Assembly (NCBI GenBank): GCA_021800535.1 | Contig: JAJYYV010000002.1 | Span: 25,620-89,619, forward strand | DNA length: 64,000 nt | Reading direction: 5' to 3' | Origin: a bacterium | Lineage (GTDB): Bacteria; Ratteibacteria; UBA8468; B48-G9; DTJG01 | Shown here: positions 1 to 64,000 of the stretch, piece after piece | Position numbering within the stretch: position 1 is the stretch's first letter | Layout: each line of letters opens with the position of its first letter | The notes under the pieces: generated by a model | The model's database searches: none | The model's input: the letters and a program-made list of their open reading frames with translations, nothing else | What the model was told of the DNA's origin: nothing | Made by a program: the position numbers and the translations under genes

Positions 1-138
1 AATATGTAAAAAATTTACTTATACTAAGAAGTAAGAGATAAGTTATGGATTGCTCTTTTCTACTTTGTAAAAACTTTCTTTCACCACAACGCCTCAAAGA
101 CAATCCAAACTTATTTCAAATACATTGTTAATCAAGTA

Positions 139-1278
139 TTATAAAAGCTCTTTAAAAAAATCAACAAGGTCTGTTTTTTCCCATGTAAAATCTTTGTCTT
201 CTCTTCCAAAATGGCCATAGGATGCAGTTTTATAATATATTGGTCTTAAAAGATTAAGTTTGTTAATAATTCCTCTGGGAGAAAGGTCTAAGTTTTCTTT
301 TATATGTCTGATAATTTTTTCTTCTTCCACTTTTCCTGTCCCAAACAGGTTAAGCATATATGAAACAGGCTGGGGTTGTCCTATTATATAGGCAATCTGT
401 ATCTGACATCTCTTTGCAAGCCCTGCTGCCACTATATTTTTTGCTATATATCTGGCATAATAAGATGCAGACCTGTCAACCTTTGAAGGGTCTTTTCCTG
501 AAAAACTTCCTCCGCCATGGCTGCCAATTCCACCATAAGTATCAACAATTATTTTTCTTCCTGTAACTCCGGTATCTGCCTGAGGTCCGCCAACAGCAAA
601 ACTTCCAGTCCGATTAATAAAAATATCCATTTTATCTGTTCTATATTTTTCAGGAATAACCTGATTTATAACAAGCCCTGTAAGGTCATCTTTTATTTTT
701 TTCTGGGAAATATCCGGATTGTGCTGCGCCGCCAGAACAACAGAAGTAACTTTTTCAGGAATGTTATCTTTGTATAAAATAGTCACCTGACTTTTCCCAT
801 CAGGTCTTAAATAAGGAAGAACTTTTTCTTTTCTGAGACTTGCCATCTTCATAACAAGATTATGGGCAAGTGAAATAGGCAAAGGCATAAAAGTCTCTGT
901 TTCATCAACTGCATAACCAAACATCATACCCTGGTCTCCTGCGCCGCCTGTATCTACACCCTGGGAAATTTCAGGAGACTGCTGCTGAATAGAGGTTATA
1001 ATCGCTCCTGTCTGGTAATTAAACCCATAAGAATCATCTGTATACCCTATATTTTTCAAAACTTCTCTTGCAATCTCCGGAGCATCAATATGGGCTTTTG
1101 TTGTTATTTCACCTGCAATAAAAATAAGACCTTTGGTTGTTAAAGTTTCACACGCCACTCTCCCATTTTTATCCTGACGAAGAACCTCATCCAAAATAGC
1201 ATCTGAGGTCTGGTCACAGATTTTATCAGGATGCCCTTCTGTAACAGACTCTGATGTAAAAAGATATTCTTTAGCCAT
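139..1278 (-). CDS. metK: S-adenosylmethionine synthetase
   Basis: 379 aa ORF. N-terminal TSESVTEGHPDKICDQ and the GGGSFSGKDPSKVDRSA motif are hallmark MetK signatures. Confidence 0.97.
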   Translation of the reverse strand: MAKEYLFTSESVTEGHPDKICDQTSDAILDEVLRQDKNGRVACETLTTKGLIFIAGEITTKAHIDAPEIAREVLKNIGYTDDSYGFNYQTGAIITSIQQQSPEISQGVDTGGAGDQGMMFGYAVDETETFMPLPISLAHNLVMKMASLRKEKVLPYLRPDGKSQVTILYKDNIPEKVTSVVLAAQHNPDISQKKIKDDLTGLVINQVIPEKYRTDKMDIFINRTGSFAVGGPQADTGVTGRKIIVDTYGGIGSHGGGSFSGKDPSKVDRSASYYARYIAKNIVAAGLAKRCQIQIAYIIGQPQPVSYMLNLFGTGKVEEEKIIRHIKENLDLSPRGIINKLNLLRPIYYKTASYGHFGREDKDFTWEKTDLVDFFKELL

Positions 1279-1305
1279 TGTTTATTCCTTTCTATAAAAA
1301 ATTTA

Positions 1306-2343
1306 TTATTTTGATAATTCTGTTTTTAAATAGGTTATTTCCTTAATTTCTGTTGGGTCTATATTATTTAAAATAGCCAGGTAAAAACTCAACCAATCTC
1401 CAAGAATAATAAGAGATAAAATCTTTTCCACAGGATGTTTTCCATAAGAAGAAATATTTATTATTTCAAGATTTTTATCAGATAATATTTTTTCTGTCAG
1501 GTCCATTCTTTGTTTTATTCTTGGATGGTCGTTTTCATCGCGTAAAAAAAAGAATTTTGTATTGGCAACAAGAAACTCAGGAAAATTCCATGACATAATT
1601 TCATTATGGTTCAGCTCAGAAAATTCATTTATAAATGAGACATTTTTTGAATTTTCCGCAAACTGTGTTTTCCATCTTATTGCTGCAGGAAAAAGAAACG
1701 GACCAGAATAAATTATAGGATTTTTATTCCATATTTTCCCGGCAAATTCTTTTGCCATGTTGGCAGTTTTATTTTCAACCCTATAAACATCAATAAATTT
1801 TTTTATAACAGAAAATGTATTTTCAATTTCAAATTCTTTAATAATACCAAGTTTTGTAAAAAGATTCAATACAGGGAAAAAAAGATAACCAAGCGCACAC
1901 CTTGGTGGAAAACCTTTTTGAACCTTAACATGAGATATTCCATCTTTCTGAGAGAGTTCCTCCAAAATTCCCCCACATGATATTGACCAGATAGAAGCTT
2001 TTTTATTTTTAGCATCATTATAACAGCTGATAGTCTCTTCAGTATTTCCGGAATAACTTACAGGTATAACCAGACTTTTTTCATTAACAAAAGAAGGTAA
2101 GGTATAACCACGGTTTACATAAATAATTGTGGGGTTATTTTGGGCTACTTGTTTTATAATATCTCCACCAACTGCAGAACCACCCATACCACAAAAACAT
2201 ATACAGTCAAAGTTCTTTTTACTTAAAAGTGGAATGTTAATATTCCATGCATCTTTACACTGAAGACTAAATTCATCCAGCATATTTTTCATATTAGATT
2301 TATCCAGCTGCCTTATCTTGTCTATATCATCCAGAGCATTCAT
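1306..2343 (-). CDS. bifunctional phosphoglucose/phosphomannose isomerase (SIS domain)
   Basis: 345 aa. Has the SIS phosphosugar-binding motif CFCGMGGSAVGGD and a second SYSGNTEET motif. Length and layout fit the PGI/PMI family. Confidence 0.75.
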   Translation of the reverse strand: MNALDDIDKIRQLDKSNMKNMLDEFSLQCKDAWNINIPLLSKKNFDCICFCGMGGSAVGGDIIKQVAQNNPTIIYVNRGYTLPSFVNEKSLVIPVSYSGNTEETISCYNDAKNKKASIWSISCGGILEELSQKDGISHVKVQKGFPPRCALGYLFFPVLNLFTKLGIIKEFEIENTFSVIKKFIDVYRVENKTANMAKEFAGKIWNKNPIIYSGPFLFPAAIRWKTQFAENSKNVSFINEFSELNHNEIMSWNFPEFLVANTKFFFLRDENDHPRIKQRMDLTEKILSDKNLEIINISSYGKHPVEKILSLIILGDWLSFYLAILNNIDPTEIKEITYLKTELSK

Positions 2344-4079
2344 TTTTCCCCTCCCATGTTTAAATTATTTTTAACATAGTCATATATTTGTTGATGTGTT
2401 GAAAATTCAAAAACCTTTTCAGCAATTTGCTCCATTTTTTTAAAGCCTGTTTTTCTGATAGTCTGTTTTATACGGGGGATCATTGAAGGAGACATACTCA
2501 ACTCATCCACACCCAAACCAAGTAAAACACAGGCTATTTCCGGAATGGAGGCACATTCTCCGCACACACTTGTTTTTATTCCATATTTTTTGGCATTTTC
2601 TACAGAAATCTTTATAAGTTTAAGTATTGCCGGATGTAAAGGCTGATAGAGATATGAAATTTTTTCATTTACTCTATCAACAGCTATAGTATACTGGATA
2701 AGGTCATTTGTGCCAAAACTAAAAAAATCCACCTCTTTTGCAAGAATATCTGAAATAAGAGCAGATGAGGGGACTTCTATCATAATACCAAATGAAAGCC
2801 TTTTAAATTTTTTATTTTCTCTTTTTAGCTCTAATTCACATTCCTGTATAATTTTTTTGGTTTCTTTTATTTCTTCAAAAGCTGAAACCATTGGGATAAG
2901 AAGTCTTAAATCTCCATAATAACCTGCTCTCATAATTGCCTTTAACTGGGTTTTAAAAAATTCCACCTGACTAAGACAAAACCTTATTGCCCTATTACCA
3001 AGAAAAGGATTAAGTTCTTTGGGCGTCCTTAATTCAGATATAAATTTATCTCCGCCAATATCCAGAGTTCTGATAACCATAGGTTTATCTTTTAACAACA
3101 AAAGAACTTTTTTATATGAATGAAACTGCTCTTCTTCTGAAGGCATCTCCCTTCTGTTTAGAAAAAGGTATTCTGTCCTGTATAAACCTACACCTTCCGC
3201 ACCATATTTAACTACTGTGTTGATTTCTTCAGGCAATTCAATATTTGCTAAAAGATTTATTTTTTTCCCATCCGGTGTTTTACTTACCAAAGATTTCATC
3301 ATATATAGATTTTTTCTTTGTTCTAAATATTCTTTTTGTATTTTTTCATATTTTTTAAGTACTTCTTCTGATGGTTCAATAATAATATCCCCATTAAATC
3401 CATCAACAATAATAATCTGTTCATCTTTTAATTGTTTTGTTATCTCATCCATACCTACCACAGCAGGAATTTCAAGTGCTTTAGCCATAATAGCAGTATG
3501 GGATGTAGAACTTCCTATTTCAGTAATAAAACCAATAGTATTATGTGGATTTAAAACTGCTGTCTGGGAAGGTGATAGGTCATGTGCGGCAATAATTGTT
3601 TTTTCTTTTACAGCAAAAGAATAAAATTTTTCCCTGTTTAAATAAGAAAAAATCTTTTCTGCAACATCAAAAAGGTCTTTTCTTCTATCTTCAAAGGCTG
3701 GGTCGTCTTTTTTACCAAAATTTTCCAGTATTTTGTTTAATGTATTATGGAATGCATATTCTGCAGACACACCTGCTTCTTTTATATTTTTTATTGTTTC
3801 TTCCTGAAGATTTTTATCTTTTAAAAGAAGCAAATGCATTGCGAAGATTTCCCCATATTTTTCTCCAAGTGTCTTTGTAATATTTTTCTGAGTGTTAATA
3901 ATTTCTTTTTCTGCAAAAATTAATGCCTCTTTAAATTTTTCTATTTCCTTTAATAAATTTTCTGCTTTTATTTTTCCATTATAATTATTATTATAAGACA
4001 GACTAAATCTATTTTTTATTACATAGACATGCCCAATAGCAATACCCGGAGAAACACCCATTCCTTTTAATGTTTTCAT
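2340..4079 (-). CDS. ptsI: phosphoenolpyruvate-protein phosphotransferase (PTS enzyme I)
   Basis: 579 aa. Has the phospho-histidine loop GSSTSHTAIMAKALEIPAVVG and a PEP-utilising TIM-barrel C-terminus (FFSFGTNDLIQY). No N-terminal GAF domain. 4-nt overlap with the downstream gene. Confidence 0.93.
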   Translation of the reverse strand: MKTLKGMGVSPGIAIGHVYVIKNRFSLSYNNNYNGKIKAENLLKEIEKFKEALIFAEKEIINTQKNITKTLGEKYGEIFAMHLLLLKDKNLQEETIKNIKEAGVSAEYAFHNTLNKILENFGKKDDPAFEDRRKDLFDVAEKIFSYLNREKFYSFAVKEKTIIAAHDLSPSQTAVLNPHNTIGFITEIGSSTSHTAIMAKALEIPAVVGMDEITKQLKDEQIIIVDGFNGDIIIEPSEEVLKKYEKIQKEYLEQRKNLYMMKSLVSKTPDGKKINLLANIELPEEINTVVKYGAEGVGLYRTEYLFLNRREMPSEEEQFHSYKKVLLLLKDKPMVIRTLDIGGDKFISELRTPKELNPFLGNRAIRFCLSQVEFFKTQLKAIMRAGYYGDLRLLIPMVSAFEEIKETKKIIQECELELKRENKKFKRLSFGIMIEVPSSALISDILAKEVDFFSFGTNDLIQYTIAVDRVNEKISYLYQPLHPAILKLIKISVENAKKYGIKTSVCGECASIPEIACVLLGLGVDELSMSPSMIPRIKQTIRKTGFKKMEQIAEKVFEFSTHQQIYDYVKNNLNMGGEK

Positions 4080-4087
4080 TACTTTAT

Positions 4088-4561
4088 TTATTTTAAGTTA
4101 TCTAATCTTTCTTCATCTTCTTTAATAATATTATAGGCTTCTGCTGGCGTCTTAGCAGTAATAAGGGAATTTTTAAAAACTTTGTCTTTAAGCAATCGGG
4201 CTATTTTGGCAAGAGCTTTAAGATGTTCACCGGTTGCTCCAATAGGAGCAAGAACAAGAAATATAATTAAAACAGGTTCTCCATCCAGAGAATCAAAAGA
4301 AACACCTGCTTTTGAAATTCCCAAAGCACAAACAATTTTATCAACCTGGTCAGTCTTAGCATGTGGAACAGCAATTCCCTGGCCAATCCCTGTGGAACCT
4401 AATTTTTCTCTTTCAAGAAGAATTTCCAACACTTTATCTGAATTTTTTAAAAGATTATTCCCCTGAAGCCTTTGTAATAATTCCGAAAGAGATGATTCTT
4501 TTCCTCTGGATTTCAGGTCAATAATAATTTCTTTTTCTGTAATAAATTCTGCTATCTGCAT
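4088..4561 (-). CDS. ptsN: PTS EIIA-Ntr type nitrogen-regulatory protein
   Basis: 157 aa. PTS_EIIA_2-like with the active-site His context GQGIAVPHAK. Lies next to hpf, as in proteobacterial rpoN-hpf-ptsN loci. Confidence 0.85.
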   Translation of the reverse strand: MQIAEFITEKEIIIDLKSRGKESSLSELLQRLQGNNLLKNSDKVLEILLEREKLGSTGIGQGIAVPHAKTDQVDKIVCALGISKAGVSFDSLDGEPVLIIFLVLAPIGATGEHLKALAKIARLLKDKVFKNSLITAKTPAEAYNIIKEDEERLDNLK

Positions 4562-4581
4562 GTTATTGCCTCCTCATTAAA

Positions 4582-4908
4582 TTATAATTGTATTAAATTT
4601 TTTTGTTCACTTTTATGTGAAATATCTATTTTTTTATCATGAAGTTTACTTGCTTTATTTTTTAATTTATCCACAATTTTTGTTACACACATTGAAAGGT
4701 CATCTGAATTCTCTTTGATAAATAAGGAGCCTGTTTTACTTTTAACTTCTGCTTCCACTATATAATTATATCTCTCCTTTTTTATAATAAGATGCACATT
4801 CGGTTCATCAAAGAAAAATTTATCAAGTTTTGAAAATTTTTCTTCAGCAAATTCTTCAAAAACTTTATCTACTTTAAAGTGTACAGACTGAATAGTAATC
4901 TTCATCAT
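4582..4908 (-). CDS. hpf: ribosome hibernation promoting factor / RaiA (short form)
   Basis: 108 aa. Matches the S30EA / sigma-54 modulation protein family pattern (ITIQSVHFKVDK...FAEEKFSKLDKFF). Conserved position next to ptsN. Confidence 0.85.
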   Translation of the reverse strand: MMKITIQSVHFKVDKVFEEFAEEKFSKLDKFFFDEPNVHLIIKKERYNYIVEAEVKSKTGSLFIKENSDDLSMCVTKIVDKLKNKASKLHDKKIDISHKSEQKNLIQL

Positions 4909-4929
4909 AACCTCCTATTTAAGATTTAA

Positions 4930-5838
4930 TTAATAGGTATTTATATGGATTATCTTTAGTAAAGGAAAATAATAGTGTAAAATTTGTTTATAGTCAAATC
5001 CTTTCTCTGCCATAACCTTTGTTCCATATTGAGACATACCAACCCCATGACCATATCCTTTGCCAGAAAAAATAAAATTGTTTCCTGATTTTTTTACTTT
5101 AAACATAGTGCTTGGAAGTGTGTCAGAATCAATAAAAATACCTCCGGGATTATTATAAATAAAATCCAATCTAAAATTATTTCCAGACATTGTTTTTGTT
5201 ATCCCTGAATCTGTTTTAATCTCTATTATTTCTATTCTACCTGAAATATCCCTTTTTAATACTTTAATATCTTTTACTGATGAAACACCTAAAATATTAG
5301 AAATCTGAGAAGAAGAAAATATTTTTGTCCATTTTTTATAAGGCCCATGTTTACTATAAGGGTCCAATACGGCTATTGCATAAGAATCCCCTGGACCCCA
5401 GACATTTTCAGCAGAATCAGTACAACCACCTGAAGAGGCGCAAAAAAATGCTTCAACAATTTTATTATTATATGTAAGAATTTCTCCATGAGTAGAATTG
5501 ACTGCATTAATAACATTTATATTATCTCCGTCATCTTTATTATAAACCTGATTAAAAACTGAATTTTTTACATCGTAAGGAAGTCCCTTTTCCCGTGCAA
5601 TATTTATATAGTATAAGGCATTAGTTCTGGCGCATACAGCCTGTGCTTTTAATGCTTCAATTGGATAATTAGATTCTATTTCTTTTCCTACAACTCCATA
5701 AAGATATTGCCTCAGAGGCATTACTTTTATACTTCCACCTACATCAACCCTGATATTTTCAGAAAAAACAAGTGGTATAAAAACAAAAAAACTACTTACC
5801 AGAAGGAGTATTTTTTTCAACATAATATATTTTAACAC
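4930..5838 (-). CDS. SpoIID/LytB domain protein (peptidoglycan remodelling)
   Basis: 302 aa with a signal peptide. SpoIID motifs AQAVCARTNALYY, FCASSGGCTDSAENVWG and GHGVGMSQYG. The start could be the internal Met at 5823. Confidence 0.85.
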   Translation of the reverse strand: MLKYIMLKKILLLVSSFFVFIPLVFSENIRVDVGGSIKVMPLRQYLYGVVGKEIESNYPIEALKAQAVCARTNALYYINIAREKGLPYDVKNSVFNQVYNKDDGDNINVINAVNSTHGEILTYNNKIVEAFFCASSGGCTDSAENVWGPGDSYAIAVLDPYSKHGPYKKWTKIFSSSQISNILGVSSVKDIKVLKRDISGRIEIIEIKTDSGITKTMSGNNFRLDFIYNNPGGIFIDSDTLPSTMFKVKKSGNNFIFSGKGYGHGVGMSQYGTKVMAEKGFDYKQILHYYFPLLKIIHINTY

Positions 5839-6367
5839 TACCGCTAAATACTATTTTATTTTTGTTAATATCATAAACAATCTGGTTTGCTTTATATTTG
5901 TTTTGACCCTGAAATATTTCAGGATTTCCATCCAATATAAGTTGTGAAGTATCTTTCATATAAGTAAGTTTTTTACAAAATGCTGTAAAATTCATATTTT
6001 TGGTTTTTAGATTTTCCTGATTAATTGTTACCCTGTCTGCCTGAATAATTATTTTACTGGGCTGCTGTGTTTTAGGGTCAAGAAAAATTTCACCGTTACC
6101 ATCGCTTGTAGTAGAAATTTTAACAATAATATTTCCAGTGGAAATTGCAATAGCAGGATTTGAAATAGATGTCTGATTTGTATTTTCAGCCATTGCCTGG
6201 CTTCCAATAATAGAAATATTCTTATTTTCCCCAATATAATCAATTTTAAAATTTTTTAGCAAAGGCTGATTACGGGATTGTTGAGATTGATTTTTCTTTT
6301 TCACACAACCAGAAAGAGTGACCAATGCTAAAAATATGATAAATACTTTTTTAAAATTTTTTCCCAT
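5792..6367 (-). CDS. LptC/LptA (OstA-like) family LPS-transport protein, lipoprotein-anchored (tentative)
   Basis: 191 aa with a lipobox LVTLSGC. The C-terminal half is beta-rich and OstA-like (ADRVTINQENL...LILDGNPEIFQGQNKYKANQIVYDINKNKIVFSG). Sits directly after kdsC, where lptC lies in E. coli. Confidence 0.45.
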   Translation of the reverse strand: MGKNFKKVFIIFLALVTLSGCVKKKNQSQQSRNQPLLKNFKIDYIGENKNISIIGSQAMAENTNQTSISNPAIAISTGNIIVKISTTSDGNGEIFLDPKTQQPSKIIIQADRVTINQENLKTKNMNFTAFCKKLTYMKDTSQLILDGNPEIFQGQNKYKANQIVYDINKNKIVFSGSVKIYYVEKNTPSGK

Positions 6368-6849
6368 TTATCCTGACCTTTTATTATTTTTTCCACTATT
6401 TCTCTTACTGCTCCATGACCACCCTGTTGTTTTGTTATAATTGAAACAATTCTTTTTACTTCATCAACTGCATCAGAGGGAGCCACTGGCAATCCAACAT
6501 TTTTTAAAACCGGGATATCATTTAAATCATCGCCTATATAACAAATATTTTCAAATTTATATTTCTGTTTGTCACAAAACTCTTTTAAAATTTTCAGTTT
6601 ATCTTTGATATTATCAAAAACAATATCCACTTCTATTTCTTTCAGTCTGTTTTTTAGTATACCACTTTTTTTACCGGAAAGAATCATACTTTTTATACCA
6701 GCAGACTTAAGAAGTTTAAATGCAAGCCCATCACGAACATTAAAAAATTTCCCTGAATAATCTTTCTCTCCATAAAATATCTTACTATCTGTAAGAACCC
6801 CATCAACATCACATATAAAAAGATTTACTTTATCATATATATTATTCAT
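6328..6849 (-). CDS. kdsC: 3-deoxy-D-manno-octulosonate 8-phosphate phosphatase
   Basis: HAD motif I is FICDVDGVLTD and motif IV is GDDLNDIP. The ORF track extends to 6903. The Met at 6849 lies 1 nt after the kdsD stop (6851-6853), so it is the likelier start. Confidence 0.85.
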   Translation of the reverse strand: MNNIYDKVNLFICDVDGVLTDSKIFYGEKDYSGKFFNVRDGLAFKLLKSAGIKSMILSGKKSGILKNRLKEIEVDIVFDNIKDKLKILKEFCDKQKYKFENICYIGDDLNDIPVLKNVGLPVAPSDAVDEVKRIVSIITKQQGGHGAVREIVEKIIKGQDKWEKILKKYLSYF

Positions 6850-6850
6850 T

Positions 6851-7834
6851 TTATAACTCGGAGCTAAATTCTTTTTTCCCAAGAAGGTCATGCAAATGAA
6901 CAAAACCTTTTATCTTTCCATTTTTCTCTTTTATAATAAGACAGGTGATTTCATATTTTTCCATTATCGCCAAAGCCTGAACAGCAAGTTTATCTTCCTC
7001 TATTTCCTTGGGGTTTGAAACCATACAATCAACAACCTTTTTACATGAAACATCTGGTGTCCTGGCAAGAAACCTTCTTAAATCCCCATCTGTAATTATC
7101 CCTTTAATTTTTCCATTTTTATCTTCAATAAGGGTAAAACCCATATTTTTTTTATTTATCTCTTTTATAGCCTCTGCTAAAAAAACATCCTCATAAACTC
7201 TTGGAATACTTGACCCTGTCTGCATAACATCCTTTACCCTTAAAAGAAGCCGTTTGCCAAGATTTCCTCCAGGATGATAGAAAGCATAATCTTCTTTTTG
7301 AAATCCTTTTAATGTAAGAAGTGTAAAAGCTATTGCATCACCCAAAACAAGAGCTGTAGTAGCACTTGATGATGGAATAATTCCAAAAGGGTCTGCTTCC
7401 TGTATAGGCCCTGTACTTAAAGCAATATCACTTTGAAGAGCCAGGGAACTTTTATTTTCGGAGGTTAAACTGATAATCTTTGCTCCAATTTTCTTTAAAG
7501 AAGGTAGAATTCTTAAAATTTCCGGTGTTTCTCCACTGTTTGATACAGCAATTACTATATCATTTGAACAAACCATGCCAAGGTCCCCATGTATTGCTTC
7601 CCCAGGGTGAAGAAATATTGATGGAGTTCCTGTACTGGCAAATGTAGTAGAGATTTTTTTACCTATAATCCCGCTTTTCCCCATACCTGTCACAACTATT
7701 TTACCTGCGCAATTGTACATCATTTTAACAGCAGAAATAAAACTGTGGTTTATATAATCTTTAAGATTTTCAAGATTTCTTATTTCAATATCCACTATAT
7801 TTTTTGCCTGTTTTATAATCTGTTTATTATCCAT
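6851..7834 (-). CDS. kdsD: arabinose-5-phosphate isomerase (SIS + tandem CBS)
   Basis: 327 aa. SIS motif VVTGMGKSGIIGKK...HPGEAIHGDLGMV with a C-terminal CBS pair. Flanked by kdsA and kdsC. Confidence 0.9.
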   Translation of the reverse strand: MDNKQIIKQAKNIVDIEIRNLENLKDYINHSFISAVKMMYNCAGKIVVTGMGKSGIIGKKISTTFASTGTPSIFLHPGEAIHGDLGMVCSNDIVIAVSNSGETPEILRILPSLKKIGAKIISLTSENKSSLALQSDIALSTGPIQEADPFGIIPSSSATTALVLGDAIAFTLLTLKGFQKEDYAFYHPGGNLGKRLLLRVKDVMQTGSSIPRVYEDVFLAEAIKEINKKNMGFTLIEDKNGKIKGIITDGDLRRFLARTPDVSCKKVVDCMVSNPKEIEEDKLAVQALAIMEKYEITCLIIKEKNGKIKGFVHLHDLLGKKEFSSEL

Positions 7835-8645
7835 TTTTTATCTGTTCTATTTCTTTTAAACTTTTTAAAAGTGGTTCCACCTGTTGGAATGAAAGCATAT
7901 TTGGTCCATCTGAGAGTGCTTTATCCGGTTGAGGATGAATTTCCAAAAATATGCCCTGACATCCTACAGCCATTGCCGCTCTGCACAGTGGAGCTACAAA
8001 CTGTCTATCTCCGCCTGAAGATTTTCCTAATCCTCCTGGTTGCTGTACACTATGCGTCCCGTCAAAAATCACAGGATACCCAAAATTTTCCATTATTGGC
8101 AGAGAACGAAAATCAACTACAAGGTTATTATATCCAAAACTTGTTCCTCTTTCTGTAATGAGTATATTATCATTATCAACAGAAAGAATTTTATCAATAA
8201 TATTTTTAACCTGGTAAGGAGAAATAAATTGCCCCTTCTTTACATTTATGGGCAAACCAGTTTTAGCTGCAGATATAATCAGGTCTGTCTGCCTGCAAAG
8301 AAAAGCAGGGATTTGTATAATATCCACAATGCTACTTACTTCAGATACCTGTGAAATACAATGAACATCAGTTAAAACAGGTATATCAAACTTTTTTTTT
8401 AATTTAGAAAAAATCTCCATACCCTTTTTTAGTCCAACACCACGGAACGAATCTATAGAAGACCTGTTTGCTTTATCATAAGAGGCTTTAAAAATAAAAG
8501 GAATCTGAATCTTTTCTGTTATATTTTTAAGAAATTCCGCAGTTTTAAAAATTATATCCTCATTTTCTATTACACAGGGACCACCAATAAAACAAAATTT
8601 ATTATTGCCAATAGAAATATTTTTTCCAACTTTAATTGTTTTCAT
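7827..8645 (-). CDS. kdsA: 2-dehydro-3-deoxyphosphooctonate aldolase (Kdo-8-P synthase)
   Basis: 272 aa. Motifs IGGPCVIE, FKASYDKANRSS and FDGTHSVQQPGG are typical KdsA. Confidence 0.95.
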   Translation of the reverse strand: MKTIKVGKNISIGNNKFCFIGGPCVIENEDIIFKTAEFLKNITEKIQIPFIFKASYDKANRSSIDSFRGVGLKKGMEIFSKLKKKFDIPVLTDVHCISQVSEVSSIVDIIQIPAFLCRQTDLIISAAKTGLPINVKKGQFISPYQVKNIIDKILSVDNDNILITERGTSFGYNNLVVDFRSLPIMENFGYPVIFDGTHSVQQPGGLGKSSGGDRQFVAPLCRAAMAVGCQGIFLEIHPQPDKALSDGPNMLSFQQVEPLLKSLKEIEQIKNG

Positions 8646-8660
8646 TTCTAAAATTTTATT

Positions 8661-9014
8661 TTAGCCCGGGGGCCATTTCATCGGCCTTCCACCCAGCATA
8701 TGAACATGTAAATGCCCTACAGTCTGACCGGCATCCCTGTTAGTATTTATAACAATCCTATAGCCTGTTTTATCAATTGATAATTCTTTCGCCACATTTG
8801 ATGCTGCAATTAACATTCTACCAAGCAATTCCACATCTGCAGGTTCTACCAAAAGAAGATTCTCAATATGTTTTTTAGGTATAACAAGAATATGAATAGG
8901 AGCCTGAGGATTAATATCATTAATAACAATCATATCCTTATCCTCATACAATTTTTTTATTTCAATTTCTCCATTTGCAATCATACAAAAAGTACAACTC
9001 ATTTTTTGTCTCAT
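8661..9014 (-). CDS. HIT (histidine triad) family nucleotide hydrolase
   Basis: 117 aa with the histidine triad HLHVHMLGG. Its ATG overlaps the infB TGA stop (ATGA on the minus strand). Confidence 0.9.
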   Translation of the reverse strand: MRQKMSCTFCMIANGEIEIKKLYEDKDMIVINDINPQAPIHILVIPKKHIENLLLVEPADVELLGRMLIAASNVAKELSIDKTGYRIVINTNRDAGQTVGHLHVHMLGGRPMKWPPG

Positions 9015-10918
9015 GGAATGGTGGATATATAAGACTGAATGATATCTCCTTCTTTTAAATCATTAAAATTTTCTATGGAAATACCGCATTCTGTATTTAT
9101 TCCCACTTCTTTTACATTATCTTTAAATCTCTTTAGATTGGAAATTTGGCCTTCAAAAATAATTTTTCCTTCACGAATTATTTTGGCCTTGGAATTTCTT
9201 ATAATTTTCCCTTCTACAACAAGGCATCCGGCAACAGCCTGATTCTTTCCAACTTTAAATATTTTTTTTATTGATGCCTGACCAGCAAGAGACAAAACTT
9301 CTACAGGTTTAACCTTTCCTTCCATCGTAGCCTTTATATCCTCAATAAGATCATATATAATTTTATATGTTTTTATCTCTATTCCATATTGTTTGGACAT
9401 CTTTTCAATATTATTGTCCACTGATATATTAAATCCAAAAATAATCGCATCACTTGAAACAGCAAGAAGAATATCAGATTCATTTGTGGTCCCCAGTCCA
9501 GAATGAACAATAACAAGTTTTGCTTTTATCTGGTTTTGTATCTGGGCAGAAAGTTTTTCAAGGGCTCCTATTATTGCTTCTTTAGAGCCGTTTGAGTCTG
9601 TTTTAAGTATTATTTTTACTTCATTAACCTGACCTTCAACAATCTGTTTCTGTAATTCTTCAAGTGTTAATTTTTTCCCGGATAAAGGGTTTAATGATTT
9701 TTCTGTTTTTAATGAATTGGCTTTTTCTTTTGCCTCAGATTCTGAAAGAACGACAAAAAATCTTTCTCCAGGCTGACATGGATGATGTGCTCCAAGGGCC
9801 TCCACTGGAATTGTTGCACAAACTTTATCTATCCTCTTTCCAAATTCATCAATCATCGCTCTAACCTTGCCATAACTATCACCAGATACAAAATAATCCC
9901 CTACATTAAGGGTGCCATTTTGAACAATAAGGTCAATAACAGATCCTTTCTGTTTATGCAGATATGATTCAAGAACTGTTCCTTCTGCGGGTCTATTGGG
10001 ATTTGTTTTCAGGTCCATCATCTCACCCATAATAAGAATTATCTCCAGAAGTTCTTTTATATTCTGTCCTGTAAGTCCGGATACATTAATAAAAACATTC
10101 TGTCCACCCCATTCTTCAGGAATAATCCCATATTCACTAAGCTGTTTTTTTACTATTTCAGGATTGACATTTGGTTTATCAATTTTATTTATTGCAACAA
10201 TAATAGGAACATTGGCAGCCTTGCAATGGTCAATAGCTTCAATGGTCTGCATTTTTACCCCATCATCAGCAGCAACAACCAAAACCACTATGTCCGTAAC
10301 ACTTGCTCCCCTTGCCCTCATAGCTGAAAAAGCCTCATGACCCGGGGTATCAATAAAAATAATGGAGCCGGAATCAACCTGCACCTTATAAGCTCCGATT
10401 TTCTGGGTTATCTGTCCATATTCTTTTTGGGCAATATTTGTTTTTCTTATTGTATCAAGTATGGTTGTCTTCCCATGGTCAACATGCCCCATGATTGTAA
10501 CAATAGGAGCTCTTCTTTGAAGGTCTGAAGAAGAATCTATATATTTACCAGAAGAATATGTTTCTTTTGTTTTTTGTATTGTATATGGAAATTCCAAGGA
10601 TTCACAAAGTATCTGGATATTATCTAATCCTACCTTTTCATTTATTCCAGCAGAAATATTCAGGTCTTTAAGAGATTTTATTATCTCAGAAGCGTGCAAA
10701 GCCATTTTTGAAGCAATGTCACCCACTGTTTCTGCTCCAGTAATAATAATTTTTTCTTTTGCTCTTTGAATTTTTTTTATGTTATTTTCAATATTTTGTA
10801 TTTCTTCCTGAGTTAATCCGCTAACAGAAGTTTTTCCTTTAATCCCAATCTGATTGCAAATGTCAATAAGATTTTTAGGACTAACATTTAGTTTTTTGGC
10901 TTCCTGATATATTCTCAT
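9011..10918 (-). CDS. infB: translation initiation factor IF-2 (short N-terminus)
   Basis: 635 aa. GTPase motifs GHVDHGKTT, DTPGHEAF and NKID. IF2-N domain at the N-terminus. Follows nusA with an ATGA overlap. Confidence 0.97.
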   Translation of the reverse strand: MRIYQEAKKLNVSPKNLIDICNQIGIKGKTSVSGLTQEEIQNIENNIKKIQRAKEKIIITGAETVGDIASKMALHASEIIKSLKDLNISAGINEKVGLDNIQILCESLEFPYTIQKTKETYSSGKYIDSSSDLQRRAPIVTIMGHVDHGKTTILDTIRKTNIAQKEYGQITQKIGAYKVQVDSGSIIFIDTPGHEAFSAMRARGASVTDIVVLVVAADDGVKMQTIEAIDHCKAANVPIIVAINKIDKPNVNPEIVKKQLSEYGIIPEEWGGQNVFINVSGLTGQNIKELLEIILIMGEMMDLKTNPNRPAEGTVLESYLHKQKGSVIDLIVQNGTLNVGDYFVSGDSYGKVRAMIDEFGKRIDKVCATIPVEALGAHHPCQPGERFFVVLSESEAKEKANSLKTEKSLNPLSGKKLTLEELQKQIVEGQVNEVKIILKTDSNGSKEAIIGALEKLSAQIQNQIKAKLVIVHSGLGTTNESDILLAVSSDAIIFGFNISVDNNIEKMSKQYGIEIKTYKIIYDLIEDIKATMEGKVKPVEVLSLAGQASIKKIFKVGKNQAVAGCLVVEGKIIRNSKAKIIREGKIIFEGQISNLKRFKDNVKEVGINTECGISIENFNDLKEGDIIQSYISTIP

Positions 10919-12060
10919 AATTCAGACTTATCCCCCCCACTATAATTTTTAGATTTTTCAACAATCTGCATTACTATATCTTCAGAAAGACCTGTTTTAT
11001 TTTTTATATCCTCAATACCTGCATCTAAAATTGATTTAATTGTTTCAAATCCGTTTTCAGTTAAAATTTTAGCGACTTCCTGGCTGATACCAATATTTAA
11101 AAATACAGATTTTTCCGGTTCTTCCAAACGGTTTATAATAATATTCCATCCTGTTAATTTACATGCAAGCCTGACATTCTGCCCTTTTTTGCCTATAGCA
11201 AGATAAATTTGTTTTTTTGATACCCAACAGGTTGCTTCATTTTTCTTTTCATTAAAAATTATTTTCTCACATTTTGCAGGAGAAATAGCATTGGCAGTAA
11301 ATTCTACAGGGTCTGGAGACCATTTAACAACCTCTATCTTTTCCCCACCAAGTTCTTTAACGATATTTTTAATTCTGCTTGCTTTTTCACCTATACATGT
11401 ACCAACAGGGTCTATATCAGAATTCTTTGAATAAACAGCTATTTTGGAAACATCTCCTGGAAATCTTGCTAAAGATTTTATTTCTATAATCCCTTCTTTT
11501 ATTTCCGGAATTTCCTCAGCCAATAATTTTTTTAGAAAACCTGCCACAGTGCGCGATAAAATAATAGGATAAAGCCCATGCGACGGTTTTTTGACTTCAA
11601 TAATATATACCTTTACAGGACTGCCCACATGAAAATGGTCATTAGGAAGCATATGCTTTTGAGGCAAAATCCCCATCGCTTTACCAATTGACACAATCGC
11701 ATTATCTTTTTCAAAAAACTCTATTCTTCCGGAAACAATTTCATTCTCAAGATTTTTAAATTCATAATATATAGCATTGTTTTCTGCCTCTTTTATCTTC
11801 TGTATAAAAATCTGTTTTACATTCTGGGCCGCTATTCTTTCCCATAGAAAAGAAGGAGGTGTAATTTTATTGCCATTCTCATCAAGGAAATAAAATTCCG
11901 CAGTTTCCGGATCTATTTTAACCTGAGTATTGGGGTCTAAGTGTTCTCTTTTTCTATATACAGACTGCAACCCCTTTTCTAAGGAGGAAATAAGAAACTT
12001 TCTATCCACCCCTTTTTCCTTTTCCCAGTAATCAAGTAAAACAAGTAAATCATTCTTCAT
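10915..12060 (-). CDS. nusA: transcription termination/antitermination factor NusA
   Basis: 381 aa with S1 and KH regions (GTCIGEKASRIKNIVKELGGEKIEVVKW). Canonical nusA-infB order. Confidence 0.95.
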   Translation of the reverse strand: MKNDLLVLLDYWEKEKGVDRKFLISSLEKGLQSVYRKREHLDPNTQVKIDPETAEFYFLDENGNKITPPSFLWERIAAQNVKQIFIQKIKEAENNAIYYEFKNLENEIVSGRIEFFEKDNAIVSIGKAMGILPQKHMLPNDHFHVGSPVKVYIIEVKKPSHGLYPIILSRTVAGFLKKLLAEEIPEIKEGIIEIKSLARFPGDVSKIAVYSKNSDIDPVGTCIGEKASRIKNIVKELGGEKIEVVKWSPDPVEFTANAISPAKCEKIIFNEKKNEATCWVSKKQIYLAIGKKGQNVRLACKLTGWNIIINRLEEPEKSVFLNIGISQEVAKILTENGFETIKSILDAGIEDIKNKTGLSEDIVMQIVEKSKNYSGGDKSEL

Positions 12061-12187
12061 AATTTTTATCTACTCCTTTGTGCCTTCTTATTATTACAAA
12101 CTTCATTGAATATTTATCTTTTTTATTATATATCAATTATTATAGCAATGTCAATTTACTGAAAACCCCAAAAAGATTTACGAAATT

Positions 12188-12216
12188 TTGACAATTTTGT
12201 TTACTTTGTTTAAAAT
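12188..12216 (+). promoter_or_regulatory. sigma-70-like promoter of the glycan-cluster regulator
   Basis: TTGACA (12188-12193), a 17-nt spacer, then TAAAAT (12211-12216), 16 nt upstream of the ATG at 12233. Lies in the 172-nt divergent region shared with nusA. Confidence 0.4.
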
Positions 12217-12232
12217 ATATTAAACAATAAAA

Positions 12233-12703
12233 ATGAAACAAATAAATAAAAAAATCCAGGAAGAAAAAATTATAAATACAATGATAGAAAATTTTGGGAA
12301 CATAGGAGAAAGTCTTGGACTTAATAGAACTGTGTGCCAGATATATGCCCTGCTATATTTTTCTTCAAATACCTTTACACTTACAGAAATAAGCAAAGCA
12401 CTTGGAATTAGCAAAGCCAATGCCAGCATAAATATAAGAAAACTTGAAGAATGGGATGCATTGAAAAAAGTGTGGAAAAAAGGATATACAAGAAGTCTTT
12501 ATAAGGCAAATGAAAATATTGAAGACATAATATTTAACAGAATAAAATTGGGGGCAGAAAAAAGACTAAAAAGCATCAAACAGGCAACTTCAGGTTTTAA
12601 ACAGTCTTCAAATTCCATAAAAATAAAAAAGCTCAAAGATTTTATAAAAAAAATCGAATTTATACTAAAAAATTTTGACTCTATAAAATCTTTTCTCAGA
12701 TAA
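12233..12703 (+). CDS. MarR/GbsR-type winged-helix transcriptional regulator
   Basis: 156 aa. HTH segment LTLTEISKALGISKANASINIRKLEEWDALKKV. First gene of the plus-strand array. Its stop is 1 nt before the wzm start. Confidence 0.6.
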   Translation: MKQINKKIQEEKIINTMIENFGNIGESLGLNRTVCQIYALLYFSSNTFTLTEISKALGISKANASINIRKLEEWDALKKVWKKGYTRSLYKANENIEDIIFNRIKLGAEKRLKSIKQATSGFKQSSNSIKIKKLKDFIKKIEFILKNFDSIKSFLR

Positions 12704-12704
12704 A

Positions 12705-13526
12705 ATGGAAAGAGTAACAATCATAAAACCATCAAAAAGCTGGCAGATTTTAAAAATCAACGAAATCAGAGAATATAAAGAGCTTCTTTATTTTTTAGTC
12801 TGGAGAAATCTCAAGGTCCGATATAAACAAACAGCCATTGGAGCTTTATGGGCAATCATCCAACCATTTTTAACAATGGTCGTATTTACCCTTTTCTTTG
12901 GTAAATTAGCCAAAATTCCTTCAGGTGGAATTCCATATCCTATATTCTATTTTTCTGCGTTAATTATCTGGACATATTTCGCCAATAGTTTAACATTTGC
13001 CACAAACAGTATAGTATCCTATCAGCATATAATAACAAAAATCTATTTCCCACGGATTTTTTTACCTCTTGCTTCAGTTATAGAACAACTTATTGATTTT
13101 TTTATTGCTTTTATCATTCTTATTGGCATGATGTTTTTTTATCATATTATTCCAACATCCCGTATATTTTTTATGCCATTATTTGTTTTTCTTGCAATTA
13201 TTGCTGCTTTTGGGGTGGGTTTATGGTTTTCTGCTTTAAATGTTCAATACAGGGATGTTAAGTATGCAATAAATTTTATACTGCAGATATGGCTTTTTGC
13301 ATCTCCTATAGCATATTCCTCCACTCTTGTTCCTGCAAAATGGAGAAATATTTATGGATTAAACCCAATGGTTGGAATTATAGAGGGATTTAAATGGACA
13401 ATTTTAGGAAAACCCGCTCCAGATATAAAAGAAATTTTAATATCAACTCTTATTGTTTTTGTAATTCTTATCACAGGACTTTTTTATTTTAAAAATATGG
13501 AAAGAACATTTGCTGATGTAGTATAA
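12705..13526 (+). CDS. wzm: ABC-2 type polysaccharide exporter permease (Wzm/TagG/KpsM-like)
   Basis: 273 aa. Conserved N-terminal RNLKVRYKQTAIGALWAIIQP followed by about six hydrophobic segments. Adjacent to the Wzt-type ATPase. Confidence 0.88.
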   Translation: MERVTIIKPSKSWQILKINEIREYKELLYFLVWRNLKVRYKQTAIGALWAIIQPFLTMVVFTLFFGKLAKIPSGGIPYPIFYFSALIIWTYFANSLTFATNSIVSYQHIITKIYFPRIFLPLASVIEQLIDFFIAFIILIGMMFFYHIIPTSRIFFMPLFVFLAIIAAFGVGLWFSALNVQYRDVKYAINFILQIWLFASPIAYSSTLVPAKWRNIYGLNPMVGIIEGFKWTILGKPAPDIKEILISTLIVFVILITGLFYFKNMERTFADVV

Positions 13527-13531
13527 AAAAT

Positions 13532-14290
13532 ATGTCTGATATAGCTATAAAAGTGGAAAATTTAGGAAAAAAATATCTTATAAAGCAGAGAATGCCTTAT
13601 AAGGCATTAAGGGATGAAATTGTCAAACTATTTAAATTTTCCTCTTATACCCATTCTTCAGATTATATCTGGGCACTAAAAAATTTATCCTTTGAAGTAA
13701 AAGAAGGAGAGGTAGTAGGTATTATTGGCAGAAATGGAGCAGGAAAAAGTACACTGTTAAAAATACTTTCCAGAATAACAGAACCAACAGAAGGTTATGC
13801 AGAAATTACAGGAAAAATAGGAAGCCTTCTTGAAGTAGGAACAGGCTTTCATCCGGAACTGACAGGAAGAGAAAATATTTACCTCAATGGTGCTTTATTA
13901 GGAATGAAAAAAAAAGAAATAGATAAAAAATTTGATGAGATAGTAGGCTTTGCTGAAATTGAAAAATTTCTTGATACTCCTGTAAAACATTATAGCTCCG
14001 GCATGTATATCAGATTAGGATTTTCAGTCGCAGCACATTTTGAACCGGAAATTCTGCTTGTGGATGAAGTCCTTGCTGTAGGGGACACTGCCTTTCAAAA
14101 AAAATGCATTGGTAAAATGGATGATGTGGCAAAACAGGGCAGAACAGTCTTATTTATCAGTCATAATATGAATGCAATAAAACAGCTTTGTTATAAAACA
14201 ATCTGGATAGAAAATGGCAAGGTTCTAAAATATCAGCAAACAGAACAGGTAATAAATGATTACTTAAAAGATACACTAAACCCAACTTAA
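13532..14290 (+). CDS. wzt: polysaccharide ABC exporter ATP-binding protein (Wzt/TagH-like, no C-terminal carbohydrate-binding domain)
   Basis: 252 aa. Walker A GRNGAGKST, signature YSSGMYIRLGF and Walker B LLVDEVLAVGD. The length leaves no room for a terminal-residue binding module. Confidence 0.9.
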   Translation: MSDIAIKVENLGKKYLIKQRMPYKALRDEIVKLFKFSSYTHSSDYIWALKNLSFEVKEGEVVGIIGRNGAGKSTLLKILSRITEPTEGYAEITGKIGSLLEVGTGFHPELTGRENIYLNGALLGMKKKEIDKKFDEIVGFAEIEKFLDTPVKHYSSGMYIRLGFSVAAHFEPEILLVDEVLAVGDTAFQKKCIGKMDDVAKQGRTVLFISHNMNAIKQLCYKTIWIENGKVLKYQQTEQVINDYLKDTLNPT

Positions 14291-14303
14291 AGAGAGGGAA
14301 ATA

Positions 14304-14909
14304 ATGGAAGGAAATAATAATGTATTCTGGGAAGAATTAATAATAACCTCTACAGAAAGAGCGAAACAAAAAAATCAAAAACCTTTTGTTGCATGGTTTA
14401 CAGGACTTAGTTGTTCAGGCAAATCAACACTTGCAAAAAACCTTGATAAAAAATTATATAGTATGGGATATCATACATATATTCTTGATGGGGATAATTT
14501 AAGACATGGACTAACAAAAGATTGTGATTTTTCTATTTCAGGCAGGCATGAAAATCTTAGACGAACAGGTGAAGTCGCTAAACTTATGATGGATGCAGGA
14601 CTCATAGTTTTATGTGCCTTTGTTTCCCCTTATATAAAGGACAGAGAAATGTTAACACAGATTATAGGTCCGGAAAATTTTGTTGAAGTTTATGTATCAG
14701 CTCCCATTGAGGTATGCGCCTCCAGGGATAAAAAAGGATTATACACAAAAGCATTTCAGGATAAAAATTTTCTATTAACAGGAGTTAATCACCCCTATGA
14801 AACCCCTGAAAATCCTGACATTATTGTTCAGACAGATAAATTGTCTATCAATGAAAGCATAGAAACCATATATCAATGGCTGATAAAAAACAAATTTCTA
14901 AAAACATGA
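14304..14909 (+). CDS. cysC: adenylyl-sulfate (APS) kinase
   Basis: 201 aa. P-loop FTGLSCSGKSTLA, then YILDGDNLRHGL and the FVSPY motif typical of CysC. Confidence 0.92.
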   Translation: MEGNNNVFWEELIITSTERAKQKNQKPFVAWFTGLSCSGKSTLAKNLDKKLYSMGYHTYILDGDNLRHGLTKDCDFSISGRHENLRRTGEVAKLMMDAGLIVLCAFVSPYIKDREMLTQIIGPENFVEVYVSAPIEVCASRDKKGLYTKAFQDKNFLLTGVNHPYETPENPDIIVQTDKLSINESIETIYQWLIKNKFLKT

Positions 14910-16333
14910 AAACCTGTATCTTTATTCTTGGCATGCACCGTAGCGGCACTTCTGCCTTAGCCGGAACATTAAACTGGCTTGGTGTTTCAATGGGCAAATC
15001 TATAGCAGGTGGAGACCGCCATAATATAAAAGGATACTGGGAAGATAAAAAAATAGAAACTTTCAATGACTATTCTCTTTTCACATTATTAAATCTATTA
15101 GATTTTGATTTTAGGCCTATGCCTAAAAAATGGGAATCTGACAAAAAAATTATTAGTCTCATCCCTGAAGCAAAAAAAATTATTCAAGAGGAATATTCCA
15201 GTTCAAATATTTTTGGTATTAAAGACCCTGCTATATGTCTATTATATCCTTTCTGGAAAAATATCATGGATGAACTTAAAATTTTTAGTAAGGTTATATT
15301 ACTTTTTCGTAATCCACTTGAAGTGGCAAATTCTCTTAAAAAAAGAGATGGTTTCACCTTTGAAAGAAGCCTGTTATTATGTGCCAAACTTTTACTATAT
15401 GGAGAATATTATACCCGAAACACTCCAAGAATATTTGTTAATTATGACAATGTATTAAATAATACACACCAAACAATTCAAAAAATCGAATCAGATTTAA
15501 ACATAAAATTGCCTGAAAAATTTTCAGATGTAAATGATAAAATCACCCGGTTTTTAGAAAAAGATTTAAAACATCATAATTTAGCATTTTCAGATTTAGC
15601 AAAAAAAATTGAATATTCTACTTTACCTTCATTTATATTTGATATTATGGAAGCGTATAATAATTTAACATTAGGGATTATTTTTGACAATGAAACAATC
15701 CGAAAAAATTTTGATGAATGGCGAAATCAATATGAAAATCTTTTAAATTCAAAGCAAATAGACAATTTATTAAATATACCTCCTTCATCTATCCAACTTT
15801 CTCTTGATATGGGAAAAAATTTCCCCGGAGAAAATATTATTACTAAATCCTCAGAAATCAAAACAATATTCCCTGAAAAATTTAAACCTGAAGAATTCTA
15901 TCCTCAGGAACTACATAAATTTATTTTTAATCTTTCAGATAAAAAGAATATAGAATCTATGAAGATTAATCTGTTAAACAATGCCATTGCTATCATTAAA
16001 GATATAAAACTTATTAAAAATAATAATGAGGAAATCCATTTAATTCCATTCATAAATAAAAATTATATATACAGTCACAGAAACAATTCATATTTTTTCA
16101 CTGACGCTTTAAATATTTATTTTTCTAATTTAACACCTGCTTTACTGAAAAATAGTAAACAACTATATATAGAAATAATCTATATCTATAAAGATGAGAT
16201 TGCTTCACAGATTATGATTGAACGGCTAATAAACTCGAAAATCTGGAAAGCAACAGAACCTTTAAGAAAACTAAAATGGCATTTGGTAAAATTATTAAAT
16301 AGATATTACAAGAAGTACGTAAAATATGGCTAA
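14906..16333 (+). CDS. PAPS-dependent sulfotransferase with a roughly 200-aa C-terminal extension of unknown function
   Basis: The 5'-PSB loop is FILGMHRSGTSALAG and the 3'-PB-like motif is LLFRNPLEVANSLKKR. The ORF track starts at 14876. The ATG at 14906 overlaps the cysC TGA (ATGA), so it is the preferred start. Confidence 0.8.
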   Translation: MKTCIFILGMHRSGTSALAGTLNWLGVSMGKSIAGGDRHNIKGYWEDKKIETFNDYSLFTLLNLLDFDFRPMPKKWESDKKIISLIPEAKKIIQEEYSSSNIFGIKDPAICLLYPFWKNIMDELKIFSKVILLFRNPLEVANSLKKRDGFTFERSLLLCAKLLLYGEYYTRNTPRIFVNYDNVLNNTHQTIQKIESDLNIKLPEKFSDVNDKITRFLEKDLKHHNLAFSDLAKKIEYSTLPSFIFDIMEAYNNLTLGIIFDNETIRKNFDEWRNQYENLLNSKQIDNLLNIPPSSIQLSLDMGKNFPGENIITKSSEIKTIFPEKFKPEEFYPQELHKFIFNLSDKKNIESMKINLLNNAIAIIKDIKLIKNNNEEIHLIPFINKNYIYSHRNNSYFFTDALNIYFSNLTPALLKNSKQLYIEIIYIYKDEIASQIMIERLINSKIWKATEPLRKLKWHLVKLLNRYYKKYVKYG

Positions 16334-17774
16334 AATTATACTTATAGATCCTTTTGGTTGGCAAGGAGCATCTAGTGGAAATAATGCTTTTCCTAATATT
16401 GGAATAGCATATCTTATTCCCGTCTTACATAAAACAGGACATAATATCAAAATTATAGATTTAAATAATGAATATAAATCTGATAATGAAATTTTAAAAA
16501 TTATTCATGATTATAATCCTAATATTATTGGATTTTCAGTAAAAACTTCTACGATGAAATATGTAAGAGATCTATCAAAAAAAATAAAAGAAAAAATGCC
16601 AAAAACTGTTATAATCTTAGGTGGGCCTCATGCGACTTTAACATGGTATAACCTTATACAGGAACCATTATTTGATATAATTTTTGTCGGTGAAGGAGAG
16701 GATACATTACCTATTCTCTGTAATAATATTATAGAAAATATCCCCATAAATGATTTACCTGGAGTTATTACTAAAGATACCTATAAGGATAAACTCAATT
16801 TAAATTATCCTTTTGTTTCCTTAGAAAATAACCTTAATATTCTTTCTTTTCCCGAATACGATCTTTTTCCGCAAAATGTAAAAGATTCTATTAAAAAAAG
16901 TTATCCTTTAGTAACCAGCCGGGGTTGTGTATATCAATGTATTTATTGTAGTGTTCCAAAGATAAGTGGAAAAAAATTCAGAAAACGCTCCTGCGAAAGT
17001 ATAATTGAAGAATTAAAATTTATAAAGGCGAAATATTCTATTAAAAAATTTGAAATTGTTGATGATATATTTAACTTTGATATAAACAGATGTAAGGAAA
17101 TATGTCTTGCTTTTATCAAAGAAAATTTAAATTTGAAATGGACATGTCCTAATGGCTTAAGAGCTGACCGGGTTGATAAAGAATTAGCGGAACTTATGTT
17201 TAAATCCGGTTGTTGCAGTGTTATGATTGGGATTGAAAATACAGATCCTAACATTCTTAAAACGATAAAAAAAGGAGAAACAATAGAAGATATAGAAAAA
17301 GGGGTTAAAATATTTAAAAAAGCAGGAATAAATGTTGGAGGATATTTTATTATAGGGTTACCTGGAGATTCTTTTCAATCTCAAAAAGAATCAATAAAAT
17401 TTGTAAAAAAAATGCGGATAAATGCATTTTTTAATATGTTAGTACCCTATCCAGAAACCGAACTATGGAACTGGGCAAAAACAAATACTCGTTTTCTTAA
17501 AAATATTGAAAATGGACTTCATTTTACAAATGATTTAACACAAAATATTTCTGTAATTGAAACTGATGATTTTTCTGCTTCAGAAAGACAAGAAGCTTAT
17601 AAAATGGTACATACCTGTCTTAAAAAATTTAATATGATTATCCCTAAAAATATTCCACGTTATCAATATTATTATAAAATAAGCCGGATGTTATGGAAAT
17701 ACGATAAAAAATCTTTTTTAATTTATTTTTTAAAATGTTTTTGTGATAAATTGAAAAAAATATATCACCAGTAG
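16326..17774 (+). CDS. B12-binding-domain radical SAM enzyme
   Basis: 482 aa. N-terminal cobalamin-binding-like domain (IIGFSVKTST...VIILGGPHATL) and the CxxxCxxC cluster motif TSRGCVYQCIYCSVPK. 8-nt overlap with the sulfotransferase gene. Confidence 0.85.
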   Translation: MAKIILIDPFGWQGASSGNNAFPNIGIAYLIPVLHKTGHNIKIIDLNNEYKSDNEILKIIHDYNPNIIGFSVKTSTMKYVRDLSKKIKEKMPKTVIILGGPHATLTWYNLIQEPLFDIIFVGEGEDTLPILCNNIIENIPINDLPGVITKDTYKDKLNLNYPFVSLENNLNILSFPEYDLFPQNVKDSIKKSYPLVTSRGCVYQCIYCSVPKISGKKFRKRSCESIIEELKFIKAKYSIKKFEIVDDIFNFDINRCKEICLAFIKENLNLKWTCPNGLRADRVDKELAELMFKSGCCSVMIGIENTDPNILKTIKKGETIEDIEKGVKIFKKAGINVGGYFIIGLPGDSFQSQKESIKFVKKMRINAFFNMLVPYPETELWNWAKTNTRFLKNIENGLHFTNDLTQNISVIETDDFSASERQEAYKMVHTCLKKFNMIIPKNIPRYQYYYKISRMLWKYDKKSFLIYFLKCFCDKLKKIYHQ

Positions 17775-17798
17775 TTAGTTAATCTTATATAATAAAAA

Positions 17799-19028
17799 AT
17801 GAGAATACTTATAATTTCAAATCTTTATCCTCCTTATTATATAGGCGGATATGAAATCGGATGTTATGATGTTGTAGAAGCACTTAAAGCTAAAGGTCAT
17901 GAAATTAAAGTATTAACAAGTAAGTATGGAATAAAAAAAGCCACTATAGAAAAAGATGTATATAGATTATTAGATACAGAATTAGAATGGGAAAATACAA
18001 AATTTTTTAAATCTTTTTTAAATAGATTTAAGTTATTAAAAAAGGAAATTATAAATCCCAGAATATTTAAACATTTATATATATCTTTTAAACCGGATAT
18101 TATTTATGCCTGGAAGATAGAGGGTATTTCAATTTCTATTATTTTATTAGCTCAAAAATTAAATACACCCATATATTTTTATGTTTTTGATACATGGATA
18201 TCACATATAGAAAAAGATTACTGGTACACCTTATGGCATCGTAAATCTAAAAACAAAATTAAACAAATTATTAAAAAAAGTATTTATCCAATTATAAATA
18301 TTTTTATTCCAATTCCAACTGGGTCTTTAATTTTAAATAATGTTCAATTTGCAAGTAATTATTTAAAAAACTATGTAGAAAAATCCGATAAAAAAATAAA
18401 AAAAGGAGAAGTTATATATTGGGGTATAGATATAAATAAATTTTCATATAAATTAAGTGTAAATCATTATCCCAAACTACTTTATGTGGGACAAATCGTT
18501 TATCATAAAGGAATTAATACATTAGTTGAAACAATGAAAATTCTTGTAAAAAAATATGGATATATTTCATTAAAACTTACAATTGTTGGAAAAAGTACAA
18601 AAATTGATTATGTAAAAAGTATACAAAATTTAATACATTCTTATAAATTAGAAAACAACGTTGATTTTTTAGGTTTTATCTATAGAAAACAATTACCTCA
18701 TATTTATCATGAACATGATATTTTAATATTCCCTTCTATTTGGGAGGAACCGTTTGGTATTACTATTATTGAAGCAATGGCATCTGGATTAGCAGTTGTT
18801 GGTACAGCAACAGGAGGAAGTACTGAAATTTTAGAAGATGGAATAAATAGCTTGGTTTTTCAAAAAGAAGATACTGAAAATTGTGCAATGCAAATTAAAA
18901 AACTTTTAGATAAGCCTGCATTGCTTGAAAAAATAAGAATAAATGGAAGAACTACAGTTATAGAAAAATTTAATTTTGAAAATACGATAAAAAAAATAGA
19001 AAATTCATTATTTACAATTATTAATTAG
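17799..19028 (+). CDS. glycosyltransferase family 4 (GT-B)
   Basis: 409 aa. N-terminal MRILIISNLYPPYYIGGYE and the C-terminal EX7E-type region PSIWEEPFGITIIEAMASGLAVVGT. Confidence 0.85.
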   Translation: MRILIISNLYPPYYIGGYEIGCYDVVEALKAKGHEIKVLTSKYGIKKATIEKDVYRLLDTELEWENTKFFKSFLNRFKLLKKEIINPRIFKHLYISFKPDIIYAWKIEGISISIILLAQKLNTPIYFYVFDTWISHIEKDYWYTLWHRKSKNKIKQIIKKSIYPIINIFIPIPTGSLILNNVQFASNYLKNYVEKSDKKIKKGEVIYWGIDINKFSYKLSVNHYPKLLYVGQIVYHKGINTLVETMKILVKKYGYISLKLTIVGKSTKIDYVKSIQNLIHSYKLENNVDFLGFIYRKQLPHIYHEHDILIFPSIWEEPFGITIIEAMASGLAVVGTATGGSTEILEDGINSLVFQKEDTENCAMQIKKLLDKPALLEKIRINGRTTVIEKFNFENTIKKIENSLFTIIN

Positions 19029-19237
19029 TTATATTTGTACTTATACCTAAAAATTATATAGAATTTTATAACAAAGTAATATAATTAAATTTGATAAAAT
19101 TGAATATCTTAAAAACTATTTTACGATATGTTATATCCTGGTTTATATCTCCAAGTATGACCTATTTTTTATATAAACCAATATTTTTATTATCAAACAA
19201 TACAAAGGTAAAAAAACAACATTGTATTTCTTCAGAA

Positions 19238-20374
19238 ATGAAAAAAATATTGGTGATACGGCTTGATACAATTGGGGATATAGTTTTAACAACATCTTTC
19301 TTGAGAGAATTAAGGTATAACTTTCCGAAAGCCTGGATTACTTTAGTAATTAAACCTGAAGTTTATAATTTAGTAGAAACATGTCCTTATGTAAATGAAA
19401 TATTAGTATATTATTATCATAATAGAGGGCATTTTGAATATCTAAAAAAGTATATTAATGCTTTAAAATTCGCATATAAATATCTATTAAAACGAAATTT
19501 TGATTTAGCCATTTTACCACGCTGGGATTTTGATAATCATTACACTACTTTTATTGCTTATTTTAGCGGAACACAATTTAGAATAGGATATTCAGAAAAA
19601 GTTAATCAATATAAAAAAATAGTTAATAAAGAATATGATAAATTATTGACCCATGCTATTAATAATTCTACAATTAAACATACATCTGAATATAATCTTG
19701 ATATAATTAAATATATAGGAGGAACAGTATCAAGTAATAAATTAGAAATTTGGTTAACACCTCAGGATGAGGAATTTGCTAAAAAGTTTTATATTTCCCA
19801 TAATTATGATATAAATAGGACTAACTTATTGATAGTTTTAGGAATCGGAGCAGGTGAATATTTTAAAATCTGGCCTATTGATAGATTTACAGAATTAGGA
19901 ATATGGTTAATAAATAAATACAATGCCTATCTTCTTATTGTAGGGGGACAAAAAGAAAAAAATTCTGCAGAGTTTTTGGAAAAAAAAATTAATAGTATCT
20001 ATGTAATAAATGCTGTTAATAAGACAACACTGCGACAAACAGCCGCATTACTAAAATATTGTAATCTATATATAGGAAATGATTCTGGTCCTATGCATCT
20101 CGCCTCTGCAGTTGGAATTCCAATAATAGAACTAAATGGTTATACTAAATCTAAACAATTTTCAAATGGTAATCCTATATACGGATTTAGTCCTTATGGG
20201 AGTAAATATATAAATATTCAACCAGAATATTTTTGTGAAAATACAAATATTTCTGATTTCTCTAAAAAATTTTGTATTTCAGGAATTACAGTTGATATGG
20301 TTAAACAAGCAATTGAAGAAAATTTTTTACAATTAATTTTGAAAAACAACATCCACAATGAAAATAGGAATTGA
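19238..20374 (+). CDS. glycosyltransferase family 9 (heptosyltransferase-like)
   Basis: MKKILVIRLDTIGDIVLTT at the chosen start and GNDSGPMHLASAVGIP near the C-terminus are classic GT9 motifs. The ORF track begins at a TTG at 19091, so the N-terminal extension is doubtful. Confidence 0.8.
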   Translation: MKKILVIRLDTIGDIVLTTSFLRELRYNFPKAWITLVIKPEVYNLVETCPYVNEILVYYYHNRGHFEYLKKYINALKFAYKYLLKRNFDLAILPRWDFDNHYTTFIAYFSGTQFRIGYSEKVNQYKKIVNKEYDKLLTHAINNSTIKHTSEYNLDIIKYIGGTVSSNKLEIWLTPQDEEFAKKFYISHNYDINRTNLLIVLGIGAGEYFKIWPIDRFTELGIWLINKYNAYLLIVGGQKEKNSAEFLEKKINSIYVINAVNKTTLRQTAALLKYCNLYIGNDSGPMHLASAVGIPIIELNGYTKSKQFSNGNPIYGFSPYGSKYINIQPEYFCENTNISDFSKKFCISGITVDMVKQAIEENFLQLILKNNIHNENRN

Positions 20375-21518
20375 TATTACACCTTTATATGATAAGAAAC
20401 TAACAGGTATAGGTTATACTATATATAACCTTATTAAGTATCTGGCTAAAATTGATACAAATAATCAATATATACTCTTTTCTTATGGCTCTTTTTTTAA
20501 GAATAGAGATAAAGGAAGACTTGAAATCTTAAAAAGCAGAATTCCACAGCAAAAAAATTTTAAACTGGTTTTTTTCAGATTTCCATCAAATTTAAAATTT
20601 ATAAATGAAAGATTTATTCCTTTAAATATTCTAATAGGAAAAGTAGATATTTTTCATGTTCCATATCAATTATATTGTCCTTTTATTGTTGGAGGTAAAA
20701 AAATATTTACCATACATGATATTATTCCTTTTATTAACCCGCAATGGGATACTAATCCTTTACGGTTTAAAAGAGTAATGGCTTTGATTTTTAAAAGAGC
20801 AAATAAGATTATTACAATTTCAGAAAGCAGCAAAAATGATTTAATAAAATATTGTAATATTTTTCCTGATAGAATTACTATTATTCCTAATGGAGTGGAC
20901 CCACATTTTAAATTAATAGAACAAAAAATAAAACAACAAATATTATTGAAATATAATTTAACAAATAATTATATATTTTATACAGGAGAAGTTGTTCCAA
21001 GAAAAAATTTAACAGCACTTTTAAAAGCATTTGAAAGCCTAATTAAAAATAAAATTTATAACCATAAATTAGTTATATCAGGAATTATTCATAAAAATTA
21101 TACTGAGTTTTTTGATACATTAAATAATATGCCTATATCCGTAAAAGAAAATATTATCATAACTGGATATGTTCCCTATGAAGATTTGCCTGCACTTTAT
21201 AATGGGGCAGAAATTTTGGTTTTTCCATCCCTTTATGAGGGTTTTGGACTCCCGGTTTTAGAAGCTATGGCATGTGGATGTCCTGTGATTACTTCAAATG
21301 TTTCTTCTTTGCCGGAAGTTTGCGGAGATGCTGCTATTTTGATTAACCCTGATAATGTAGATGAAATAACAGATGCAATGGAAAGGGTTTTATCTGATGG
21401 AAAATTAAGAGAAGAAATGAAAAGAAAAGGACTGAAAAGGGCAAAAATGTTTTCCTGGGAGAAAGCAGCCAGAGAAACACTACAAGTTTATTACCAAGCC
21501 ACAAATATTTCAAAATAA
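20358..21518 (+). CDS. glycosyltransferase family 4 (paralog A)
   Basis: 386 aa. C-terminal FPSLYEGFGLPVLEAMACGCPVITSN. The last ~100 aa are about 75% identical to the GT4 at 22444-23592. Confidence 0.88.
   Translation: MKIGIDITPLYDKKLTGIGYTIYNLIKYLAKIDTNNQYILFSYGSFFKNRDKGRLEILKSRIPQQKNFKLVFFRFPSNLKFINERFIPLNILIGKVDIFHVPYQLYCPFIVGGKKIFTIHDIIPFINPQWDTNPLRFKRVMALIFKRANKIITISESSKNDLIKYCNIFPDRITIIPNGVDPHFKLIEQKIKQQILLKYNLTNNYIFYTGEVVPRKNLTALLKAFESLIKNKIYNHKLVISGIIHKNYTEFFDTLNNMPISVKENIIITGYVPYEDLPALYNGAEILVFPSLYEGFGLPVLEAMACGCPVITSNVSSLPEVCGDAAILINPDNVDEITDAMERVLSDGKLREEMKRKGLKRAKMFSWEKAARETLQVYYQATNISK
21207..21515 (+). repeat. roughly 300-nt block of high nucleotide identity shared with 23287-23589 (3' ends of two GT4 genes)
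   Basis: A hand alignment of one 78-nt stretch gave about 87% identity. The 5' two-thirds of the two genes are only distantly related. Confidence 0.75.
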
Positions 21519-21676
21519 ATATCCTGAGTTTTCCACTTTCATCTGGATACTCTATAATTCTTTTTTAATATCAAAATTTCTTACATTTTTATACCTATAT
21601 GCCAATAATGTAAGAAAAATGTAATTATTTTTTCACTCTATTGAATATTTTTTAAAAGTATTAAACTAATACCTGT

Positions 21677-21740
21677 GGTATTAATGCGGCTATAGGCTTA
21701 ATCTCTTTTGAAAAAGATGGAATTTATTACTTCATTACTT
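21677..21740 (+). pseudogene. degenerate fragment duplicating the 5' coding end of the GT4 gene at 22444
   Basis: About 85% identity to 22453-22517, with one 1-nt gap. Translates to GINAAIGLISFEKDGIYY versus IAIDAAIGLSSFEKGGIYY. No start codon and no continuation of the ORF. Confidence 0.6.
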
Positions 21741-21766
21741 GACAGATTCCTTACAATATATAAAAT
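21739..21766 (+). promoter_or_regulatory. candidate promoter of the AbrB-PIN cassette
   Basis: TTGACA (21739-21744), a 16-nt spacer, then TAAAAT (21761-21766). The RBS GAGGTG at 21774-21779 precedes the ATG at 21788. Confidence 0.4.
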
Positions 21767-21787
21767 TAATATTGAGGTGAAATTACT

Positions 21788-22021
21788 ATGTTATGTAAAA
21801 AAACATATAAAAATCAGATTACTTTACCAAAAAAAATTATGGATAATTTTAAAAATGTAGAGTATTTTGAAGCAGAATCCAAAAAAGATAGAATTATTCT
21901 AAAACCTGTGGAAATAAGACCAGTATCTCTTCTCACACAAATAAGAAAAAAGATTTCTTCTTTAGGTTTTACTGAAAAAGATATTGAAAAAGCAATATCT
22001 TATGCGAGAAAAAAACGATGA
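21788..22021 (+). CDS. AbrB/SpoVT-type antitoxin
   Basis: 77 aa. N-terminal swapped-hairpin-like segment KNQITLPKKIMDNF...RIILKPVE. 4-nt overlap with the PIN gene. Confidence 0.65.
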   Translation: MLCKKTYKNQITLPKKIMDNFKNVEYFEAESKKDRIILKPVEIRPVSLLTQIRKKISSLGFTEKDIEKAISYARKKR

Positions 22022-22431
22022 ATTCGTTGCCGGTAGTTATAGATACAAATATATTTATTTCTGCTATACTTTTTGAAGGGGAAGTAAACAAACTGGTTTA
22101 TTTATGGCAATGTAATAAAATAAAAATTTTAATGTCTCATGAAATTTTACAAGAGTATATAATGGTACTTTCTTATCCAAAATTCAAATTAAAAAAAAGT
22201 GAAATTGAATATATTATAAAAGAAAATCTGCTTCCTTTTATTGAAGTAATACAAATAAAAACAAAAATAAATCTGATAAAAGATGATATTTCTGACAACA
22301 AATTTCTTTCTCTGGCTATAGATGGTAAAGCAAAATATATTATAAGCGGAGACAAACATTTGCTTTCTTTAAAAAATATTTATAATATTAAAATAATTTC
22401 TGCCAGAGAATTCTTGAACATTATTTATTAA
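22018..22431 (+). CDS. PIN-domain toxin (type II TA)
   Basis: 137 aa. Begins VVIDTNIFISAI (first acidic PIN residue) and ends with DNKFLSLAIDGKAKYIISGDKHL, typical of the PIN_3-type family. Confidence 0.8.
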   Translation: MNSLPVVIDTNIFISAILFEGEVNKLVYLWQCNKIKILMSHEILQEYIMVLSYPKFKLKKSEIEYIIKENLLPFIEVIQIKTKINLIKDDISDNKFLSLAIDGKAKYIISGDKHLLSLKNIYNIKIISAREFLNIIY

Positions 22432-22443
22432 TAAATTTGATAT

Positions 22444-23592
22444 ATGAAAATCGCTATTGATGCGGCAATCGGCTTAAGTTCTTTTGAAAAAGGTGGAATT
22501 TATTATTTATTACCTTATTTTCTCAATACTCTTAGTACATTAGATAAAAAAAATCAGTATGTAATTTTTGGATATTTTTTTAAGAATTATCAAAAAAAAA
22601 TTCAAAATATAAAAATCCCACAGGAGTCTAATTTTTCTTTAAAAACACTTCGCTTACCAGGAGGGTTACTAAGAAATATAGAACAAAATTTACACTTACC
22701 CTTATTAGAATATTTTCTGAAAAATGAAAAAATTTCAGTTTATCATGGTATATCAGGTTCTCGACTTCCTTATTTTAAAAAAATTAAAACAGTCTATACA
22801 GTTCATGATTTAAGCTTTGAAACACATCCGCAATGGTATAAAGAAAAATGGTATAAAGATATTCGCCTGTCAGCAGAAAGAGCTGATATAATTATCAGTC
22901 CCTCTTATTTAACCAAAAAGGATTTAATAAATATATATCATATACCTGAGAATAAAATAAAAGTGGTTTATTGGGGGATAGATACAGATATTTTTTATCC
23001 GGTGAATAAAGAAAAAATTCAAAGAAAAATCATAGATTATTCTCTCCCGGAAAGATTTATTTTAACAATAGTAACTTCTTCCATACAAAGAAAAAATACA
23101 CATAATTTATTAAACGCTTATAAAATTCTTACACAAAATGGTGTAAAAGAAACCCTTGTAATTGTTACAGGAACAGATTACTTAAAAGAAATTATAATGG
23201 AAGTAGCAAAAGAAAAACATTTGGAAGAAAATATAATATGTTATAGCGAAATACCCAAAACAGATTTAACAATATTTTATTCGTTAGCAGAAGTTTTTGT
23301 TTTTCCATCACTTTATGAGGGTTTTGGATTGCCGGTTTTAGAAGCCATGACCTGCGGATGTCCTGTAATTACATCAAATACTTCCTGTTTACCTGAAATT
23401 GTAGATAATGCGGCTATTTTAGTAGACCCTTATAATGCTGAGGAAATAGCAAATGCAATGAAGAAAGTTTTATCTGATGAAAACTTAAGACAACAAATGA
23501 GAAAAAAGGGACTGGAAAGGTCAAAAATGTTTTCCTGGGAAAAAACAGCCAGAGAAACACTGCAGGTTTATTACCAGGCCGCAAATATTTAA
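22444..23592 (+). CDS. glycosyltransferase family 4 (paralog B)
   Basis: 382 aa. C-terminal FPSLYEGFGLPVLEAMTCGCPVITSN...FSWEKTARETLQVYYQAANI closely matches paralog A. Confidence 0.88.
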   Translation: MKIAIDAAIGLSSFEKGGIYYLLPYFLNTLSTLDKKNQYVIFGYFFKNYQKKIQNIKIPQESNFSLKTLRLPGGLLRNIEQNLHLPLLEYFLKNEKISVYHGISGSRLPYFKKIKTVYTVHDLSFETHPQWYKEKWYKDIRLSAERADIIISPSYLTKKDLINIYHIPENKIKVVYWGIDTDIFYPVNKEKIQRKIIDYSLPERFILTIVTSSIQRKNTHNLLNAYKILTQNGVKETLVIVTGTDYLKEIIMEVAKEKHLEENIICYSEIPKTDLTIFYSLAEVFVFPSLYEGFGLPVLEAMTCGCPVITSNTSCLPEIVDNAAILVDPYNAEEIANAMKKVLSDENLRQQMRKKGLERSKMFSWEKTARETLQVYYQAANI

Positions 23593-23634
23593 AAATAAAT
23601 ATTAATAATAATAGTATTATAGTCTACAAATTAT

Positions 23635-24642
23635 TTAAATTTTGCTAAAATCACTTATAAAGCTTTTGTCTCCTATATATGAATTTTCTATTACGGAATT
23701 ATCACCTATATAAACATTATTGCCTATAATGCTGTCAGATATATAAACCCCCTTTCCTATATGAACATCAGAAAAAATTATACTTTTTTCAATTGTTACA
23801 GATTCTTTTATTATTGACTTATTTCCTACTACTGCCCAGCCTTTTATTTTTAAGTCTTTTGGAATCTTTACATTTTTGCCATATATAAGATTTTTTTCTC
23901 CTAACATTATATCTTTTTCATTTAAAAAATCTATTTTATATTTTTTTTGTATTATATCATCCGTGGCTTGTAAAAATTTTTCACAGGTCCCCGCATCAAT
24001 CCAATAACCATCATAAATATAAGCAAAAACCGGAATACCTTTTTTTATCAGCAGCGGGAAAATTTCTCTTTCTATAGAAATATTTTTTTTATCTGGAAAT
24101 TCATCTAAAATTTTAGAATTTAAGATATAAATTCCTGCATTAATTATATCTGATATAAAATTTTCTGGTTTTTCCACAAATTTTTTAATTCTGCTATTTT
24201 TATCTGTCAAAATTACACCATAGTTGTAAGGCTCTTTAACTTTTACACAGGCAATTGTTACAAATGCTTTTTTTTCAATATGAAATTTAAGCATTTCTGA
24301 AAGATTAATATCTGTTAAAATATCACCATTAAAAACAAAAAAATAATCTCCATTTAAAAATTGTTCAGCATATTTTATTGCTCCACCTGTCCCCATAGGG
24401 GTTTTTTCAATTAAATAATGAATTTTAATCCCATATTTTTTATTATTCCCCAAAATTTTCTTGAATTTATCAGATTTATAAGACAATCCAAGACCAATTT
24501 CTTTGATATTATAATATTTTAATAGTTGAATTTGATATACAATTAATGGAATATTCAAAATAGATAATAAAGGTTTTGGGGTTGTTAAAGTAAAAGGGGT
24601 TAATCTTGAACCTTGCCCGCCGGAAAGAATAAGTGCTTTCAT
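23635..24642 (-). CDS. sugar-1-phosphate nucleotidyltransferase with C-terminal left-handed beta-helix (mannose-1-P guanylyltransferase-like)
   Basis: 335 aa. N-terminal MKALILSGGQGSRLTPFTLTTPKPLL and hexapeptide-like repeats at the C-terminus. This is the only minus-strand gene inside the cluster. Confidence 0.8.
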   Translation of the reverse strand: MKALILSGGQGSRLTPFTLTTPKPLLSILNIPLIVYQIQLLKYYNIKEIGLGLSYKSDKFKKILGNNKKYGIKIHYLIEKTPMGTGGAIKYAEQFLNGDYFFVFNGDILTDINLSEMLKFHIEKKAFVTIACVKVKEPYNYGVILTDKNSRIKKFVEKPENFISDIINAGIYILNSKILDEFPDKKNISIEREIFPLLIKKGIPVFAYIYDGYWIDAGTCEKFLQATDDIIQKKYKIDFLNEKDIMLGEKNLIYGKNVKIPKDLKIKGWAVVGNKSIIKESVTIEKSIIFSDVHIGKGVYISDSIIGNNVYIGDNSVIENSYIGDKSFISDFSKI

Positions 24643-24780
24643 AATTATATTTTTATCTATAAAAATACAAAAGTCAAAAAAAAAATAATGTATGTTTTTT
24701 TTATTGGAAATTAGCCTGTTCTATGTTTAAATATATAAAAATTATTATGAATAGTACAACATTATATAAAAAATATCTAA

Positions 24781-25899
24781 ATGATAAAAATATGTTATGT
24801 AATCGGAACACTTAATATCGGAGGGACAGAAAAACAACTTTTAATACTTGTTAAAGGATTAGATAAAAAAAGGTTTTTGCCTGTTGTAATTTCCTTAAGA
24901 AAAAAGGGCCATTTAAAAAAAGATTTTGAAGCATCCGGAATAAAAGTAATTGAAATAGGCAAAAGATTTAAAATTGATATTGCATTTTTCTTTAAACTTT
25001 TTAATGTTATAAAAAAAGAAAAGCCTGTAATTGTTCATACATTTTTGTTCACCTCAAATACATGGGGAAGAATAGCGGCAATATTAAATAAAACCCCTTT
25101 ACTAATTTCTTCAGAACAGTGTGTGGATTCATGGAAAAAATGGCATCACATATTAATTGATAAAATTCTTCTTTATTTTACAAAAATTGTTACTGTAAAT
25201 TCTTATGCAGTGAAAAATTTTTATCAAAAATCAGAACATATTCCAGAACCAAAAATAAGAGTAATCCATAATGGTACAGAAATAAAAAGTACCAATACCC
25301 AGAATTTAAATTCTTTACTAAATAAAAAAAAGGAATTAAATCTTGAAAAAGCAGAATACATTATAAGCTGTGCTGGAAGATTTACAGAACAAAAAGGTTT
25401 TATCTATCTAATCAAGGCTATTCCGTTTATCTTGAAAAATTTCCCACAATCTTATTTTATTTTTATCGGTGATGGACCATTGCAAAATATTTTTAAAAAA
25501 GAGACTGAAAAATTAGCAATAAACTCAAATATTATTTTTACAGGATATAGAAAGGATGTTATGGATATTTTTTCTATTTCTGATATTATAGTTGTTCCTT
25601 CAATGTTTGAAGGCATGCCCAATGTTATTTCTGAAGCAATGGCAGTAGGTAAACCTGTAATAGGAACAGATATACCAGAAATTTCAGAAATAGTTAAAGA
25701 TGGTAAAAATGGATTATTAGTTCCTGTCAAAAATTCTGGTGCTCTGGCTGAAAAAATTATATATCTTCTTAAAAACCCATCACTTATCTTGAAAATGGGC
25801 AATGAAGGATATAAAACCGTAGTAAATGAATATTCCTCTGGAAAAATGATAACATCCTATGAAAATCTTTACCTGGAATTATCAAAAACAAAAAATTAA
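24781..25899 (+). CDS. glycosyltransferase family 4
   Basis: 372 aa. N-terminal MIKICYVIGTLNIGGTEKQ and C-terminal PSMFEGMPNVISEAMAVGKPVIGTD. Confidence 0.85.
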   Translation: MIKICYVIGTLNIGGTEKQLLILVKGLDKKRFLPVVISLRKKGHLKKDFEASGIKVIEIGKRFKIDIAFFFKLFNVIKKEKPVIVHTFLFTSNTWGRIAAILNKTPLLISSEQCVDSWKKWHHILIDKILLYFTKIVTVNSYAVKNFYQKSEHIPEPKIRVIHNGTEIKSTNTQNLNSLLNKKKELNLEKAEYIISCAGRFTEQKGFIYLIKAIPFILKNFPQSYFIFIGDGPLQNIFKKETEKLAINSNIIFTGYRKDVMDIFSISDIIVVPSMFEGMPNVISEAMAVGKPVIGTDIPEISEIVKDGKNGLLVPVKNSGALAEKIIYLLKNPSLILKMGNEGYKTVVNEYSSGKMITSYENLYLELSKTKN

Positions 25900-25907
25900 T
25901 ATAAAAA

Positions 25908-27803
25908 ATGTGTGCAATATGCGGAATAATTAAAAAAGATGGCAGAATAGAAGACTGGATTTTAAAAAAAATGACAGAAATTATGTCTTATAGAGGCCCT
26001 GATGATGAAGGTTTTTATATCAAAGAAAATGCGGGTTTTGGACATAAAAGATTAAGCATTATTGACCTTAAAACAGGAAGACAGCCTTTTACCAATGAAG
26101 ATAATTCAATACATCTTATATGCAATGGAGAAATATATAACTTTCAGGAGGCAAGAGAACAATTAATAAAAAAAGGCCATAGGTTTGCCACAGGGTCAGA
26201 TAATGAAGTAATAATTCATCTCTATGAAGAAAAAGGAGTTGACTGCCTAAAAGATTTAAGAGGGATGTTTGCTTTTGCTATATGGGATGAAAAAGAAAAA
26301 ACTCTCTTTTTAGCAAGAGACAGACTTGGTAAAAAACCTCTGGTTTACTCTTTATTTAATAATTCTATTATATTTGCTTCGGAAATCAAGGCAATTCTTC
26401 AACATCCTGAAATCAAAAAAGATATTAATCCGGAAAGTATTGATATCTTTTTAAGTTATCAGGCTATACCCTCTCCTTTTACAATATTCAAAAATATAAA
26501 AAAGATTCCGTCTGCCTCATATCTTATATGGAAAAACGGAAATATTACAATTGAAAAATATTGGGATATAAATTTCAACAAAAAGATTAAATTAAAAAAT
26601 ACCATAGAATATGAGGAATTATTATGGGAAAAACTAACAGAAGCAACTAAACTAAGGATGATTTCAGATGTTCCTTTAGGAGCTTTTTTAAGTGGGGGGG
26701 TAGACTCTTCAACTATTGTTGGGATAATGAGTCAGGCTTCGTCTTCTGTAAAAACTTTTTCAATAGGATTTAGTGAAAAGGATTATAGTGAACTAAACTA
26801 TGCAAGAACAGTGGCATCACATTTTGGAACAGAGCATCGGCAGTTTATTGTCACCCCTGATATTATAAAAATCCTTCCTAAACTTGTCTGGTATTATAAT
26901 GAACCATTTGGAGATTCTTCTATGGTTCCTACATACTACATGGCTCAACAAACAAAAAAATATGTGACTGTGGCATTAAATGGCGATGGCGGAGATGAAA
27001 ATTTTGCAGGGTACACAAGATATTGGCAGGCTATTTTTATGCAGAAATTTTTTGGTATGTATATAAAATACCCCAAACAGATTAAAAAAATACTATCTTC
27101 TTTATTGCAAAGCAATAATGTATTTTCCAAAAATAAAATCTCAAAAACTTTACAGTATTTTGAAGAAACAAAAAAATATTACAGAAACAATATTTATTCA
27201 AGATTACTTGTTTCATTCCCAGAATCTAAAAAAGACCAACTATATTCTGTTGATATGAAAGAAAATTTAAAGGATTTTTCTTCTGTAGGCTATTTGCAGG
27301 GAATATGGGAAAAAACTGATAATCTTGATTTTATTGAAAAAATGCTTTATACAGATTTTAATTTTTATATTCCTGAGGTATTGATGGTAAAAATGGATAT
27401 TGCAACAATGTCAAATGCTTTAGAAGCAAGGAGTCCCTTTTTAGACCACCTGTTTATTGAAACTATTGCGCAATTTCCTGCTGAATTGAAATTTAAGAGA
27501 TGGGCATCAAAGTATATTTTGAAACAAAAGCTAAAAAATTTTCTGCCGGAAGAGATTTTAAAAAGAAAAAAAATGGGATTTGGAATTCCTTTGGCTGAAT
27601 GGTTTAGAACCGAAATGAAACACTATATTACTGATAATTTATTAAATGAAAAATGTTTATCCAGGGGATATTTTATTCCTGATGAAATTAAACAAATTGT
27701 TAAAGAACATATTTCAGGACAAACAAATCATTCAGGCCGTTTATGGTTATTGTTAAATCTTGAGTTATGGCATAGAATATTTATAGATGGAGAGAATTTA
27801 TAA
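25908..27803 (+). CDS. asparagine synthase family glutamine amidotransferase (AsnB-like)
   Basis: 631 aa. N-terminal nucleophile context MCAICGI and the PP-loop SGGVDSS in the synthetase domain. Confidence 0.9.
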   Translation: MCAICGIIKKDGRIEDWILKKMTEIMSYRGPDDEGFYIKENAGFGHKRLSIIDLKTGRQPFTNEDNSIHLICNGEIYNFQEAREQLIKKGHRFATGSDNEVIIHLYEEKGVDCLKDLRGMFAFAIWDEKEKTLFLARDRLGKKPLVYSLFNNSIIFASEIKAILQHPEIKKDINPESIDIFLSYQAIPSPFTIFKNIKKIPSASYLIWKNGNITIEKYWDINFNKKIKLKNTIEYEELLWEKLTEATKLRMISDVPLGAFLSGGVDSSTIVGIMSQASSSVKTFSIGFSEKDYSELNYARTVASHFGTEHRQFIVTPDIIKILPKLVWYYNEPFGDSSMVPTYYMAQQTKKYVTVALNGDGGDENFAGYTRYWQAIFMQKFFGMYIKYPKQIKKILSSLLQSNNVFSKNKISKTLQYFEETKKYYRNNIYSRLLVSFPESKKDQLYSVDMKENLKDFSSVGYLQGIWEKTDNLDFIEKMLYTDFNFYIPEVLMVKMDIATMSNALEARSPFLDHLFIETIAQFPAELKFKRWASKYILKQKLKNFLPEEILKRKKMGFGIPLAEWFRTEMKHYITDNLLNEKCLSRGYFIPDEIKQIVKEHISGQTNHSGRLWLLLNLELWHRIFIDGENL

Positions 27804-29043
27804 TATGAATAATAAAAACAGGATAATTTATTTATTAGGTGTATTTTTTATTGCCTTGATTATAAGAATTATTTTTATCCATACACTTAATAATAAAATC
27901 AATGTATGGGGGGATTGGTGGAGCGGCCTGGGCTGGCAATTGGCAACAGGCAAAGGGTTTTGGGTGGCAAATCCATTTTTCCATAAAGGCCCTGTTTTTT
28001 ATGCATGGAGGGACCCCGGTTTTCCTTTCTTTTTATCAATAATATATAGAATATTTGGACATAATTATTTAGCAGCAAAAATAGGACTGGCAGTTTTAAG
28101 TTCTTTAAGTGCTGTTTTACTTTATTTTACTGGTAAAATCTTGGCAAATGAAAGGGTTGGAATTATTAGTTCATTAATTTATGTCTTTTATCCGGCAGCA
28201 ATATTCTGGACAGGTTTTCTTGCTCCGGAAACACTTATTATTCCTATATTACTTGCTTTCTCTTTATGTTTTCTTTCCGGAGAAAAATTTAAAAATAGTT
28301 ATATGTTTTTCTTTGCCGGAGTTTTTTTAGGCTTAGGAGTCTTAACTTTTTCTTTATTTTTGGTTATTTTACCTGTAATTTTTATTTATATTTTAATTAA
28401 AAATAAAAGATTATTCATAAAAGGATTTTTAATTCCACTGGTAAGCTGTTTTTTAGTTGTTTCCCCATGGATAATGAGAAATTATAAAATTTATAAAATA
28501 TTTCTTTTAACTTCAACAGAAGGAGGAATAGTTGCCTATATAGCAAATAATCATTTATCTATTTCTCAACCAACAGGATATTGGAATCCTCCTGTAGGAT
28601 ATTTTCAAAAGCTTAAAGGATATTCAGAAATTAAAATAGACAGATACCTTTATTTTAAAACTCTTTCGTTTATTAAAAAACATCCTAAAATATATCTTTC
28701 TCTTGTCGGAGAAAGAATTATAAGATTCTGGAGATTTTATCCACATACATTTTCAGGACCAGGAAAAAGTAATTATTATAAAAAATATGTTCTGGCAAGT
28801 TTATTTACTATTGGACTGCTTTTACTTGTTTCTTTCTGGGGAATAATACTATCTTTTATTAAAAACAGATGGAAAGATTTTTTATTGTTATATCTTTTAA
28901 TATTTGCATGGTCAGCACCATTGATTTTATTTTTTAAAGTGGTAATCAGATATAGAGAACCAATTATGCCCTATATGATAATTTTTGCTTCACTGGTTAT
29001 TAATCAACTATTAGATAGAAAGAAAAAATATGTGGAAAAATAA
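27787..29043 (+). CDS. GT-C fold membrane glycosyltransferase (ArnT/PMT_2-like), variant first-loop motif
   Basis: 418 aa polytopic protein with about 10 hydrophobic segments. Its first loop reads VWGDWWSG rather than the Asp-Glu pair seen in the other four paralogs. The start may be the ATG at 27805, 1 nt after the asnB-like stop. Confidence 0.55.
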   Translation: MERIYNMNNKNRIIYLLGVFFIALIIRIIFIHTLNNKINVWGDWWSGLGWQLATGKGFWVANPFFHKGPVFYAWRDPGFPFFLSIIYRIFGHNYLAAKIGLAVLSSLSAVLLYFTGKILANERVGIISSLIYVFYPAAIFWTGFLAPETLIIPILLAFSLCFLSGEKFKNSYMFFFAGVFLGLGVLTFSLFLVILPVIFIYILIKNKRLFIKGFLIPLVSCFLVVSPWIMRNYKIYKIFLLTSTEGGIVAYIANNHLSISQPTGYWNPPVGYFQKLKGYSEIKIDRYLYFKTLSFIKKHPKIYLSLVGERIIRFWRFYPHTFSGPGKSNYYKKYVLASLFTIGLLLLVSFWGIILSFIKNRWKDFLLLYLLIFAWSAPLILFFKVVIRYREPIMPYMIIFASLVINQLLDRKKKYVEK

Positions 29044-29746
29044 AAAAATTTCTGTAATTTTCCCAACTTATAATGAAAAAGATTCAATAAAAAATTCTAT
29101 AGAAGATTTCTTTTCTTCTGGTTTTGTTGATGAAATAATTGTTATTAATAATAATGCGAAAGCAGGAACAGATGAAGAAGTAAAAAAAACCAAAGCGCGT
29201 ATTATATATGAAAAAAAACAGGGTTATGGATATGCCATATGGAAAGGATTAGAACAAACCTCAGGAGATTATATTATAATTTCAGAACCTGATGGCACAT
29301 TTTCAGGCAGAGATGTAATAAAACTTCTTGCATATAGTGATGATTTTGATTATGTTATTGGAACAAGGACAACTGAGGAATTAATATGGCAGGGGGCAAA
29401 TATGGATTTTTTTCTTAAATGGGGAAATTGGTTTACAGGAAAAATTATTGAATTTCTATACAATACAACATCTTTAACTGATGTAGGATGCACCATGAGA
29501 TTAATTAAAAGACCAGCATATGAAAAAATTAAAAGATTTTTTACTGTAGGTAAGCAACATTTTGGGCCGGAAATGACACTTCTTATTATAAAATCCGGTA
29601 TAAAATTTATTGAAATACCTGTAAATTATAAACCAAGAATTGGAACTTCATCTGTCACTGGAAGTAAAAAAAAAGCATTTTTTCTTGGACTTAAAATGAT
29701 ATTATTAATTTTTAGATATAGATTTAAAAAAATTAAACTTGACTGA
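29030..29746 (+). CDS. short GT2 glycosyltransferase (Dpm1/ArnC-like, candidate polyprenyl-phosphate sugar synthase)
   Basis: 238 aa. Motifs ISVIFPTYNEKDSI and ISEPDGTF (the DxD position). No full transmembrane segment. Confidence 0.75.
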   Translation: MWKNKKISVIFPTYNEKDSIKNSIEDFFSSGFVDEIIVINNNAKAGTDEEVKKTKARIIYEKKQGYGYAIWKGLEQTSGDYIIISEPDGTFSGRDVIKLLAYSDDFDYVIGTRTTEELIWQGANMDFFLKWGNWFTGKIIEFLYNTTSLTDVGCTMRLIKRPAYEKIKRFFTVGKQHFGPEMTLLIIKSGIKFIEIPVNYKPRIGTSSVTGSKKKAFFLGLKMILLIFRYRFKKIKLD

Positions 29747-30479
29747 ATGTAGGAAGAAAAAAATGATACTTGCATATCACAGAATAAATCCATGGTATGA
29801 AAATGATGCGCTTACAGTAAGACCTGAGGACTTTGAAAGGCAAATTAAATATCTGCAAAAAAAAGGATATAAATTTGTTTCTCTAAAGGAATATATTGCC
29901 ATAAAAACTGAAAAAGGACAGAGACAACATAAGATTTGTTGTTTTACTTTTGATGATGGATTTGCTGATAATCTATGGTTTGCTGCACCCATACTTGAAA
30001 AATACAAAATACCCGCAGTAATTTTTATTGCCGTAATGTTCATAGGAATAAAACAGGTACTTCCAAGATACAAAGATACTGAAAAAGACAGGTTTTTAAG
30101 ATGGGAAGAAGTAAAAAAAATGGCAGATTCAGGTATCCTGTTTGGTTCTCATGCTTTAACCCATCCGCGTCTTACACAAATTGATGATTCTCAAGCCTAT
30201 AATGAAATTATAAAATCAAAAGAAATTATAAAAGAAAAAATTGGTAAAGAGGCTGAATATTTTTGCTATCCATTTGGCGATATAAACCAAAATATTATAT
30301 CATTAGTGAAAAAAGCCGGTTATAAAGCTGCGGTATTAACTTATAAAAAAAATATACCTGAAAATTTATTTACTTTGCGTAGAACAGGTATTTATGGTAA
30401 AAATAACTTTTTTATTTATAGGATAAAAATATGGCGGACATACCTGAGAGAAAAAAAATCTGGATTATCTTTGGATTAA
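29739..30479 (+). CDS. NodB-homology polysaccharide deacetylase (ArnD-like position)
   Basis: 246 aa. Motif 1 is FTFDDGFADN and motif 2 is GSHALTHP. Overlaps both neighbouring genes. Confidence 0.85.
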   Translation: MTECRKKKMILAYHRINPWYENDALTVRPEDFERQIKYLQKKGYKFVSLKEYIAIKTEKGQRQHKICCFTFDDGFADNLWFAAPILEKYKIPAVIFIAVMFIGIKQVLPRYKDTEKDRFLRWEEVKKMADSGILFGSHALTHPRLTQIDDSQAYNEIIKSKEIIKEKIGKEAEYFCYPFGDINQNIISLVKKAGYKAAVLTYKKNIPENLFTLRRTGIYGKNNFFIYRIKIWRTYLREKKSGLSLD

Positions 30480-31645
30480 GCTTTCTTATACGATTGTTTT
30501 TTATATTTACTTTAAAAAATCATTTTTATTTTAGTGATGAACCCCAGAATGAAATAATGATTGTAAATTTTCTTCTGGGAAAAGGACTTATTATATCAAG
30601 CAATCTTAAAGCATTCAGGCCACCTCTTTATCCAATTTTTGCCAGCATGTTCTTTTACAATTCAGGACTTTGGGGGGTACGTTTTGCCCAATGTTTTGTT
30701 GGTGCTTTAACATCTGTTTTTATCTACTTAATTGGTAAAAAAATATTTTCCACAAGAATAGGATGGATTGCCGGCATTATAAGTTGTTTTTATCCTTTTT
30801 TAATTTTTTACACAGGATTTTTATTGACTGATGCCCTTGCTATATTACTGACTGTTATAAGTATATGGTGCCTAATTCATCTTGTTCCATTAGATAACCA
30901 GGATAAAAGCAAACAAAATCTTCTACTTTTTTCCATTCTTTCAGGAATAAGTTTAGGACTTGCCGGACTGGAAAGACCAACAATGGAAGCTTTTGTGCCT
31001 TTTGTTTTGTTTTTCATTCTTTCATTTAGGGAATCATGGATAAGAAAAATTAAAAAAATTGTTATTATATCTGTCTTTTTTACTTTAACGCTTTCCCCCT
31101 GGATAATACGAAATTATATTATATTCCATGAATTCATCCCAGGAACCACTATGGGAAGCCGGGTTTTCTGGGAAGGAAACAACCCTTATTCCATAGGCGG
31201 ACCAAGTTCTTATTTCCCCCAGCAGAAATTAAAGAATAAAACAGAAATACAGATGCAACATATCTATCTTGCAGATACAATACAGGTTATAAAAACAAAT
31301 CCAAAAAGATTTTTATGGCTTCTGTGGAATAAATTCAAGAGATTCTGGGCTGTTGTTCCAAATACAAAATTATATTCAAGTCCAAAGTATAAAATGGTTA
31401 GCGTTTTTTCCTTTGGCATACTACTGCCATTTTTTATTATTGGATTTTTCCTGACTTTAAGAAATAAAAAAGTGCAGTTTTTACATCTAATTATTATATT
31501 TTTCACACTTTTCCACATGGTTTTGCTTGCCTCTATAATATATAGGGCACCAATAGAACCATTTATTATTATTATTGCTGTAGTGGGATTTTTATGGTTA
31601 AAAGATAAAATTTATGAAATTAAGTATCATAATACCGGTGTATAA
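30431..31645 (+). CDS. GT-C fold membrane glycosyltransferase (ArnT/PMT_2-like)
   Basis: 404 aa, polytopic. Asp-Glu pair in the first loop (YFSDEPQNE, D36-E37). Lies between the deacetylase and a short GT2. Confidence 0.65.
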   Translation: MADIPERKKIWIIFGLSFLIRLFFIFTLKNHFYFSDEPQNEIMIVNFLLGKGLIISSNLKAFRPPLYPIFASMFFYNSGLWGVRFAQCFVGALTSVFIYLIGKKIFSTRIGWIAGIISCFYPFLIFYTGFLLTDALAILLTVISIWCLIHLVPLDNQDKSKQNLLLFSILSGISLGLAGLERPTMEAFVPFVLFFILSFRESWIRKIKKIVIISVFFTLTLSPWIIRNYIIFHEFIPGTTMGSRVFWEGNNPYSIGGPSSYFPQQKLKNKTEIQMQHIYLADTIQVIKTNPKRFLWLLWNKFKRFWAVVPNTKLYSSPKYKMVSVFSFGILLPFFIIGFFLTLRNKKVQFLHLIIIFFTLFHMVLLASIIYRAPIEPFIIIIAVVGFLWLKDKIYEIKYHNTGV

Positions 31646-32306
31646 TGAAAAAAATACAATATTAAAAATCATTGAAAAAGTAAACAATGTCCCTCTGGAA
31701 AAAGAGATTATTGTTGTTGATGATGGAAGCACTGATGGAACAAGAAATATTTTAAAAAATATTCAAAATACACCTACCTCATCACAAAATCTAAAAATAA
31801 TTTTTAAAGATAAAAATGAAGGAAAAGGTTCAGCAATAAGACAGGGGCTAAAGGAAGTAGCCGGAGATATTGTTACAATTCAGGACGCTGATTTGGAATA
31901 CGAACCAATGGATTTTTTATCTCTTATAAAACCTATAGAAAACTCCCAGACAAAAATTGTGTATGGTTCACGGCTTCTTGGAAGAGGAACAAAATCATCA
32001 TTGATGTTTTACTTGGGTGGACGTCTTCTTTCCTTTCTTGCCAATATTCTTTATGGACAAAAAATTACTGATGAACCAACCTGTTATAAGGTATTTAAAA
32101 CAGAACTGATAAAATCTATACCCTTAAAATGTAAAAGATTTGAATTCTGTCCGGAAATAACAGCTAAAGTAATGAAAAGAGGATATAAAATAGTAGAGCT
32201 GCCCATTCATTATAATCCACGAAGTATAAGTGAAGGAAAAAAAATAAGACTCAAAGATGGCATATCTGCAATCTGGACATTACTGAAATATAAATTTATT
32301 GATTAA
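31614..32306 (+). CDS. short GT2 glycosyltransferase (Dpm1-like)
   Basis: 230 aa. Motifs LSIIIPVYNEKNTI, VVDDGSTDGT and IQDADLEY. Confidence 0.8.
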   Translation: MKLSIIIPVYNEKNTILKIIEKVNNVPLEKEIIVVDDGSTDGTRNILKNIQNTPTSSQNLKIIFKDKNEGKGSAIRQGLKEVAGDIVTIQDADLEYEPMDFLSLIKPIENSQTKIVYGSRLLGRGTKSSLMFYLGGRLLSFLANILYGQKITDEPTCYKVFKTELIKSIPLKCKRFEFCPEITAKVMKRGYKIVELPIHYNPRSISEGKKIRLKDGISAIWTLLKYKFID

Positions 32307-32309
32307 AAT

Positions 32310-32357
32310 GGACAAATTGTAAATATAATTGACAATCTGTCCGATTAGTATTATATT
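32310..32357 (+). promoter_or_regulatory. palindromic operator plus promoter of ATPase gene 1
   Basis: GACAAATT (32311-32318), N15, then AATcTGTC (32334-32341). TTGACA at 32329-32334, a 17-nt spacer, TATATT at 32352-32357. Only 6 nt to the ATG at 32364 and no Shine-Dalgarno. Confidence 0.5.
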
Positions 32358-32363
32358 TCTTTT

Positions 32364-33539
32364 ATGGAAAAATTAATCAAAAGAGATGCAGAAAAAACTT
32401 TAAAACATCTTACCTCAAAATTTCCTGTTATAGCAGTCGTTGGTCCCCGGCAATCAGGGAAAACCACTCTTGTAAAAAAAGTTTTTCCTAAAAGGAGATA
32501 TGTTTCTTTAGAAACTCCTGATATAAGAAGTTTTGCTTTAAATGACCCAAGAGCTTTTCTTAAAACTTATAGACAGGGTAGTATTATTGATGAAATTCAG
32601 CGGGTTCCTGATTTATTATCTTATATTCAAACTATAGTGGATGAAAAAGATGCCCCTGGAGGATATATTATTACAGGTTCTCAAAATTTTCTTCTTCATG
32701 AAAAAATTTCTCAAACCCTTGCAGGCCGGGTAGCATTATTAACACTTCTTCCCCTATCTTTATCTGAACTTCAGGAAACCAGATATAAAATGAAAAAATC
32801 CTGGGATTACATTATAAAAGGATTTTATCCCCGGGTATATAGCAAAAACATCGCTCCTGGCGAATGGTTTTCCAATTATATTCAAACATATATTGAACGG
32901 GATATCCGTTTACTAAAAAATATTACAGATATTGATACCTTTCAACGATTTATTAAATTATGTGCTGGCAGAACAGGTCAAATATTAAATTATTCTTCTC
33001 TGGCAAACGATTGTGGGATTAGTCATAATACTGCACGAGCATGGTTATCAATATTAGAAACCAGCTACATTATTTTTAAAGTTCAGCCATATTATAAAAA
33101 TTTCAATAAACGTATTATAAAAATGCCCAAAATATATTTTTATGATACAGGAATATTAAGTTTTTTACTTGGAATAAAAAATGCACACCAGATAGAACTT
33201 CATTATTTAAAAGGGGCTTTATTTGAAACATTTGTTATTGCGGAAATATATAAATTTTATTTAAACAAAGGATTCCACCCTGATTTATATTACTGGCATG
33301 ATAAAACAGGACATGAAATTGATTTGATTATTGAACAGGGAAATAAAACCTTTGCTATTGAAATAAAATCAGCTGAAACAATAGTTGGAGATTTTTTTAC
33401 AGGAATAAAATATTGGAATTCAATATCTCATAATTTTTCCAAAAATAATTTTATTATTTACAATGGAAACACTGAACAGGAAAGAGATAATATAAAAATT
33501 ATAAACTGGCAAAATTTATCAGAAATTCCTTTAAAATAA
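32364..33539 (+). CDS. AAA ATPase with HTH and C-terminal PD-(D/E)xK-like domain (COG1373 / DUF4143-type)
   Basis: 391 aa. Walker A GPRQSGKTT, Walker B IIDEIQ and an HTH-like segment GISHNTARAWLSILE. C-terminal HEIDLII...FAIEIKS fits a D...ExK nuclease motif. Confidence 0.75.
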   Translation: MEKLIKRDAEKTLKHLTSKFPVIAVVGPRQSGKTTLVKKVFPKRRYVSLETPDIRSFALNDPRAFLKTYRQGSIIDEIQRVPDLLSYIQTIVDEKDAPGGYIITGSQNFLLHEKISQTLAGRVALLTLLPLSLSELQETRYKMKKSWDYIIKGFYPRVYSKNIAPGEWFSNYIQTYIERDIRLLKNITDIDTFQRFIKLCAGRTGQILNYSSLANDCGISHNTARAWLSILETSYIIFKVQPYYKNFNKRIIKMPKIYFYDTGILSFLLGIKNAHQIELHYLKGALFETFVIAEIYKFYLNKGFHPDLYYWHDKTGHEIDLIIEQGNKTFAIEIKSAETIVGDFFTGIKYWNSISHNFSKNNFIIYNGNTEQERDNIKIINWQNLSEIPLK

Positions 33540-33543
33540 TTAT

Positions 33544-33605
33544 AAGACAAATTTGAATTAATAATGCAAATTTGTCTTGACATATCTTGCCTTTAATGAT
33601 ATAAA
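33544..33605 (+). promoter_or_regulatory. palindromic operator plus promoter of ATPase gene 2
   Basis: Perfect 12-nt arms AAGACAAATTTG (33544-33555) and CAAATTTGTCTT (33567-33578) with an 11-nt spacer. TTGACA at 33577-33582, a 17-nt spacer, TATAAA at 33600-33605. 6 nt to the ATG at 33612. Confidence 0.55.
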
Positions 33606-33611
33606 TAAAAT

Positions 33612-34856
33612 ATGAAAATATCTGCAAATATATATATTCCAAGGAAAATAGAAAGTATTTTAAAGGAATATGTGAAAACTTTTCCTGCGATTGCCATCAC
33701 AGGGCCACGACAAACAGGAAAATCCACCCTTATTAAAAACATTTTTAAAAAAACTCATACCATTGTTTCTTTTGATGACCCACTAATAAGAGAAAGGGCT
33801 TTATCAGACCCTAAATTATTTATAGAAAATACCGGAGAAAAAATAGTTTTTGATGAAATTCAATATGCACCCCAAATTCTTTCTTATATTAAAATCCTTA
33901 TTGATAGCAATAGACATAAATATGGAAGATATATAATTACAGGTTCACAACAATTTAGTCTTATCAAAAATTTAGGAGATACTTTGGCAGGTAGAATTGC
34001 TTTGCTGGATTTATTACCCTTTGAAACAGAGGAAAAAAAACAAATTAATTCTTTAAGAAAGAAATTATCAAATCCCTTAGAATGTTTTATACATTCCTGT
34101 CTACAAGGCTCATTTCCTGAAATTGTTATTCATTCAAATTTAAATCCTGAAGCATGGTATGGAGGGTATATTCAAACCTATCTGGAAAGAGATATTAGAA
34201 CTATTTACAATATTGGCATCTTAAGAGAATTTCAACAATTTCTTCATTTATTAGCTGCACGATGTTCTCAAATATTAAATCTTAGTAATTTTTCCAAGGA
34301 TTTAGGTGTTAGTGTTAATACAATAAAAAAATGGTTATCAATTTTAGAGGCAAGTAGAATTATATATATTTTACCACCTTATTATTTAAACTTAGGGAAA
34401 AGAATTTCCAAAAATCCCAAAATATATTTTCTGGATATTGGATTAGTATGTTATCTGACCGGGATAACAAACAAAGAACATTTACTTAATGGACCTTTAG
34501 GAGGGCCATTATTTGAAAATTTTATTATACAGGAAACAGTTAAACATTTTTTTAATAAAGGTATAAGACCTAATCTTTTTTATTTACGAACACATAATGG
34601 TATAGAAATAGATTTACTTATAGAATCTAATCTCCGTTTATTTCCAATAGAAATTAAATTAACCAAATCTCCCAATATCGGAATGGGCAATTCTATAGAA
34701 AGGTTTAAAAAAATATTTAATAGTTTAAAAATTGATGAAGGAAAAATTATTTCTTTAAGTACTGATGAGATGAAAATAACAAAAAATATCTCAATTATTA
34801 ATTTAGATTCTTATTGGAAATACTTAAATGATTTATTGCCCAATATGCAAAAATGA
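33612..34856 (+). CDS. AAA ATPase with HTH and C-terminal PD-(D/E)xK-like domain (COG1373 / DUF4143-type), diverged paralog
   Basis: 414 aa. Walker A GPRQTGKST, Walker B VFDEIQ, HTH-like GVSVNTIKKWLSILE, and C-terminal IEIDLLI...FPIEIKL. Confidence 0.75.
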   Translation: MKISANIYIPRKIESILKEYVKTFPAIAITGPRQTGKSTLIKNIFKKTHTIVSFDDPLIRERALSDPKLFIENTGEKIVFDEIQYAPQILSYIKILIDSNRHKYGRYIITGSQQFSLIKNLGDTLAGRIALLDLLPFETEEKKQINSLRKKLSNPLECFIHSCLQGSFPEIVIHSNLNPEAWYGGYIQTYLERDIRTIYNIGILREFQQFLHLLAARCSQILNLSNFSKDLGVSVNTIKKWLSILEASRIIYILPPYYLNLGKRISKNPKIYFLDIGLVCYLTGITNKEHLLNGPLGGPLFENFIIQETVKHFFNKGIRPNLFYLRTHNGIEIDLLIESNLRLFPIEIKLTKSPNIGMGNSIERFKKIFNSLKIDEGKIISLSTDEMKITKNISIINLDSYWKYLNDLLPNMQK

Positions 34857-35625
34857 AAGTATTTTAATCTGGCAGGAAAAAAAATATAGGGTGTATAGAT
34901 GTAAAAACTGTACACTATCGTTTCTTTATCCTATTCCTGAAAGCTCTTTGAAAATATATAATGAAACCTACTTCAACAATTGGTATATAAAATATTATGA
35001 TGAAAGAAAAAAACATTTTGAAAAATTATGGGGGAAAATAGAAAAATTCATTCCAGACAAAGGAACTTTACTTGATATTGGTTGTGGTATTGGTATTTTC
35101 CTGGATATAGCAAGAGAAAAAAAATGGAATGTTTATGGACAGGATATTTCATCTTTTTCAATAGATTATTGCAGGAATAAAGGATATATAATATATGACA
35201 AACCCTTGCCAGAACTAAATCTTCCTGAAAATTCCATTTATGTTATTACAATGTTTGATGTCCTTGCTCATTTACAAAATCCTATGGAATATATAGAAAA
35301 AGCAAAAAGACTTTTAAAACCAGCAGGTGTATTGATAATAAAAACACCCTTTCATTCAAGATTTATATTTTCTCTGACTAAATTGTTGGCATTTACAGGA
35401 AAAAGTAAAACGCTTTTACATGTTCCTGCCCAGATTTATCATTTTACTCCTCAAAGTTTTAAAAATATTATCAGGTCTGAAGAATTATCTTTGCTATATT
35501 TAGAAAAAACACAAGATTTTTTAAAAATAGGATTTAAGAATCCAAAAATTTTATTGAGTAATATTCCCAAATTGATTAAAATAGAACAAAGTCTTTTGGT
35601 TATTATAAAAAAACAAAAAAAATGA
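34828..35625 (+). CDS. class I SAM-dependent methyltransferase with N-terminal zinc ribbon
   Basis: 265 aa. CPICKN...CKNC at the N-terminus and motif [12 protein letters not shown]. 29-nt overlap with the preceding ATPase gene. Confidence 0.8.
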
Positions 35626-36362
35626 AAGAAAAAATTATTGTGGTTATGCCAGCCTATAATGCTGAAAAAACCCTGGAAAAAACTATAAAAGAAATTCCAG
35701 AAAATATTGTAGACGAAATAATTCTTGTAGATGATAAAAGCACTGATAATACTGTTAAAGTTGCTTTATCCTTAGGACTTTCTGTTATTACACATAACAA
35801 AAACAAAGGATATGGAGGGAATCAAAAAACCTGTTATAATCTTGCTCTTGAAAAAGGCGCTGATTATATTGTAATGCTTCATCCTGATTATCAGTATGAT
35901 GCTCGTATTATACCTTCAGCCTTAGATTTTCTTAAACTTAAAATTTGTGATGTTATACTGGGAAATAGAATCAGAACAAGGAAAGAAACAATTCAATGTG
36001 GAATGCCTTTATATAAATATTTTTCTAATCGTTTTTTAACAATTCTTGAAAATTTTATAACCGGACAAAATTTAGGTGAGTGGCATAGCGGATTTCGTAT
36101 TTACACAAAGAATGTACTTCAAACAATTCCCTATGAAAAAAATTCTGATGATTTTGTTTTTGACACACAGGTTTTATTACAGGCAATATATTTTAATTTT
36201 AAAATAGGAGATGTTCCAATTCCTGTCCGATATTTTGAAGAAGCCTCATCTATAAATTTTCTAAGAAGCACAATTTATGGATTAAGGTCTGTTTTATGCC
36301 TTATACAATTTGTTTTACAATCTTTAAAAATATGTAAATTCCAATGGTTTTTGAAAAAATAA
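35622..36362 (+). CDS. short GT2 glycosyltransferase (Dpm1-like)
   Basis: 246 aa. Motifs [24 protein letters not shown] and [13 protein letters not shown] overlap with the methyltransferase gene. Confidence 0.8.
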
Positions 36363-37945
36363 AATATAAAAATTTTGATTGGAATCTTCTTTTACTGGTT
36401 TTATTTTTTGTTATTATAAAATCTTTTACTCCATATCCCTATCATTTTATAACAATGGATGAACCAAAGTATCTTACTCTTGTTAAAAATTTTCCACATT
36501 ATTTTATTTTTAATAAAAATTTCTGTCTTGATTATCCACCTTTTTATCCTTTTGTAATAAAAATATTTTCAATGGTTTTTCCAGATTATATAGCAGGATT
36601 ATTAGTATCACAACTTTCTGCTCTGGGATGTTTAATAATGAGTATTTTTCTTTTAAAATTATTTAAAGTAGAAAAACGGATAATATATACAACCACAATT
36701 TTTCTTTCTTTTTCATGGCTTTTATATTATTGGTCAAACTTAATTTACAAGGAGATTTTTTTTACTTTTTTGATTCTTTCATTATTTTATTTTTTATTTA
36801 AATCCATGGAAACATCTCAAAAAAAATATATATTTATATCCAGTTTGTTTGGTTTATTTGCTGCTTTTACTACAGACCTGATAGTTTTTGCATTTCCGGT
36901 AATAATAGCCGGCATATTTTTTTATTGGAATAGATGCAGAATTAAAAAAATTTCTTTACTAATTCCCGGAATAGTAACTTTTGTAGGCTATGGAATATGG
37001 CTTCTTATAAGACTATGGTTTTATACCCACTATACCTACTACCCTATTGGAGTTGATGGAATAATTGAAAATGTTTCAAAATTTAATTTTATGAGTATTA
37101 TCACCCCAAGGGATTTTCATTATACAAAACAACTAACACATGCATCTATCTCTTTTAGCCCTTTTAATTACATTAAATATATTGGTTCAATTATAAATTT
37201 TATACCACCATTTCATATTTCATTTTACAGAATATCAAAACTGAAATTTATTATTCTTATACTTTTTATTTATTTGCCCATTCTTTTTTTAATAATTAGG
37301 GGTATTGTAATTTCTTTGAAAAATAAGGAATGGATTGGTATATTTTTATTTATTCTTCTTTTATTTTTTATTTCTCCTGTGGTTTATGGGATTAGTAGTC
37401 CCCGTTTTTCTATAGCAAGTGCTATTTCCATGGCTTATTTTTTTGCAAAAGGTTTTCCTATAATAGAAAAAAAGATATATTTAAAAATTTTTAGAGTTAT
37501 TCTTCCTATTTTTTTAGTATTATTCCTTTTTTACTGGATCTTTAAAAATCCTTATTTTATTCTCTCACTTAAAAAAAAGGTCAATCTTCAAAAAGCAGGG
37601 AATTTTTTAAATACATTGCCTGCAAATGGAGTAATGGCAGAATTTGGAGACCCTCCTTCACTTGCTTATTTAACAAATAAAAGAATTATTGGCTTACCTT
37701 TTGACACTTCACAGATTGAAAAACAGGTTAAATTATTTAAAATAAAATATGTGATTTTTAATGAAACGCAAAAAAACAAAAAATTTGAAATTGCTCCTAT
37801 ATATCTTAATACTATAAATTATATAAAAAATAATTCAAAAAAATTTAAGTTGCTGACTGTAATAAATGAAGGAACCAAAAAATATATGGAAATAGGAAAA
37901 GTAAAAATACCAAAAAGCAAGGTGTTTATTTATGAAACAAAATAG
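36344..37945 (+). CDS. GT-C fold membrane glycosyltransferase (ArnT/PMT-like)
   Basis: 533 aa, strongly hydrophobic and polytopic. First-loop Asp-Glu pair ([10 protein letters not shown]39-E40). C-terminal soluble region of about 130 aa. Confidence 0.6.
37932..37945 (+). repeat. short direct repeat matching the start of the gene at 38231
   Basis: ATGAAACAAAA at 37932-37942 is identical to 38231-38241. With a 3-nt AAA indel, both copies continue to TAG. The sequence is AT-rich and low-complexity, so it is weak on its own. Confidence 0.4.
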
Positions 37946-38015
37946 ATTGAATAAGAAATTTTGATATTTTATTAAAATGGAGCACAATATTTATATTAAT
38001 AAATAAAGGAAATAC

Positions 38016-38234
38016 ATGAAAACAATTTTATCGCCTAAATATCAATTATTGGTTCCTAAAAATATAAGAAAACAACTTAATCTGTCCAAAGGTCAAAAAT
38101 TTTATGTTATTTCTAAAGAAGGAATAATTTTTTATATTCCTGATAAGCCATTATCAGAGTTAAAAGGATTACTTAAAAATACAGATATAAAAGGAATAAG
38201 AGAAGAAAAGGATAGAATAGATAAAGTATTATGA
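38016..38234 (+). CDS. orphan AbrB/SpoVT/MazE-type antitoxin-like DNA-binding protein
   Basis: 72 aa. Swapped-hairpin segment YQLLVPKNIRKQLNLSKGQKFYV. No toxin gene follows. Its stop overlaps the ATG of the GT-C gene (ATGA at 38231-38234). Confidence 0.65.
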   Translation: MKTILSPKYQLLVPKNIRKQLNLSKGQKFYVISKEGIIFYIPDKPLSELKGLLKNTDIKGIREEKDRIDKVL

Positions 38235-39727
38235 AACAAAAAAATAGGGTATTTATAATAGGTCTTATTTTAATTGGTATTATATTAAGATTTTTATTTT
38301 TATCTAAAAGAAGCCTATGGGCTGATGAATTTTGGGCGGTTTATATTGGACAGATGTCTTTTGCCCATATGGTGAATTTTATAACTTACCACGATGCCCA
38401 TCCCCCTTTATTTTATGAAATTGTTCATTTCTGGCTGCATTTTGGTAATAGCGCTTTTATATTAAGAATTATCCCTGCGCTTGCTGGGGTGGCATGTATA
38501 TGGGCTGCCTATATATTAGGAAGAGAAATATTAAACGAAAAGATTGGGTTTATTTTCGCTGCAATTATTACATTTAATCCTGCCCATATCTTATGGTCTC
38601 AGATTGTTAAGTCTTATTCTCTTTTCACTTTTCTTGCCATTATTTCTATTTATTTTTTCTTCAAGGTATTGAAAAAAAGAGAAAAAAAGTATTGGTTTTT
38701 ATTAGGGATTATCAATATTATTCTTTTATACCTTCATAACCTTGGTTTTGTGATAATTCTGATAGAAACAATTACAGTTATTGTTCTAAATATGTTTGAC
38801 TGGGAATGGTTATATTATTGTGTGGCGATTTTTATATGCTATATACCATGGCTATTACATGTTCCACATCAACTACATTTTACTCTTGGCGTTGTCAGAC
38901 CATTTCCTCCATATATAACAATGGCTTATTCTCTCTTTTATTTTGCACTTGGAGAAACAGTGAACCCATTTATGTTTTATATTACAATACCCGCATTTAT
39001 AATATTGATATATTTAATAGTAAAAGGTTTAATTGAAATAAAAAATATTTCTATAGAAAAAAGAATAACTTTATTGATTGGGCTTTTAAGTATTTTCCCT
39101 ATATGTTTTTTCCCTTCTATTGTCCCTCAAAATATTCTGCCTTTATCTATTTTCTGGTATATTTTAATTTCTTTGGCATTATTTAAAATTTCAGAGAAAT
39201 CTTCTGTTTTATTTAAATCTTTGCTTTCATTGGTAATTCTTTTGTTTTTAATTTCAGATTTTTTTCTTTATGCAGGTGTTCATTATAATGACAAGTCAAA
39301 GATTGTTCCATATAAACAGATTGGTAGATTTCTTACGCAGAATGTAAAACCTGATGATATAATATTAACTACAGAAGGGATACTTTATTTCCATGGCAAA
39401 CAATTTTCACCTATTAGCTGGTATTATAAAGGTCCTGCTAAAATAATAGGAATAACAGATAAAACTTCTTTAGAGAATCTTTCTAAAAAATTAAAAAAAT
39501 ATAAAAAAATATGGGTTGAAGCAAATTTTTATGGAAATTATGTTTTATCTAAAAAATTGAAAAATGTTTTATCTAAGCATTTTAAAAATATTTTAGATAA
39601 ATATTATGTTTTAAACAGAAGATGGATTTTGGATAATAAATGGATTGCAAAGAAAATAAAAGAAAGGTCTCCAAAACCATCCTACTATTATCTTATTCAG
39701 GTAATAGAGTATCAACATAAAAAATAA
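38231..39727 (+). CDS. GT-C fold membrane glycosyltransferase (ArnT/PMT_2-like)
   Basis: 498 aa, polytopic. First-loop motif SLWADEFWAVY (D32-E33) is typical of PMT_2/ArnT-like enzymes. Confidence 0.7.
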   Translation: MKQKNRVFIIGLILIGIILRFLFLSKRSLWADEFWAVYIGQMSFAHMVNFITYHDAHPPLFYEIVHFWLHFGNSAFILRIIPALAGVACIWAAYILGREILNEKIGFIFAAIITFNPAHILWSQIVKSYSLFTFLAIISIYFFFKVLKKREKKYWFLLGIINIILLYLHNLGFVIILIETITVIVLNMFDWEWLYYCVAIFICYIPWLLHVPHQLHFTLGVVRPFPPYITMAYSLFYFALGETVNPFMFYITIPAFIILIYLIVKGLIEIKNISIEKRITLLIGLLSIFPICFFPSIVPQNILPLSIFWYILISLALFKISEKSSVLFKSLLSLVILLFLISDFFLYAGVHYNDKSKIVPYKQIGRFLTQNVKPDDIILTTEGILYFHGKQFSPISWYYKGPAKIIGITDKTSLENLSKKLKKYKKIWVEANFYGNYVLSKKLKNVLSKHFKNILDKYYVLNRRWILDNKWIAKKIKERSPKPSYYYLIQVIEYQHKK

Positions 39728-40749
39728 TGATAAAAAAAATTCTAATCACAGGAGGGGCAGGATTTATTGGAATAAATCTTGCTTATTCTCTTTTAAATAA
39801 TAAGGATAACTTTGTTATTATTTACGATAATCTTTCCCGTAAAGGTTCTGAAAAAAATATAAAATGGATTTTATCTTCTGGTTTTAAAAATATTGAATTT
39901 ATTAAAGGAGATATAAGAGATTATACTAAACTTAAAAAATCTGTTAAAGAATATGATTGTATTTATCATTTAGCGGCCCAGGTAGCAGTAACAAAATCTG
40001 TTGAAAATCCTATTGAAGACTTTGAAATAAATGCACAGGGAACATTATATCTCCTTGAAGCAGTGAGAAAAAATTCTCCAGAAGCAGTTTTTGTTTTTTC
40101 TTCCACAAATAAGGTTTATGGAGAACTTTTGCATTTAAAACTAAAAGAACAGGAAACAAGATATTCCCTGATTGGGAAAAATGGAATTGATGAAAATGAA
40201 AATCTTGATTTTCATTCCCCGTATGGAAATTCCAAAGGAACAGCAGACCAATACATAAGGGATTATTACAGAATATACGGATTAAAAACTGTTGTATTCC
40301 GTCAGTCCTGTATTTTTGGACCACACCAGCATGGCAACACTGACCAGGGATGGGTTGCCCATTTTATTATAAAAACTCTTAATAATGAAGGAATTACAAT
40401 CTATGGAGATGGCAAACAGGTAAGGGATATCCTTGATGTTTCAGATTTAATAAGGGCCTATAACCTTTCAGTCAAAAACATAGAAAAGGTAAAAGGGAAT
40501 ATTTTTAATATTGGCGGTGGGATAGATAATACTTTTTCTTTATTGGAATTCATTAATTTTCTTGAAAAAGAAACAGAAAAAAAGATAAAATATAAATTTT
40601 CAGACTGGAGGCCCGGGGACCAAAAGATATTTATAAGCAATAATGCAAAGCTAAAAAAAGAATTAGGGTGGTTCCCAAAGATTAGTAAAGAACAAGGAAC
40701 AAAAGCCTTGATTGAATGGATAAAGGCTAATTATAAGGATATAGAATGA
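39727..40749 (+). CDS. NAD-dependent sugar epimerase/dehydratase (extended SDR, CDP-paratose 2-epimerase-like)
   Basis: 340 aa. Rossmann motif TGGAGFIG, catalytic YGNSKGTADQY (YxxxK) and a DQGWVAHF segment reminiscent of the tyvelose-epimerase subgroup. Confidence 0.7.
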   Translation: MIKKILITGGAGFIGINLAYSLLNNKDNFVIIYDNLSRKGSEKNIKWILSSGFKNIEFIKGDIRDYTKLKKSVKEYDCIYHLAAQVAVTKSVENPIEDFEINAQGTLYLLEAVRKNSPEAVFVFSSTNKVYGELLHLKLKEQETRYSLIGKNGIDENENLDFHSPYGNSKGTADQYIRDYYRIYGLKTVVFRQSCIFGPHQHGNTDQGWVAHFIIKTLNNEGITIYGDGKQVRDILDVSDLIRAYNLSVKNIEKVKGNIFNIGGGIDNTFSLLEFINFLEKETEKKIKYKFSDWRPGDQKIFISNNAKLKKELGWFPKISKEQGTKALIEWIKANYKDIE

Positions 40750-42083
40750 AAAATATAGGAATTATTGGAACAGGTCATGTAGGACTTGTAACAGGAGCAT
40801 GCTTTGCAAAATTAGGCAATAATGTCATTTGTGCTGATAATGATAGTGAAAAAATAAAAAAATTAAATCAGCATATACTGCCATTTTATGAACCAGGATT
40901 AAATACTATTGTGGAAGAAGAACATAAAAAAGAAAGATTATTATTCACAAACTCTATAGAAGAAGTTGTTAAAAATTCTGAAGTTATCTTTATAACAGTA
41001 GGAACACCTTCCACAGAAAATGGAAAAGCAGACCTTTCATACGTAGAACAGGTTTCAATAGAAATAGCAAAATCTTTAAGCAATATAAGCAAAATTTCTT
41101 CAGCAAAAATTTACAGATTAATTGTAGAAAAAAGCACTGTGCCTGTTTTAACCGGGGAGTGGGTAAAGAGAACTATAGAACTTATTGTTCCTACAGGAAT
41201 TGATTTTGATATAGCGGCTAATCCTGAATTTTTAAGAGAAGGAAATGCAATTAAAGATTTTATGGAACCGGACAGAATTGTAGTAGGAACAGAAAACGAA
41301 AGAGCAAAAAAAATTTTTCAGGAAATATATTCTCCAATTAAATCACCCATTATTTTTACTGATATAAAAAGTGCAGAAATCATAAAACATGCCTCAAACT
41401 CTTTTTTGGCAATGAAAATATCTTATATTAATGCTATATCCCAGATATGTGATAAAGTTGGAGCAGATATAGAAATGGTTGCAGAAGGCATGGGAATGGA
41501 TAAAAGAATTGGGAAATCATTTTTAAAAGCCGGTATCGGTTATGGTGGTTCCTGTTTCCCAAAAGATGTAAAAGCCTTTATTTCAATAGCAAAGGATATA
41601 GGATATGATTTTAATCTCTTAAAAGAGGTGGAACATATAAATAAAGAACAGATAAATATTGTTATTAAAAAAGCCCAGGAACTTTTATGGAATCTAAAAG
41701 GAAAACAGATTGGAATTTTAGGACTTTCATTTAAACCACAAACAGATGATATTAGAGAAAGCCCTGCAATTAAAATAATCCAGCTACTTTTAAAAGAAGA
41801 CTGTATTATTAAATGTTATGACCCGCAGGCTATGGAAAATACTAAAAATATACTACCCAACCTTATTTATTGTAAAACCCCTTATGAAGTATGTAAGGAT
41901 TCACATCTTTTAATATTTGCAACAGAATGGGATGAATTTAAAACTCTTGATTTTGATAAAATAAAAACCTTGATGAAAATGCCGCACATTATTGACGGCA
42001 GAAATTTTCTTGATTTTAAAAAATTACAGAAAGCCGGTTTTATATACAAATCCATAGGTAAAAAAACAGAAGGGGAAAAATGA
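40746..42083 (+). CDS. ugd: UDP-glucose 6-dehydrogenase
   Basis: 445 aa. N-terminal IGTGHVGLVTGACFA and the catalytic Cys motif GGSCFPKD. Confidence 0.92.
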   Translation: MKNIGIIGTGHVGLVTGACFAKLGNNVICADNDSEKIKKLNQHILPFYEPGLNTIVEEEHKKERLLFTNSIEEVVKNSEVIFITVGTPSTENGKADLSYVEQVSIEIAKSLSNISKISSAKIYRLIVEKSTVPVLTGEWVKRTIELIVPTGIDFDIAANPEFLREGNAIKDFMEPDRIVVGTENERAKKIFQEIYSPIKSPIIFTDIKSAEIIKHASNSFLAMKISYINAISQICDKVGADIEMVAEGMGMDKRIGKSFLKAGIGYGGSCFPKDVKAFISIAKDIGYDFNLLKEVEHINKEQINIVIKKAQELLWNLKGKQIGILGLSFKPQTDDIRESPAIKIIQLLLKEDCIIKCYDPQAMENTKNILPNLIYCKTPYEVCKDSHLLIFATEWDEFKTLDFDKIKTLMKMPHIIDGRNFLDFKKLQKAGFIYKSIGKKTEGEK

Positions 42084-43024
42084 AAATTTTAATTACAGGA
42101 GGAGCAGGTTTTATTGGCAGTCACCTTTGTGAATTTTATATAAAACAAGGAATGGAAGTCTGGTGTATTGATAATCTTTTAACAGGAAATGAAAAAAATA
42201 TTTCTCCTTTTTTAAAAGATCCTAATTTCCATTTTTTAAAAGAAGATATTACAAAATTTGATTTTAGCAAAATTTCTGTTAATTTTGATATAATTTTTCA
42301 TCTTTCAAGTCCTGCATCTCCACCAGACTACTTTAATTTTCCTATAGAAACCTTATGGGTTAATTCCATAGGGACTGAAGTTTGCCTTAAACTTACTCAA
42401 AAATACAATGCTAAGTTTTTATTCTCATCTACCTCTGAAGTCTATGGAGACCCGCTTGTTTCTCCGCAAAAAGAAGACTACTGGGGAAATGTTAATTCTA
42501 TTGGGCTACGCTCTGTTTATGATGAAGGCAAAAGGTATGGAGAAGCAATTACAATGGCATATCATAGAAAATTCAATCTTAACACACATCTGATAAGAAT
42601 TTTTAATACTTATGGACCCAATATGCGACTTAATGATGGCAGGGTAATACCAAATTTTATCTATCAATCGCTTACCTCCCAGCCATTTACTATCTATGGA
42701 GATGGAAAACAAACAAGAAGTTTTTGTTATATAGATGACCTTATTGCAGGAATTACAAAACTTATTCAAACAGACTACAATTTACCGGTAAATCTTGGAA
42801 ATCCGGATGAATTTACAATATTAGAACTTGCCGAAAAATTAAAAAGTATTTTAAAAAAAGAAATTCCTATTAAATTTTTACCCCCTATTCCTGATGACCC
42901 AAGAAAAAGAAAACCCGATATATCTTTAGCAAAAAAACTTCTAAAATGGGAACCCGGGATTTCTTTACAGGATGGATTACAGAAAACAATAGAATCATTA
43001 AAAATTCAAATGGAGGCAAAATGA
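42080..43024 (+). CDS. uxs: UDP-glucuronate decarboxylase (UDP-xylose synthase)
   Basis: 314 aa. STSEVYGDPLVSPQKEDYWGNVNSIGLRSVYDEGKRYGE and RIFNTYGPNMRLNDGRVIPNF match the UXS signature. ATGA overlap with ugd. Confidence 0.85.
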   Translation: MKILITGGAGFIGSHLCEFYIKQGMEVWCIDNLLTGNEKNISPFLKDPNFHFLKEDITKFDFSKISVNFDIIFHLSSPASPPDYFNFPIETLWVNSIGTEVCLKLTQKYNAKFLFSSTSEVYGDPLVSPQKEDYWGNVNSIGLRSVYDEGKRYGEAITMAYHRKFNLNTHLIRIFNTYGPNMRLNDGRVIPNFIYQSLTSQPFTIYGDGKQTRSFCYIDDLIAGITKLIQTDYNLPVNLGNPDEFTILELAEKLKSILKKEIPIKFLPPIPDDPRKRKPDISLAKKLLKWEPGISLQDGLQKTIESLKIQMEAK

Positions 43025-44142
43025 AAGCACTGGTAACAGGAGGAGCAGGTTTTATTGGCAGTCATGTTGTTGATAGATTAATCAAGGAAGGCTATCAGGT
43101 TAGAATATATGATAATCTTGATTTTCAGGTTCACCAGGGAAAAATACCCGAATATCTTAATAAGAAAGCTGAATTAATCTTTGGAGATATACTGGATAAA
43201 GAAAGATTTTATAATGCCATTAAAGATTGTGACATTATATTCCATTTTGCCTCTGCCGTGGGTGTTGGACAATCTCAATATCAAATTTCACATTATGTTG
43301 AAACAAATACATCAGGAACAGCCAATTTATTGGATATTCTCGTAAACAAAAACCATAAAATAAAAAAAATTATCCTTTCTTCTTCTATGAGTATGTATGG
43401 TGAAGGACTTTACGAATGTCAAAGATGCGGAAAAGTAAAACCTAAATTAAGAGAACTATCTTCTGTAAAAACAAAAAAAGATGAAAGTTTTTGGGAACCC
43501 AAATGTCCCCAATGTAATAGCCCTATAAAACCAACTCCAACATCAGAAGATATTCTAACTGAACCAAATTCAATCTATGCATATACAAAGCGGCATCAGG
43601 AAGAAATGCTTATGCTTATTGGAAAAACTTATGGCATAGCCACAACAGCATTAAGGTTTTTTAATGTGTATGGCTCCAGACAGTCTTTATCAAATCCTTA
43701 CACAGGTGTAGCAGCTATATTTTTAAGCAGAATAAAAAATAATCAACCGCCTGTTATATATGAAGACGGAAATCAAACCAGAGACTTTATCTGGATAGAA
43801 GACCTTGTACAAGCAATTATTATGGCAGCAAAAAGTCAAAAAGCCAGATATCAGGTTTTTAATCTTGGAACAGGCAACCCTATAAAAATAAAAGATATCG
43901 CAACAACTATTCAGAGTATTTTAAAGGTAAAAATTGAACCTGTTATAACCTATAAATTCAGAAAAGGGGATATCAGACATTGTATTGCAGACACTTCCAG
44001 AATAAAAAAATATTTAAATTTTCAGGCTAAAACTTCTTTATTAGAAGGGATGTCCAAACTAATAAAATGGTCTGAAAATGTTAAGGCAGAAGATAAATTT
44101 AGTCTTGCGGAAAAAGAATTAAAAGCAAAAGGGCTTATTTAA
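43021..44142 (+). CDS. extended-SDR sugar epimerase/dehydratase with an inserted Cys4 zinc-ribbon
   Basis: MKALVTGGAGFIGSH at the ATG overlapping the uxs stop; the ORF-track start at 42946 is rejected. Catalytic SSSMSMYG...YAYTKRHQE, with about 40 extra residues between Ser and Tyr carrying CQRC...CPQC. Confidence 0.8.
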   Translation: MKALVTGGAGFIGSHVVDRLIKEGYQVRIYDNLDFQVHQGKIPEYLNKKAELIFGDILDKERFYNAIKDCDIIFHFASAVGVGQSQYQISHYVETNTSGTANLLDILVNKNHKIKKIILSSSMSMYGEGLYECQRCGKVKPKLRELSSVKTKKDESFWEPKCPQCNSPIKPTPTSEDILTEPNSIYAYTKRHQEEMLMLIGKTYGIATTALRFFNVYGSRQSLSNPYTGVAAIFLSRIKNNQPPVIYEDGNQTRDFIWIEDLVQAIIMAAKSQKARYQVFNLGTGNPIKIKDIATTIQSILKVKIEPVITYKFRKGDIRHCIADTSRIKKYLNFQAKTSLLEGMSKLIKWSENVKAEDKFSLAEKELKAKGLI

Positions 44143-44148
44143 ATTATT

Positions 44149-44853
44149 ATGAATTTAGACTTAAGTATTATTATCCCTGCTCGTAATGAAGAGGAAAATA
44201 TAGAAGAAACTATACACTCCATCGCAAAAGTTTTAAATAATATCCCAAATGAAATTATTGTGGTAAATGACCATTCAACTGATAAAACAGAAGAAACTGT
44301 TAAAAATATTTCAAAGAAAATTACATCTGTCAGAATAATAAGAAATGAAAAATCACCAGGCTTTGCGCATACACTTCTTTCTGGATTTAAATCTGCAAAA
44401 GGTGATTTTGTCCTGCCTGTAATGGCTGATGGATGTGATGAACCACAAACTATTCCTATAATGTTTGAAAAAGCACAGGAAGGTTATGATATGATATGCG
44501 GTTCCCGTTATATGAAAAAAGGAGGCAAATGTGGGGGACCTAAACTACAGGGATTGTTTTCTACATTTGTGGGGAAAAGTTTATATTATATTATAAGAAT
44601 ACCAACAAGGGATGTTTCCAATGCACTTAAGATGTACAGAAAAAGTGCTCTTGATAAAATAGAATTAAAAGAAAAAGGATTTTCAGTTTCTATGGAAGCG
44701 GCTCTAAAATTTTATTTTTCAGGATATAAAATATCTGAAGTTCCCACCATATGGTATGGAAGAAAAAAGGGAAAATCAAAGTTTAGATTAACAAAAACTT
44801 TTCCTTATATCAGACTTTATTTTTGGGCAATTATAAAATGGATATTTCAATAG
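44149..44853 (+). CDS. short GT2 glycosyltransferase (Dpm1-like)
   Basis: 234 aa. Motifs LSIIIPARNEEENI, VVNDHSTDKT and PVMADGCDEP. Confidence 0.8.
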   Translation: MNLDLSIIIPARNEEENIEETIHSIAKVLNNIPNEIIVVNDHSTDKTEETVKNISKKITSVRIIRNEKSPGFAHTLLSGFKSAKGDFVLPVMADGCDEPQTIPIMFEKAQEGYDMICGSRYMKKGGKCGGPKLQGLFSTFVGKSLYYIIRIPTRDVSNALKMYRKSALDKIELKEKGFSVSMEAALKFYFSGYKISEVPTIWYGRKKGKSKFRLTKTFPYIRLYFWAIIKWIFQ

Positions 44854-45542
44854 TAATTCCCGCTTATAATGAAGAAAACAGGATAGTAGCAACATTAAAT
44901 AAAATTTATAATTATTTAAAACAAAAACAGTTTGAGTTTGAAATAATTATTGTTGATGATGGAAGCAAAGATAAAACAAGGCAAATAGTGGAAAATTTTG
45001 AAAAAGAGAATAAAGAAATTAAATTATTACAGCATGAAAAAAATAAAGGCAAAGGTGCTTCTGTAAGAACCGGAGTCTTAATTGCAAAAGGGGATTATAT
45101 TCTTTTTTCTGATTCAGACCTGTCAACCCCAATTGAAGAATTAGATAAACTTTTATTCTGGGTTAAAGAGAAAGATTATGATATTGCAATTGCTTCAAGG
45201 GGATTGCCAGATTCACAAATACCAGTACCTCAACCATGGCATAGAAGACTAACAGGAAAAATGTTTCCTATTATGGTACGATTAATTGTGACAAATCAAT
45301 TCAGAGATACCCAGTGCGGATTTAAATTATTTAAAAAAGATGCATCAAAGGAAATATTCAAAGAACAGAAAATTACAGGTTTTGCTTTTGATGTGGAAGT
45401 TCTTTATAAGGCAATATTAAAAAGGTACAAAATAAAAGAAGTGCCTGTTATCTGGATAAATTCTGCTTCAAGCAAGGTGGCTATACTAAGAGACCCTTTA
45501 AAAATGCTAAAAGACTTATTTATTATTAAATTCTTAAAATGA
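44838..45542 (+). CDS. short GT2 glycosyltransferase (dolichyl/polyprenyl-phosphate glucosyltransferase-like)
   Basis: 234 aa from the ATG at 44838 (the track starts at a TTG at 44823). Motifs ISIVIPAYNEENRI, IVDDGSKDKT, FSDSDLSTP and FRDTQCGFKLF. Confidence 0.8.
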   Translation: MDISIVIPAYNEENRIVATLNKIYNYLKQKQFEFEIIIVDDGSKDKTRQIVENFEKENKEIKLLQHEKNKGKGASVRTGVLIAKGDYILFSDSDLSTPIEELDKLLFWVKEKDYDIAIASRGLPDSQIPVPQPWHRRLTGKMFPIMVRLIVTNQFRDTQCGFKLFKKDASKEIFKEQKITGFAFDVEVLYKAILKRYKIKEVPVIWINSASSKVAILRDPLKMLKDLFIIKFLK

Positions 45543-46066
45543 ATAATAATGAGATAAAAAAACTCAATTTGGGTTGCGGTCAGGACATCAAAAAAGGATA
45601 TATTAATATTGATTTTCTTAAATATCGGGGAGTTGATATAATACATAATTTAAATGAATATCCCTGGCCTTTTATAGATAATACTTTTGATGAAATTTAT
45701 GCAAGTCATATTTTAGAACATGTTGATGATATAAAAAGAGCAATGGAAGAGATAAAAAGAATTTGTAAAAAAAATGCACAAATTATAATAAGAGTCCCAC
45801 ATTTTAGTTGTGGTGTAAGTTATAGAGATCCGACCCACAAACGACTTTTTAGTTATTTCACATTTGATTATTTTGAAAAAGGCGAATATGGATTACCAAA
45901 ATTAAAAATTATAAAAAAATATTTGAACTTTACAAGATTTTTATTTATTTTTCTGAATAAAGTTTTTAATCCTGTTATTAATCTTGCACCAGCAATTTAT
46001 GAAAGATTTTTCTGCTGGATGCTGCCCTGTTCAGAAGTTTTATTTGAATTAAAAATTGAAAAATGA
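45539..46066 (+). CDS. class I SAM-dependent methyltransferase
   Basis: 175 aa. Motif I is LNLGCGQD, followed by FDEIYASHILEHV. ATGA overlaps on both sides. Confidence 0.75.
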   Translation: MNNNEIKKLNLGCGQDIKKGYINIDFLKYRGVDIIHNLNEYPWPFIDNTFDEIYASHILEHVDDIKRAMEEIKRICKKNAQIIIRVPHFSCGVSYRDPTHKRLFSYFTFDYFEKGEYGLPKLKIIKKYLNFTRFLFIFLNKVFNPVINLAPAIYERFFCWMLPCSEVLFELKIEK

Positions 46067-46971
46067 ATAAGATAAAATTTTCCATCATTGTTCCTATTGC
46101 ACCAGAAAGAAAGGCTGAAATTTTAAAAAGTCTTAATGAATTAGACTATAATAAAGACGAATATGAAATTATAGTGGAAAAAGGGACCAATGCCTCTGAA
46201 AACAGGAATAAAGGTATAAAAAAAGCACAGGGGGAAATAATTGCTTTTATAGATGATGATGCACTTTTAGATAAAAACTGGCTTAAAATAGCAGAAAAAT
46301 TTTTTATGGATTACCCTGATATAGATATTGTTGGTGGACCTCAATTAACCCCGGAAAATGACAGTATATTTGGAAAATGCACAGGATATGCATTAAGTTC
46401 TTTTTTGGGCGGAGCAATTATCAGGGATAGATATAAAAAATCAAAAATAAATCTTGCTGCAGATGAAAGAGATTTAACATCAGCAAACATGTTTTGTAAA
46501 AAAAAGATTTTTGAAAATACCCTGTTTAATCCTGAATTCTGGCCGGGAGAAGACCCGACTTTTTTTAATGAATGTATTGAAACCGGATTAAAATTGGTAT
46601 ATTCTCCGGATATTATTATTTATCATAAAAGAAGAGGAACGCTAAACAGACTTGCAAAGCAAATATTTAATTATGGATATGTACGGCCTAAAATTAAAAA
46701 AATAAAAAAAACAGAAAAAGCATCTATTCTTTTTGCTATTCCTTCTATTTTCCTATTATATATTATTCTTTTCCCAATGCTATATAATATAAACAAATTT
46801 TTAATAATTCCTTTGTATATTTATTTAATATTGGTTTTATTTCTTTCTATAGTAGGAGCAATAAAAGAAAAAAATATTTTTGGGATTTTGTTGATACCAA
46901 TAATATTTATAACAATCCATTTAAGTTATGGATTAGGATATTTATTAAGCTATTCTACAAAAAAACAATGA
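46063..46971 (+). CDS. GT2 glycosyltransferase with C-terminal transmembrane helices (GtrB/ArnC-like architecture)
   Basis: 302 aa. Motifs FSIIVPIAPERK and AFIDDDALL. Two to three hydrophobic helices in the last ~90 aa. Confidence 0.75.
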   Translation: MNKIKFSIIVPIAPERKAEILKSLNELDYNKDEYEIIVEKGTNASENRNKGIKKAQGEIIAFIDDDALLDKNWLKIAEKFFMDYPDIDIVGGPQLTPENDSIFGKCTGYALSSFLGGAIIRDRYKKSKINLAADERDLTSANMFCKKKIFENTLFNPEFWPGEDPTFFNECIETGLKLVYSPDIIIYHKRRGTLNRLAKQIFNYGYVRPKIKKIKKTEKASILFAIPSIFLLYIILFPMLYNINKFLIIPLYIYLILVLFLSIVGAIKEKNIFGILLIPIIFITIHLSYGLGYLLSYSTKKQ

Positions 46972-47516
46972 AAACAAGAAATAGTTTCTTAAGAAAAATC
47001 GAACTATACTTACGTCTTTTTTTGCTAAATCAATGGGATAAAGAAAAAAATATACTTTTAAAAATTGTAAATGGAAAAGGAGCAGATATTGGTTGTGGTT
47101 CACGTAAAATAAGTCATAATTGTATTGGTGTGGATTTAACAGGCAAAGGTGAAAAAGGGCAATTTGGATACGAAAAAAATAAAATATCAGTATCAGATTA
47201 TAAATCTTCAGGGGATAATCTTTTTATGTTTAAAGATAATGAACTTGATTTTATTGTAGCAAAACATAATTTAAAACATTATGCCGAATCTGAACAAACA
47301 TTAAAAGAATGGAAAAGAGTTTTAAAATTTGGGGGGAAAATAGGAGTCATAGTTCCTGATGATAGATATTTAAATTCGTTAAAGTTAGATGAAACTCATA
47401 AAATTGCTTTTGATTCTGAAAAACTGGAAAAATTATTCCAAAAAGCCGGTTTTAAAATTATTGATAAAGGAATAGCCGTTAAACATTGGAGCATTTATCT
47501 TATTGCAGAAAAATAA
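46968..47516 (+). CDS. class I SAM-dependent methyltransferase
   Basis: 182 aa. Motif I is GADIGCGSRK, followed by LDFIVAKHNLKHY and LKFGGKIGVIVP. Confidence 0.7.
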   Translation: MKTRNSFLRKIELYLRLFLLNQWDKEKNILLKIVNGKGADIGCGSRKISHNCIGVDLTGKGEKGQFGYEKNKISVSDYKSSGDNLFMFKDNELDFIVAKHNLKHYAESEQTLKEWKRVLKFGGKIGVIVPDDRYLNSLKLDETHKIAFDSEKLEKLFQKAGFKIIDKGIAVKHWSIYLIAEK

Positions 47517-47517
47517 A

Positions 47518-48492
47518 ATGGGAAACCCATTGATTAGTTTTGTTGTCCCAATGAAGGAAAAGGATTTCCGGGTTATAAATCTTCTTGAATCTATAAGAAA
47601 ACAAAATTATCCACAAAATAATATTCAGATAATAATAATTGATGGGGGAAGTAACCCTACTGTTTTGGAAGCCTGTAAAAAATATAATGTGGAAATATAT
47701 TTTAATAAATACGGATTTGCAGAAGGAAAAGGAATGGGAAAGGACCAGGGAATCTGGAAATCAAAAGGCAAGTATGTTGTGATATCAGAATCCGATATAA
47801 AACTTGTTGGTGAAAATTGGATAAATGAAATGATAGAACCTCTGGAAAAAGATGAAAAATTTTTTGCAAGTGTACCCGGTTTATATGTAGATAAAAAGGA
47901 TAATATTGTGAACAGATATTTAAGTTATGTGGGAGTTGACCCTTTTGCGATTTTCCGTTCATTGGAAGGTCAGTTAGCATTAGGAAAAGTTGAATTAAAT
48001 GATTGCGGTAATTATTATTGTGTCAATCTTAATAAAAAAGAGCCTTATTGCATGGGGAGTAATGGATTTATGTTTAGAAAAGAATTGATAGAAAAAGTGG
48101 GAGACTATGCCCAGGATGTAGAATTTATTGCCAGGCTTGTAAAGAATGGATTTATAAAATTCGCCATTCCCCAAAATGCAAAAGTTTTTCATGCAAACAT
48201 AAAAAACTTTTATGAATTTCTGAAAAAAAGAATAAAATGGACAAAAACCTACACAAAATTTTATGCAGATGAAAAAAAGGATTTTGTATGGATAATCAAT
48301 AAATACAAATTTTTCATCTATGTAATGAAAAATATTTTTATATTACCCAATATTCCAATTTCAATAAAAAATTTTTTCAAATACAGGGATTCAGCATGGT
48401 TTTTACATCCTTTTTTGCTTTTTCTAACAACATCTATTAATATTTTTTATAGTATGCAATCCAAAAAAATGTTACACAATCTTTTAAAATGA
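47518..48492 (+). CDS. GT2 glycosyltransferase with C-terminal hydrophobic region
   Basis: 324 aa from the ATG at 47518, 1 nt after the previous stop (the track starts at a TTG at 47503). Motifs ISFVVPMKEKD and IIIDGGSNPT. Confidence 0.7.
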   Translation: MGNPLISFVVPMKEKDFRVINLLESIRKQNYPQNNIQIIIIDGGSNPTVLEACKKYNVEIYFNKYGFAEGKGMGKDQGIWKSKGKYVVISESDIKLVGENWINEMIEPLEKDEKFFASVPGLYVDKKDNIVNRYLSYVGVDPFAIFRSLEGQLALGKVELNDCGNYYCVNLNKKEPYCMGSNGFMFRKELIEKVGDYAQDVEFIARLVKNGFIKFAIPQNAKVFHANIKNFYEFLKKRIKWTKTYTKFYADEKKDFVWIINKYKFFIYVMKNIFILPNIPISIKNFFKYRDSAWFLHPFLLFLTTSINIFYSMQSKKMLHNLLK

Positions 48493-48501
48493 ATAATAAA
48501 A
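48489..48501 (+). repeat. 13-nt direct repeat ATGAATAATAAAA, partner at 49256-49268
   Basis: The left copy spans the TGA stop of the GT2 gene. The right copy is the start of the GT-C gene. The VapB-PIN cassette lies exactly between them. The same 13-mer also starts the GT-C paralog at 27805, so chance or paralogy cannot be excluded. Confidence 0.4.
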
Positions 48502-48524
48502 CAATCAAAATCGCTTTAATTTTT

Positions 48525-48561
48525 TTGCATAATGTGTATATTATTGTATAATATACACATT
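48525..48561 (+). promoter_or_regulatory. promoter with a 31-nt perfect palindrome (likely antitoxin operator)
   Basis: TTGCAT (48525-48530), a 16-nt spacer, then TATAAT (48547-48552). The palindrome AATGTGTATATTAT-TGT-ATAATATACACATT spans 48531-48561. The RBS GGAGG follows at 48562-48566. Confidence 0.6.
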
Positions 48562-48575
48562 GGAGGTGTTTAATC

Positions 48576-48797
48576 ATGCAGACGATAGAAAAGGTTCGAA
48601 AGCAGTTTATTCTTGACCCTGAAAAGATTAATATAATTAAACGGCTTACTCATGCTGCAACTGAAACAGAAGCAATAAACAAGGTATTAGATATGGTTAT
48701 TGCAAACGAAAAAATTGAAAAAGCTCTTATGAGTGTCAAAAATAAAGGAAAGATAAAAGATATCTATGGAAGATTACCCGTTCAAAATTATAAGTGA
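48576..48797 (+). CDS. VapB-type antitoxin (Rv0623/DUF2191-like pattern)
   Basis: 73 aa. The segment FILDPEKINIIKRLTHAATETEAINKVLDMVI resembles this antitoxin class. Directly upstream of, and overlapping, a PIN gene. Confidence 0.55.
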   Translation: MQTIEKVRKQFILDPEKINIIKRLTHAATETEAINKVLDMVIANEKIEKALMSVKNKGKIKDIYGRLPVQNYK

Positions 48798-49194
48798 CAC
48801 TTCTGTATACATTCCTTTTATTAATAATGGAATCTTTCATCCTGTATTTTCTAAATCTATCAGACCTGTATTTTATATGAGCATAGTAGTTCTTGTGGAA
48901 CTATACGCAGGATGTCATGATATTAATTCTATAAAACTTGTTAACAAGCTATACCATACTTTTCTTAATGTTAGAAGACTTATTGTTCCTGACAATGAAG
49001 ATTGGAAAAAAACAGGAACTATTATGGCTAAACTTGGACAAAAATATGGGTTTGAATCAAAATATATTGCAAAAATCCAGAATGATATTTTAATTGCATG
49101 TTCAGCACGCGGAATTGGGGCATTTATTGTTACTCATAATAAAAAGGATTTTCTTCGTATAAAAGAGTTTATAGATTTTCAAATTTATGAGTAA
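48766..49194 (+). CDS. PIN-domain toxin (VapC-like)
   Basis: 142 aa. N-terminal acidic-residue context IISDTSVYIPFI. Later NDILIACSARGIGAFIVTHNKKDF is typical of a PIN C-terminus. 32-nt overlap with the antitoxin gene. Confidence 0.7.
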   Translation: MEDYPFKIISDTSVYIPFINNGIFHPVFSKSIRPVFYMSIVVLVELYAGCHDINSIKLVNKLYHTFLNVRRLIVPDNEDWKKTGTIMAKLGQKYGFESKYIAKIQNDILIACSARGIGAFIVTHNKKDFLRIKEFIDFQIYE

Positions 49195-49255
49195 AAAACT
49201 TCTACTGAGGGGATAATTTCATAAAGTTATTATTGGACAGGACTAAGGTTTAAAC

Positions 49256-50911
49256 ATGAATAATAAAATTATTATTTCTATTTTAATTCTTTTCTCAGGG
49301 GTGTTATTTTTTACAGGGATTAACTGGGGGCTTCCTTCTGCAAAAATTAATTCTCTTTATTTTCAGAATACAAAAGACATCAAAAAAACTCTGAATTTGA
49401 TTAAAAAATATAGGCAAAAAAAAGAAAAACCTCCTCGTTATTTATATAATTCTATTCGCAGCTATCATCCAGATGAATATTTTGTTATAAAATCACTTTC
49501 ATCAATAAATCCCCGTAAATTAAATTTCAATACACACCAATTTGCAATAGGAGGGGCTTATATTTACCTGCTGGGTGTCATACTTTTAATTTTTTCAAAA
49601 CTAAAACTTATATATCTTACAAAAAATATCAGTTTTTATTTTTTTCATCCTTTTCAGATTGCAAAATTTTACATTGTTGGAAGAATATTAAGCGGACTGT
49701 ATGGAATAGGTATTATTCTTTTTACCTATCTTCTTGGAACAAATCTATGGAATAATAAAAATGCCGGATTTTATGCTGGAATTCTGACTGCATTATCTCC
49801 ACTTGTTTTACTTAATTCTCATTATATGTATGTTGATATTCCCGGATTGTTCTGGACAATGCTTGCGCTTTTCCTTGCTGTAAAATTTCTAAAAGGCAAA
49901 ACAAATAAATTTATGCCATTTCTTATAGGAGTTGCATGCGGAATTGCATCAGGGAATAAATTAACATTCGTTCTGTCTTTTCTTATTCCATTTTTTACCT
50001 TTGTTTTACTGGAAAAAAATCGGTTTATTTTAAGAGCTAAAAATGTGTTTTTTTCTTTTATTGGCTTTATACTTGCTTTTTTTATAACAAATCCTTATTT
50101 TTTAAACGCCTTTCATCAATTATTCTTTGGGAAAGGTAAAAATGCTGTTGCTTTAAGTTTTCAACCAAATTTTTATTTCTTATCTCTAAAAGATGGATTA
50201 GGATTATTCCTGTTAATTTTTTTACTCGCAGGAATTATTTTTGCATTTTTTAAAAAAGAGAAAGAAATTCTTGAATCTGATAAGATGCTTGTTTTATTAT
50301 GGATTGTAAGTTTTTTTGTTATAATGTCTTTTTTTGCGCTAAAATTTGCCCGATATATTCTTCCTATTATACCTTCTTTTATTGTTTTAGGCATAGGATT
50401 CTGGATGAATTATACAAACAGAAAATATTCAATTGTTAAAAAGATACTTCTTATTCTTGTAGTATTTATAACTTTTATTTATGGAATTTCATTTTTATCT
50501 CTTTTTATCAGAAATACAAGAACAAAAGCAGGTGAATGGATTTCTCAGAATTTACCCGGAGGAACAACAATTGGAGTTACAGAAGTGCCCTGGCAGTTTC
50601 AGGTGCCGCCTTTAAATGAAGAAAAATATAAAATAAAATCTACTGGTTATAATATCCATAAAGTAAAAAAACTATTGCCTAAATATTTTCTTATTTCTTC
50701 TTTCCAGGCTCCTATTCCTACATATCCTGTTAATCTTAGGGAAGCAAAAAAAAAATTCTGGAAACAGTTAAAAAAAACAAATATATATAAACCAGTTAAA
50801 ATGTGGCGGATTGAACCTTCATTTTTCGGTTTTACCTTCAAATATAAAACAATGCCGCAGGACTTAATTTATTTAAATCCCACTATTATTCTGTTAAAAA
50901 AAGGACATTAA
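49256..50911 (+). CDS. GT-C fold membrane glycosyltransferase (ArnT/PMT-like)
   Basis: 551 aa, polytopic. First-loop motif SYHPDEYFV (D73-E74). C-terminal soluble domain of about 120 aa. Confidence 0.6.
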   Translation: MNNKIIISILILFSGVLFFTGINWGLPSAKINSLYFQNTKDIKKTLNLIKKYRQKKEKPPRYLYNSIRSYHPDEYFVIKSLSSINPRKLNFNTHQFAIGGAYIYLLGVILLIFSKLKLIYLTKNISFYFFHPFQIAKFYIVGRILSGLYGIGIILFTYLLGTNLWNNKNAGFYAGILTALSPLVLLNSHYMYVDIPGLFWTMLALFLAVKFLKGKTNKFMPFLIGVACGIASGNKLTFVLSFLIPFFTFVLLEKNRFILRAKNVFFSFIGFILAFFITNPYFLNAFHQLFFGKGKNAVALSFQPNFYFLSLKDGLGLFLLIFLLAGIIFAFFKKEKEILESDKMLVLLWIVSFFVIMSFFALKFARYILPIIPSFIVLGIGFWMNYTNRKYSIVKKILLILVVFITFIYGISFLSLFIRNTRTKAGEWISQNLPGGTTIGVTEVPWQFQVPPLNEEKYKIKSTGYNIHKVKKLLPKYFLISSFQAPIPTYPVNLREAKKKFWKQLKKTNIYKPVKMWRIEPSFFGFTFKYKTMPQDLIYLNPTIILLKKGH

Positions 50912-50914
50912 TAT

Positions 50915-51910
50915 ATGTTTAATTTTACTCTATCCAAAGAATTAATCGCCCAATTTCCTTTAAAAGAAAGAGAAAAGGCAAGGCTTATGATAGTAGAAAG
51001 AAAAAACAATAAAATTACAGAAAAAATATTTGCTGATATATCTGAATTTTTTAGAGAAGAAGACACGATTGTTTTAAATAACGCCAAGGTTATCCCGGCA
51101 AGACTACCGGGGAAAAAGGAAACAGGAGGAAACATAGAGGTTTTTCTTTTAAAAAAAGAGACTAAATGGACATGGAACATCCTTATAAGAGGCAGAATAA
51201 AAACAGGCCAAAAATTTATTTTACCGGATATAGAAGGAAAAATCATACAAAGAAACCCGGATGGGTCGTTTATCATAGAGTTTTCCACTGATAAAGAAGA
51301 GGAAATTTTAAAACATGGAGAGGTCCCACTTCCTCCTTATATAAAAAGACCTCCTGTAGAAATAGATAAAGAGTATTATCAAACAGTTTATGCTGAGAAA
51401 CCCGGGGCAGTTGCTGCTCCTACAGCAGGACTTCATTTTACAAAAAAAATGCTGGATAATTTAATAGAAAAAAGAGTAAATGTATGCTTTTTAACTCTTT
51501 ATATTGGCTGGCCATCATTTAAAACAATTAAAGGAACAGATATAGAAACTGTTGGAGAAGAATTCTTTGAAATCAATAAAGAAACAGCAGATATGATAAA
51601 TTATACCAAAGAAAAAGGGAAAAAAATATTTGCTGTTGGAACAAGCTGTGTAAGGGCACTGGAAAGTTCTGTTGAAAATGGAAAAATTATACCTGATTCA
51701 AAATGGACAAACCTTTTTATTAAAGAAGGTTTTGATTTTAAAATTGTAGATAGCCTTATAACCAATTTTCATCTTCCATTTTCTACACATCTTGAACTTG
51801 TTTGTGCCTTTGGAGGAATCCAATTAATTGAAAAAGCTTATGATATAGCTATTGAAAAACAATATAGATTTTATTCATACGGAGATGCTATGTTAATACT
51901 AGGAATCTAA
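50915..51910 (+). CDS. queA: S-adenosylmethionine:tRNA ribosyltransferase-isomerase
   Basis: 331 aa. Motifs PLPPYIKR, APTAGLHFT and VGTSCVRALES. Confidence 0.93.
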   Translation: MFNFTLSKELIAQFPLKEREKARLMIVERKNNKITEKIFADISEFFREEDTIVLNNAKVIPARLPGKKETGGNIEVFLLKKETKWTWNILIRGRIKTGQKFILPDIEGKIIQRNPDGSFIIEFSTDKEEEILKHGEVPLPPYIKRPPVEIDKEYYQTVYAEKPGAVAAPTAGLHFTKKMLDNLIEKRVNVCFLTLYIGWPSFKTIKGTDIETVGEEFFEINKETADMINYTKEKGKKIFAVGTSCVRALESSVENGKIIPDSKWTNLFIKEGFDFKIVDSLITNFHLPFSTHLELVCAFGGIQLIEKAYDIAIEKQYRFYSYGDAMLILGI

Positions 51911-51983
51911 ACTTGAAGTGTAAATTTTTTAATTATATGGCATTTATGATATTATGATATAATTAAATTTATTATAAAAATAT

Positions 51984-52643
51984 ATGGGAGATGAAAAAAT
52001 GAAAAAATGTCTGATGGTCTGGGGAGGATGGGATGGCCATCAACCAAAAGAAACTACAGAAATTTTTGTGCCATTTCTTTCTAAAAATGGATTTGATGTT
52101 GAAGTTTCAACTACACTTGATTCTTTTTTGGATTCAGAAAAAATGTCTTCTCTGAATTTAATTGTTCTTTGTTGGACAATGGGACAAATAACAGGAGAAC
52201 AACTAAAAGGATTGATATCTGCTGTTAAAAATGGAGTGGGAATTGCAGGCTGGCATGGTGGAATGGGAGATGCTTTTAGAAATGATTGTGAATATCAATT
52301 TATGGTTGGAGGACAATTTGTTGCCCATCCTGTTATTGGATATGAAGTCAATATTACAGACCATGATGATCCTGTAACAAAAGGATTAAAAGATTTTTCT
52401 GTCCCTGATTCAGAACAATATTATATGCATGTTGACCCTTCAAATAAAGTATTGGCAACAACAATAGTTAAGGGAACAGAAGATGTTTCATGGATAAAGG
52501 GTTGTATTATGCCGGTTGTATGGAAAAAAATGTATGGAAAAGGTAGGGTTTTTTATTCATCTATAGGGCATCAGGTAAAAGATTTTGATATACCTGAAGT
52601 TAAAGAAATAGTTCAGAGAGGTATGCTCTGGGCAGCAAAATAA
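51984..52643 (+). CDS. thuA: ThuA-domain protein
   Basis: 219 aa. LMVWGGWDGHQP...GIAGWHGGMGDAF...GGQFVAHP resembles the ThuA family. The start may be the Met at 51999. Confidence 0.7.
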   Translation: MGDEKMKKCLMVWGGWDGHQPKETTEIFVPFLSKNGFDVEVSTTLDSFLDSEKMSSLNLIVLCWTMGQITGEQLKGLISAVKNGVGIAGWHGGMGDAFRNDCEYQFMVGGQFVAHPVIGYEVNITDHDDPVTKGLKDFSVPDSEQYYMHVDPSNKVLATTIVKGTEDVSWIKGCIMPVVWKKMYGKGRVFYSSIGHQVKDFDIPEVKEIVQRGMLWAAK

Positions 52644-52672
52644 AATTTGATTTTAAATGATAGGAAAATTAA

Positions 52673-53764
52673 ATGGAAAAAGTTAAAGTAGGCATTATTG
52701 GATGTGGGAATATAAGTAGTGTATATTTTAAGAAATTAAAAGAATCTGAAATTACTGATATTGTGGCATGCGCTGATATCATAAAAGAAAGAGCACAAAA
52801 GAAAGCAGAAGAATTCGGAATTCCAAAAGTATATAGTGTTGATGAACTTCTTTCTGATAAAGAAATAGAAATAGTTGTTAATCTTACAATTCCTATATCT
52901 CATTATGAAATTGCCATTACTTCCCTAAAATCCGGGAAATCCACTTATAGTGAAAAACCTCTTGCTATAAATAAAAAACAGGGAAAAGAAATTGTAAAGA
53001 TTGCAAAACAAAAAAAATTATATGTGGGAAGTGCTCCTGATACATTTTTAGGAGCAGGTATTCAGACATGTATAAAAATTATCAATGATGGAATAATTGG
53101 AGAACCTATATCCGCAACAGCATTTTGTGTGGGCCATGGCCACGAATCATGGCATCCTGACCCGGAATTTTATTATAAAATAGGCGGCGGACCTTTGTTT
53201 GATATGGGGCCATATTACCTTACAGCCCTTATAAATTTAATTGGTCCTGTAAAAAGCGTAATGGGTTTTACAAAAATAACCTTTCCGGAAAGAACAATAA
53301 CAAGTCAACCAAAATCCGGAACAAAAATTATTGTTGAAGTACCTACTCATATAACAGGACTTCTTGAATTTGAAAATGGAGCAATTGGTACAGTTATTAC
53401 AAGTTTTGATGTATGGGCATCTAATTTACCACTGATAGAAATCCATGGAACAAAAGGTTCTATAAGTGTACCAGATCCAAATGGTTTCGGAGGAGAAGTT
53501 AAAATATTTACAGAGAAAGAAAAAAAATGGCAGGTGGTTCCTTTAACCCATAAATATGCAGAACAAAATAGAGGACTGGGGGTAGAAGATATGGCTTATG
53601 CAATAAGAACCAATAGAAAACACAGGGCCAATGGAAATCTTGCTTTTCATGTACTGGATATAATGGAGTCTTTACATGAATCTTCAGATAAAGGTAAACG
53701 AATTATATTAAAAAGTACATGTGAAAAATCCAAACCAATGCCTGAAGAAGGGCTTTATGAATAA
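52673..53764 (+). CDS. Gfo/Idh/MocA family oxidoreductase (ThuB-like)
   Basis: 363 aa. N-terminal Rossmann motif KVGIIGCGNISSVY and the EKPLA motif (YSEKPLAINK). Confidence 0.85.
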   Translation: MEKVKVGIIGCGNISSVYFKKLKESEITDIVACADIIKERAQKKAEEFGIPKVYSVDELLSDKEIEIVVNLTIPISHYEIAITSLKSGKSTYSEKPLAINKKQGKEIVKIAKQKKLYVGSAPDTFLGAGIQTCIKIINDGIIGEPISATAFCVGHGHESWHPDPEFYYKIGGGPLFDMGPYYLTALINLIGPVKSVMGFTKITFPERTITSQPKSGTKIIVEVPTHITGLLEFENGAIGTVITSFDVWASNLPLIEIHGTKGSISVPDPNGFGGEVKIFTEKEKKWQVVPLTHKYAEQNRGLGVEDMAYAIRTNRKHRANGNLAFHVLDIMESLHESSDKGKRIILKSTCEKSKPMPEEGLYE

Positions 53765-53781
53765 AATAGGAGAATTAGATT

Positions 53782-54588
53782 ATGAAAATAGGAGTTATTC
53801 CTGATTGCTTTAAGTTACCTATAAAACAAGGAATTAAAAAAGCTTCAGAATTAAAATTAGATGGAATTCAGCCATATATTACATCAGGAGAAATTTCACC
53901 TGAAAATCTTACAAAAACAGGCAGAGAGGATTTTAAAAAATTTGTAGAGGGATTGGGTCTTCAGATTTCTGCTGTTGTTGGTGATTTTGGGCATGGTTTT
54001 GCCGACTCCAAAACCTTGGAATGGACTATTGAAAAAACAAAAAAGGTTATTGACCTTGCTTTTGATATTGATGTAAAAATTGTAACTACCCATATAGGTG
54101 TCGTTCCTGAAAATGAAAAAGAAACAAATTGGAAAATGATGGTTCAATCTTTACCGGAAATTGGAAATTATGCCTATAATAAAGGGATAGTTCTTGCAAC
54201 AGAAACCGGTCCTGAACCGGCAACTGTTTTAAAAAAATTACTTGATTATGTCAACAATCCTGGGATTAAGGTAAATTATGACCCGGCAAATCTTGTAATG
54301 GTAGCAGGTGATGACCCTGTCAAAGGAGTAAAAATCCTAAGTAAATATATAGTTCATACACATGCAAAGGATGGGGTTAAACTTCCGGATGAAAATGGAA
54401 ATAAAAAATGGGAAGAAAAACCATTAGGCGAAGGTGATGTTGATTTTCCTGAATATTTAAAAGCAATGAAAGAAATTGGATACACAGGATTTTTTACAAT
54501 TGAAAGAGAAGTTGGGGATAATCCAGAATTTGATATTATTAAAGCACGGGATTTTTTAAGAAATCTTGAAAAGAGTATAAAATTATAA
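53782..54588 (+). CDS. sugar phosphate isomerase/epimerase (xylose-isomerase-like TIM barrel)
   Basis: 268 aa. Family-typical segments LATETGPEP, NYDPANLV, HTHAKDG and FTIERE. Confidence 0.8.
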   Translation: MKIGVIPDCFKLPIKQGIKKASELKLDGIQPYITSGEISPENLTKTGREDFKKFVEGLGLQISAVVGDFGHGFADSKTLEWTIEKTKKVIDLAFDIDVKIVTTHIGVVPENEKETNWKMMVQSLPEIGNYAYNKGIVLATETGPEPATVLKKLLDYVNNPGIKVNYDPANLVMVAGDDPVKGVKILSKYIVHTHAKDGVKLPDENGNKKWEEKPLGEGDVDFPEYLKAMKEIGYTGFFTIEREVGDNPEFDIIKARDFLRNLEKSIKL

Positions 54589-54627
54589 AGTGTACAAATA
54601 AATAATTTAATATGGGAGATTATAAAT

Positions 54628-55653
54628 ATGTTTAGATTTTTTAATGCATTTTTCAATGACCTTGGTATAGACCTTGGAACAGCCAACACAGCAATTTTTG
54701 TTCGTGGTAAAGGAGTTATTCTTTTTGAACCTTCAATTGTAGCAATAAACAAAGAAACAAAAAAAGTGCTTAATGTTGGAGCGGAAGCAAAAAAAATGTT
54801 GGGGAAAACACCTGCCAATATTGTAGCTATGAAACCTATGAAAGATGGAGTTATAGCAGATTTTGATGCCTGTGAATCAATGCTAAGAAAATTTATTGAA
54901 AAGGTACGGTCATCAAAGCATAAATTTATTATTCCTCCTAAAATGATAATAGCTGTACCTTCAGGAATAACCAATGTAGAAAGAAGAGCTGTGAAAGAAA
55001 CCGCTTTAAAAGCAGGAGCCAGAATGGTAAGACTTGTTGAAGAACCTATGGCATCTGCAATAGGTGTTGGCTTACCTGTGGCAGAACCATGCGGAAGTTT
55101 TATTCTTGATATAGGAGGAGGAACTACAGAAATGGCTATTATTTCCTTAGGTGGAATTGTTATTACAAAAAGTTTAAGAATAGCAGGTAATGAAATGGAT
55201 GAAGCTATTTCTGATTATATGAAAAAAAAATATAATCTCCTTATAGGAGAAAAAACATCTGAAGATATAAAAATAAATATTGGTTCTGCTTATCCGCTTG
55301 AAGAAGAACTTACATTGGAAGTCCATGGCAGAGACCTTGTAGAAGGACTCCCCAGAATGATAAAAATACATTCTGAGGAAATAAGAGAAGCATTAAAAGA
55401 TACACTTATATCAATAGTTGAAGCAGTAAGAGATATCTTAGAAGAAACCCCTCCAGAGCTTTCAAGTGATTTGGTTGAAAATGGTCTGGTTATAGCAGGA
55501 GGAGGAGCTCTTTTAAGAAATATAGATAAACTGATTTCCCAGGAAACAAAGCTTCCTGTGGTAATAGCGGAACAACCAATGTTTGCTGTTGTCCATGGAA
55601 CAGGAAAAATGTTAGAAGAAGACAAATATTTTAAAGAATTTTCCCAGGAATAA
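54628..55653 (+). CDS. mreB: rod shape-determining actin homolog MreB
   Basis: 341 aa. Motifs DLGIDLGTANT, DIGGGTTEMAIISLGG and VIAGGGALL. Confidence 0.97.
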   Translation: MFRFFNAFFNDLGIDLGTANTAIFVRGKGVILFEPSIVAINKETKKVLNVGAEAKKMLGKTPANIVAMKPMKDGVIADFDACESMLRKFIEKVRSSKHKFIIPPKMIIAVPSGITNVERRAVKETALKAGARMVRLVEEPMASAIGVGLPVAEPCGSFILDIGGGTTEMAIISLGGIVITKSLRIAGNEMDEAISDYMKKKYNLLIGEKTSEDIKINIGSAYPLEEELTLEVHGRDLVEGLPRMIKIHSEEIREALKDTLISIVEAVRDILEETPPELSSDLVENGLVIAGGGALLRNIDKLISQETKLPVVIAEQPMFAVVHGTGKMLEEDKYFKEFSQE

Positions 55654-55658
55654 TTTCA

Positions 55659-56336
55659 ATGCTATGGAAATTCAGAAAAGAACTTATCCTTATTATTTTC
55701 ATTATAATAAGTCTTATTATAATACATAATAATAGATTTTTTTATAAAAAAGAAAAAACTTTATACTTTCCTATAAAGAAGAATATTTCTGTTGCCAATC
55801 TTTTAAAAAAAGAAATACAATTGGAAAATCTGCTAAATCTTAAAAAAAAATATTCCTCTTCTCACTCCCATATTATTTATGCTAAAGTAGTAGAAATTTC
55901 CCCCTGGGTTTTTCCATCAGTTATAAAAATTAATAAAGGAAATTCTTCCGGGGTTAAACAGGGAATGACAATTATCAATAGTTCTGGCTATCTTGTAGGA
56001 AGAATTACAAATGTTTTTACAAATTATGCTACGGGGATTACTCTTTTTAATAAAGCGAACAGGGTAAGTGCAGTAATTCCTCCGGTAGAAGAAATTGGAG
56101 TTATAGAAGGTGGAAATTTTCCATATATAGATATGAAATTTTTACCTCCACAGCCAAATGCGAAAAAAGGGAATATAGTTCAAACATCTCAATACACCCA
56201 ACTTTTCCATCCCAATATTGTTATAGGACAAATAACAAAAATTTTTTCTTCAAATAATAAGCTTGTCACAGAAGCTTTGGTAAAACCTTTTTTTTATTAT
56301 TCCGGATTTGAAAATGTCGCTCTTATTAAAAGATAA
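55659..56336 (+). CDS. mreC: rod shape-determining protein MreC (short)
   Basis: 225 aa. N-terminal TM helix, a beta-rich domain with INKGNSSGVKQGMTII, and its position after mreB. Confidence 0.8.
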   Translation: MLWKFRKELILIIFIIISLIIIHNNRFFYKKEKTLYFPIKKNISVANLLKKEIQLENLLNLKKKYSSSHSHIIYAKVVEISPWVFPSVIKINKGNSSGVKQGMTIINSSGYLVGRITNVFTNYATGITLFNKANRVSAVIPPVEEIGVIEGGNFPYIDMKFLPPQPNAKKGNIVQTSQYTQLFHPNIVIGQITKIFSSNNKLVTEALVKPFFYYSGFENVALIKR

Positions 56337-56781
56337 AAAATTTCTATTATTAATATTTTTGCCTGCTATTTTGCAGGCAATATTCCCTAAATTATGGATA
56401 GACCCATTTTTAATTGCACTTTTTTATATTTCATGGGAAAACACAGATAAAACCATATTTTCTTCTTTTATTTTAATTATAATATGGAGTATAATAAAAT
56501 ATTATATTATCGGGGAAAATATTGGTATTGAAATGCTTTCTTTAATATTTGTATGGTATTACCTTAATTATTTTAATTTTAAAATCAGCAGAATCAGTAA
56601 GATAATTAATATTATAATCGGAAATTTTATTTTTGTTTTTATTACTATATTTATACCAAACATAAAAGGTCTTTGGAGTGTTCCAATGTTTTTTAAATTT
56701 TTTATATATTTTACATGTATAAATCTTATTTTTTGCTGGATAATATGGAATTTAAAAAATTTTATTAAAACCTATATATAA
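56308..56781 (+). CDS. mreD: rod shape-determining protein MreD
   Basis: 157 aa, all hydrophobic helices. Canonical position between mreC and mrdA. Confidence 0.7.
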   Translation: MKMSLLLKDKKFLLLIFLPAILQAIFPKLWIDPFLIALFYISWENTDKTIFSSFILIIIWSIIKYYIIGENIGIEMLSLIFVWYYLNYFNFKISRISKIINIIIGNFIFVFITIFIPNIKGLWSVPMFFKFFIYFTCINLIFCWIIWNLKNFIKTYI

Positions 56782-56783
56782 AA

Positions 56784-58619
56784 ATGGAAAACAGAATAAA
56801 ATTTATAAATACCTTTATAATAATTGTTATATTAGGGCTTATTTTACGATTTGTTTATCTACAGATAATCAAGTATTCTTTTTATAGTAACCTTGCTAAA
56901 AAGAATGCAATAAGAACAATTCAGATTGGTATTCCCAGAGGTGAAATTTTTGATAGAAATAGCAGGGTTTTGGCAAAAGACCATGCAGATTTTAATCTTG
57001 TTTTTTCTCCTTATAATATAAAAAACCCGCAAAGAGAGGCAAAAATTCTTTCCCCAATTATAGGAATGAAAGACTCAGACCTTGTAAAAATTCTGTCCCA
57101 AACAACCGAGAATCCTTTCTATAGAAAAATTTTAAAACTAAATATTTCAAAAGCTGAAATGTCAAAAATTGAGGAATATGCTTATTATTTACCTGGAATA
57201 TATATACAATTAGGGATAAACCGTGATTATCCTTTAGGAAAAGCTTCTGCCCAGCTTCTTGGTTATACAGGAGAAGTATCTCAACAACAATTAGACCAAA
57301 TGGCAGGACAGGGACTTAAACCAGGTGATTATATTGGCCAGTATGGATTGGAAGAAGAATACAATCAATATCTTATGGGAAAACCAGAAGGATATGAAGT
57401 GGAAGTTAATGCTTTGGGACAACAAATACAGGTTTTACATAAAACAAAGATAATACCCGGAGATAATTTGTATTTAACCGTAGATAAATCATTACAAAAA
57501 ATATGTTATAATGCCCTTAAGGGTTGGAAAGAAGGAGCTATTGTCGCGATGAATCCCAACAATGGGCAGATTTTAGCTCTGGTCAGCAAACCCGCTTTTA
57601 ACCCTGATGATATAGCAAAATATTTACAACCTCCCTATTCAAATGGCAATCCTTTTCTTGACAGGGTTATCTCAGGACAATTTCCTCCTGCTTCTATTTT
57701 TAAAATTATTACAGCAACAGCAGGACTGGAAGATGGTTATATTGGAGAACATGATAAAATTAATTGTCCTGCAACAATAAAAATAGGTAATAGCATTTTT
57801 CACAACTGGGACCCTATAAACTTAGGCTGGATTGATATAGATACTGCATTTCCTATTTCAAATGATATATTTTTTGCAAAACTTGGGCTAAGAATAGGTA
57901 TAAAAAATCTTCTTGGATGGGCTAAACTTTTTGGGGTTGGCTCTCCCACAGGGATTGACCTTCCAGGTGAAGCCTCAGGACATATTCCTTCAAATAATTA
58001 TGGACCAGAACGGGAAAATGTAAATATTTCTATTGGCCAGGGTTCTATTCTTATGACTCCTTTACAGATAGCCCGGGAATTGTCTATAGTTGCTAATGGC
58101 GGACAGGTATGGCAGCCTTACATTGTTAAAAAAATAGTTAGTCCTGATGGAAGAAATATACAAAGATTTTATCCGGTTTTACAGAGAACTGTGTTCATAT
58201 CAAATAGAACTTTAGAAATACTCCGAAGAGATTTAACAAATGTTGTAGCCTGGCCAAACGGCACAGGTTATAGTGCTTATGTCCCTGGTTTACAAATAGC
58301 AGGGAAAACAGGAACAGCTGAAACAGGGCCAAGACACCTTAATCTTCCTCTTCGTGGAGCTTTTGCCTGTTTTACACCGGTTAATCATCCATCTATTGTT
58401 CTTGTTGTTTATCTTGATTATGCTCCTTCTTCATGGTTTGCCGCTGGAATTGCAGGGAAGATATTAAAGGAATATTTTTTGCCTTCTATAGCAAATTCAC
58501 AAAATACAAATTCTGAAACAAAAATAAAACAATTAGAGGAATATAATCCAAACAATCCTTATGCAAAAAACACAGCTGAAAGAATTATAAAACGAATGAA
58601 AAATAAAAATTTAAAATGA
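56784..58619 (+). CDS. mrdA: penicillin-binding protein 2 (elongasome transpeptidase)
   Basis: 611 aa. SxxK (ASIFK), SxD (SND) and KTG (GKTGTAE) motifs plus an N-terminal TM anchor. Confidence 0.93.
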   Translation: MENRIKFINTFIIIVILGLILRFVYLQIIKYSFYSNLAKKNAIRTIQIGIPRGEIFDRNSRVLAKDHADFNLVFSPYNIKNPQREAKILSPIIGMKDSDLVKILSQTTENPFYRKILKLNISKAEMSKIEEYAYYLPGIYIQLGINRDYPLGKASAQLLGYTGEVSQQQLDQMAGQGLKPGDYIGQYGLEEEYNQYLMGKPEGYEVEVNALGQQIQVLHKTKIIPGDNLYLTVDKSLQKICYNALKGWKEGAIVAMNPNNGQILALVSKPAFNPDDIAKYLQPPYSNGNPFLDRVISGQFPPASIFKIITATAGLEDGYIGEHDKINCPATIKIGNSIFHNWDPINLGWIDIDTAFPISNDIFFAKLGLRIGIKNLLGWAKLFGVGSPTGIDLPGEASGHIPSNNYGPERENVNISIGQGSILMTPLQIARELSIVANGGQVWQPYIVKKIVSPDGRNIQRFYPVLQRTVFISNRTLEILRRDLTNVVAWPNGTGYSAYVPGLQIAGKTGTAETGPRHLNLPLRGAFACFTPVNHPSIVLVVYLDYAPSSWFAAGIAGKILKEYFLPSIANSQNTNSETKIKQLEEYNPNNPYAKNTAERIIKRMKNKNLK

Positions 58620-59686
58620 TAAAAAAAATATATTCTGAAAATACTATTGTATGGCTTACATATATAATAATTGTTATAGGACTATTGCTTCAATTTGGAG
58701 CCTCAAACACAGTTGAAACCCATCAAATATTTTTAAAACAAATTGTTTGGGTAATAGCTGGTACAATTATTTTTTTATTTTTAAGAAAATTTGATTATAG
58801 AAACTGGCAGAAATTATCTCTTCCTCTTTACATTTTTTTTATTCTTCTTCTTATGGCAGTGCTTGTTATTGGTTATGGCCCTGCTAAAAGATGGATACAT
58901 ATAGCCGGACCTATTGATTTTCAACCTTCTGAATTTTTTAAAATAGTCTTTATATTAATTCTTGCTAAATATTTTTCATCCAAAAGTGCAGAAAAACTTC
59001 CTGTGTTTTTAGGTGGTATTATACTGGCTGGAATTCCTGCTTTTCTCATTCTTAAAGAGCCTAACCTTGGAACCTGTTTGCTATTTATTATAATATTTTT
59101 TTCTCTTGCTTATATTGCAGGAGCCAAAAAGAAACATATTTTTACTATTTTACTTATTGCTGTTTTGATAAGTCCTTTTTTATGGATGGGACTAAAAAAA
59201 TATCAAAGAGAAAGACTTGTTGTCTTTTTGGCTCCATGGAAAAATCCTCTTGGAATGGGATATAATCTTCTTCAATCCAAAATAGCAATTGGTTCAGGTG
59301 GACTTCTCGGAACAGGTTATATGAAAGGAACTCAGACAGAACTAAGCTTTCTCCCCGCCTATCATACAGATTTTATATTCTGTGTTCTGTCAGAACAATT
59401 TGGACTCATAGGGGTTATTGTATTCATTTTAATTTATTTGTGGTTTCTTGAGAGAATTGCCAAAATTGCTTTTACAACCCAGGATAATTTTGCAAAACTT
59501 GTTTCATCAGGTATTCTTATATTGTTCTTTTTACAGATATTTATAAATATTGGAATGGCATCAGGAATTTTGCCTGTTGCAGGAATTCCATTGCCTTTTG
59601 TCAGCTATGGCGGTTCTTCCATACTTGCTTCATTCATTGAGATTTCCATAATATATAATATAAGCAGAAATTCTGCACTTTTCTAA
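58616..59686 (+). CDS. rodA: SEDS-family peptidoglycan polymerase RodA
   Basis: 356 aa FtsW/RodA/SpoVE pattern (HTDFIF, GIPLPFVSYGGSS). ATGA overlap with mrdA. Confidence 0.93.
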   Translation: MIKKIYSENTIVWLTYIIIVIGLLLQFGASNTVETHQIFLKQIVWVIAGTIIFLFLRKFDYRNWQKLSLPLYIFFILLLMAVLVIGYGPAKRWIHIAGPIDFQPSEFFKIVFILILAKYFSSKSAEKLPVFLGGIILAGIPAFLILKEPNLGTCLLFIIIFFSLAYIAGAKKKHIFTILLIAVLISPFLWMGLKKYQRERLVVFLAPWKNPLGMGYNLLQSKIAIGSGGLLGTGYMKGTQTELSFLPAYHTDFIFCVLSEQFGLIGVIVFILIYLWFLERIAKIAFTTQDNFAKLVSSGILILFFLQIFINIGMASGILPVAGIPLPFVSYGGSSILASFIEISIIYNISRNSALF

Positions 59687-59687
59687 C

Positions 59688-61388
59688 ATGGATAGATCTA
59701 TTTTCTTTTCAATTCAAAAACCATTTACATATCTTGGAAATGAAATTAACAGCACCCATAAAGAATTTTCAAAACAAAAAGTAAAAATTGCTCTTGGGTA
59801 CCCTGATATCTATGAAATTGGTATGTCAAATCTGGGAATAAGAATTCTATATGGATTAATTAATAATATTGGGGATGTTGTATGTGAAAGATTTTTTAGT
59901 CCTTTACCGGATATGGCGGAAGTTATGAGACAAAAAGACATTCCTCTGTTTACTCTGGAATCCAGAGAACCTTTAATGAATTTTGATATTATCGGATTTA
60001 GTGTTTCCTCTGAACTTAATTACACCAACATTCTTGAAATTCTTTCTCTTTCAAAAATTCCTATATTTTCCTCAGAAAGAAATAATCAGCATCCGCTTAT
60101 TATTGCAGGCGGAGATGGCTCTTTTTCTCCTGAAAGTTTATCTGAGTTTATTGATGTATGGATAATAGGAGAAGGAGAAGAAATAATGCCGGAAGTTATA
60201 GATTTATATAAAAATCTTAAGGGATTTCCCAGGTATAAAATACTTGAAGGTATTTCAACAATCAAAGGAATTTATATTCCTTCTTTTTATAAAGAAGATA
60301 AAAATTCCAGGATTTTTCCTGTCTCAGAAAAATTTCCTACTGTAATAGAAAGAAGAACTGTAAAAGATTTTGAAAATTCTTTTTTCCCTGTTAAATGGAT
60401 AACTCCAGTAAGTGAAATTACACATGATAGGATTTCACTTGAGATCATGAGAGGATGTCCTAATAATTGCTTTTTTTGCCAGGGTGGATTTTGCTGGAAA
60501 CCTGTAAGGAAAAGAAGCGTGGGAAGAATTATAGACCTTGCACAACAAACCTATAAAAATACAGGCTATGAAGAAATTTCCCTGCTTTCATTTTCTTCAG
60601 GAGACCATCCTGATATTGAAAAGATTATAGAAAATCTTTTAGAATTATTTCCCAAAGAAAAAGTTGCTATATCTTTTCCTTCTTTAAGGATAGACAGTTT
60701 TTCTTTTTCACTGGCAAATAAATTCAGTAATATAAAAAGAACAGGATTAACCTTCGCTCCTGAAACAGGGGAAAAATTAAGAAAATTTATTGGCAAAGCC
60801 ATAGACGATGAAAAACTTATCAGTCTTGCTTGTGATGCAAAAAAAAACCACTGGAGACAGATAAAACTTTATTTTATACTTGGACTGCCGGGTGAAACAG
60901 AACAAACAATTGAAGAAATAGTCATCCTTATAGAAAAACTATCAAAAATCATAAGTATAAAAGCATCTTTCAGCATTTTTATACCCAAACCCCATACACC
61001 ATTCCAATGGGAAAAATTTCCTATAAGAGAAGATATTTTTAGTAAAAGGAAATATCTTCTGGATAAATTTTCAAAAAACAGATATGTAAAACTAAATTTT
61101 CATTCCTATGATATGAGTCTTATTGAAACAATTCTTTCAAGAGGAAACAGAAGTCTTGGTAATGCCATAAAATATGTATGGGAAAATGGTGGGAAAATGG
61201 AAAACTGGAAAGAATTTTTTGTTTTTGAAAGATGGGAGGATGCCTTTGAAAAAACACCATTTGATAAAGAAATATGCTTAGGTCCGGTTTCACCTGATAA
61301 AAACCTGCCATGGCAACATATTAAATCCTATTTTTCAAAAGATTATCTCTGGGAAAAAAGAAATTCTTTTTACTCAAATCTTATGTGA
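59688..61388 (+). CDS. uncharacterised radical SAM protein with N-terminal B12-binding-like domain (TIGR03960-like)
   Basis: 566 aa. Family-typical N-terminus QKPFTYLGNEINS...IALGYPDIYEIGMSNLG and the CxxxCxxC motif MRGCPNNCFFCQGG. Starts 1 nt after the rodA stop. Confidence 0.8.
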   Translation: MDRSIFFSIQKPFTYLGNEINSTHKEFSKQKVKIALGYPDIYEIGMSNLGIRILYGLINNIGDVVCERFFSPLPDMAEVMRQKDIPLFTLESREPLMNFDIIGFSVSSELNYTNILEILSLSKIPIFSSERNNQHPLIIAGGDGSFSPESLSEFIDVWIIGEGEEIMPEVIDLYKNLKGFPRYKILEGISTIKGIYIPSFYKEDKNSRIFPVSEKFPTVIERRTVKDFENSFFPVKWITPVSEITHDRISLEIMRGCPNNCFFCQGGFCWKPVRKRSVGRIIDLAQQTYKNTGYEEISLLSFSSGDHPDIEKIIENLLELFPKEKVAISFPSLRIDSFSFSLANKFSNIKRTGLTFAPETGEKLRKFIGKAIDDEKLISLACDAKKNHWRQIKLYFILGLPGETEQTIEEIVILIEKLSKIISIKASFSIFIPKPHTPFQWEKFPIREDIFSKRKYLLDKFSKNRYVKLNFHSYDMSLIETILSRGNRSLGNAIKYVWENGGKMENWKEFFVFERWEDAFEKTPFDKEICLGPVSPDKNLPWQHIKSYFSKDYLWEKRNSFYSNLM

Positions 61389-64000
61389 TTTTTTCTTTTC
61401 TGATAATCTGAGGCTGTTTCATTAAACCACATGGAACAATCTGATAATTCTCACTCCACCTTTCTCCTTCTGCAACAAACTCTCCAGGTCCTGTCCATAG
61501 CGGCCATTTTTCAGAAAGGTGAAACGGTCCATGTGAATTACGTCTATGACCCAAAACTTCTATGGATAAAAGAACCGATTCTTTTCCTTTTATATAGTCT
61601 GTTATATCTGTTTGATAAGGTGGCCATCCAATAATCTGGATTTCTTTTCCATCTATAAGGATTCTGATTGCTGAGCCTCTGTATTCAGGAATATTGACAA
61701 TAATATGCTGATTGTCTTTTATTTCCGGTTTTATTAAACAGGTATAATCTACTGAACCTGAATAAAATAAAAGTCCCTGTTCTGTCCAATCACCTATTTT
61801 CAAAGAATTAACCGGCTCAGTAATCACAATCTGATTATCTTTTATTTTAGTGCCAAAGTTCCCGAGAATATATGCTATTTCAAAACCAGAATGATTTTCA
61901 TTATAACTGGTTTCAAGAATTATTTCATTTCTTCCTGTTTTTAAAATTGAGGGGTCTATTCTTAATGTTTTTAAGGATTTATCCACCCACCAACCACTTT
62001 CCATGTCATTTGGAATTTTATGATCATTAATGCTTATGCTGAAAAGTTCCGGTCTTTCAATAGCAAAAGATATTTCTCCTGATGGAATTTTTTCAATGAA
62101 AATGGAATACTTAAGAAAAACATTAACTGTTTTGGGATTTTTATTCTTTTTTCTTGCCCATGGTTGAACCATTGTTCCTCCTCTTGGAGAAATTCCTAAA
62201 TACTGTCTGATATCTGTATCCACCCGTAATATCTCTTTTTCTGGCTGCCAGTCTTTTTCCCCTATTTTATAAGAGGGTTTATCTAAAACATAAACATTGG
62301 GTTCGCTAAGTAATATATTCCAATTTTCATTGTTAATATTTATTCTATCTATTTCCTGAAATTTATCTTTTTTCTTGATTCCCAGGAAGGATATAGAATT
62401 TGACTGTCTCGGAATAATAAAAAGTCTGCTTTCAATGGGCCCAAATTCTGTTTTTATCTGGTAACCTGTATCTGTTTTTTCACAATCTGCATTGTAAAGC
62501 TGACCAGTTTTAAGGTCTACTTCTATTGCAGGTAAAGACCAGCCTGGAAAACCTTTTATAACAACATCTGAGAAAGAAAGAATCCTGTCTTTTACCATGA
62601 TTCTTTCATTCATAATGTCTTTATTCCATTCCATAGATGTGTTGCAAACAAATAAATAAAAGGCTTCTTTGTCTTCTCTTAATAGGTATAAAACAGGTTT
62701 TATTTCTTTTCCTTGTTTATCAGATATTGATATTCTTCTTGTTTTTGATTCTATTTTACCGATTGCTTCTTCAAATGAAGAAACACTTTCACAATTTGAA
62801 GCAAATTCTTTTGCTTCCTGAGATTTAACAACATCTACATACTCAGCAATGGGTTCAACAAAAACAACCTGTCCGCCTGCTTTACTAAATTTATCAAGAA
62901 TCTTTAGAGTGGTTTTTCTGATTGTTATAAGAGAAGGAACCAAAACTGATTTATATTCTGCCTTGCCTATTTTTAAAATCGGAATACCATCTTTTTGGGT
63001 TATTTTAGCAATCCTTGAAATCATTTCTTCATCCCCGTAATCAAAATCAATATGATGGGAAAGAAGATTATCACATATATTTACAAACATTTCATCATAT
63101 TGTTTTACCCGGGGGTTTTTTTCCCACTGATTTTTATCTTCCAGCCATTTCCCCATATGAAAAATAGTCCACATACTTTCAATAGGATGAATTACTAATA
63201 AATCCCTTATTTCTTCTCCTTTTGTCATTACTGAATTAATACGGCCAAAATAATCTTCAATAACAGGATATTGCTGCCACCATGTGGATTGATAAAAAAT
63301 ACTTGCAGGATAATCTCTTTTTGCTTCTCCAAGCATAGTGTAGTAAGACAGATGTGGACATCTTAGATTTATTCCAAGAGCAAACTGCCAATCTCCTAAA
63401 GCTTTATGTCCGGCAAGAGGAAAATCCCATCCAGTACATCCATAGGTTTCTGTTAAACGCCATTTCCTGCCAAACTGCCTTGCTACTGAACTTACCTGTT
63501 TTGCAACATTAAAAATTCTCCAATATTCTGTTAAAAGGTCCATTCCTGGGGCTTGCATGTGTTCATAAAATCTTAAACAGTTTCCCACTACAGATGTTTG
63601 ACTGGAAAGTGTATCTTCTGCCAAGATATGACCGGTAAACATTATATTGTTTTTCTCGCACCAGTCTCCTATCTGCTTGGCAAATGCAGTAACAAAAAGA
63701 TGGGTGATACAATCATAATAATGGTATCGTGCCTTTGAAATTTCCTGGCCTTCTATATCAAAATAAATTTCAGGTAAATGCTCTATTATGTCATAACCAT
63801 ATCTTTTATAAAAGATTTTTGAGAGGTTATCTGTCCATGTAATTGCAATATTCATTTCCGGTTGAGGAGGCCACACACTATGATAAAAATGCCCTCCATA
63901 ATTGGGTTCATCAGTAAAAATCCCAGGTATTACAGAACCAAAATATTTTCCTGAATTTTTCTTGTATGCATTATGCGTAACATTGATGAATTCTTTTACT
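61381..64000 (-). CDS. large glycoside-hydrolase-like protein, 5' end outside the window (family uncertain)
   Basis: The reading frame stays open upstream of the track's GTG at 63876 to the window edge (...GSVIPGIFTDEPNYGG...). More than 870 aa with beta-sandwich-like C-terminal regions. The FTDEP context resembles sugar hydrolase catalytic domains, but I cannot assign a family. Confidence 0.4.
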   Translation of the reverse strand, partial: VKEFINVTHNAYKKNSGKYFGSVIPGIFTDEPNYGGHFYHSVWPPQPEMNIAITWTDNLSKIFYKRYGYDIIEHLPEIYFDIEGQEISKARYHYYDCITHLFVTAFAKQIGDWCEKNNIMFTGHILAEDTLSSQTSVVGNCLRFYEHMQAPGMDLLTEYWRIFNVAKQVSSVARQFGRKWRLTETYGCTGWDFPLAGHKALGDWQFALGINLRCPHLSYYTMLGEAKRDYPASIFYQSTWWQQYPVIEDYFGRINSVMTKGEEIRDLLVIHPIESMWTIFHMGKWLEDKNQWEKNPRVKQYDEMFVNICDNLLSHHIDFDYGDEEMISRIAKITQKDGIPILKIGKAEYKSVLVPSLITIRKTTLKILDKFSKAGGQVVFVEPIAEYVDVVKSQEAKEFASNCESVSSFEEAIGKIESKTRRISISDKQGKEIKPVLYLLREDKEAFYLFVCNTSMEWNKDIMNERIMVKDRILSFSDVVIKGFPGWSLPAIEVDLKTGQLYNADCEKTDTGYQIKTEFGPIESRLFIIPRQSNSISFLGIKKKDKFQEIDRININNENWNILLSEPNVYVLDKPSYKIGEKDWQPEKEILRVDTDIRQYLGISPRGGTMVQPWARKKNKNPKTVNVFLKYSIFIEKIPSGEISFAIERPELFSISINDHKIPNDMESGWWVDKSLKTLRIDPSILKTGRNEIILETSYNENHSGFEIAYILGNFGTKIKDNQIVITEPVNSLKIGDWTEQGLLFYSGSVDYTCLIKPEIKDNQHIIVNIPEYRGSAIRILIDGKEIQIIGWPPYQTDITDYIKGKESVLLSIEVLGHRRNSHGPFHLSEKWPLWTGPGEFVAEGERWSENYQIVPCGLMKQPQIIRKEKIT

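Follow-up and report, generated by a model that had tools for sequence, protein, structure and literature searches.

Toxin-antitoxin and candidate defence cassettes inserted at gene junctions of a coupled glycan operon, three of them between target-derived direct repeats

Results

Four lineage-specific insertions in a glycan operon

A long glycan biosynthesis operon from an uncultured bacterium, contained in the 64,000-nt stretch of DNA analysed here (the window), is interrupted by four cassettes inserted at gene junctions, and three of these cassettes lie between direct repeats derived from the target. The initial annotation had regarded the four units as insertions, and empty junctions in related genomes bear this out. 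The window carries neither mobility genes nor terminal repeats. Recombinase-independent insertion accompanied by target duplication, and filtered by selection for intact coupled genes, is in our judgement the likely explanation. Below, U1-U4 and D1-D4 denote the genes upstream and downstream of cassettes 1-4; the coordinates of all features are given in Table 1.

According to Pfam, the operon encodes a MarR-like protein, Wzm/Wzt, APS kinase, a B12 radical-SAM enzyme, GT4s, GT9 and AsnB, as well as GT2 + PMT_2/GT-C pairs, sugar-nucleotide enzymes and methyltransferases. Its plus-strand genes are closely packed, as first described, the majority overlapping or lying no more than 24 nt apart. Larger gaps are also present, and those of at least 40 nt number nine, not eight as previously counted: one of 62 nt precedes GT9, two of 42 and 138 nt flank the inverted NTP-transferase gene, and six of 269, 57, 72, 70, 83 and 61 nt border the four units or lie within them. 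With nusA/infB and queA/mreB as neighbours and a core kept in synteny throughout a sister family, the locus is not an obvious island. Seams 2 and 3 recur with 100% identity in five independent assemblies from other samples, which rules out misassembly as the source of the seam structure. By these five identical assemblies the insertions are fixed, with no polymorphic empty site observed.

The genomes with empty sites are distant (30-65% amino-acid identity), and the pre-insertion sequence was inferred from position and reading frame, not base for base. U2 and D2 lie 4 nt apart in three of them (G028, G025, G035), with a 45-nt gap in one further genome. U3 and D3 overlap by 11-17 nt in G031, G026, G039, G049 and G030. 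U4 and D4 are adjacent in G024, G047, G050, G021 and G059, and four of these five show a readable ATGA overlap. At seam 1, the junction between the U1 and D1 orthologues is occupied by gmd in relatives.

Table 1. Features of the glycan operon, its four cassettes and their seams (window positions)
Feature	Position	Strand	Basis
ABC-transporter-type glycan biosynthesis operon, genes co-directional	12233..50911	+	Pfam, gap table, synteny with relatives
Filler of 160 nt between U1 (GT4) stop and left repeat, origin unassigned	21519..21678	.	gmd at this position in relatives
Seam 1 left copy: D1 (GT4) 5' coding fragment, ~codon 5 to codon 23, without ATG	21679..21738	+	Repeat alignment
Cassette 1: operator repeats, promoter, AbrB/MazE-like antitoxin, PIN_3 toxin	21726..22431	+	Pfam, promoter scan
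Predicted promoter, TTGACA-16-TAAAAT	21739-21766	+	11/12 match
AbrB/MazE-like antitoxin gene	21788-22021	+	Match under Pfam cut-off
PIN_3 toxin gene	22018-22431	+	PIN_3 2e-20; TIGR00305
Seam 1 right copy, within intact D1 GT4 gene (22444-23592)	22455..22513	+	Repeat alignment
Seam 2 putative relic junction TAA-a-ATG-g, right after U2 stop; no gene starts there now	32304..32311	+	Junction comparison
Cassette 2: two tandem paralogous AAA_14+DUF4143 genes	32311..34827	+	Pfam, PADLOC PDC-S01
Gene 1, AAA_14+DUF4143	32364-33539	+	PDLC04790 2.6e-104
Gene 2, AAA_14+DUF4143; runs 29 nt into D2	33612-34856	+	PDLC04790 3.8e-94
Seam 3 left copy TTATGAAACAAAATAG: last U3 codons and stop (U3 36344-37945), relic D3 start codon	37930..37945	+	Alignment
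Cassette 3: leader with promoter-like site, orphan AbrB-type antitoxin	37946..38234	+	Pfam, homologues
Orphan AbrB-type antitoxin gene, terminated by the TGA of the D3 ATGA	38016-38234	+	AbrB-like; homologue in G050
Seam 3 right copy TTATGAAACAAAAAAATAG at D3 start (38231-39727)	38229..38247	+	U3 ends of five genus-g9 genomes
Seam 4 left copy: U4 end (47503-48492), ancestral ATGA stop/start overlap, first D4 codons	48482..48501	+	Alignment, relatives
Cassette 4: promoter, operator, VapB-like gene, PIN/VapC gene, 54-nt tail	48502..49248	+	Pfam, promoter scan
Predicted promoter upstream of VapB4, TTTGCA-17-TATAAT	48524-48552	+	10/12 match
Predicted palindromic operator, 27 nt, overlapping the promoter	48533-48559	.	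Conservation
VapB-like gene, 73 aa	48576-48797	+	AbrB/MazE matches under Pfam cut-off
PIN/VapC gene	48766-49194	+	PIN 1e-6
Seam 4 right copy at D4 start (49256-50911)	49249..49268	+	Alignment, relatives

Cassette content

Cassettes 1 and 4 have the organization of type II VapBC modules, in which a PIN toxin gene follows a small overlapping antitoxin gene (overlaps of 4 and 32 nt, respectively) and the pair has its own predicted promoter/operator. Among plus-strand promoter-like matches in the 19-39 kb interval, the best two lie directly upstream of AbrB1 and of ATPase 1 (32329-32357, 11/12). The proposal that the units bring promoter-like elements holds in this sense: the predicted promoter/operator regions are conserved in homologous cassettes elsewhere, including the region upstream of cassette 1 (in G015, G047, G031, G049 and G060) and the palindromic operator of cassette 4, which is retained in nine other loci holding this VapB-PIN family. 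Cassette 3 carries an antitoxin gene only. Its homologue in G050 has a 121-aa PIN toxin as partner, which suggests that the orphan AbrB is an antitoxin whose PIN partner was lost.

Cassette 2 had been described as an ATPase-nuclease pair, an identification that we reject. Both genes are AAA_14+DUF4143 paralogues of the PDC-S01 type, their products are 41% identical to each other, and a 31-nt palindrome with a promoter-like site precedes each gene (palindromes at 32311-32341 and 33546-33576). The PADLOC PDC-S01 models cover both proteins at full length, making defence a candidate function.

None of 64 genomes of the class contains a homologue of the PIN family of cassette 4. The best hits of this family (76-79% identity) come from metagenome assemblies, and the named ones are Nitrospirota MAGs; cassette 4 is foreign to the class, with its nearest relatives in Nitrospirota MAGs.

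Direct repeats and their origin

Direct repeats had been reported around the AbrB-PIN, orphan AbrB and VapB-PIN units, and at these three seams we find them to be non-random and target-derived. At seam 1, the two copies align with 52 matches in 60 positions and one gap, both match the 5' region of D1, and the alignment score of 78 compares with a maximum of 36 among shuffled sequences. The right copy does not begin at the ATG, as proposed for a 65-nt repeat, but 11 nt past it. The left copy is closest to the D1 of its own genome and not to D1 orthologues. Its final 12-14 nt coincide with the CATTAC operator repeat of cassette 1, so that the left joint lies within a D1/cassette microhomology of this length; it is the one joint at which microhomology could be judged. 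Seam 1 needs extra events, as the left copy lacks the ATG region and adjoins 160 nt of unexplained filler, in which neither a gmd remnant nor any other match was found.

At seams 3 and 4, both copies map to a single stop/start overlap of relatives and contain reading-frame relics. The seam 3 repeat has a core, TTATGAAACAAAA, identical in 13 of 13 positions (37930-42 versus 38229-41), which lengthens to TTATGAAACAAAA(AAA)TAG (16/19 nt) if a 3-nt indel is allowed. Read in the U3 frame, the right copy encodes YETKK-stop, the ancestral U3 end; the U3 C-termini of five genus-g9 genomes read (Y/F)E(I/T)K(K/R)-stop. The repeat of seam 4 is 20 nt long, with ATGAATAATAAAA exact. Local shuffles reached the observed score in 11 of 500 trials for seam 3 and in none of 500 for seam 4. 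As a null for these two seams, we compared the stop window with the start window in 60,000 random gene pairs of the same genome. A shared run of at least 13 nt occurred in 0.16% of pairs, and two of the four seams reach it.

For the ATPase block, a match of about 69% had been put forward as weak. Weak it is, and it stands at chance level: the longest shared run is 8 nt, 88 of 500 shuffles reach the score, and neither the shuffles nor the gene-pair null indicates a significant duplication at seam 2, whose flanks do not trace to a single-copy target. The short motif after the U2 stop shares its form with the U2|D2 junction of G028, G025 and G035 and may be a relic of the ancestral junction; the likeness is suggestive only, the motif being common in the window.

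An independent second case comes from another metagenome, where a 79%-identical member of the cassette 4 family sits between hsdM and hsdS (L058/L059). It is flanked by a junction duplication of ~22 nt (18/22 matches by eye, 15/16 by tool alignment), and the right copy retains the in-frame hsdM end plus ATGA. Of the nine other loci with this family, seven were tested for flanking repeats and a junction duplication was seen in one context (two assemblies). AbrB-PIN homologues in five relatives occupy unrelated contexts without repeats. These observations come near to the outcome named beforehand as refuting the proposal.

A survey of the whole genome (2 Mb) for other cassettes with duplicated junctions gave no further case. 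An AbrB-PIN pair on contig C75 lies within a housekeeping gene string and has no duplication. Selection alone does not obviously predict so strong a concentration as three junction duplications in 38 kb and none in the rest of the 2 Mb.

Proposed mechanism and alternative explanations

Under recombinase-independent insertion with target duplication, four selfish cassettes, each self-contained from promoter to stop codon, would have been inserted in separate, lineage-specific events. The cargo would be two VapBC-type pairs, a third that retains its antitoxin only, and the single-gene PDC-S01/DUF4143 defence candidate in two copies, and the targets would be stop/start junctions in an old, translationally coupled glycan operon. 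No cassette-encoded recombinase would take part in entry, and the target would be duplicated directly over a variable length. As the cassettes are oriented here, the upstream gene would retain its stop in the left copy and the right copy would rebuild the start of the downstream gene; both flanking genes are intact because the stop of the one and the start of the other lie within the duplicated segment. Candidates for the joining chemistry, which we infer, are microhomology-mediated illegitimate recombination, template switching, and Campbell-type entry of a circle with a short arm. The toxin of seam 3 and gmd at seam 1 would have been lost later. Since only duplications that cover the overlap (ATGA or 11-17 nt) spare both genes, purifying selection would explain why the survivors sit at duplicated gene starts. 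Of the two options in the initial annotation, selective retention at junctions fits best, while a dedicated start-codon mechanism is unsupported.

The cassettes may also be kept for stabilization of the locus, by post-segregational killing against deletion, and for the internal promoters that they supply. This is a tentative possibility, compatible with any mode of entry. The locus makes up 1.9% of the genome, yet two PIN genes lie in it (seven matches are listed for PF01850 across the whole genome, among them one of these two), along with two AbrB-like genes (three matches listed for PF04014, again including one of the two) and two of the ~9 DUF4143 genes. Three cassettes have a strong promoter-like site in front of them, and none is followed by a terminator-like site. 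For restriction-modification units inserted in operons, a role in enforcing operon maintenance has been proposed (PMC4615327). However, the toxin of one cassette is gone, none of these cassettes is present in about a dozen syntenic clusters of relatives (one carries an AbiE pair and two carry RAYT-type genes), and variable surface-glycan loci gather accessory genes anyway.

Quite unlikely, in our view, is that the insertions were made once in the homologous operon of another strain and then imported, with their duplications, by homologous recombination. The cluster is indeed mosaic, its gene content varying at identical junctions among relatives (gmd at seam 1, a GT-C gene at seam 2, blocks around seams 3 and 4 present or absent), and it resembles genomes of the sister family more than those of its own. 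Import, however, merely relocates the original event and leaves the origin of the duplication unexplained, and the affinity of the seam 1 left copy to the D1 of this genome speaks against it.

A dedicated mechanism that recognizes coupled stop/start junctions or start codons, inserts cassettes and duplicates ~20 nt is very unlikely. It would account for the concentration of duplications in this 38-kb operon and for the occurrence of one VapBC family in two lineages, both times at ATGA overlaps with duplications of ~20-22 nt; moreover, a closer relative (L042) diverges directly past ATGAATAATA at the same D4 start. Against it, repeat lengths range from ~16 to at least 60 nt, no end motif, hairpin or inverted repeat is common to the four cassettes (the inverted repeats listed do not lie at the ends), the window offers no candidate enzyme, and homologous cassettes mostly lie in other types of context without repeats, as does the C75 pair. 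Selection on overlapping genes alone predicts the observed positions.

Finally, it is hardly credible that the repeats are chance matches of AT-rich, low-complexity gene starts and ends, with the cassettes simply lying in intergenic spacers. In favour of this view, the G+C content of the genome is ~29% and starts of the ATGAATAATAA type are recurrent: that of gene 45539 has 16 nt in common with the seam 4 left copy; the rplC and rplD starts share 12 nt. The gene-pair frequency, the seam 1 score and the agreement of reading-frame relics with ancestral junctions nevertheless largely refute chance for seams 1, 3 and 4, leaving it to stand for seam 2.

Comparison with known insertion systems

In 2000, Nobusato et al. 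reportedly described insertion of restriction-modification gene units with long target duplication. The footprint of recombinase-free entry has so far been described mainly for restriction-modification genes, and here the cargo is of toxin-antitoxin and defence type. Such units insert with long, variable target duplications, often across start or stop sites and including operon-like structures; Furuta, Abe and Kobayashi (2010) used a working threshold of 30 bp for the repeats and suggested double-strand breakage by restriction enzymes (PMC2853133). The cassettes studied here are similar in that an addiction-type unit without transposase or integrase is flanked by variable direct repeats matching a single-copy target at the empty site, with the repeats often crossing translation starts or stops and the target genes left intact. 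They differ in their cargo (type II toxin-antitoxin pairs plus a defence candidate consisting of one gene) and in their targets: at least three hits fall on overlapping stop/start junctions within a single coupled operon. Only the seam 1 repeat (60 nt) exceeds 30 bp; two duplications here (16-20 nt; 16/19 at seam 3, 20 at seam 4) and that of L058 are shorter. Breakage by a restriction enzyme cannot apply to PIN RNases.

The chromosomal superintegrons of the Vibrio type contain small promoter-bearing toxin-antitoxin cassettes in long co-directional arrays, and a role against large deletions has been proposed for them. Small promoter-bearing cassettes are likewise interspersed in a co-directional array here. 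In contrast to superintegrons, the window contains no integron integrase domain and the cassette ends share no hairpin or inverted repeat; the repeats are target-derived and differ from site to site. The earlier statement that no transposase, integrase or attC-like structure is visible agrees with a Pfam search of all large ORFs in the window. No tRNA was found in the window, and Rfam gave nothing at gathering score. In duplication length (~20 nt), the seams resemble insertion sequences and MITEs with long duplications such as IS1630 (19-26 bp, as cited in PMC2853133), but they have no terminal inverted repeats, transposase or fixed duplication length, and each cassette is single-copy in the genome, not part of a multicopy family.

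It is conceivable, though unlikely, that a general recombinase-independent route admits promoter-to-stop toxin-antitoxin and defence cassettes with target duplications of ~20-90 nt, filling coupled junctions in compact genomes with overlapping genes. If so, members of one VapBC family would use this route in at least two phyla, entering a GT2|GT-C junction of a glycan operon here and the hsdM|hsdS junction elsewhere. In a stronger version, an undescribed host or cassette function would actively target such junctions.

RAYT units of relatives, of which the window has none, lie between palindromic REP-like hairpins instead of target duplications. RAYT-like genes occur at other junctions of the relatives' glycan cluster, in G019 (L026 1286-1951) and G021 (L055 701-1429).

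Gene content and setting of the glycan operon

The source genome is a 2.0 Mb metagenome-assembled genome of 86 contigs with about 29% G+C, and the window corresponds to positions 25620-89619 of its contig C13. According to Pfam, the glycan operon encodes a MarR-like protein, Wzm/Wzt, an APS kinase, a B12 radical-SAM enzyme, several GT4s and one GT9, AsnB, pairs of a short GT2 with a PMT_2/GT-C membrane transferase, methyltransferases, and sugar-nucleotide dehydrogenases and epimerases. Two large proteins of the cluster have no Pfam family, those encoded at 14876-16333 (485 aa) and at 36344-37945 (533 aa), and for the latter NCBIfam gives just a weak match to a putative glycosyltransferase of the Leptospira LA_3751/3752 type. 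The flanking genes are housekeeping genes, namely nusA and infB upstream, in divergent orientation, and queA, mreBC, PBP2 and rodA downstream. Searches of the window found no tRNA, transposase or integrase, and no Rfam match at gathering score. Since the core of the cluster is syntenic across many sister-family genomes at 40-80% protein identity, we regard it as a long-standing part of the chromosome whose gene content is mosaic, and not as a recently acquired island.

Most junctions in the operon are overlaps or gaps of no more than 24 nt. Gaps of at least 40 nt number nine, one more than the initial annotation had counted, and six of them border or fall inside the four non-biosynthetic units. 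We refer to these units as cassettes 1-4, to the junctions that hold them as seams 1-4, and to the operon genes directly upstream and downstream as U1-U4 and D1-D4 (U3 being the 533-aa protein). An identical U3 protein occurs on 21 contigs, and the five that we aligned, from five samples, were all 100% identical. Because these five independent assemblies of other samples are 100% identical over up to 21.6 kb, with seams 2 and 3 included, misassembly is excluded and the insertions are fixed in the strain; no empty allele at the insertions was seen among the five contigs. Samples ERZ27237285, SRR13201254/55, SRR22746133 and SRR10244963 contain the strain.

Coordinates of the operon, cassettes and associated repeats (window positions, except in the last line, which refers to metagenome locus L058)
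Feature	Position	Description
Glycan operon	12233-50911	ABC-transporter-type pathway; ~40 co-directional genes (Pfam)
Cassette 1	21788-22021; 22018-22431	AbrB/MazE-like gene; PIN_3 gene
Seam 1 repeats	21679-21738; 22455-22513	52/60 matches, one gap
Cassette 2	32364-33539; 33612-34856	AAA_14+DUF4143 paralogues, 41% identical
31-nt palindromes	32311-32341; 33546-33576	One before each DUF4143 gene
Cassette 3	38016-38234	Orphan AbrB-like gene
Seam 3 repeat		TTATGAAACAAAA, 13/13 matches
Cassette 4	48576-49194	73-aa gene and PIN gene
Seam 4 repeat		20 nt, with ATGAATAATAAAA exact
L058 junction duplication	2236-2257; 3049-3070	~22 nt, ATGA stop/start junction

Direct repeats around the cassettes

The null distribution for the repeats was built from windows around the stops and starts of the source genome's own genes, paired at random 60,000 times. 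A shared run of at least 13 nt occurred in 0.16% of these random stop/start pairs and was reached by two of the four seams. In the shuffle control that the initial annotation had proposed, the seam 1 repeat (score 78) exceeded all 500 shuffles (maximum 36); the repeat claimed for the ATPase block (seam 2), with a longest shared run of 8 nt, had a score reached by 88 of 500 shuffles, which is chance level. The flanking repeats are real at seams 1, 3 and 4, and the observation is confirmed, with corrections, for three of the four units.

For seam 3, the homologues of U3 and D3 overlap by 11-17 nt, for example as tATGaaattaaaaaaTAA, in G031, G026, G039, G049 and G030, five genomes belonging to a single genus; the U3 homologues end in (Y/F)E(I/T)K(K/R)-stop. 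The left copy in the window reads ...YETK-stop and carries in addition the relic ATGAAACAAAA. In the right copy, located where D3 truly starts, the U3 frame still spells YETKK-stop, even with U3 no longer upstream of this copy. Since both copies retain the U3 end, the overlapping junction TTATGAAACAAAA(AAA)TAG was duplicated around the insert. The homologue of the cassette 3 protein (AbrB3) in genome G050 (62% identity) is followed, with an ATGA overlap, by a 121-aa PIN-like gene. The window AbrB3 lacks a toxin partner and terminates at the TGA within the D3 ATGA; we infer from these sequences that the seam 3 toxin was lost at a later stage, possibly via deletion between TATGA microhomologies.

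At seam 4, U4 and D4 are adjacent in five relatives (G024, G047, G050, G021 and G059), with the ATGA overlap readable in four of them. The left copy keeps ttttaaaATGAataataaaa and then passes into cassette 4, and the right copy, tttaaacATGAataataaaa, lies at the D4 start. The comparison with relatives suggested by the initial annotation, with U3/D3 overlap in five genomes and U4/D4 adjacency in five, bears out its view of the cassettes as insertions. In the closest relative found (L042, JABEBX010022401.1; 69-86% protein identity), U4 is followed by TTTTAAAATGAATAATA as in the window (the junction stretch before divergence being also given as ATGAATAATA), beyond which unrelated, more G+C-rich DNA begins (8363-8466) and the contig ends 100 nt on; a different insert, perhaps a repetitive one, may sit at this U4/D4 junction. 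A 16-nt string, TTAAAATGAATAATAA, is found both in the seam 4 left copy (48484-48499) and at 45534-45549, the junction of genes 44823 and 45539, the second of which encodes a 175-aa methyltransferase whose position differs from that of its homologues in G047 and G021. This match may reflect another junction-duplicating rearrangement, or chance. Insertion of the block 45539-48492 itself at the D4 start was considered on account of the same match and dropped, as four or five relatives have the block followed directly by D4.

The cassette 4 toxin (PIN4) has no homologue at E <= 1e-10 among the 64 other genomes of the class that were searched. A large protein collection holds 164 relatives, the best of them 76-79% identical, and the best that bear a name come from Nitrospirota MAGs. 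Nine other loci of this VapB-PIN family have in common a promoter and a palindromic operator (TGTGTAT...ATACACA) with similarity ending about 50 nt upstream of the vapB start, and a 3' tail is shared by some only; cassette 4 is therefore a bare promoter-to-stop unit without terminal structures.

Seam 1 has a more complex history. In three relatives (G022, G034 and G032) U1 and D1 are separated by gmd; this gene is absent from the window, and no remnant of it was found in the 160-nt filler at seam 1. The order in its place is the filler, a D1 copy and cassette 1. The copy spans approximately codon 5 to codon 23 of D1, and its nearest match is the source genome's own D1. Homologues of cassette 1 in five relatives are 60-70% identical and have in common upstream CATTAC(T)T repeats around a TTGACA box, and none of these homologues, all in unrelated contexts, has flanking repeats. 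The final 12-14 nt of the left copy coincide with this operator repeat of the cassette, so the left joint falls where D1 (ATTATTTATTAC) and the cassette (ATTACTTCATTAC) share an imperfect microhomology.

Cassette 2, described initially as an ATPase-nuclease pair, consists instead of two AAA_14+DUF4143 paralogues, both matching the PADLOC candidate defence family PDC-S01 (1e-104 and 1e-94). The U2 stop is separated from the D2 start by a single base (TAAaATGg) in G028, G025 and G035, and a gene for a 491-aa membrane protein occupies this junction in G022 and G034. The window retains TAAaATGg after U2, followed directly by the cassette 2 palindrome. As a relic of the old junction this motif, common in the window, is suggestive only. 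The palindrome (GACAAATT...AATTTGTC, or GACAAATT...AATyTGTC) overlaps or abuts a TTGACA box. It was rejected as a shared recombination site, and its presence in the genome solely before the two DUF4143 genes makes it more likely an operator, which it probably is.

A second operon with a duplicated junction

The architecture of seam 4 recurs outside the glycan operon. In two related metagenome assemblies, L058 (Logan ERR14788553) and L059, hsdM and hsdS are separated by a VapB-PIN cassette of 79% identity, sharing the strand of the surrounding type I restriction operon, and from the sequences it has a copy of about 22 nt of the ATGA junction on each side. The hsdM gene ends with TTTGAAGGGGTTGGGGTTTTGA, and TTTGAAGGAGTTGGGGAAATGAGGGATGG lies 27 nt into the called hsdS. 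Translated in the hsdM frame, the second copy gives LKELGK-stop; the TGA of this stop shares bases with an in-frame ATG, from which an HsdS-like start, MRDGW, can be read. The repeat score was reached by one of 400 shuffles in tight windows and by three of 300 in wide windows. Six further family members, located between lolA and pdxA, after aroA, before guaA, or in toxin-antitoxin or CRISPR neighbourhoods, showed no convincing flanking repeats; in one of them, L060, a 12-nt match was reached by 7 of 300 shuffles.

Entry of the cassettes

Little is understood of how toxin-antitoxin cassettes and small defence cassettes on chromosomes move when they have no mobility genes. As the best replacement for the mechanism proposed in the initial annotation, we favour selection-filtered insertion with target duplication. 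The cassettes would enter without a recombinase of their own and with a target duplication of variable length, and selection would then retain those events whose duplication covers the stop/start overlap, the left copy preserving the stop of the upstream gene and the right copy the start of the downstream gene. Duplications that vary in length, cassette ends without a motif and the single joint at which microhomology can be read suggest one of three candidate routes: microhomology-mediated illegitimate joining, template switching, or Campbell-type entry of a circle with a short arm.

The initial inference of an unrecognised, dedicated mechanism that inserts cassettes at start codons is not supported. 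When the whole genome was surveyed for cassettes flanked by a duplicated gene start, by exact 11-14-mers and by ungapped seeds scoring at least 15, only tandem paralogues and one chance match between rplC and rplD came up, which leaves no other case in the rest of the genome. The AbrB-PIN pair on contig C75 of the source genome lies within a housekeeping gene string and has no flanking duplication. A flanking duplication is likewise missing from an AbiEi/AbiEii-like pair (read as such from N-terminal sequences) in the glycan cluster of G038, just upstream of the homologue of GT4 gene 24781 (L020 7058-8339). RAYT/IS200-like tyrosine-transposase genes at two different glycan-cluster junctions (L026 1286-1951 in G019 and L055 701-1429 in G021) use palindromic REP-like hairpins instead, which border them (e.g., CCGCCCCCGCAGTGG and CCACTGCGGGGGCGG). 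Separately, another contig of the source genome has an HTH-PIN pair (C16:27012-27718) with, about 160 nt upstream, a degenerate duplicate of the sequence coding for the N terminus of its HTH antitoxin (C16:26850-26900).

The closest described phenomenon is the "insertion with long target duplication" of restriction-modification units, which have long variable direct repeats and no mobility genes; these repeats often span start or stop sites, so that the genes at the target are preserved, and operon-like structures are among the reported insertion sites (PMC2853133). A further paper puts forward that entry of this kind may enforce maintenance of the operon (PMC4615327). The present locus is distinct in its cargo (a defence gene and toxin-antitoxin pairs), in the shorter length of two duplications (16-20 nt) and in the repeated hits on overlapping junctions of a single operon. 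We found no paper on a toxin-antitoxin version of target-duplicating insertion in the full text searched, which mostly does not cover subscription journals. The footprint at this locus is clean: one operon was entered several times independently, relatives have the empty sites, and the duplications rebuild the overlapping stop/start junctions exactly; the same cassette family has hit a second, unrelated operon. The locus extends the restriction-modification model to toxin-antitoxin cassettes and shows that gene overlap limits which insertions survive. For practical purposes, looking for duplicated gene starts can reveal cassettes that entered recently, and such starts also point to internal promoters in long operons.

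Cassette content and predicted promoters of the locus

The glycan locus makes up 1.9% of the genome and holds two PIN genes (a whole-genome PF01850 scan lists seven matches, including one of these two), two AbrB-like genes (PF04014 lists three, including one of the two) and two of the approximately nine DUF4143 genes. Variable surface-glycan loci commonly show enrichment of this sort. The cassettes might stabilise the locus, as the initial annotation proposed. The majority of syntenic clusters in relatives have none of these cassettes, and one of those in the window is already without its toxin.

Cassettes 1, 2 and 4 are preceded by strong promoter-like sites, and none of the four cassettes has a terminator-like site after it, which makes the predicted read-through into downstream glycan genes plausible. 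Predicted promoters are located at 21739, 32329, 37961 and 48524. Mini-ORFs coupled to the stops of the upstream genes start from the relic start codons of the left copies; they span 48489-48548 (19 codons), 37932-37945 (4 codons) and 32308-32322 (4 codons), the first of which crosses the promoter and operator of cassette 4.

What the first reader, a model, noticed from the sequence alone, without database searches (positions are those of the whole stretch)
21677..22517. AbrB-PIN toxin-antitoxin cassette lies exactly between two copies of the 5' end of the downstream GT4 gene
Seen in sequence: 21677-21740 (ggtattaatgcggctataggcttaatctcttttgaaaaagatggaatttattacttcattactt) aligns with 22453-22517, the coding sequence just after the ATG of the GT4 gene at 22444. 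Identity is about 85% with one single-base gap. The upstream copy has lost the start codon and translates to GINAAIGLISFEKDGIYY, against IAIDAAIGLSSFEKGGIYY in the intact gene. Everything between the copies (21741-22452) is a self-contained unit: a TTGACA/TAAAAT promoter that begins at the very end of the left repeat, a GAGGTG RBS, the AbrB antitoxin and the PIN toxin. Inference: the TA module entered at the gene start by an event that duplicated about 65 nt of the target. It now supplies a promoter upstream of the GT4 gene.
Basis: seen in the sequence. Interest (0 to 1): 0.62.

Follow-up and report, generated by a model that had tools for sequence, protein, structure and literature searches.

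The report
Toxin-antitoxin insert with duplicated gene start
A small, horizontally acquired toxin-antitoxin gene pair sits directly in front of a sugar-transferase gene, and a decayed 47-60 base copy of that gene's start lies on its far side; this is a recombination scar of a kind already known for other selfish gene pairs, and it recurs at other toxin-antitoxin loci in this genome.

Summary
Window 21679-21738 matches 22455-22513 (nt 12-70 of the GT4 gene) at 52/60 with one gap. The local score is 78, against a maximum of 33 for 2000 random window segments. Both ends of the match are sharp.

Between the copies lies a conserved two-gene module: an AbrB/MazE-fold antitoxin and a PIN_3 toxin (TIGR00305) with intact catalytic residues.

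Two corrections:
- The interval also holds the GT4 ATG and its first 11 nt, so this is not a clean target duplication.
- The last 13 nt of the "left repeat" (ATTACTTCATTAC) belong to the cassette's own conserved operator, identical in a homologous cassette elsewhere. The joint therefore lies in a microhomology.

Best reading: an illegitimate or homology-facilitated recombination scar, closest to the "insertion with long target duplication" described for restriction-modification genes, followed by loss of the outer copy's start.

No empty site can be shown. All 20 contigs of this species are identical, and the nearest GT4 homologue is 59% identical.

Similar 36-60 nt relics mark four other TA loci in this 2 Mb genome. 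The scan has reported this pattern before on other DNA, mostly Omnitrophota.

The parts
21519..21678 (.). AT-rich 160-nt spacer after the upstream GT4 paralogue (GT4-A). It has no ORF and no significant similarity to anything in the genome or in the fetched loci.
   Evidence: No gmd remnant was found and no terminator is predicted.
21679..21725 (+). Non-coding relic copy of nt 12-58 of the downstream GT4 gene (41/47 identical). It has no start codon and carries changes at residues conserved across all the orthologues examined here (D6N, G17D).
   Evidence: It is closer to this genome's own GT4-B than to any orthologue (score 78 against 45 or less).
21726..21754 (+). Cassette operator-like region with the layout ATTAC-TTC-ATTAC-TTGACAGATTC-CTTAC. 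The first 13 nt overlap the end of the repeat (GT4 has ATTA-TTTATTAC there), so the joint lies in a microhomology.
   Evidence: The 20-nt stretch ATTACTTCATTACTTGACAG is identical in the homologous cassette L016. [A/C]TTAC repeats also occur in L051 and L015.
21739..21766 (+). Sigma-70-like promoter TTGACA-16-TAAAAT, matching 11 of 12 positions.
   Evidence: It is one of three plus-strand sites of this quality in the 64-kb window, and all three lie just upstream of gene starts. TTGACAG is conserved in three of the four homologous cassettes compared (L016, L049, L051).
21775..21780 (+). GAGGTG ribosome-binding site, 7 nt before the antitoxin ATG.
   Evidence: Read directly from the sequence. 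GGAGGTG is conserved in all four homologous cassettes.
21788..22021 (+). Antitoxin of 77 aa with a SpoVT/AbrB/MazE-fold N-terminus (KNQITLPKKI).
   Evidence: Pfam PF04014 matches this member only weakly (E = 0.002, 18.4 bits, below the 24.7 cut-off). Four of five aligned homologues match, with best E = 9.8e-6. It is the conserved partner upstream of PIN_3 homologues.
22018..22431 (+). PIN_3 toxin of 137 aa. It overlaps the antitoxin gene by ATGA. The family-invariant residues D9, E46, D90/D93 and D112 are all present.
   Evidence: PF13470 E = 2.4e-20. TIGR00305 scores 77.5 bits against a cut-off of 29.15. Invariant columns come from alignment A1.
22432..22443 (+). 12-nt spacer TAAATTTGATAT between the PIN stop and the GT4 ATG. 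Its origin (cassette or host) cannot be assigned.
22444..23592 (+). Intact GT4 glycosyltransferase (GT4-B, 382 aa). Nt 12-70 (22455-22513) form the right copy of the repeat.
   Evidence: PF00534 E = 2.6e-37. Orthologues are 50-56% identical (43% for L012, the best hit in the window's own family) and share the N-terminal (I/L)D...EK(G/R)GI motif.

Best explanation
The AbrB-fold/PIN_3 pair, from about 21726 to 22431 with its own operator and promoter, is a horizontally acquired type II toxin-antitoxin cassette. It was spliced in directly upstream of the GT4 gene by recombinase-independent recombination.

Its left end was joined to nt ~58-62 of a copy of the GT4 5' region. The joint lies in a short stretch (AATTT.ATTA..TT.ATTAC) that the cassette's operator happens to share with GT4 codons 19-24. 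Its right end lies 12 nt before an intact GT4 start.

The net result resembles the 'insertion with long target duplication' known for restriction-modification genes. It could equally arise from homology-facilitated illegitimate recombination, with a donor fragment that already carried cassette plus GT4 start.

The outer copy was redundant. It later lost its first 11 nt and everything upstream, probably together with whatever gene once lay between the two GT4 paralogues, and it has since decayed to 87% identity.

The cassette promoter now lies upstream of the GT4 gene with no predicted terminator between them, so it probably contributes antitoxin-regulated transcription of the downstream glycan genes.

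Shown: the repeat, the sharp boundaries, the cassette boundaries, the microhomology, the conservation and patchy distribution of the cassette, and recurrence of such relics at other TA loci.

Inferred: the direction (insertion rather than deletion), the order of events, the mechanism, and promoter use.
For: - The repeat is far above chance and has sharp ends.
- The relic resembles this genome's own GT4-B (AAIG, score 78) far more than any orthologue (45 or less), so it derives from this lineage's gene.
- The relic carries replacements at residues conserved across all the orthologues examined here (D6N, G17D) and a spread of codon positions (1st:1, 2nd:2, 3rd:3). This fits decay of a dead copy.
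- DNA-level homology to four other cassettes starts at window 21726-21759 and ends inside the PIN 3' end. In L016 the 20 nt ATTACTTCATTACTTGACAG are identical.
- The only indel and one mismatch of the 'repeat' fall in this cassette-type stretch.
- Cassette homologues occur as the same two-gene unit next to unrelated genes and in several phyla.
- Within the window's own family, only this genome and its genus-mate have any PIN_3 match.
- Orthologous loci read GT4-A - gmd - GT4-B - (GT4-C) - asnB, or carry a GHMP kinase or GT2 upstream, and never a TA pair.
- A genome-wide scan found about 11 'relic-type' local repeats, 5 of them at TA modules, although the genome shows only 2 PIN_3, about 4 PIN and 2 ParE matches.
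- No transposase, integrase or inverted repeats fit into the 0.7-kb unit.
- Literature: long target duplications of more than 30 bp flank RM genes that lack mobility genes (PMC2853133). How TA systems integrate is stated to be unknown (PMC7167474).
Against: - No empty site is available. The 20 contigs that carry the identical GT4 protein show the same gene layout with the cassette present, and the three whose DNA was fetched are 100% identical to the window. The nearest GT4-B homologue in 5.8 billion proteins is 59% identical, and the nearest PIN is 65%.
- The left copy lacks nt 1-11 and any upstream homology (3/11 matches). A one-step target duplication therefore does not fit, and a second event must be assumed.
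- The microhomology argument rests mainly on one homologous cassette (L016), with partial support from three others.
- 13% divergence means the event is old, so intermediate steps are lost.
- Promoter-like sites of this quality are not enriched in the window overall (7 against 4.5 +/- 2.1 in shuffles).
Confidence: 0.6

Rival explanations
1. One-step replicative template switching (MMBIR-like). A stalled or broken replication end copied GT4 nt 12-58, switched at the ATTA microhomology to cassette DNA, and then switched back to just upstream of the GT4 start. This would create all three junctions in a single complex event with no separate deletion.
For: It explains why the relic is an isolated internal patch with two sharp ends. 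Similar isolated patches of 36-60 nt sit at other TA loci. At C71 the patch ends in an 8-nt ATGATAAA shared with the mscL start.
Against: No microhomology is evident at the left end of the relic. The process is not documented for acquisition of foreign DNA in bacteria (own knowledge). Sequence alone cannot separate it from the two-step model.
Confidence: 0.15
2. The relic has nothing to do with the arrival of the TA cassette. It is the last remnant of an older tandem copy or pseudogene of GT4-B, or a stray gene-conversion patch in a locus that recombines often. The cassette merely lies next to it.
For: The locus shows other intragenomic exchanges. The 3' ends of GT4-A and GT4-B are 70% identical in protein, against 49-54% in relatives. 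A 76-nt relic of GT4-A lies upstream of the GT9 gene.
Against: The relic abuts the cassette's conserved left end with no spacer, and the two overlap in a microhomology. Relics are strongly over-represented at TA modules genome-wide. No further GT4-B-like sequence exists between GT4-A and the cassette.
Confidence: 0.12
3. The TA pair is the last surviving cargo of a larger integrative element. That element would have entered by site-specific recombination into the 5' end of the GT4 gene and carried a replacement gene start, as phage e14/21 does at icd. The relic would then be the displaced original start (attL).
For: Another TA-like unit in this genome (HTH_3-SocA_Panacea plus a 121-aa protein) is bracketed by a 38-nt duplication of part of a tRNA-like sequence, which looks like an att scar. 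TA modules are known to stabilise such elements (PMC7167474).
Against: There is no integrase or other element gene nearby, and only 0.7 kb lies between the copies. The displaced copy lacks the start codon it should retain. The junction is explained by the cassette's own operator sequence. The repeats at different TA loci share no common core.
Confidence: 0.08
4. Chance similarity in AT-rich DNA.
For: The genome is 30% G+C.
Against: The score is 78, against a maximum of 33 in 2000 controls. No local repeat of 45 bits or more appeared in three Markov-3 shuffled genomes.
Confidence: 0.01

Closest known systems
Insertion with long target duplication of restriction-modification gene complexes (Nobusato et al. 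2000, as cited in Furuta, Abe and Kobayashi 2010, NAR 38:2428, PMC2853133)
   Same: A small addiction-type gene unit without transposase or integrase is flanked by direct repeats longer than 30 bp that are made of local host sequence. The repeat sequence is unique to the locus and its length varies between loci.
   Different: The cargo is a toxin-antitoxin pair, not an RM system. The outer repeat is not continuous with the native flank, because it lacks the first 11 nt of the gene. No empty-site genome is available to show a single target copy. The repeats have diverged to 87%.
Homology-facilitated illegitimate recombination during natural transformation (described for Acinetobacter, Streptococcus pneumoniae and Pseudomonas stutzeri; own knowledge, not checked in the library)
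   Same: Homology on one side (here the GT4 gene) combines with a microhomology joint on the other (here ATTA and neighbouring bases). This can add foreign DNA next to a conserved gene without any recombinase of its own.
   Different: Competence of this uncultured bacterium is unknown. HFIR usually deletes recipient DNA rather than duplicating it. No donor is identified.
VapBC-like type II toxin-antitoxin modules with a PIN_3 (TIGR00305) toxin and a SpoVT/AbrB/MazE-fold antitoxin
   Same: The antitoxin gene comes first and overlaps the toxin gene. The PIN acidic residues are intact. There is a promoter with repeated motifs that could serve as an operator. The phylogenetic distribution is patchy.
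   Different: The PIN_3 subfamily has no solved structure detectable by sequence. The antitoxin is below Pfam's threshold in this member.
TA insertions into operons, such as dinB-yafNOP and relA-mazEFG in E. coli (reviewed in PMC7167474)
   Same: A TA pair is inserted co-directionally between genes of an operon, so the neighbours and the TA share transcription.
   Different: Here the TA lies upstream and may drive the neighbour. In the E. coli cases no flanking gene-fragment duplication is described in the text read.

Membership tests
Type II TA module, PIN_3 toxin with AbrB/MazE-fold antitoxin | Toxin matches the PIN_3 / TIGR00305 models above their curated thresholds. | tested here: met
   PF13470 scores 73.9 bits against a cut-off of 27. 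TIGR00305 scores 77.5 bits against 29.15.
Type II TA module, PIN_3 toxin with AbrB/MazE-fold antitoxin | The conserved acidic residues of the PIN active site are present. | tested here: met
   D9, E46, D90, D93 and D112 are invariant in an 18-sequence alignment that includes the window protein.
Type II TA module, PIN_3 toxin with AbrB/MazE-fold antitoxin | A small upstream partner gene, overlapping or abutting the toxin gene, is conserved as a pair in homologues. | tested here: met
   The two genes overlap by ATGA at 22018-22021. Partners of 77-80 aa at 64-71% identity lie upstream of PIN homologues in four other loci.
Type II TA module, PIN_3 toxin with AbrB/MazE-fold antitoxin | The antitoxin has a SpoVT/AbrB/MazE DNA-binding fold. 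| tested here: inconclusive
   The window member scores 18.4 bits, below the 24.7 cut-off. Four of five homologues match PF04014, with best E = 9.8e-6. There is no PDB match by profile.
Type II TA module, PIN_3 toxin with AbrB/MazE-fold antitoxin | The toxin arrests growth and the antitoxin neutralises it. | not testable with these tools
   This needs expression in a laboratory strain.
Insertion with long target duplication (Furuta et al. 2010 criteria) | The inserted unit is shorter than 20 kb and has no mobility genes. | tested here: met
   About 0.72 kb lies between the copies, holding only the two TA genes.
Insertion with long target duplication (Furuta et al. 2010 criteria) | The flanking direct repeats are longer than 30 bp. 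| tested here: met
   The repeat is 47 nt securely and 60 nt nominally.
Insertion with long target duplication (Furuta et al. 2010 criteria) | The repeat aligns to a single copy at the empty site of a related genome with collinear flanks. | not testable with these tools
   No close relative exists in the collections. The species' own contigs are identical, and the next homologues are 59% (GT4) and 65% (PIN) identical.
Insertion with long target duplication (Furuta et al. 2010 criteria) | Both repeat copies are continuous with the native flanks of the target. | tested here: not met
   The right copy is continuous on both sides. The left copy is continuous on neither: 3/11 matches upstream, and the cassette lies downstream.
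Transposon or IS insertion | A transposase, terminal inverted repeats and a short (2-14 bp) target duplication. | tested here: not met
   There is no further ORF in the unit, no terminal inverted repeats, and the repeat is 47-60 nt.
Site-specific integrative element with gene-end replacement (e14/icd type) | An integrase is encoded next to the att site, and the displaced gene end keeps its terminal part. | tested here: not met
   There is no recombinase ORF between 17.8 and 27.8 kb. The displaced copy lacks the start codon and upstream region.

The most novel reading that the evidence does not exclude
In Omnitrophota-like genomes, small toxin-antitoxin cassettes may spread by a recurrent route that needs no recombinase. 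Short chance homologies between the cassette ends (here the antitoxin's ATTAC operator repeats) and the ends of host genes would guide integration, leaving a 40-70 nt duplicate of the host gene end as a signature. This would give a concrete, testable mechanism for how TA modules integrate into chromosomes, which a recent review calls unelucidated.
Probability: 0.25. Interest if true: 0.7.

Novelty: new member of a known kind. Interest (0 to 1): 0.42.

Why it matters
How chromosomal toxin-antitoxin modules move and integrate is an acknowledged open question (PMC7167474).

This locus gives a junction read at base resolution. A host-gene relic is fused to the conserved operator end of a TA cassette within a microhomology, and there is no recombinase. 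The same kind of relic marks four other TA loci in the same 2 Mb genome.

That supports extending the 'long target duplication' mode of mobility from restriction-modification genes to TA modules.

It also suggests that surface-glycan operons of these bacteria can come under control of a TA promoter.

Taken alone, without an empty site, this locus is one more example rather than a demonstration.

Tried and rejected
- **Empty-site search.** I searched 40 relatives, 5.8 billion proteins and all contigs carrying the identical GT4 protein. There was no near relative and no cassette-free allele.
- **Remnant of gmd or another gene in the 160-nt spacer.** None was found. The spacer matches nothing.
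- **Extension of the repeat beyond 60 nt.** Rejected: the flanks are at shuffle level.
- **Other copies of the cassette in the genome.** There are none. The second PIN_3 pair is only 37% identical.
- **Empty site for the tyrS-BrnTA-relic-mscL locus as a proxy.** Relatives do not have mscL next to tyrS. BrnT-like genes were not found in 51 other genomes of the order.
- **Terminator or RNA structure in 21505-21745 and around the GT4 start.** Nothing significant was found.
- **Codon-position test of 'foreign allele versus in-situ decay'.** With only 6 differences, this is suggestive of decay but not decisive.
- **The CAATAT-N9-ATATTG inverted repeat over the -10 box as operator.** I dropped this in favour of the ATTAC repeats, which are conserved across cassettes.
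Full report
**1. Observation**

Window 21679-21738 and 22455-22513 form an imperfect direct repeat, 52/60 identical with one 1-nt gap. Its local alignment score is 78. By comparison, 2000 random 120-nt segments of the window score 18 +/- 3, with a maximum of 33. The repeat finder reports the pair as family D3.

In a self-BLAST of the whole 2.0 Mb assembly the pair scores 69.8 bits. Three Markov-3 shuffled genomes gave no local repeat of 45 bits or more, direct or inverted, 150-5000 nt apart.

The similarity ends abruptly on both sides. Per-10-nt identity falls from 8-10 to 1-6, and the flanks align no better than shuffles (p = 0.47 and 0.64).

The right copy is nt 12-70 of a GT4 glycosyltransferase gene at 22444-23592 (PF00534, E = 2.6e-37). 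The left copy is non-coding. It reads ...*TNTCGINAAIGLISFEKDGIYYFIT*, with a stop upstream and no start.

**2. What lies between the copies**

- 21788-22021 encodes a 77-aa protein. It matches the MazE/SpoVT-AbrB family only weakly by itself (E = 0.002, below threshold). Four of five aligned homologues match, with best E = 9.8e-6.
- 22018-22431 encodes a PIN_3 protein (PF13470, E = 2.4e-20; TIGR00305, 77.5 bits against a cut-off of 29.15). It has all the family-invariant residues: D9, E46, D90, D93 and D112.
- The two genes overlap by ATGA.
- Upstream lie TTGACA-16-TAAAAT at 21739-21766 (11 of 12 positions) and GAGGTG at 21775-21780.
- In the whole window only three plus-strand sites reach 11/12, and all three lie just upstream of gene starts. 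The total count is not above shuffles (7 against 4.5 +/- 2.1).
- The interval also contains a 12-nt spacer and ATGAAAATCGC, the first 11 nt of the GT4 gene.

The orthologues begin MKIAIDA, MKICIDA, MRIAIDA or MNI(C/V)(I/L)D. The right copy therefore carries the native gene start. The left copy is an isolated internal fragment.

**3. Boundaries of the cassette**

Homologous pairs at 60-65% protein identity occur in other genomes next to unrelated genes, such as an AraC regulator and TrmO. Their DNA aligns with the window from 21726-21759 to about 22412.

Their promoter regions share [A/C]TTAC repeats around the -35 region (TTGACAG in three of the four) and GGAGGTG. In the closest one, L016 from genome G031, the 20 nt ATTACTTCATTACTTGACAG are identical to window 21726-21745.

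The GT4 gene has ATTA-TTTATTAC there, and the only indel and one mismatch of the repeat fall in this stretch. The securely GT4-derived relic is 21679-21725 (41/47). The joint between relic and cassette lies in a microhomology of 4 to about 18 nt (AATTT.ATTA...).

This is the signature of an illegitimate or short-homology joint. It is not the signature of a transposase or integrase reaction.

**4. Context**

The names that sources give to the homologues point to Omnitrophota. The assembly is 2.0 Mb in 86 contigs, 91% complete and 30% G+C.

In relatives of another family the locus reads GT4-A - gmd - GT4-B - (GT4-C) - asnB, with gmd abutting or overlapping GT4-B. Other relatives have a GHMP kinase or a GT2 gene upstream of GT4-B. 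None has a TA pair there.

This genome has no gmd orthologue, and the 160-nt spacer holds no remnant of one.

The slot upstream of GT4-B is therefore variable, but the ancestral state of this lineage is unknown:
- The best GT4-B homologue anywhere is 59% identical, and the best PIN is 65%.
- The only genus-mate is 62% complete and lacks the locus.
- The 20 contigs that carry the identical GT4 protein show the same gene layout with the cassette present, and the three whose DNA was fetched are 100% identical to the window.

An empty site cannot be shown.

**5. Origin of the relic**

The relic is much closer to this genome's own GT4-B (score 78) than to any orthologue (45 or less). It shares AAIG with it, where the closest orthologues (the gmd-type loci) have AGIG. 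Its six differences fall on codon positions as 1st:1, 2nd:2 and 3rd:3. They include replacements of two residues conserved across all the orthologues examined here (D6N, G17D).

This fits decay of a dead copy of this lineage's gene better than a functional foreign allele. The numbers are too small to be decisive.

**6. Mechanism**

A simple target duplication would leave the outer copy continuous with the gene's start and upstream DNA. Here nt 1-11 and everything upstream are missing (3/11 matches).

The most economical readings are:
[quoted passage not shown] That deletion would have removed the redundant start together with whatever gene lay between the two GT4 paralogues.
- (b) One complex template-switching event.

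Sequence alone cannot separate these.

A site-specific element of the e14/icd type is unlikely. There is no recombinase, there is no room for one, and the junction is explained by the cassette's operator.

An unrelated pseudogene remnant is unlikely because relic and cassette are fused without a spacer.

**7. Recurrence in the same genome**

I listed local direct repeats blind to annotation, using these criteria: 30-120 nt long, 150-5000 nt apart, 45 bits or more, and not part of larger repeats. This gave about 11 loci of "relic type", where one copy lies in a gene and the other does not. Five of them involve TA modules:
- this locus;
- a 51-nt (92%) relic of the HTH_17 antitoxin's 5' part, 203 nt upstream of the only other PIN_3 pair (C16);
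- a BrnT/BrnA-like pair between the 3' part of tyrS and a 44-nt (86%) relic of it, which ends in an 8-nt ATGATAAA shared with the mscL start (C71);
- a relic of a fused MNT-HepT gene (C23);
- an HTH_3-SocA_Panacea unit bracketed by 38 nt of a tRNA-like sequence (C61).

The three TA families searched give only 2 PIN_3, about 4 PIN and 2 ParE matches in this genome. The association is therefore strong, although my estimate is rough.

The BrnT-like gene was not found in 51 other genomes of the order, which supports horizontal acquisition.

**8. Comparison with what is known**

The closest described phenomenon is "insertion with long target duplication" of restriction-modification genes. There, repeats longer than 30 bp flank small units without mobility genes (PMC2853133). 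Two of its criteria are met here, one cannot be tested (the empty site), and one is not met (continuity of the outer repeat with the native flank).

Earlier notes of this scan describe the same architecture at TA cassettes in other genomes, several of them Omnitrophota. I treat those as leads, not as evidence.

**9. Function now**

The PIN stop is 12 nt from the GT4 ATG. No terminator or significant structure is predicted between GT4-A and the GT4 gene. The GT4 gene is therefore probably transcribed both from upstream and from the autoregulated TA promoter. This is inference.

**Verdict**

The finding is a further, well-resolved example of a known kind of scar, with moderate interest.

Noticed in passing
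G000:C16:26850-27718 (own genome, outside the window): The only other PIN_3 pair of the genome (HTH_17 antitoxin at 27012-27302, PIN_3 at 27302-27718) has a 51-nt, 92% identical relic of nt 42-92 of its own antitoxin gene. The relic lies 203 nt upstream, in non-coding DNA, and has sharp ends.
   Followed up: partly
L033 (= G000:C71) 206-249 and 1008-1050: A BrnT/BrnA-like pair (291-874, minus strand) lies between the 3' part of tyrS and a 44-nt (86%) relic of that part. The relic ends in ATGATAAA, which also supplies the start codon of mscL. BrnT-like genes were not found in 51 other genomes of the order.
   Followed up: partly
G000:C61:43337-44955 (own genome): A 38-nt (92%) duplication of part of a tRNA-like sequence brackets a 1.6-kb unit. 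The unit encodes an HTH_3-SocA_Panacea antitoxin-like protein and a 121-aa protein with no family match. It looks like an att scar without an integrase.
   Followed up: partly
G000:C23:3809-3908 and 7498-7790 (own genome): A two-piece relic of the 5' region and upstream DNA of a fused MNT-HepT (Polbeta + HepT-like) gene lies 3.7 kb away, at the end of a 961-aa gene.
   Followed up: no
window 19010-19085 and 21054-21128: A 76-nt (75%, 49 bits) copy of an internal part of GT4-A lies in the gap between the first GT4 gene and the GT9 gene. This is another relic-type repeat in the same glycan locus.
   Followed up: no
window 21182-21525 and 23262-23603: The 3' ends of GT4-A and GT4-B are about 80% identical in DNA and 70% in protein. 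The N-terminal parts are 29% identical, and the same two paralogues in relatives are 49-54% identical at their 3' ends. The similarity runs about 10 nt past the stop of GT4-B. This fits gene conversion and was already noted by the scan.
   Followed up: partly
window 21519-22443 compared with L003, L005, L006 and L011: Relatives carry GDP-mannose 4,6-dehydratase (gmd) between the two GT4 paralogues. This genome has no gmd orthologue at all (best hit 27%). It has instead an extra convergent NTP-transferase gene after GT4-B.
   Followed up: partly
G000:C45:3-2780 (own genome): 84-nt (90%) direct repeats bracket a 2.7-kb unit that carries a serine-recombinase-like gene and a DNA methyltransferase-like gene. 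This is a likely small mobile element.
   Followed up: no
window 21726-21754; L016, L051, L015: [A/C]TTAC repeats around the -35 box are conserved among homologous AbrB/PIN_3 cassettes from different genomes. They are a candidate operator for the antitoxin.
   Followed up: partly

Follow-up and report, generated by a model that had tools for sequence, protein, structure and literature searches.

A lineage-conserved array of five GT-C and five short GT2 glycosyltransferase genes in an uncultured Ratteibacteria bacterium as a probable variant of multi-component extracytoplasmic glycosylation

In three-component glycosylation systems a GT-A-fold enzyme loads polyprenyl phosphate with a sugar, and its transfer outside the membrane falls to a GT-C enzyme with an acidic motif in one of its external loops (PMC8035078, PMC11127046). 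The genes for the two enzymes are adjacent, a genome may hold several such pairs, and the flippase can be remote and shared (PMC8035078, PMC11127046). For example, Lactococcus lactis has three GT-A/GT-C pairs and one distant flippase, and Bacillus subtilis has three pairs (PMC8035078). In amino-sugar modules, the polyprenyl-phosphate-linked HexNAc made by a GT2 enzyme is used in deacetylated form, its hexosamine being passed on by a GT-C to lipid A or a glycan of the envelope (PMC3485146, PMC4402001); precedents are PpgS/Rv3779 (PMC3485146) and FlmK with Und-P-GalN (PMC4402001). The Rgt systems of rhizobia and Aquifex use several ArnT-like GT-Cs to put uronic acid on lipid A and core from a polyprenyl-phosphate donor, with a single GT2, the bactoprenyl-phosphate-GalA synthase RgtE, and the GT-C transferases RgtA-D/F (PMC7663294).

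Here we describe a locus from an uncultured Ratteibacteria/Omnitrophota-type bacterium. The window, that is, the whole stretch of DNA analysed (64 kb), holds five membrane GT-C and five short GT2 genes in one long co-directional, operon-like array on the plus strand, with overlapping start and stop codons along it. All twelve open reading frames named in an earlier sequence-only reading were found where it had placed them, although the mechanically called starts at 44823 and 47503 are TTG codons, each 15 nt upstream of the ATG chosen by that reading (44838 and 47518). The locus is a large, lineage-conserved form of an already known kind of cell-envelope decoration, and the mechanism is not new. 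We consider it probable that the locus represents a variant of multi-component extracytoplasmic glycosylation with multiple modules in an operon-like array. The sequence-only reading, which had proposed up to five lipid-linked monosaccharide branches acting outside the membrane, is partly supported.

The five polytopic proteins are indeed GT-C enzymes rather than ligases or polymerases, according to Pfam, structural models for two of them and profile-profile comparison for the rest. PMT_2 was matched by GTC1 (27787-29043, 418 aa, 54.7 bits), the compact GTC2 (30431-31645, 404 aa, 56.3 bits), GTC4 (38231-39727, 498 aa, 36.7 bits) and GTC3 (36344-37945, 533 aa), the last at 24.0 bits, under the cut-off of 26.1 bits. 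GTC5 (49256-50911, 551 aa), which has a C-terminal alpha/beta domain, matched PMT (PF02366, 31.7 bits). AlphaFold2 models of GTC2 (pLDDT 95) and GTC5 (pLDDT 91) gave significant Foldseek matches exclusively to GT-C proteins, including PglB, AglB, STT3, ArnT, Pmt1/2/4, ALG3/9/12, DPY19, PimE and Aft/Emb; GTC5 matched ALG12, ALG9, STT3, ArnT, DPY19, PglB and AftD. GTC1, GTC3, GTC4 and GTC5 were all linked to other GT-C families by hhalign. GTC1 is a full-length paralogue of GTC2 (E 2e-49 to the GTC2 family over 376 columns), the GTC3 family aligned with those of GTC2 (98.4% probability, E 6e-15, 302 columns, its MDE on DE) and GTC5 (95.7%), and GTC4 aligned with the GTC2 family at E 1e-10, again with DE on DE. 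In an hmmsearch against E. coli, the GT-C family profiles detected neither ArnT nor the GtrC-type YfdI, so likeness to any specific characterised enzyme is remote.

The motifs FSDEPQ, TMDEPK, WADEFW, HPDEYF and GDWW, which the sequence-only reading had picked out at the first predicted external loop, lie directly after TM1 and are kept in orthologues. D36/E37 of GTC2 is invariant in 22 close homologues, the (C/A)DE of GTC4 is kept in 15 orthologues and H71-P72-D73-E74 of GTC5 is invariant in 51 homologues. In GTC1, 18 orthologues read GDWWDE and the window copy GDWWSG; this loss of the DE pair counts against the explanation we prefer.

A loop-1 DE motif is a hallmark of PMT enzymes, and the Pfam families matched are PMT_2 and PMT. 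Together with family-profile matches of GTC2 to the O-mannosyltransferase TMEM260 (1e-4) and of GTC5 to Pmt1 in the PDB (1e-3; ArnT 0.01), this could suggest protein O-glycosylation, in which some or all of the GT-Cs would be PMT/TMTC/PgfM-like and would glycosylate Ser/Thr residues of membrane or secreted proteins, taking the sugars from polyprenyl-phosphate donors. PgfS, the best-scoring NCBIfam model for two of the short GT2s (GT2d and GT2e), supplies GT-C protein glycosyltransferases in streptococci (PMC12041528). However, PMT_2 includes ArnT-type lipid A transferases as well, all five GT-Cs lack MIR and TPR domains by Pfam, and the genes around them are those of LPS and polysaccharide synthesis (GT4, GT9, Wzm/Wzt, Ugd/UXS), none nearby coding for a Ser/Thr-rich target. 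We therefore consider protein O-glycosylation unlikely.

The five short GT2 proteins, GT2a (29030-29746, 238 aa), GT2b (31614-32306, 230 aa), GT2c (35622-36362, 246 aa), GT2d (44149-44853, 234 aa) and GT2e (44823-45542, 239 aa), all belong to PF00535, are 22-31% identical to each other over their full length and, as their soluble appearance had suggested, lack any hydrophobic segment by hydropathy. Their lengths match those of the NCBIfam models for PpgS (226) and the haloarchaeal Dol-P-hexose transferase (213). They align over their whole length to polyprenyl-phosphate sugar synthases (Pyrococcus DPMS, ArnC, GtrB, AglJ, PpgS), whereas ordinary GT2 models in NCBIfam cover only the nucleotide-binding part, about 100 N-terminal residues. 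Among solved structures, DPMS, ArnC and GtrB come out on top for four of the five, aligned over about 200-230 residues. In NCBIfam the leading models for the set, with full-length alignments, are those of AglJ, Dol-P-hexose transferase, PpgS, ArnC and PgfS. GT2d matched Pyrococcus DPMS at 2e-30 over residues 3-231 (GtrB 4e-15), GT2b matched DPMS at 1e-19 and ArnC at 1e-15 (about 200 residues each), GT2e matched DPMS at 3e-18 and GtrB at 1e-17, and GT2a matched ArnC at 1e-6 (residues 5-200) and DPMS at 3e-6. In NCBIfam, AglJ scored 85 bits with GT2a (full length) and 112 bits with GT2b (ArnC 72 bits). Family profiles of all five placed E. coli ArnC above WcaA and WcaE, and four placed it above PgaC; that of GT2b scored ArnC at 82 bits over its full length and PgaC at the N-terminus only, and that of GT2e gave ArnC 85 and GtrB 76 bits. 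The short GT2s thus group with polyprenyl-phosphate sugar synthases, not with ordinary or processive GT2s, as had been proposed; four of the assignments are clear, and that of the protein at 35622 is weaker. That protein, GT2c, is the weakest of the Dpm1-like set: among solved structures it is closest to an uncharacterised GT2 from Bacteroides (3bcv, 3e-6), with DPMS a close second (9e-6), and its NCBIfam scores are 66 bits for AglJ and 63 bits for PpgS (residues 6-207 on model positions 3-201 of 226). Separation from other GT2s is weak for GT2c and, in NCBIfam, for GT2e.

The scores also bear on a reading that we regard as very improbable, namely that the short GT2s belong to the ordinary Leloir transferases of the cytoplasm and extend an Und-PP-linked glycan, that the GT-Cs use a different donor and that adjacency reflects a shared pathway only. 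None of the five reaches an NCBIfam equivalog cut-off, C-terminal TM helices such as GtrB, ArnC and archaeal DPMS possess are missing, the best solved relative of GT2c is the uncharacterised Bacteroides protein, and GT2d scores slightly better on PgaC than on ArnC in single-sequence BLAST. On the other hand, the alignments to DPMS, ArnC, AglJ and PpgS include the acceptor half, and those to ordinary GT2s end near residue 100. Synthases without TM helices do exist, such as the Ppm1 catalytic domain, human DPM1 and PpgS. GT-C enzymes need lipid-phosphate-linked donors, and the array encodes no polyprenyl-phosphate-sugar synthase besides the short GT2s. PpgS is a published precedent for the TM-less form (PMC3485146).

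A further argument against independent GT2s is that in relatives GT2 and GT-C genes come and go as units. Across 42 related loci, a short GT2 is no more than two genes away from 87% of 111 GT-C genes, and a GT-C is equally close to 90% of 94 short GT2 genes. GT2a and GTC1 are present or absent together, GT2a always occurring with GTC1; the same holds for GT2c and GTC3, with GT2c found only in the window and in two relatives (L005 and L007), where GTC3 is present. The order DAC-GTC2-GT2b, in which DAC is a deacetylase gene, is invariant in every relative covering it, and GT2d-GT2e-GTC5 forms a constant block. The gene order is common to about 40 related loci from metagenome-assembled genomes (MAGs), so the clustering is not due to chance, and three related loci also have five GT-Cs and five short GT2s; the five-plus-five array is conserved in the lineage and not peculiar to this window. 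The 1:1 pairing of the sequence-only reading holds only in part. GTC4 never has its own adjacent GT2, GT2d and GT2e are a conserved tandem ahead of one GT-C, and extra GT-C copies without a GT2 occur in relatives; a simple pairwise model is therefore incomplete, and which GT2 would supply which GT-C we can only infer.

About 40 species-level MAGs, their proteins only 45-55% identical, retain the order, a degree of conservation more usual for core structures than for decoration with variable side chains. This raises a possible but rather doubtful alternative, a periplasmic assembly line in which the GT-Cs, acting one after another at the membrane's outer face, would assemble the greater part of a lineage-specific glycan from several polyprenyl-phosphate sugars, on the model of mycobacterial PimE, Mpt, Emb and Aft (LM/LAM, arabinan) or of ALG3/9/12 (N-glycan precursor). 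The three to five or more GT-Cs per locus, the dedicated nucleotide-sugar genes within the array and the best structural matches of GTC5 (ALG12 and ALG9, enzymes that elongate a lipid-linked oligosaccharide) fit such a scheme. However, a Foldseek ranking among GT-Cs at 10-15% identity says little on the acceptor, and four GT4 and one GT9 cytoplasmic transferases together with an ABC exporter in the same array suggest a conventionally built backbone.

Under the preferred reading of multi-module extracytoplasmic glycosylation, each TM-less GT2 of the Dpm1/ArnC/GtrB/PpgS class would move one sugar from a nucleotide sugar to polyprenyl phosphate at the cytoplasmic face. One lipid-linked sugar, probably HexNAc, would be de-N-acetylated by the adjacent CE4 polysaccharide deacetylase DAC (29739-30479, 246 aa, Polysacc_deac_1 95 bits), which has TFDDG and H-x-x-x-H motifs on inspection, no signal peptide, and a match to the PgaB N-terminal domain but not to ArnD. 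The place of this cytoplasmic enzyme between GT2a and GTC2 fits, by analogy, the logic of amino-sugar modules. Other sugars would probably come from a pool of UDP-GlcA, UDP-pentose and epimers, through a block (Pfam/NCBIfam) of an SDR epimerase/dehydratase (39727-40749), UDP-glucose 6-dehydrogenase (Ugd, 40746-42083), a UXS/ArnA-C-terminal-like decarboxylase (42080-43024) and an SDR epimerase with a CxxC...CxxC insert (42946-44142); it adjoins GT2d, GT2e and GTC5 in an order kept in relatives. The lipid-linked monosaccharides would be flipped by a transporter encoded outside the window, and the five GT-Cs, each with a conserved acidic motif in its first external loop, would add single sugars to an envelope acceptor at the outer face of the inner membrane. 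Of this scheme, our analysis shows what fold and family the GT-Cs have, to which class the GT2s belong, how the genes are ordered and that modules are inherited together; the lipid-linked intermediates, the identity of the sugars, their flipping and the acceptor are deduced from these. Besides the loss of DE in GTC1, points against the scheme are the lack of a flippase gene in the window and near the core in most relatives, the NCBIfam scores of the GT2s below every equivalog cut-off, the weak separation of GT2c and GT2e, the incomplete pairing, the remoteness of the GT-Cs from characterised enzymes and the restriction of the Wzm/Wzt link to this window.

Flippase families (GtrA, SMR/ArnEF, Wzx/MATE) were not found in the 64-kb window or, in most relatives, within 10 kb of the core, the one exception being a Polysacc_synt/MOP protein in relative L003. 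Initiating transferase, Wzx/Wzy and WaaL families were likewise not found in the window, in agreement with the sequence-only reading; that reading had, however, missed an ABC-2 permease of Wzm type (12705-13526, ABC2_membrane 70 bits, six hydrophobic segments) and a Wzt-type ATPase (13532-14290, ABC_tran 79 bits), as well as the deacetylase, the nucleotide-sugar block and the KdsA, KdsD and LptA-like genes, which indicate an LPS-bearing diderm. These genes and one for a KdsC-like HAD protein lie at 5792-8645, and GT9 and GT4 genes are likewise found upstream. The Wzm/Wzt pair, upstream of the core in the same co-directional array, is a candidate exporter of the acceptor glycan; no relative showed it within 10 kb of the core, so the link is confined to this window, and L003 has its MOP protein in place of the pair. 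The acceptor is most likely LPS (lipid A-core) or a glycan exported via Wzm/Wzt.

How far does this locus depart from known systems? Side-by-side GT-A/GT-C genes and a GT-C with an acidic external-loop motif are shared with GtrA/B/C, CsbB-GtcA-YfhO, L. lactis CsdAB, CsdCD and CsdEF with CflA, GacI/J/K/L and the C. youngae PPPRS-MATE-GT136 system. In contrast to their one to three dispersed pairs, four to five modules lie here in one co-directional array conserved across a candidate phylum; the GT2s lack TM helices and any evident GacJ/Rv3632-like small partner, no flippase was found in the window, the GT-Cs are of PMT_2 rather than YfhO/GtrC type, and the array includes a CE4 deacetylase and nucleotide-sugar genes. 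The array is large, but 'far beyond' a classical module overstates it, given the three pairs of L. lactis and B. subtilis (PMC8035078) and the multiple GT-Cs of Rgt (PMC7663294).

The Arn pathway of lipid A aminoarabinose (Ugd, ArnB, ArnC, ArnA, ArnD, ArnT, ArnE/F) shares Ugd, a UDP-GlcA decarboxylase-type SDR, an Und-P GT2, a lipid-linked-sugar deacylase and a PMT_2-clan GT-C. In family-profile searches GT2a, GT2b, GT2d and GT2e have E. coli ArnC as their top hit, the 42080 protein shares 30% identity over 337 aa with the decarboxylase (C-terminal) domain of E. coli ArnA, and GTC1 matches E. coli ArnT at E 7e-8 in BLAST. Unlike in Arn, an ArnB-type aminotransferase, a formyltransferase domain and ArnE/F are absent from the window, the deacetylase resembles the PgaB/NodB type, and the best ArnC score is at most 72 bits against an NCBIfam equivalog cut-off of 529. 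Among amino-sugar modules (M. tuberculosis PpgS/Rv3632/Rv3779, Francisella Und-P-GalN/FlmK, Bordetella lipid A GlcN), PpgS is a short GT2 as here and its model aligns end to end with GT2c, at 63 bits against a cut-off of 370. The deacetylase here is a CE4 enzyme, whereas those of Francisella and Bordetella are YdjC-type. As to Rgt, compared by description only, Ugd and the SDR epimerases of the array could supply UDP-GalA; Rgt has one synthase for many GT-Cs and the present locus nearly equal numbers, and a lipid A phosphatase was not seen in the window. In the mycobacterial Ppm1 and eukaryotic DPM1 systems a TM-less catalytic GT2 (Ppm1 D2, human DPM1) supplies GT-Cs, and GTC5 and GTC2 resemble ALG, PMT and PimE folds; yet there one donor serves many GT-Cs from scattered genes, and the synthase is anchored by Ppm1 D1/Ppm2 or DPM2/3, no such partner being identified here.

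Several further genes lie in and around the core. A SAM methyltransferase (MT1, 34828-35625, Methyltransf_23/11) follows GT2b in relatives too. An insertion at 45539-48492 (methyltransferase, long GT2, methyltransferase, long GT2 by Pfam) is specific to the window and absent between GT2e and GTC5 in relatives. Both long GT2s had been assigned C-terminal TM helices; hydropathy gave a clear C-terminal TM block for the one at 46063-46971, but the segment of that at 47503-48492 fell under the threshold. These two GT2s are not Dpm1-like: their best NCBIfam models are MftF/HpsE/XrtG-associated and they are related to the short GT2s at the N-terminus only. Upstream of the core lie two GT4 genes (22444-23592 and 24781-25899), separated by a nucleotidyltransferase on the minus strand, and an AsnB-like glutamine amidotransferase (25908-27803), all by Pfam; the nearest NCBIfam model of the last is the XrtA/PEP-CTERM amidotransferase (593 bits, under its cut-off), and the order GT4c-GT4d-AsnB ahead of the GT-C/GT2 core recurs in relatives.

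All ORFs named in the sequence-only reading of this array are present where it placed them, including the five polytopic proteins GTC1 to GTC5, which it took for GT-C glycosyltransferases. In Pfam, GTC1 (27787-29043), GTC2 (30431-31645) and GTC4 (38231-39727) match PMT_2 with 54.7, 56.3 and 36.7 bits, respectively, GTC3 (36344-37945) reaches 24.0 bits against the same family, just under the 26.1 cut-off, and GTC5 (49256-50911) matches PF02366 PMT with 31.7 bits. After single-sequence phmmer searches with three of the GT-Cs found no match in the PDB, we used family profiles and structure search. Foldseek with a model of GTC2 (pLDDT 95) returned GT-C enzymes for 33 of its 33 best PDB matches (PglB, AglB, STT3, ArnT, Pmt4, Pmt1/2, ALG3/9, PimE, Emb, Aft), and the model of GTC5 (pLDDT 91), which has an alpha/beta domain at its C-terminus, matched ALG12, ALG9, STT3, ArnT, DPY19, PglB, AftD and Pmt4. 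GTC1 and GTC2 are paralogous over their full length (29% identity; hhalign E 2e-49), the N-terminal core of GTC4 aligned with the GTC2 family, DE on DE (hhalign E 1e-10), and the GTC3 family profile aligned with the GTC2 family at 98.4% (302 columns, E 6e-15) and with the GTC5 family at 95.7%; the GTC2 and GTC5 families themselves aligned at 97.9%. Therefore, all five are GT-C enzymes, GTC2 and GTC5 by fold and GTC1, GTC3 and GTC4 by homology. An identity as O-antigen ligases or polymerases (Wzy/WaaL type) was ruled out, as there were 0 Wzy_C matches and the fold matches were all GT-C.

The motifs quoted earlier for the first loop are indeed found in the translations, each 5-40 residues past the first hydrophobic helix. 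D36-E37 of GTC2 is invariant in 22 close homologues and H71-P72-D73-E74 of GTC5 in 51 homologues, and orthologues keep MDE in GTC3, (C/A)DE in GTC4 and GDWWDE in GTC1. Judged by sequence, the loop-1 motifs are under selection, and the GT-C fold, together with basic N-termini, leads us to infer that the acidic loop is extracytoplasmic. The sole exception to the conservation is the window copy of GTC1, which at residues 44-47 (27916-27927) differs from its orthologues: it reads VWGDWWSGLGW against VWGDWWDELGW in 18 of them, and keeps the GD. An SG-for-DE replacement needs several nucleotide changes and is therefore not a simple sequencing error; this copy of GTC1 may be altered or inactive. Protein O-glycosylation by the GT-Cs, as by PMT enzymes, is possible. 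The DE motif is found in four of the five, and PF02366 is matched by GTC5 alone and in part (model positions 81-201 of 245), the others matching PMT_2. Pfam detected no MIR or TPR domain in any of GTC1-GTC5, and PMT_2 proteins with TPR occur among distant homologues only.

The five short GT2 proteins, GT2a (29030-29746), GT2b (31614-32306), GT2c (35622-36362), GT2d (44149-44853) and GT2e (44823-45542), all match PF00535, have no hydrophobic segment and share 22-31% identity pairwise over their full length. Two longer GT2s (46063-46971 and 47503-48492) are related to them in the N-terminal nucleotide-binding part only; the former has a TM block at its C-terminus and the latter falls under the hydropathy threshold. 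The best PDB relative is DPMS for GT2d (the Pyrococcus enzyme, 2e-30, residues 3-231; GtrB 4e-15), GT2b (1e-19; ArnC 1e-15) and GT2e (3e-18; GtrB 1e-17), ArnC for GT2a (1e-6; DPMS 3e-6), and an uncharacterised Bacteroides GT2 for GT2c (3e-6), with DPMS a close second (9e-6). These DPMS, ArnC and GtrB alignments are full-length for four of the five, and the matches to chondroitin/heparosan synthases, GpgS, SpsA, PglI and others cover ~100 N-terminal residues only. The best NCBIfam models, all with end-to-end alignments, were AglJ, haloarchaeal Dol-P-hexose transferase, PpgS, ArnC and PgfS, all with scores far under the equivalog cut-offs; the long GT2s matched MftF, HpsE and XrtG-associated models instead. 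For a third comparison, GT2 profiles made with the orthologues of related loci were run against a small E. coli panel, in which ArnC outscored WcaA and WcaE for all five families, outscored PgaC for four, with ~200 residues aligned, and came first for four; for GT2c, PgaC scored 25.5 bits (N-terminus only) against 20.6 bits for ArnC. The PDB, NCBIfam and E. coli comparisons thus bear out the proposal of the sequence-only reading that the short GT2s are lipid-phosphate sugar synthases, and we assign them to the polyprenyl-phosphate sugar synthases at class level only, because all scores are below the equivalog cut-offs. TM-less members of this class are already known. For example, PpgS acts together with the small membrane protein Rv3632, and in some mycobacteria the catalytic domain of Ppm1 is apart from the membrane domain (PMC3485146). 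The NCBIfam models of PpgS and of the Dol-P-hexose transferase have 226 and 213 positions, respectively. The short GT2s end in basic, hydrophobic tails; when these were examined as amphipathic helices for membrane anchoring, their hydrophobic moment was not distinctive.

In a multi-component extracytoplasmic glycosylation system, a sugar is loaded on C55-P by a GT-A enzyme; the second component is a flippase, and the third a GT-C, which transfers the sugar on the far side of the membrane (PMC8035078, PMC11127046). Both enzyme types are encoded in the array, namely GT-A-fold GT2s of the polyprenyl-phosphate sugar synthase class and polytopic GT-Cs with a D/DE after TM1 that is conserved in each family; a flippase of the GtrA, SMR ArnE/F or Wzx/MATE type was not found in the window. 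Pfam gave no match to GtrA, SMR, Wzx or MATE among the scanned window ORFs of at least 120 aa (all but six that overlap longer annotated ORFs), the only free small multi-TM ORF in the window lies between MreC and PBP2, which is the MreD position, and the gaps in the array hold antitoxin-like ORFs only. These checks agree with the earlier impression that no flippase is recognisable in the window. Among the relatives, none was seen except a MOP-family protein upstream of the array in locus L003. In two related loci (L007:4772-5771 and L023:8314-9329), a SatD-family gene and a 110-114 aa three-TM protein lie between GT2a and the deacetylase gene; we considered the three-TM protein as a GtrA and rejected it, as it has no GtrA match and sits beside the SatD-family gene. 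The absence of a flippase does not exclude the mechanism, because known systems tolerate a distant shared flippase: in L. lactis, the distant CflA serves three pairs (PMC8035078).

We compared the array with known systems of this kind. Pfam found no DegT/aminotransferase (ArnB) or formyl-transferase (ArnA) domain in the scanned window ORFs, ArnE/F was not found in the window, and no score against the ArnC model exceeded 72 bits, its cut-off being 529. The GT-C profiles did not match ArnT, which in BLAST was matched by GTC1 alone, over 154 aa, and ArnD orthology of the CE4 deacetylase (DAC, 29739-30479) was ruled out, as its family profile did not match E. coli ArnD. By these comparisons, the array proteins are not orthologues of Arn enzymes. 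The array differs from a Gtr cluster in that no GtrA was found in the window, its GT2s lack TM helices whereas GtrB has two C-terminal ones, and YfdI, an E. coli enzyme of the GtrC type, is missed by its GT-C profiles. Likeness to Rgt, the polyprenyl-P-GalA-dependent LPS modification (PMC7663294), would be in logic only. By analogy only, the DAC-GTC2-GT2b block (joined in some loci by GT2a and GTC1) follows the logic of an amino-sugar module like ArnC/ArnD/ArnT, and also of PpgS/Rv3779 (PMC3485146) and Und-P-GalN/FlmK (PMC4402001), and the Ugd-UXS-epimerase-GT2d-GT2e-GTC5 block that of a uronic-acid/pentose module like RgtE with RgtD/RgtF (PMC7663294).

To place the array among its relatives, we searched species-representative genomes, using a 22-sequence alignment as a 65-sequence one was too diverse, and annotated the ORFs of the 42 loci obtained, 40 of them from this lineage, with the window proteins. 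Their common order is (GT4 GT4 AsnB) [GT2 GT-C] GTC1 [GT-C] GT2a DAC GTC2 GT2b MT [GT2c GTC3] [GTC4] Epi Ugd UXS EpiZn GT2d GT2e GTC5, in which square brackets mark optional modules, MT is a SAM methyltransferase and Epi to EpiZn are nucleotide-sugar genes; precomputed gene calls of a 567-kb Ratteibacteria contig agree with it. Five GT-Cs and five short GT2s are also present in the fully covered loci L022, L028 and L038, and some relatives carry further PMT_2 genes. A short GT2 lies at most two genes away for 87% of GT-C genes (n=111), as does a GT-C for 90% of short GT2 genes (n=94). GT2c and GTC3 are both found in the window, L005 and L007 and both missing elsewhere, GTC1 and GT2a occur together in 17 loci and are both missing where AsnB abuts the deacetylase, and DAC-GTC2-GT2b and GT2d-GT2e-GTC5 are constant blocks. 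The modules behave as units. The pairing of GT2s with GT-Cs is not strictly 1:1, in contrast to the sequence-only reading: GTC4 never has its own GT2, one GT-C goes with the two genes GT2d and GT2e, and some GTC5-like copies stand alone. A GTC2::GT2b fusion is encoded at L005:637-2511 (P0043), and the database protein P0131 is a GTC5::QueA fusion. We downgraded P0043 as Rosetta-stone evidence, since in the window GTC2 and GT2b overlap in different frames, so that a single frameshift would join them; P0131, joining unrelated neighbours, weakens it further. Such proteins may stem from frameshifts or from errors in gene calling. That GTC5 and QueA are neighbours is itself conserved. The array is flanked in one relative by a divergently transcribed gene for a Wzy_C (O-antigen-ligase-type) protein with TPR repeats (L027:88-1878, minus strand) and in another by one for an undecaprenyl-diphosphatase (BacA/UppP; L022:2440-3210, minus strand), and ORF size and position suggest the same pair in L030 and L031, with a UppP-sized ORF also in L027.

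The co-directional array spans 12233-50911 and is larger than the stretch first described, in which the sequence-only reading left the CE4 deacetylase, the nucleotide-sugar block and the SAM methyltransferases unused. From 12233, a MarR-like gene is followed by an ABC-2 permease and ATPase of the Wzm/Wzt type (12705-14290) and, directly after these, by an APS kinase, a 485-aa protein and a B12-radical-SAM enzyme (14304-17774), which may sulfate or methylate an exported glycan, e.g. as a chain-end mark. The 485-aa protein has one faint match only, N-terminal, to Sulfotransfer_3. Next come GT4, GT9, GT4, GT4 and GT4 genes, interspersed with a toxin-antitoxin-like pair and, on the minus strand, a nucleotidyltransferase gene, and an AsnB-like amidotransferase is the last before the GT-C/GT2 genes. 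The CE4 deacetylase has intact metal and catalytic motifs and no signal peptide; its gene separates GT2a from GTC2, and the stop and start codons of the adjoining genes overlap. The nucleotide-sugar block (39727-44142) begins with an SDR epimerase and Ugd, followed by a UXS/ArnA-C-terminal-like decarboxylase that shares 30% identity with the decarboxylase domain of ArnA; its last gene encodes a second epimerase, with four cysteines in an insert.

The window has a G+C content of ~29% and matches metagenome contigs only, e.g. ENA ERZ27237285 contig k141_352832 with identical genes. Nearly all homologues of its GT-Cs (45-57% identity) belong to MAGs labelled Candidatus Omnitrophota/Omnitrophica, Candidatus Ratteibacteria, a candidate phylum in the NCBI listing, or TA06. 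The host is very likely a diderm with LPS, because KdsA, KdsD, a KdsC-like HAD phosphatase and an LptA-like protein are encoded in the window (5792-8645, minus strand). In the literature, we found no description of this locus or of Ratteibacteria/Omnitrophota envelope glycans, and we know of no envelope chemistry for these bacteria. We propose that the operon would encode several multi-component extracytoplasmic glycosylation modules, and we favour LPS or a Wzm/Wzt-exported glycan as the acceptor, because of the Kdo and Lpt genes and because GT9 and GT4 genes and the exporter stand in the same array. A true periplasmic assembly line is also possible. The boldest reading is a self-contained periplasmic glycan factory typical of Ratteibacteria/Omnitrophota: every TM-less synthase would dock on the GT-C that it serves, the complex so formed would pass on and perhaps also translocate the lipid-linked sugar without a separate flippase, and the GT-Cs would jointly build, not just decorate, a lineage-defining envelope glycan. 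We consider this improbable; the lack of a flippase in ~40 loci, the tight translational coupling and the one GT-C::GT2 fusion (P0043) are compatible with it and do not prove it.

If the proposed multi-component modules hold, an uncultured lineage keeps a ~25 kb operon with four to five parallel lipid-linked-sugar branches, and its envelope glycan would be unusually elaborate, with assembly or completion in the periplasm. The locus would then also offer matched sets of very small components, namely TM-less synthases of 230 aa, a GT-C of 404 aa and a CE4 enzyme for an editing step, for work on donor specificity, synthase-transferase pairing and glycoengineering, and would sharpen the question of how polyprenyl-P-sugars are flipped without an accompanying GtrA, SMR or Wzx gene. 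The parts and their logic are already known; new are the scale and conservation of the array, its embedded CE4 and nucleotide-sugar genes, and consistently TM-less synthases without an evident partner or flippase. The array does not overturn the current understanding of GT-C systems and would not surprise a specialist in bacterial glycobiology, and it makes a good starting point for biochemical work.

Some further genes of the window are of note. Two tandem AAA_14/DUF4143 ATPase genes (32364-34856) split GT2b from the methyltransferase and are missing at that position in ~25 syntenic relatives covering the site. An MT-GT2-MT-GT2 insertion (45539-48492) between GT2e and GTC5, which adjoin in the relatives, is window-specific. 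The three toxin-antitoxin-like insertions in the array are an AbrB-like ORF with PIN_3 (21788-22431), an orphan MazE/AbrB-like ORF (38016-38234) and an antitoxin-like ORF with PIN (48576-49194). In the SDR epimerase at 42946-44142, a ~45-residue CxxC...CxxC insert (zinc-ribbon-like) splits the Rossmann domain; relatives keep this protein in a 371-379 aa form, and its translation probably begins at the ATG near 43021. Finally, beside the mreBCD-PBP2-rodA block, the minus strand encodes an 831-aa protein (61381-63876) with a weak match to GH106 (alpha-L-rhamnosidase).
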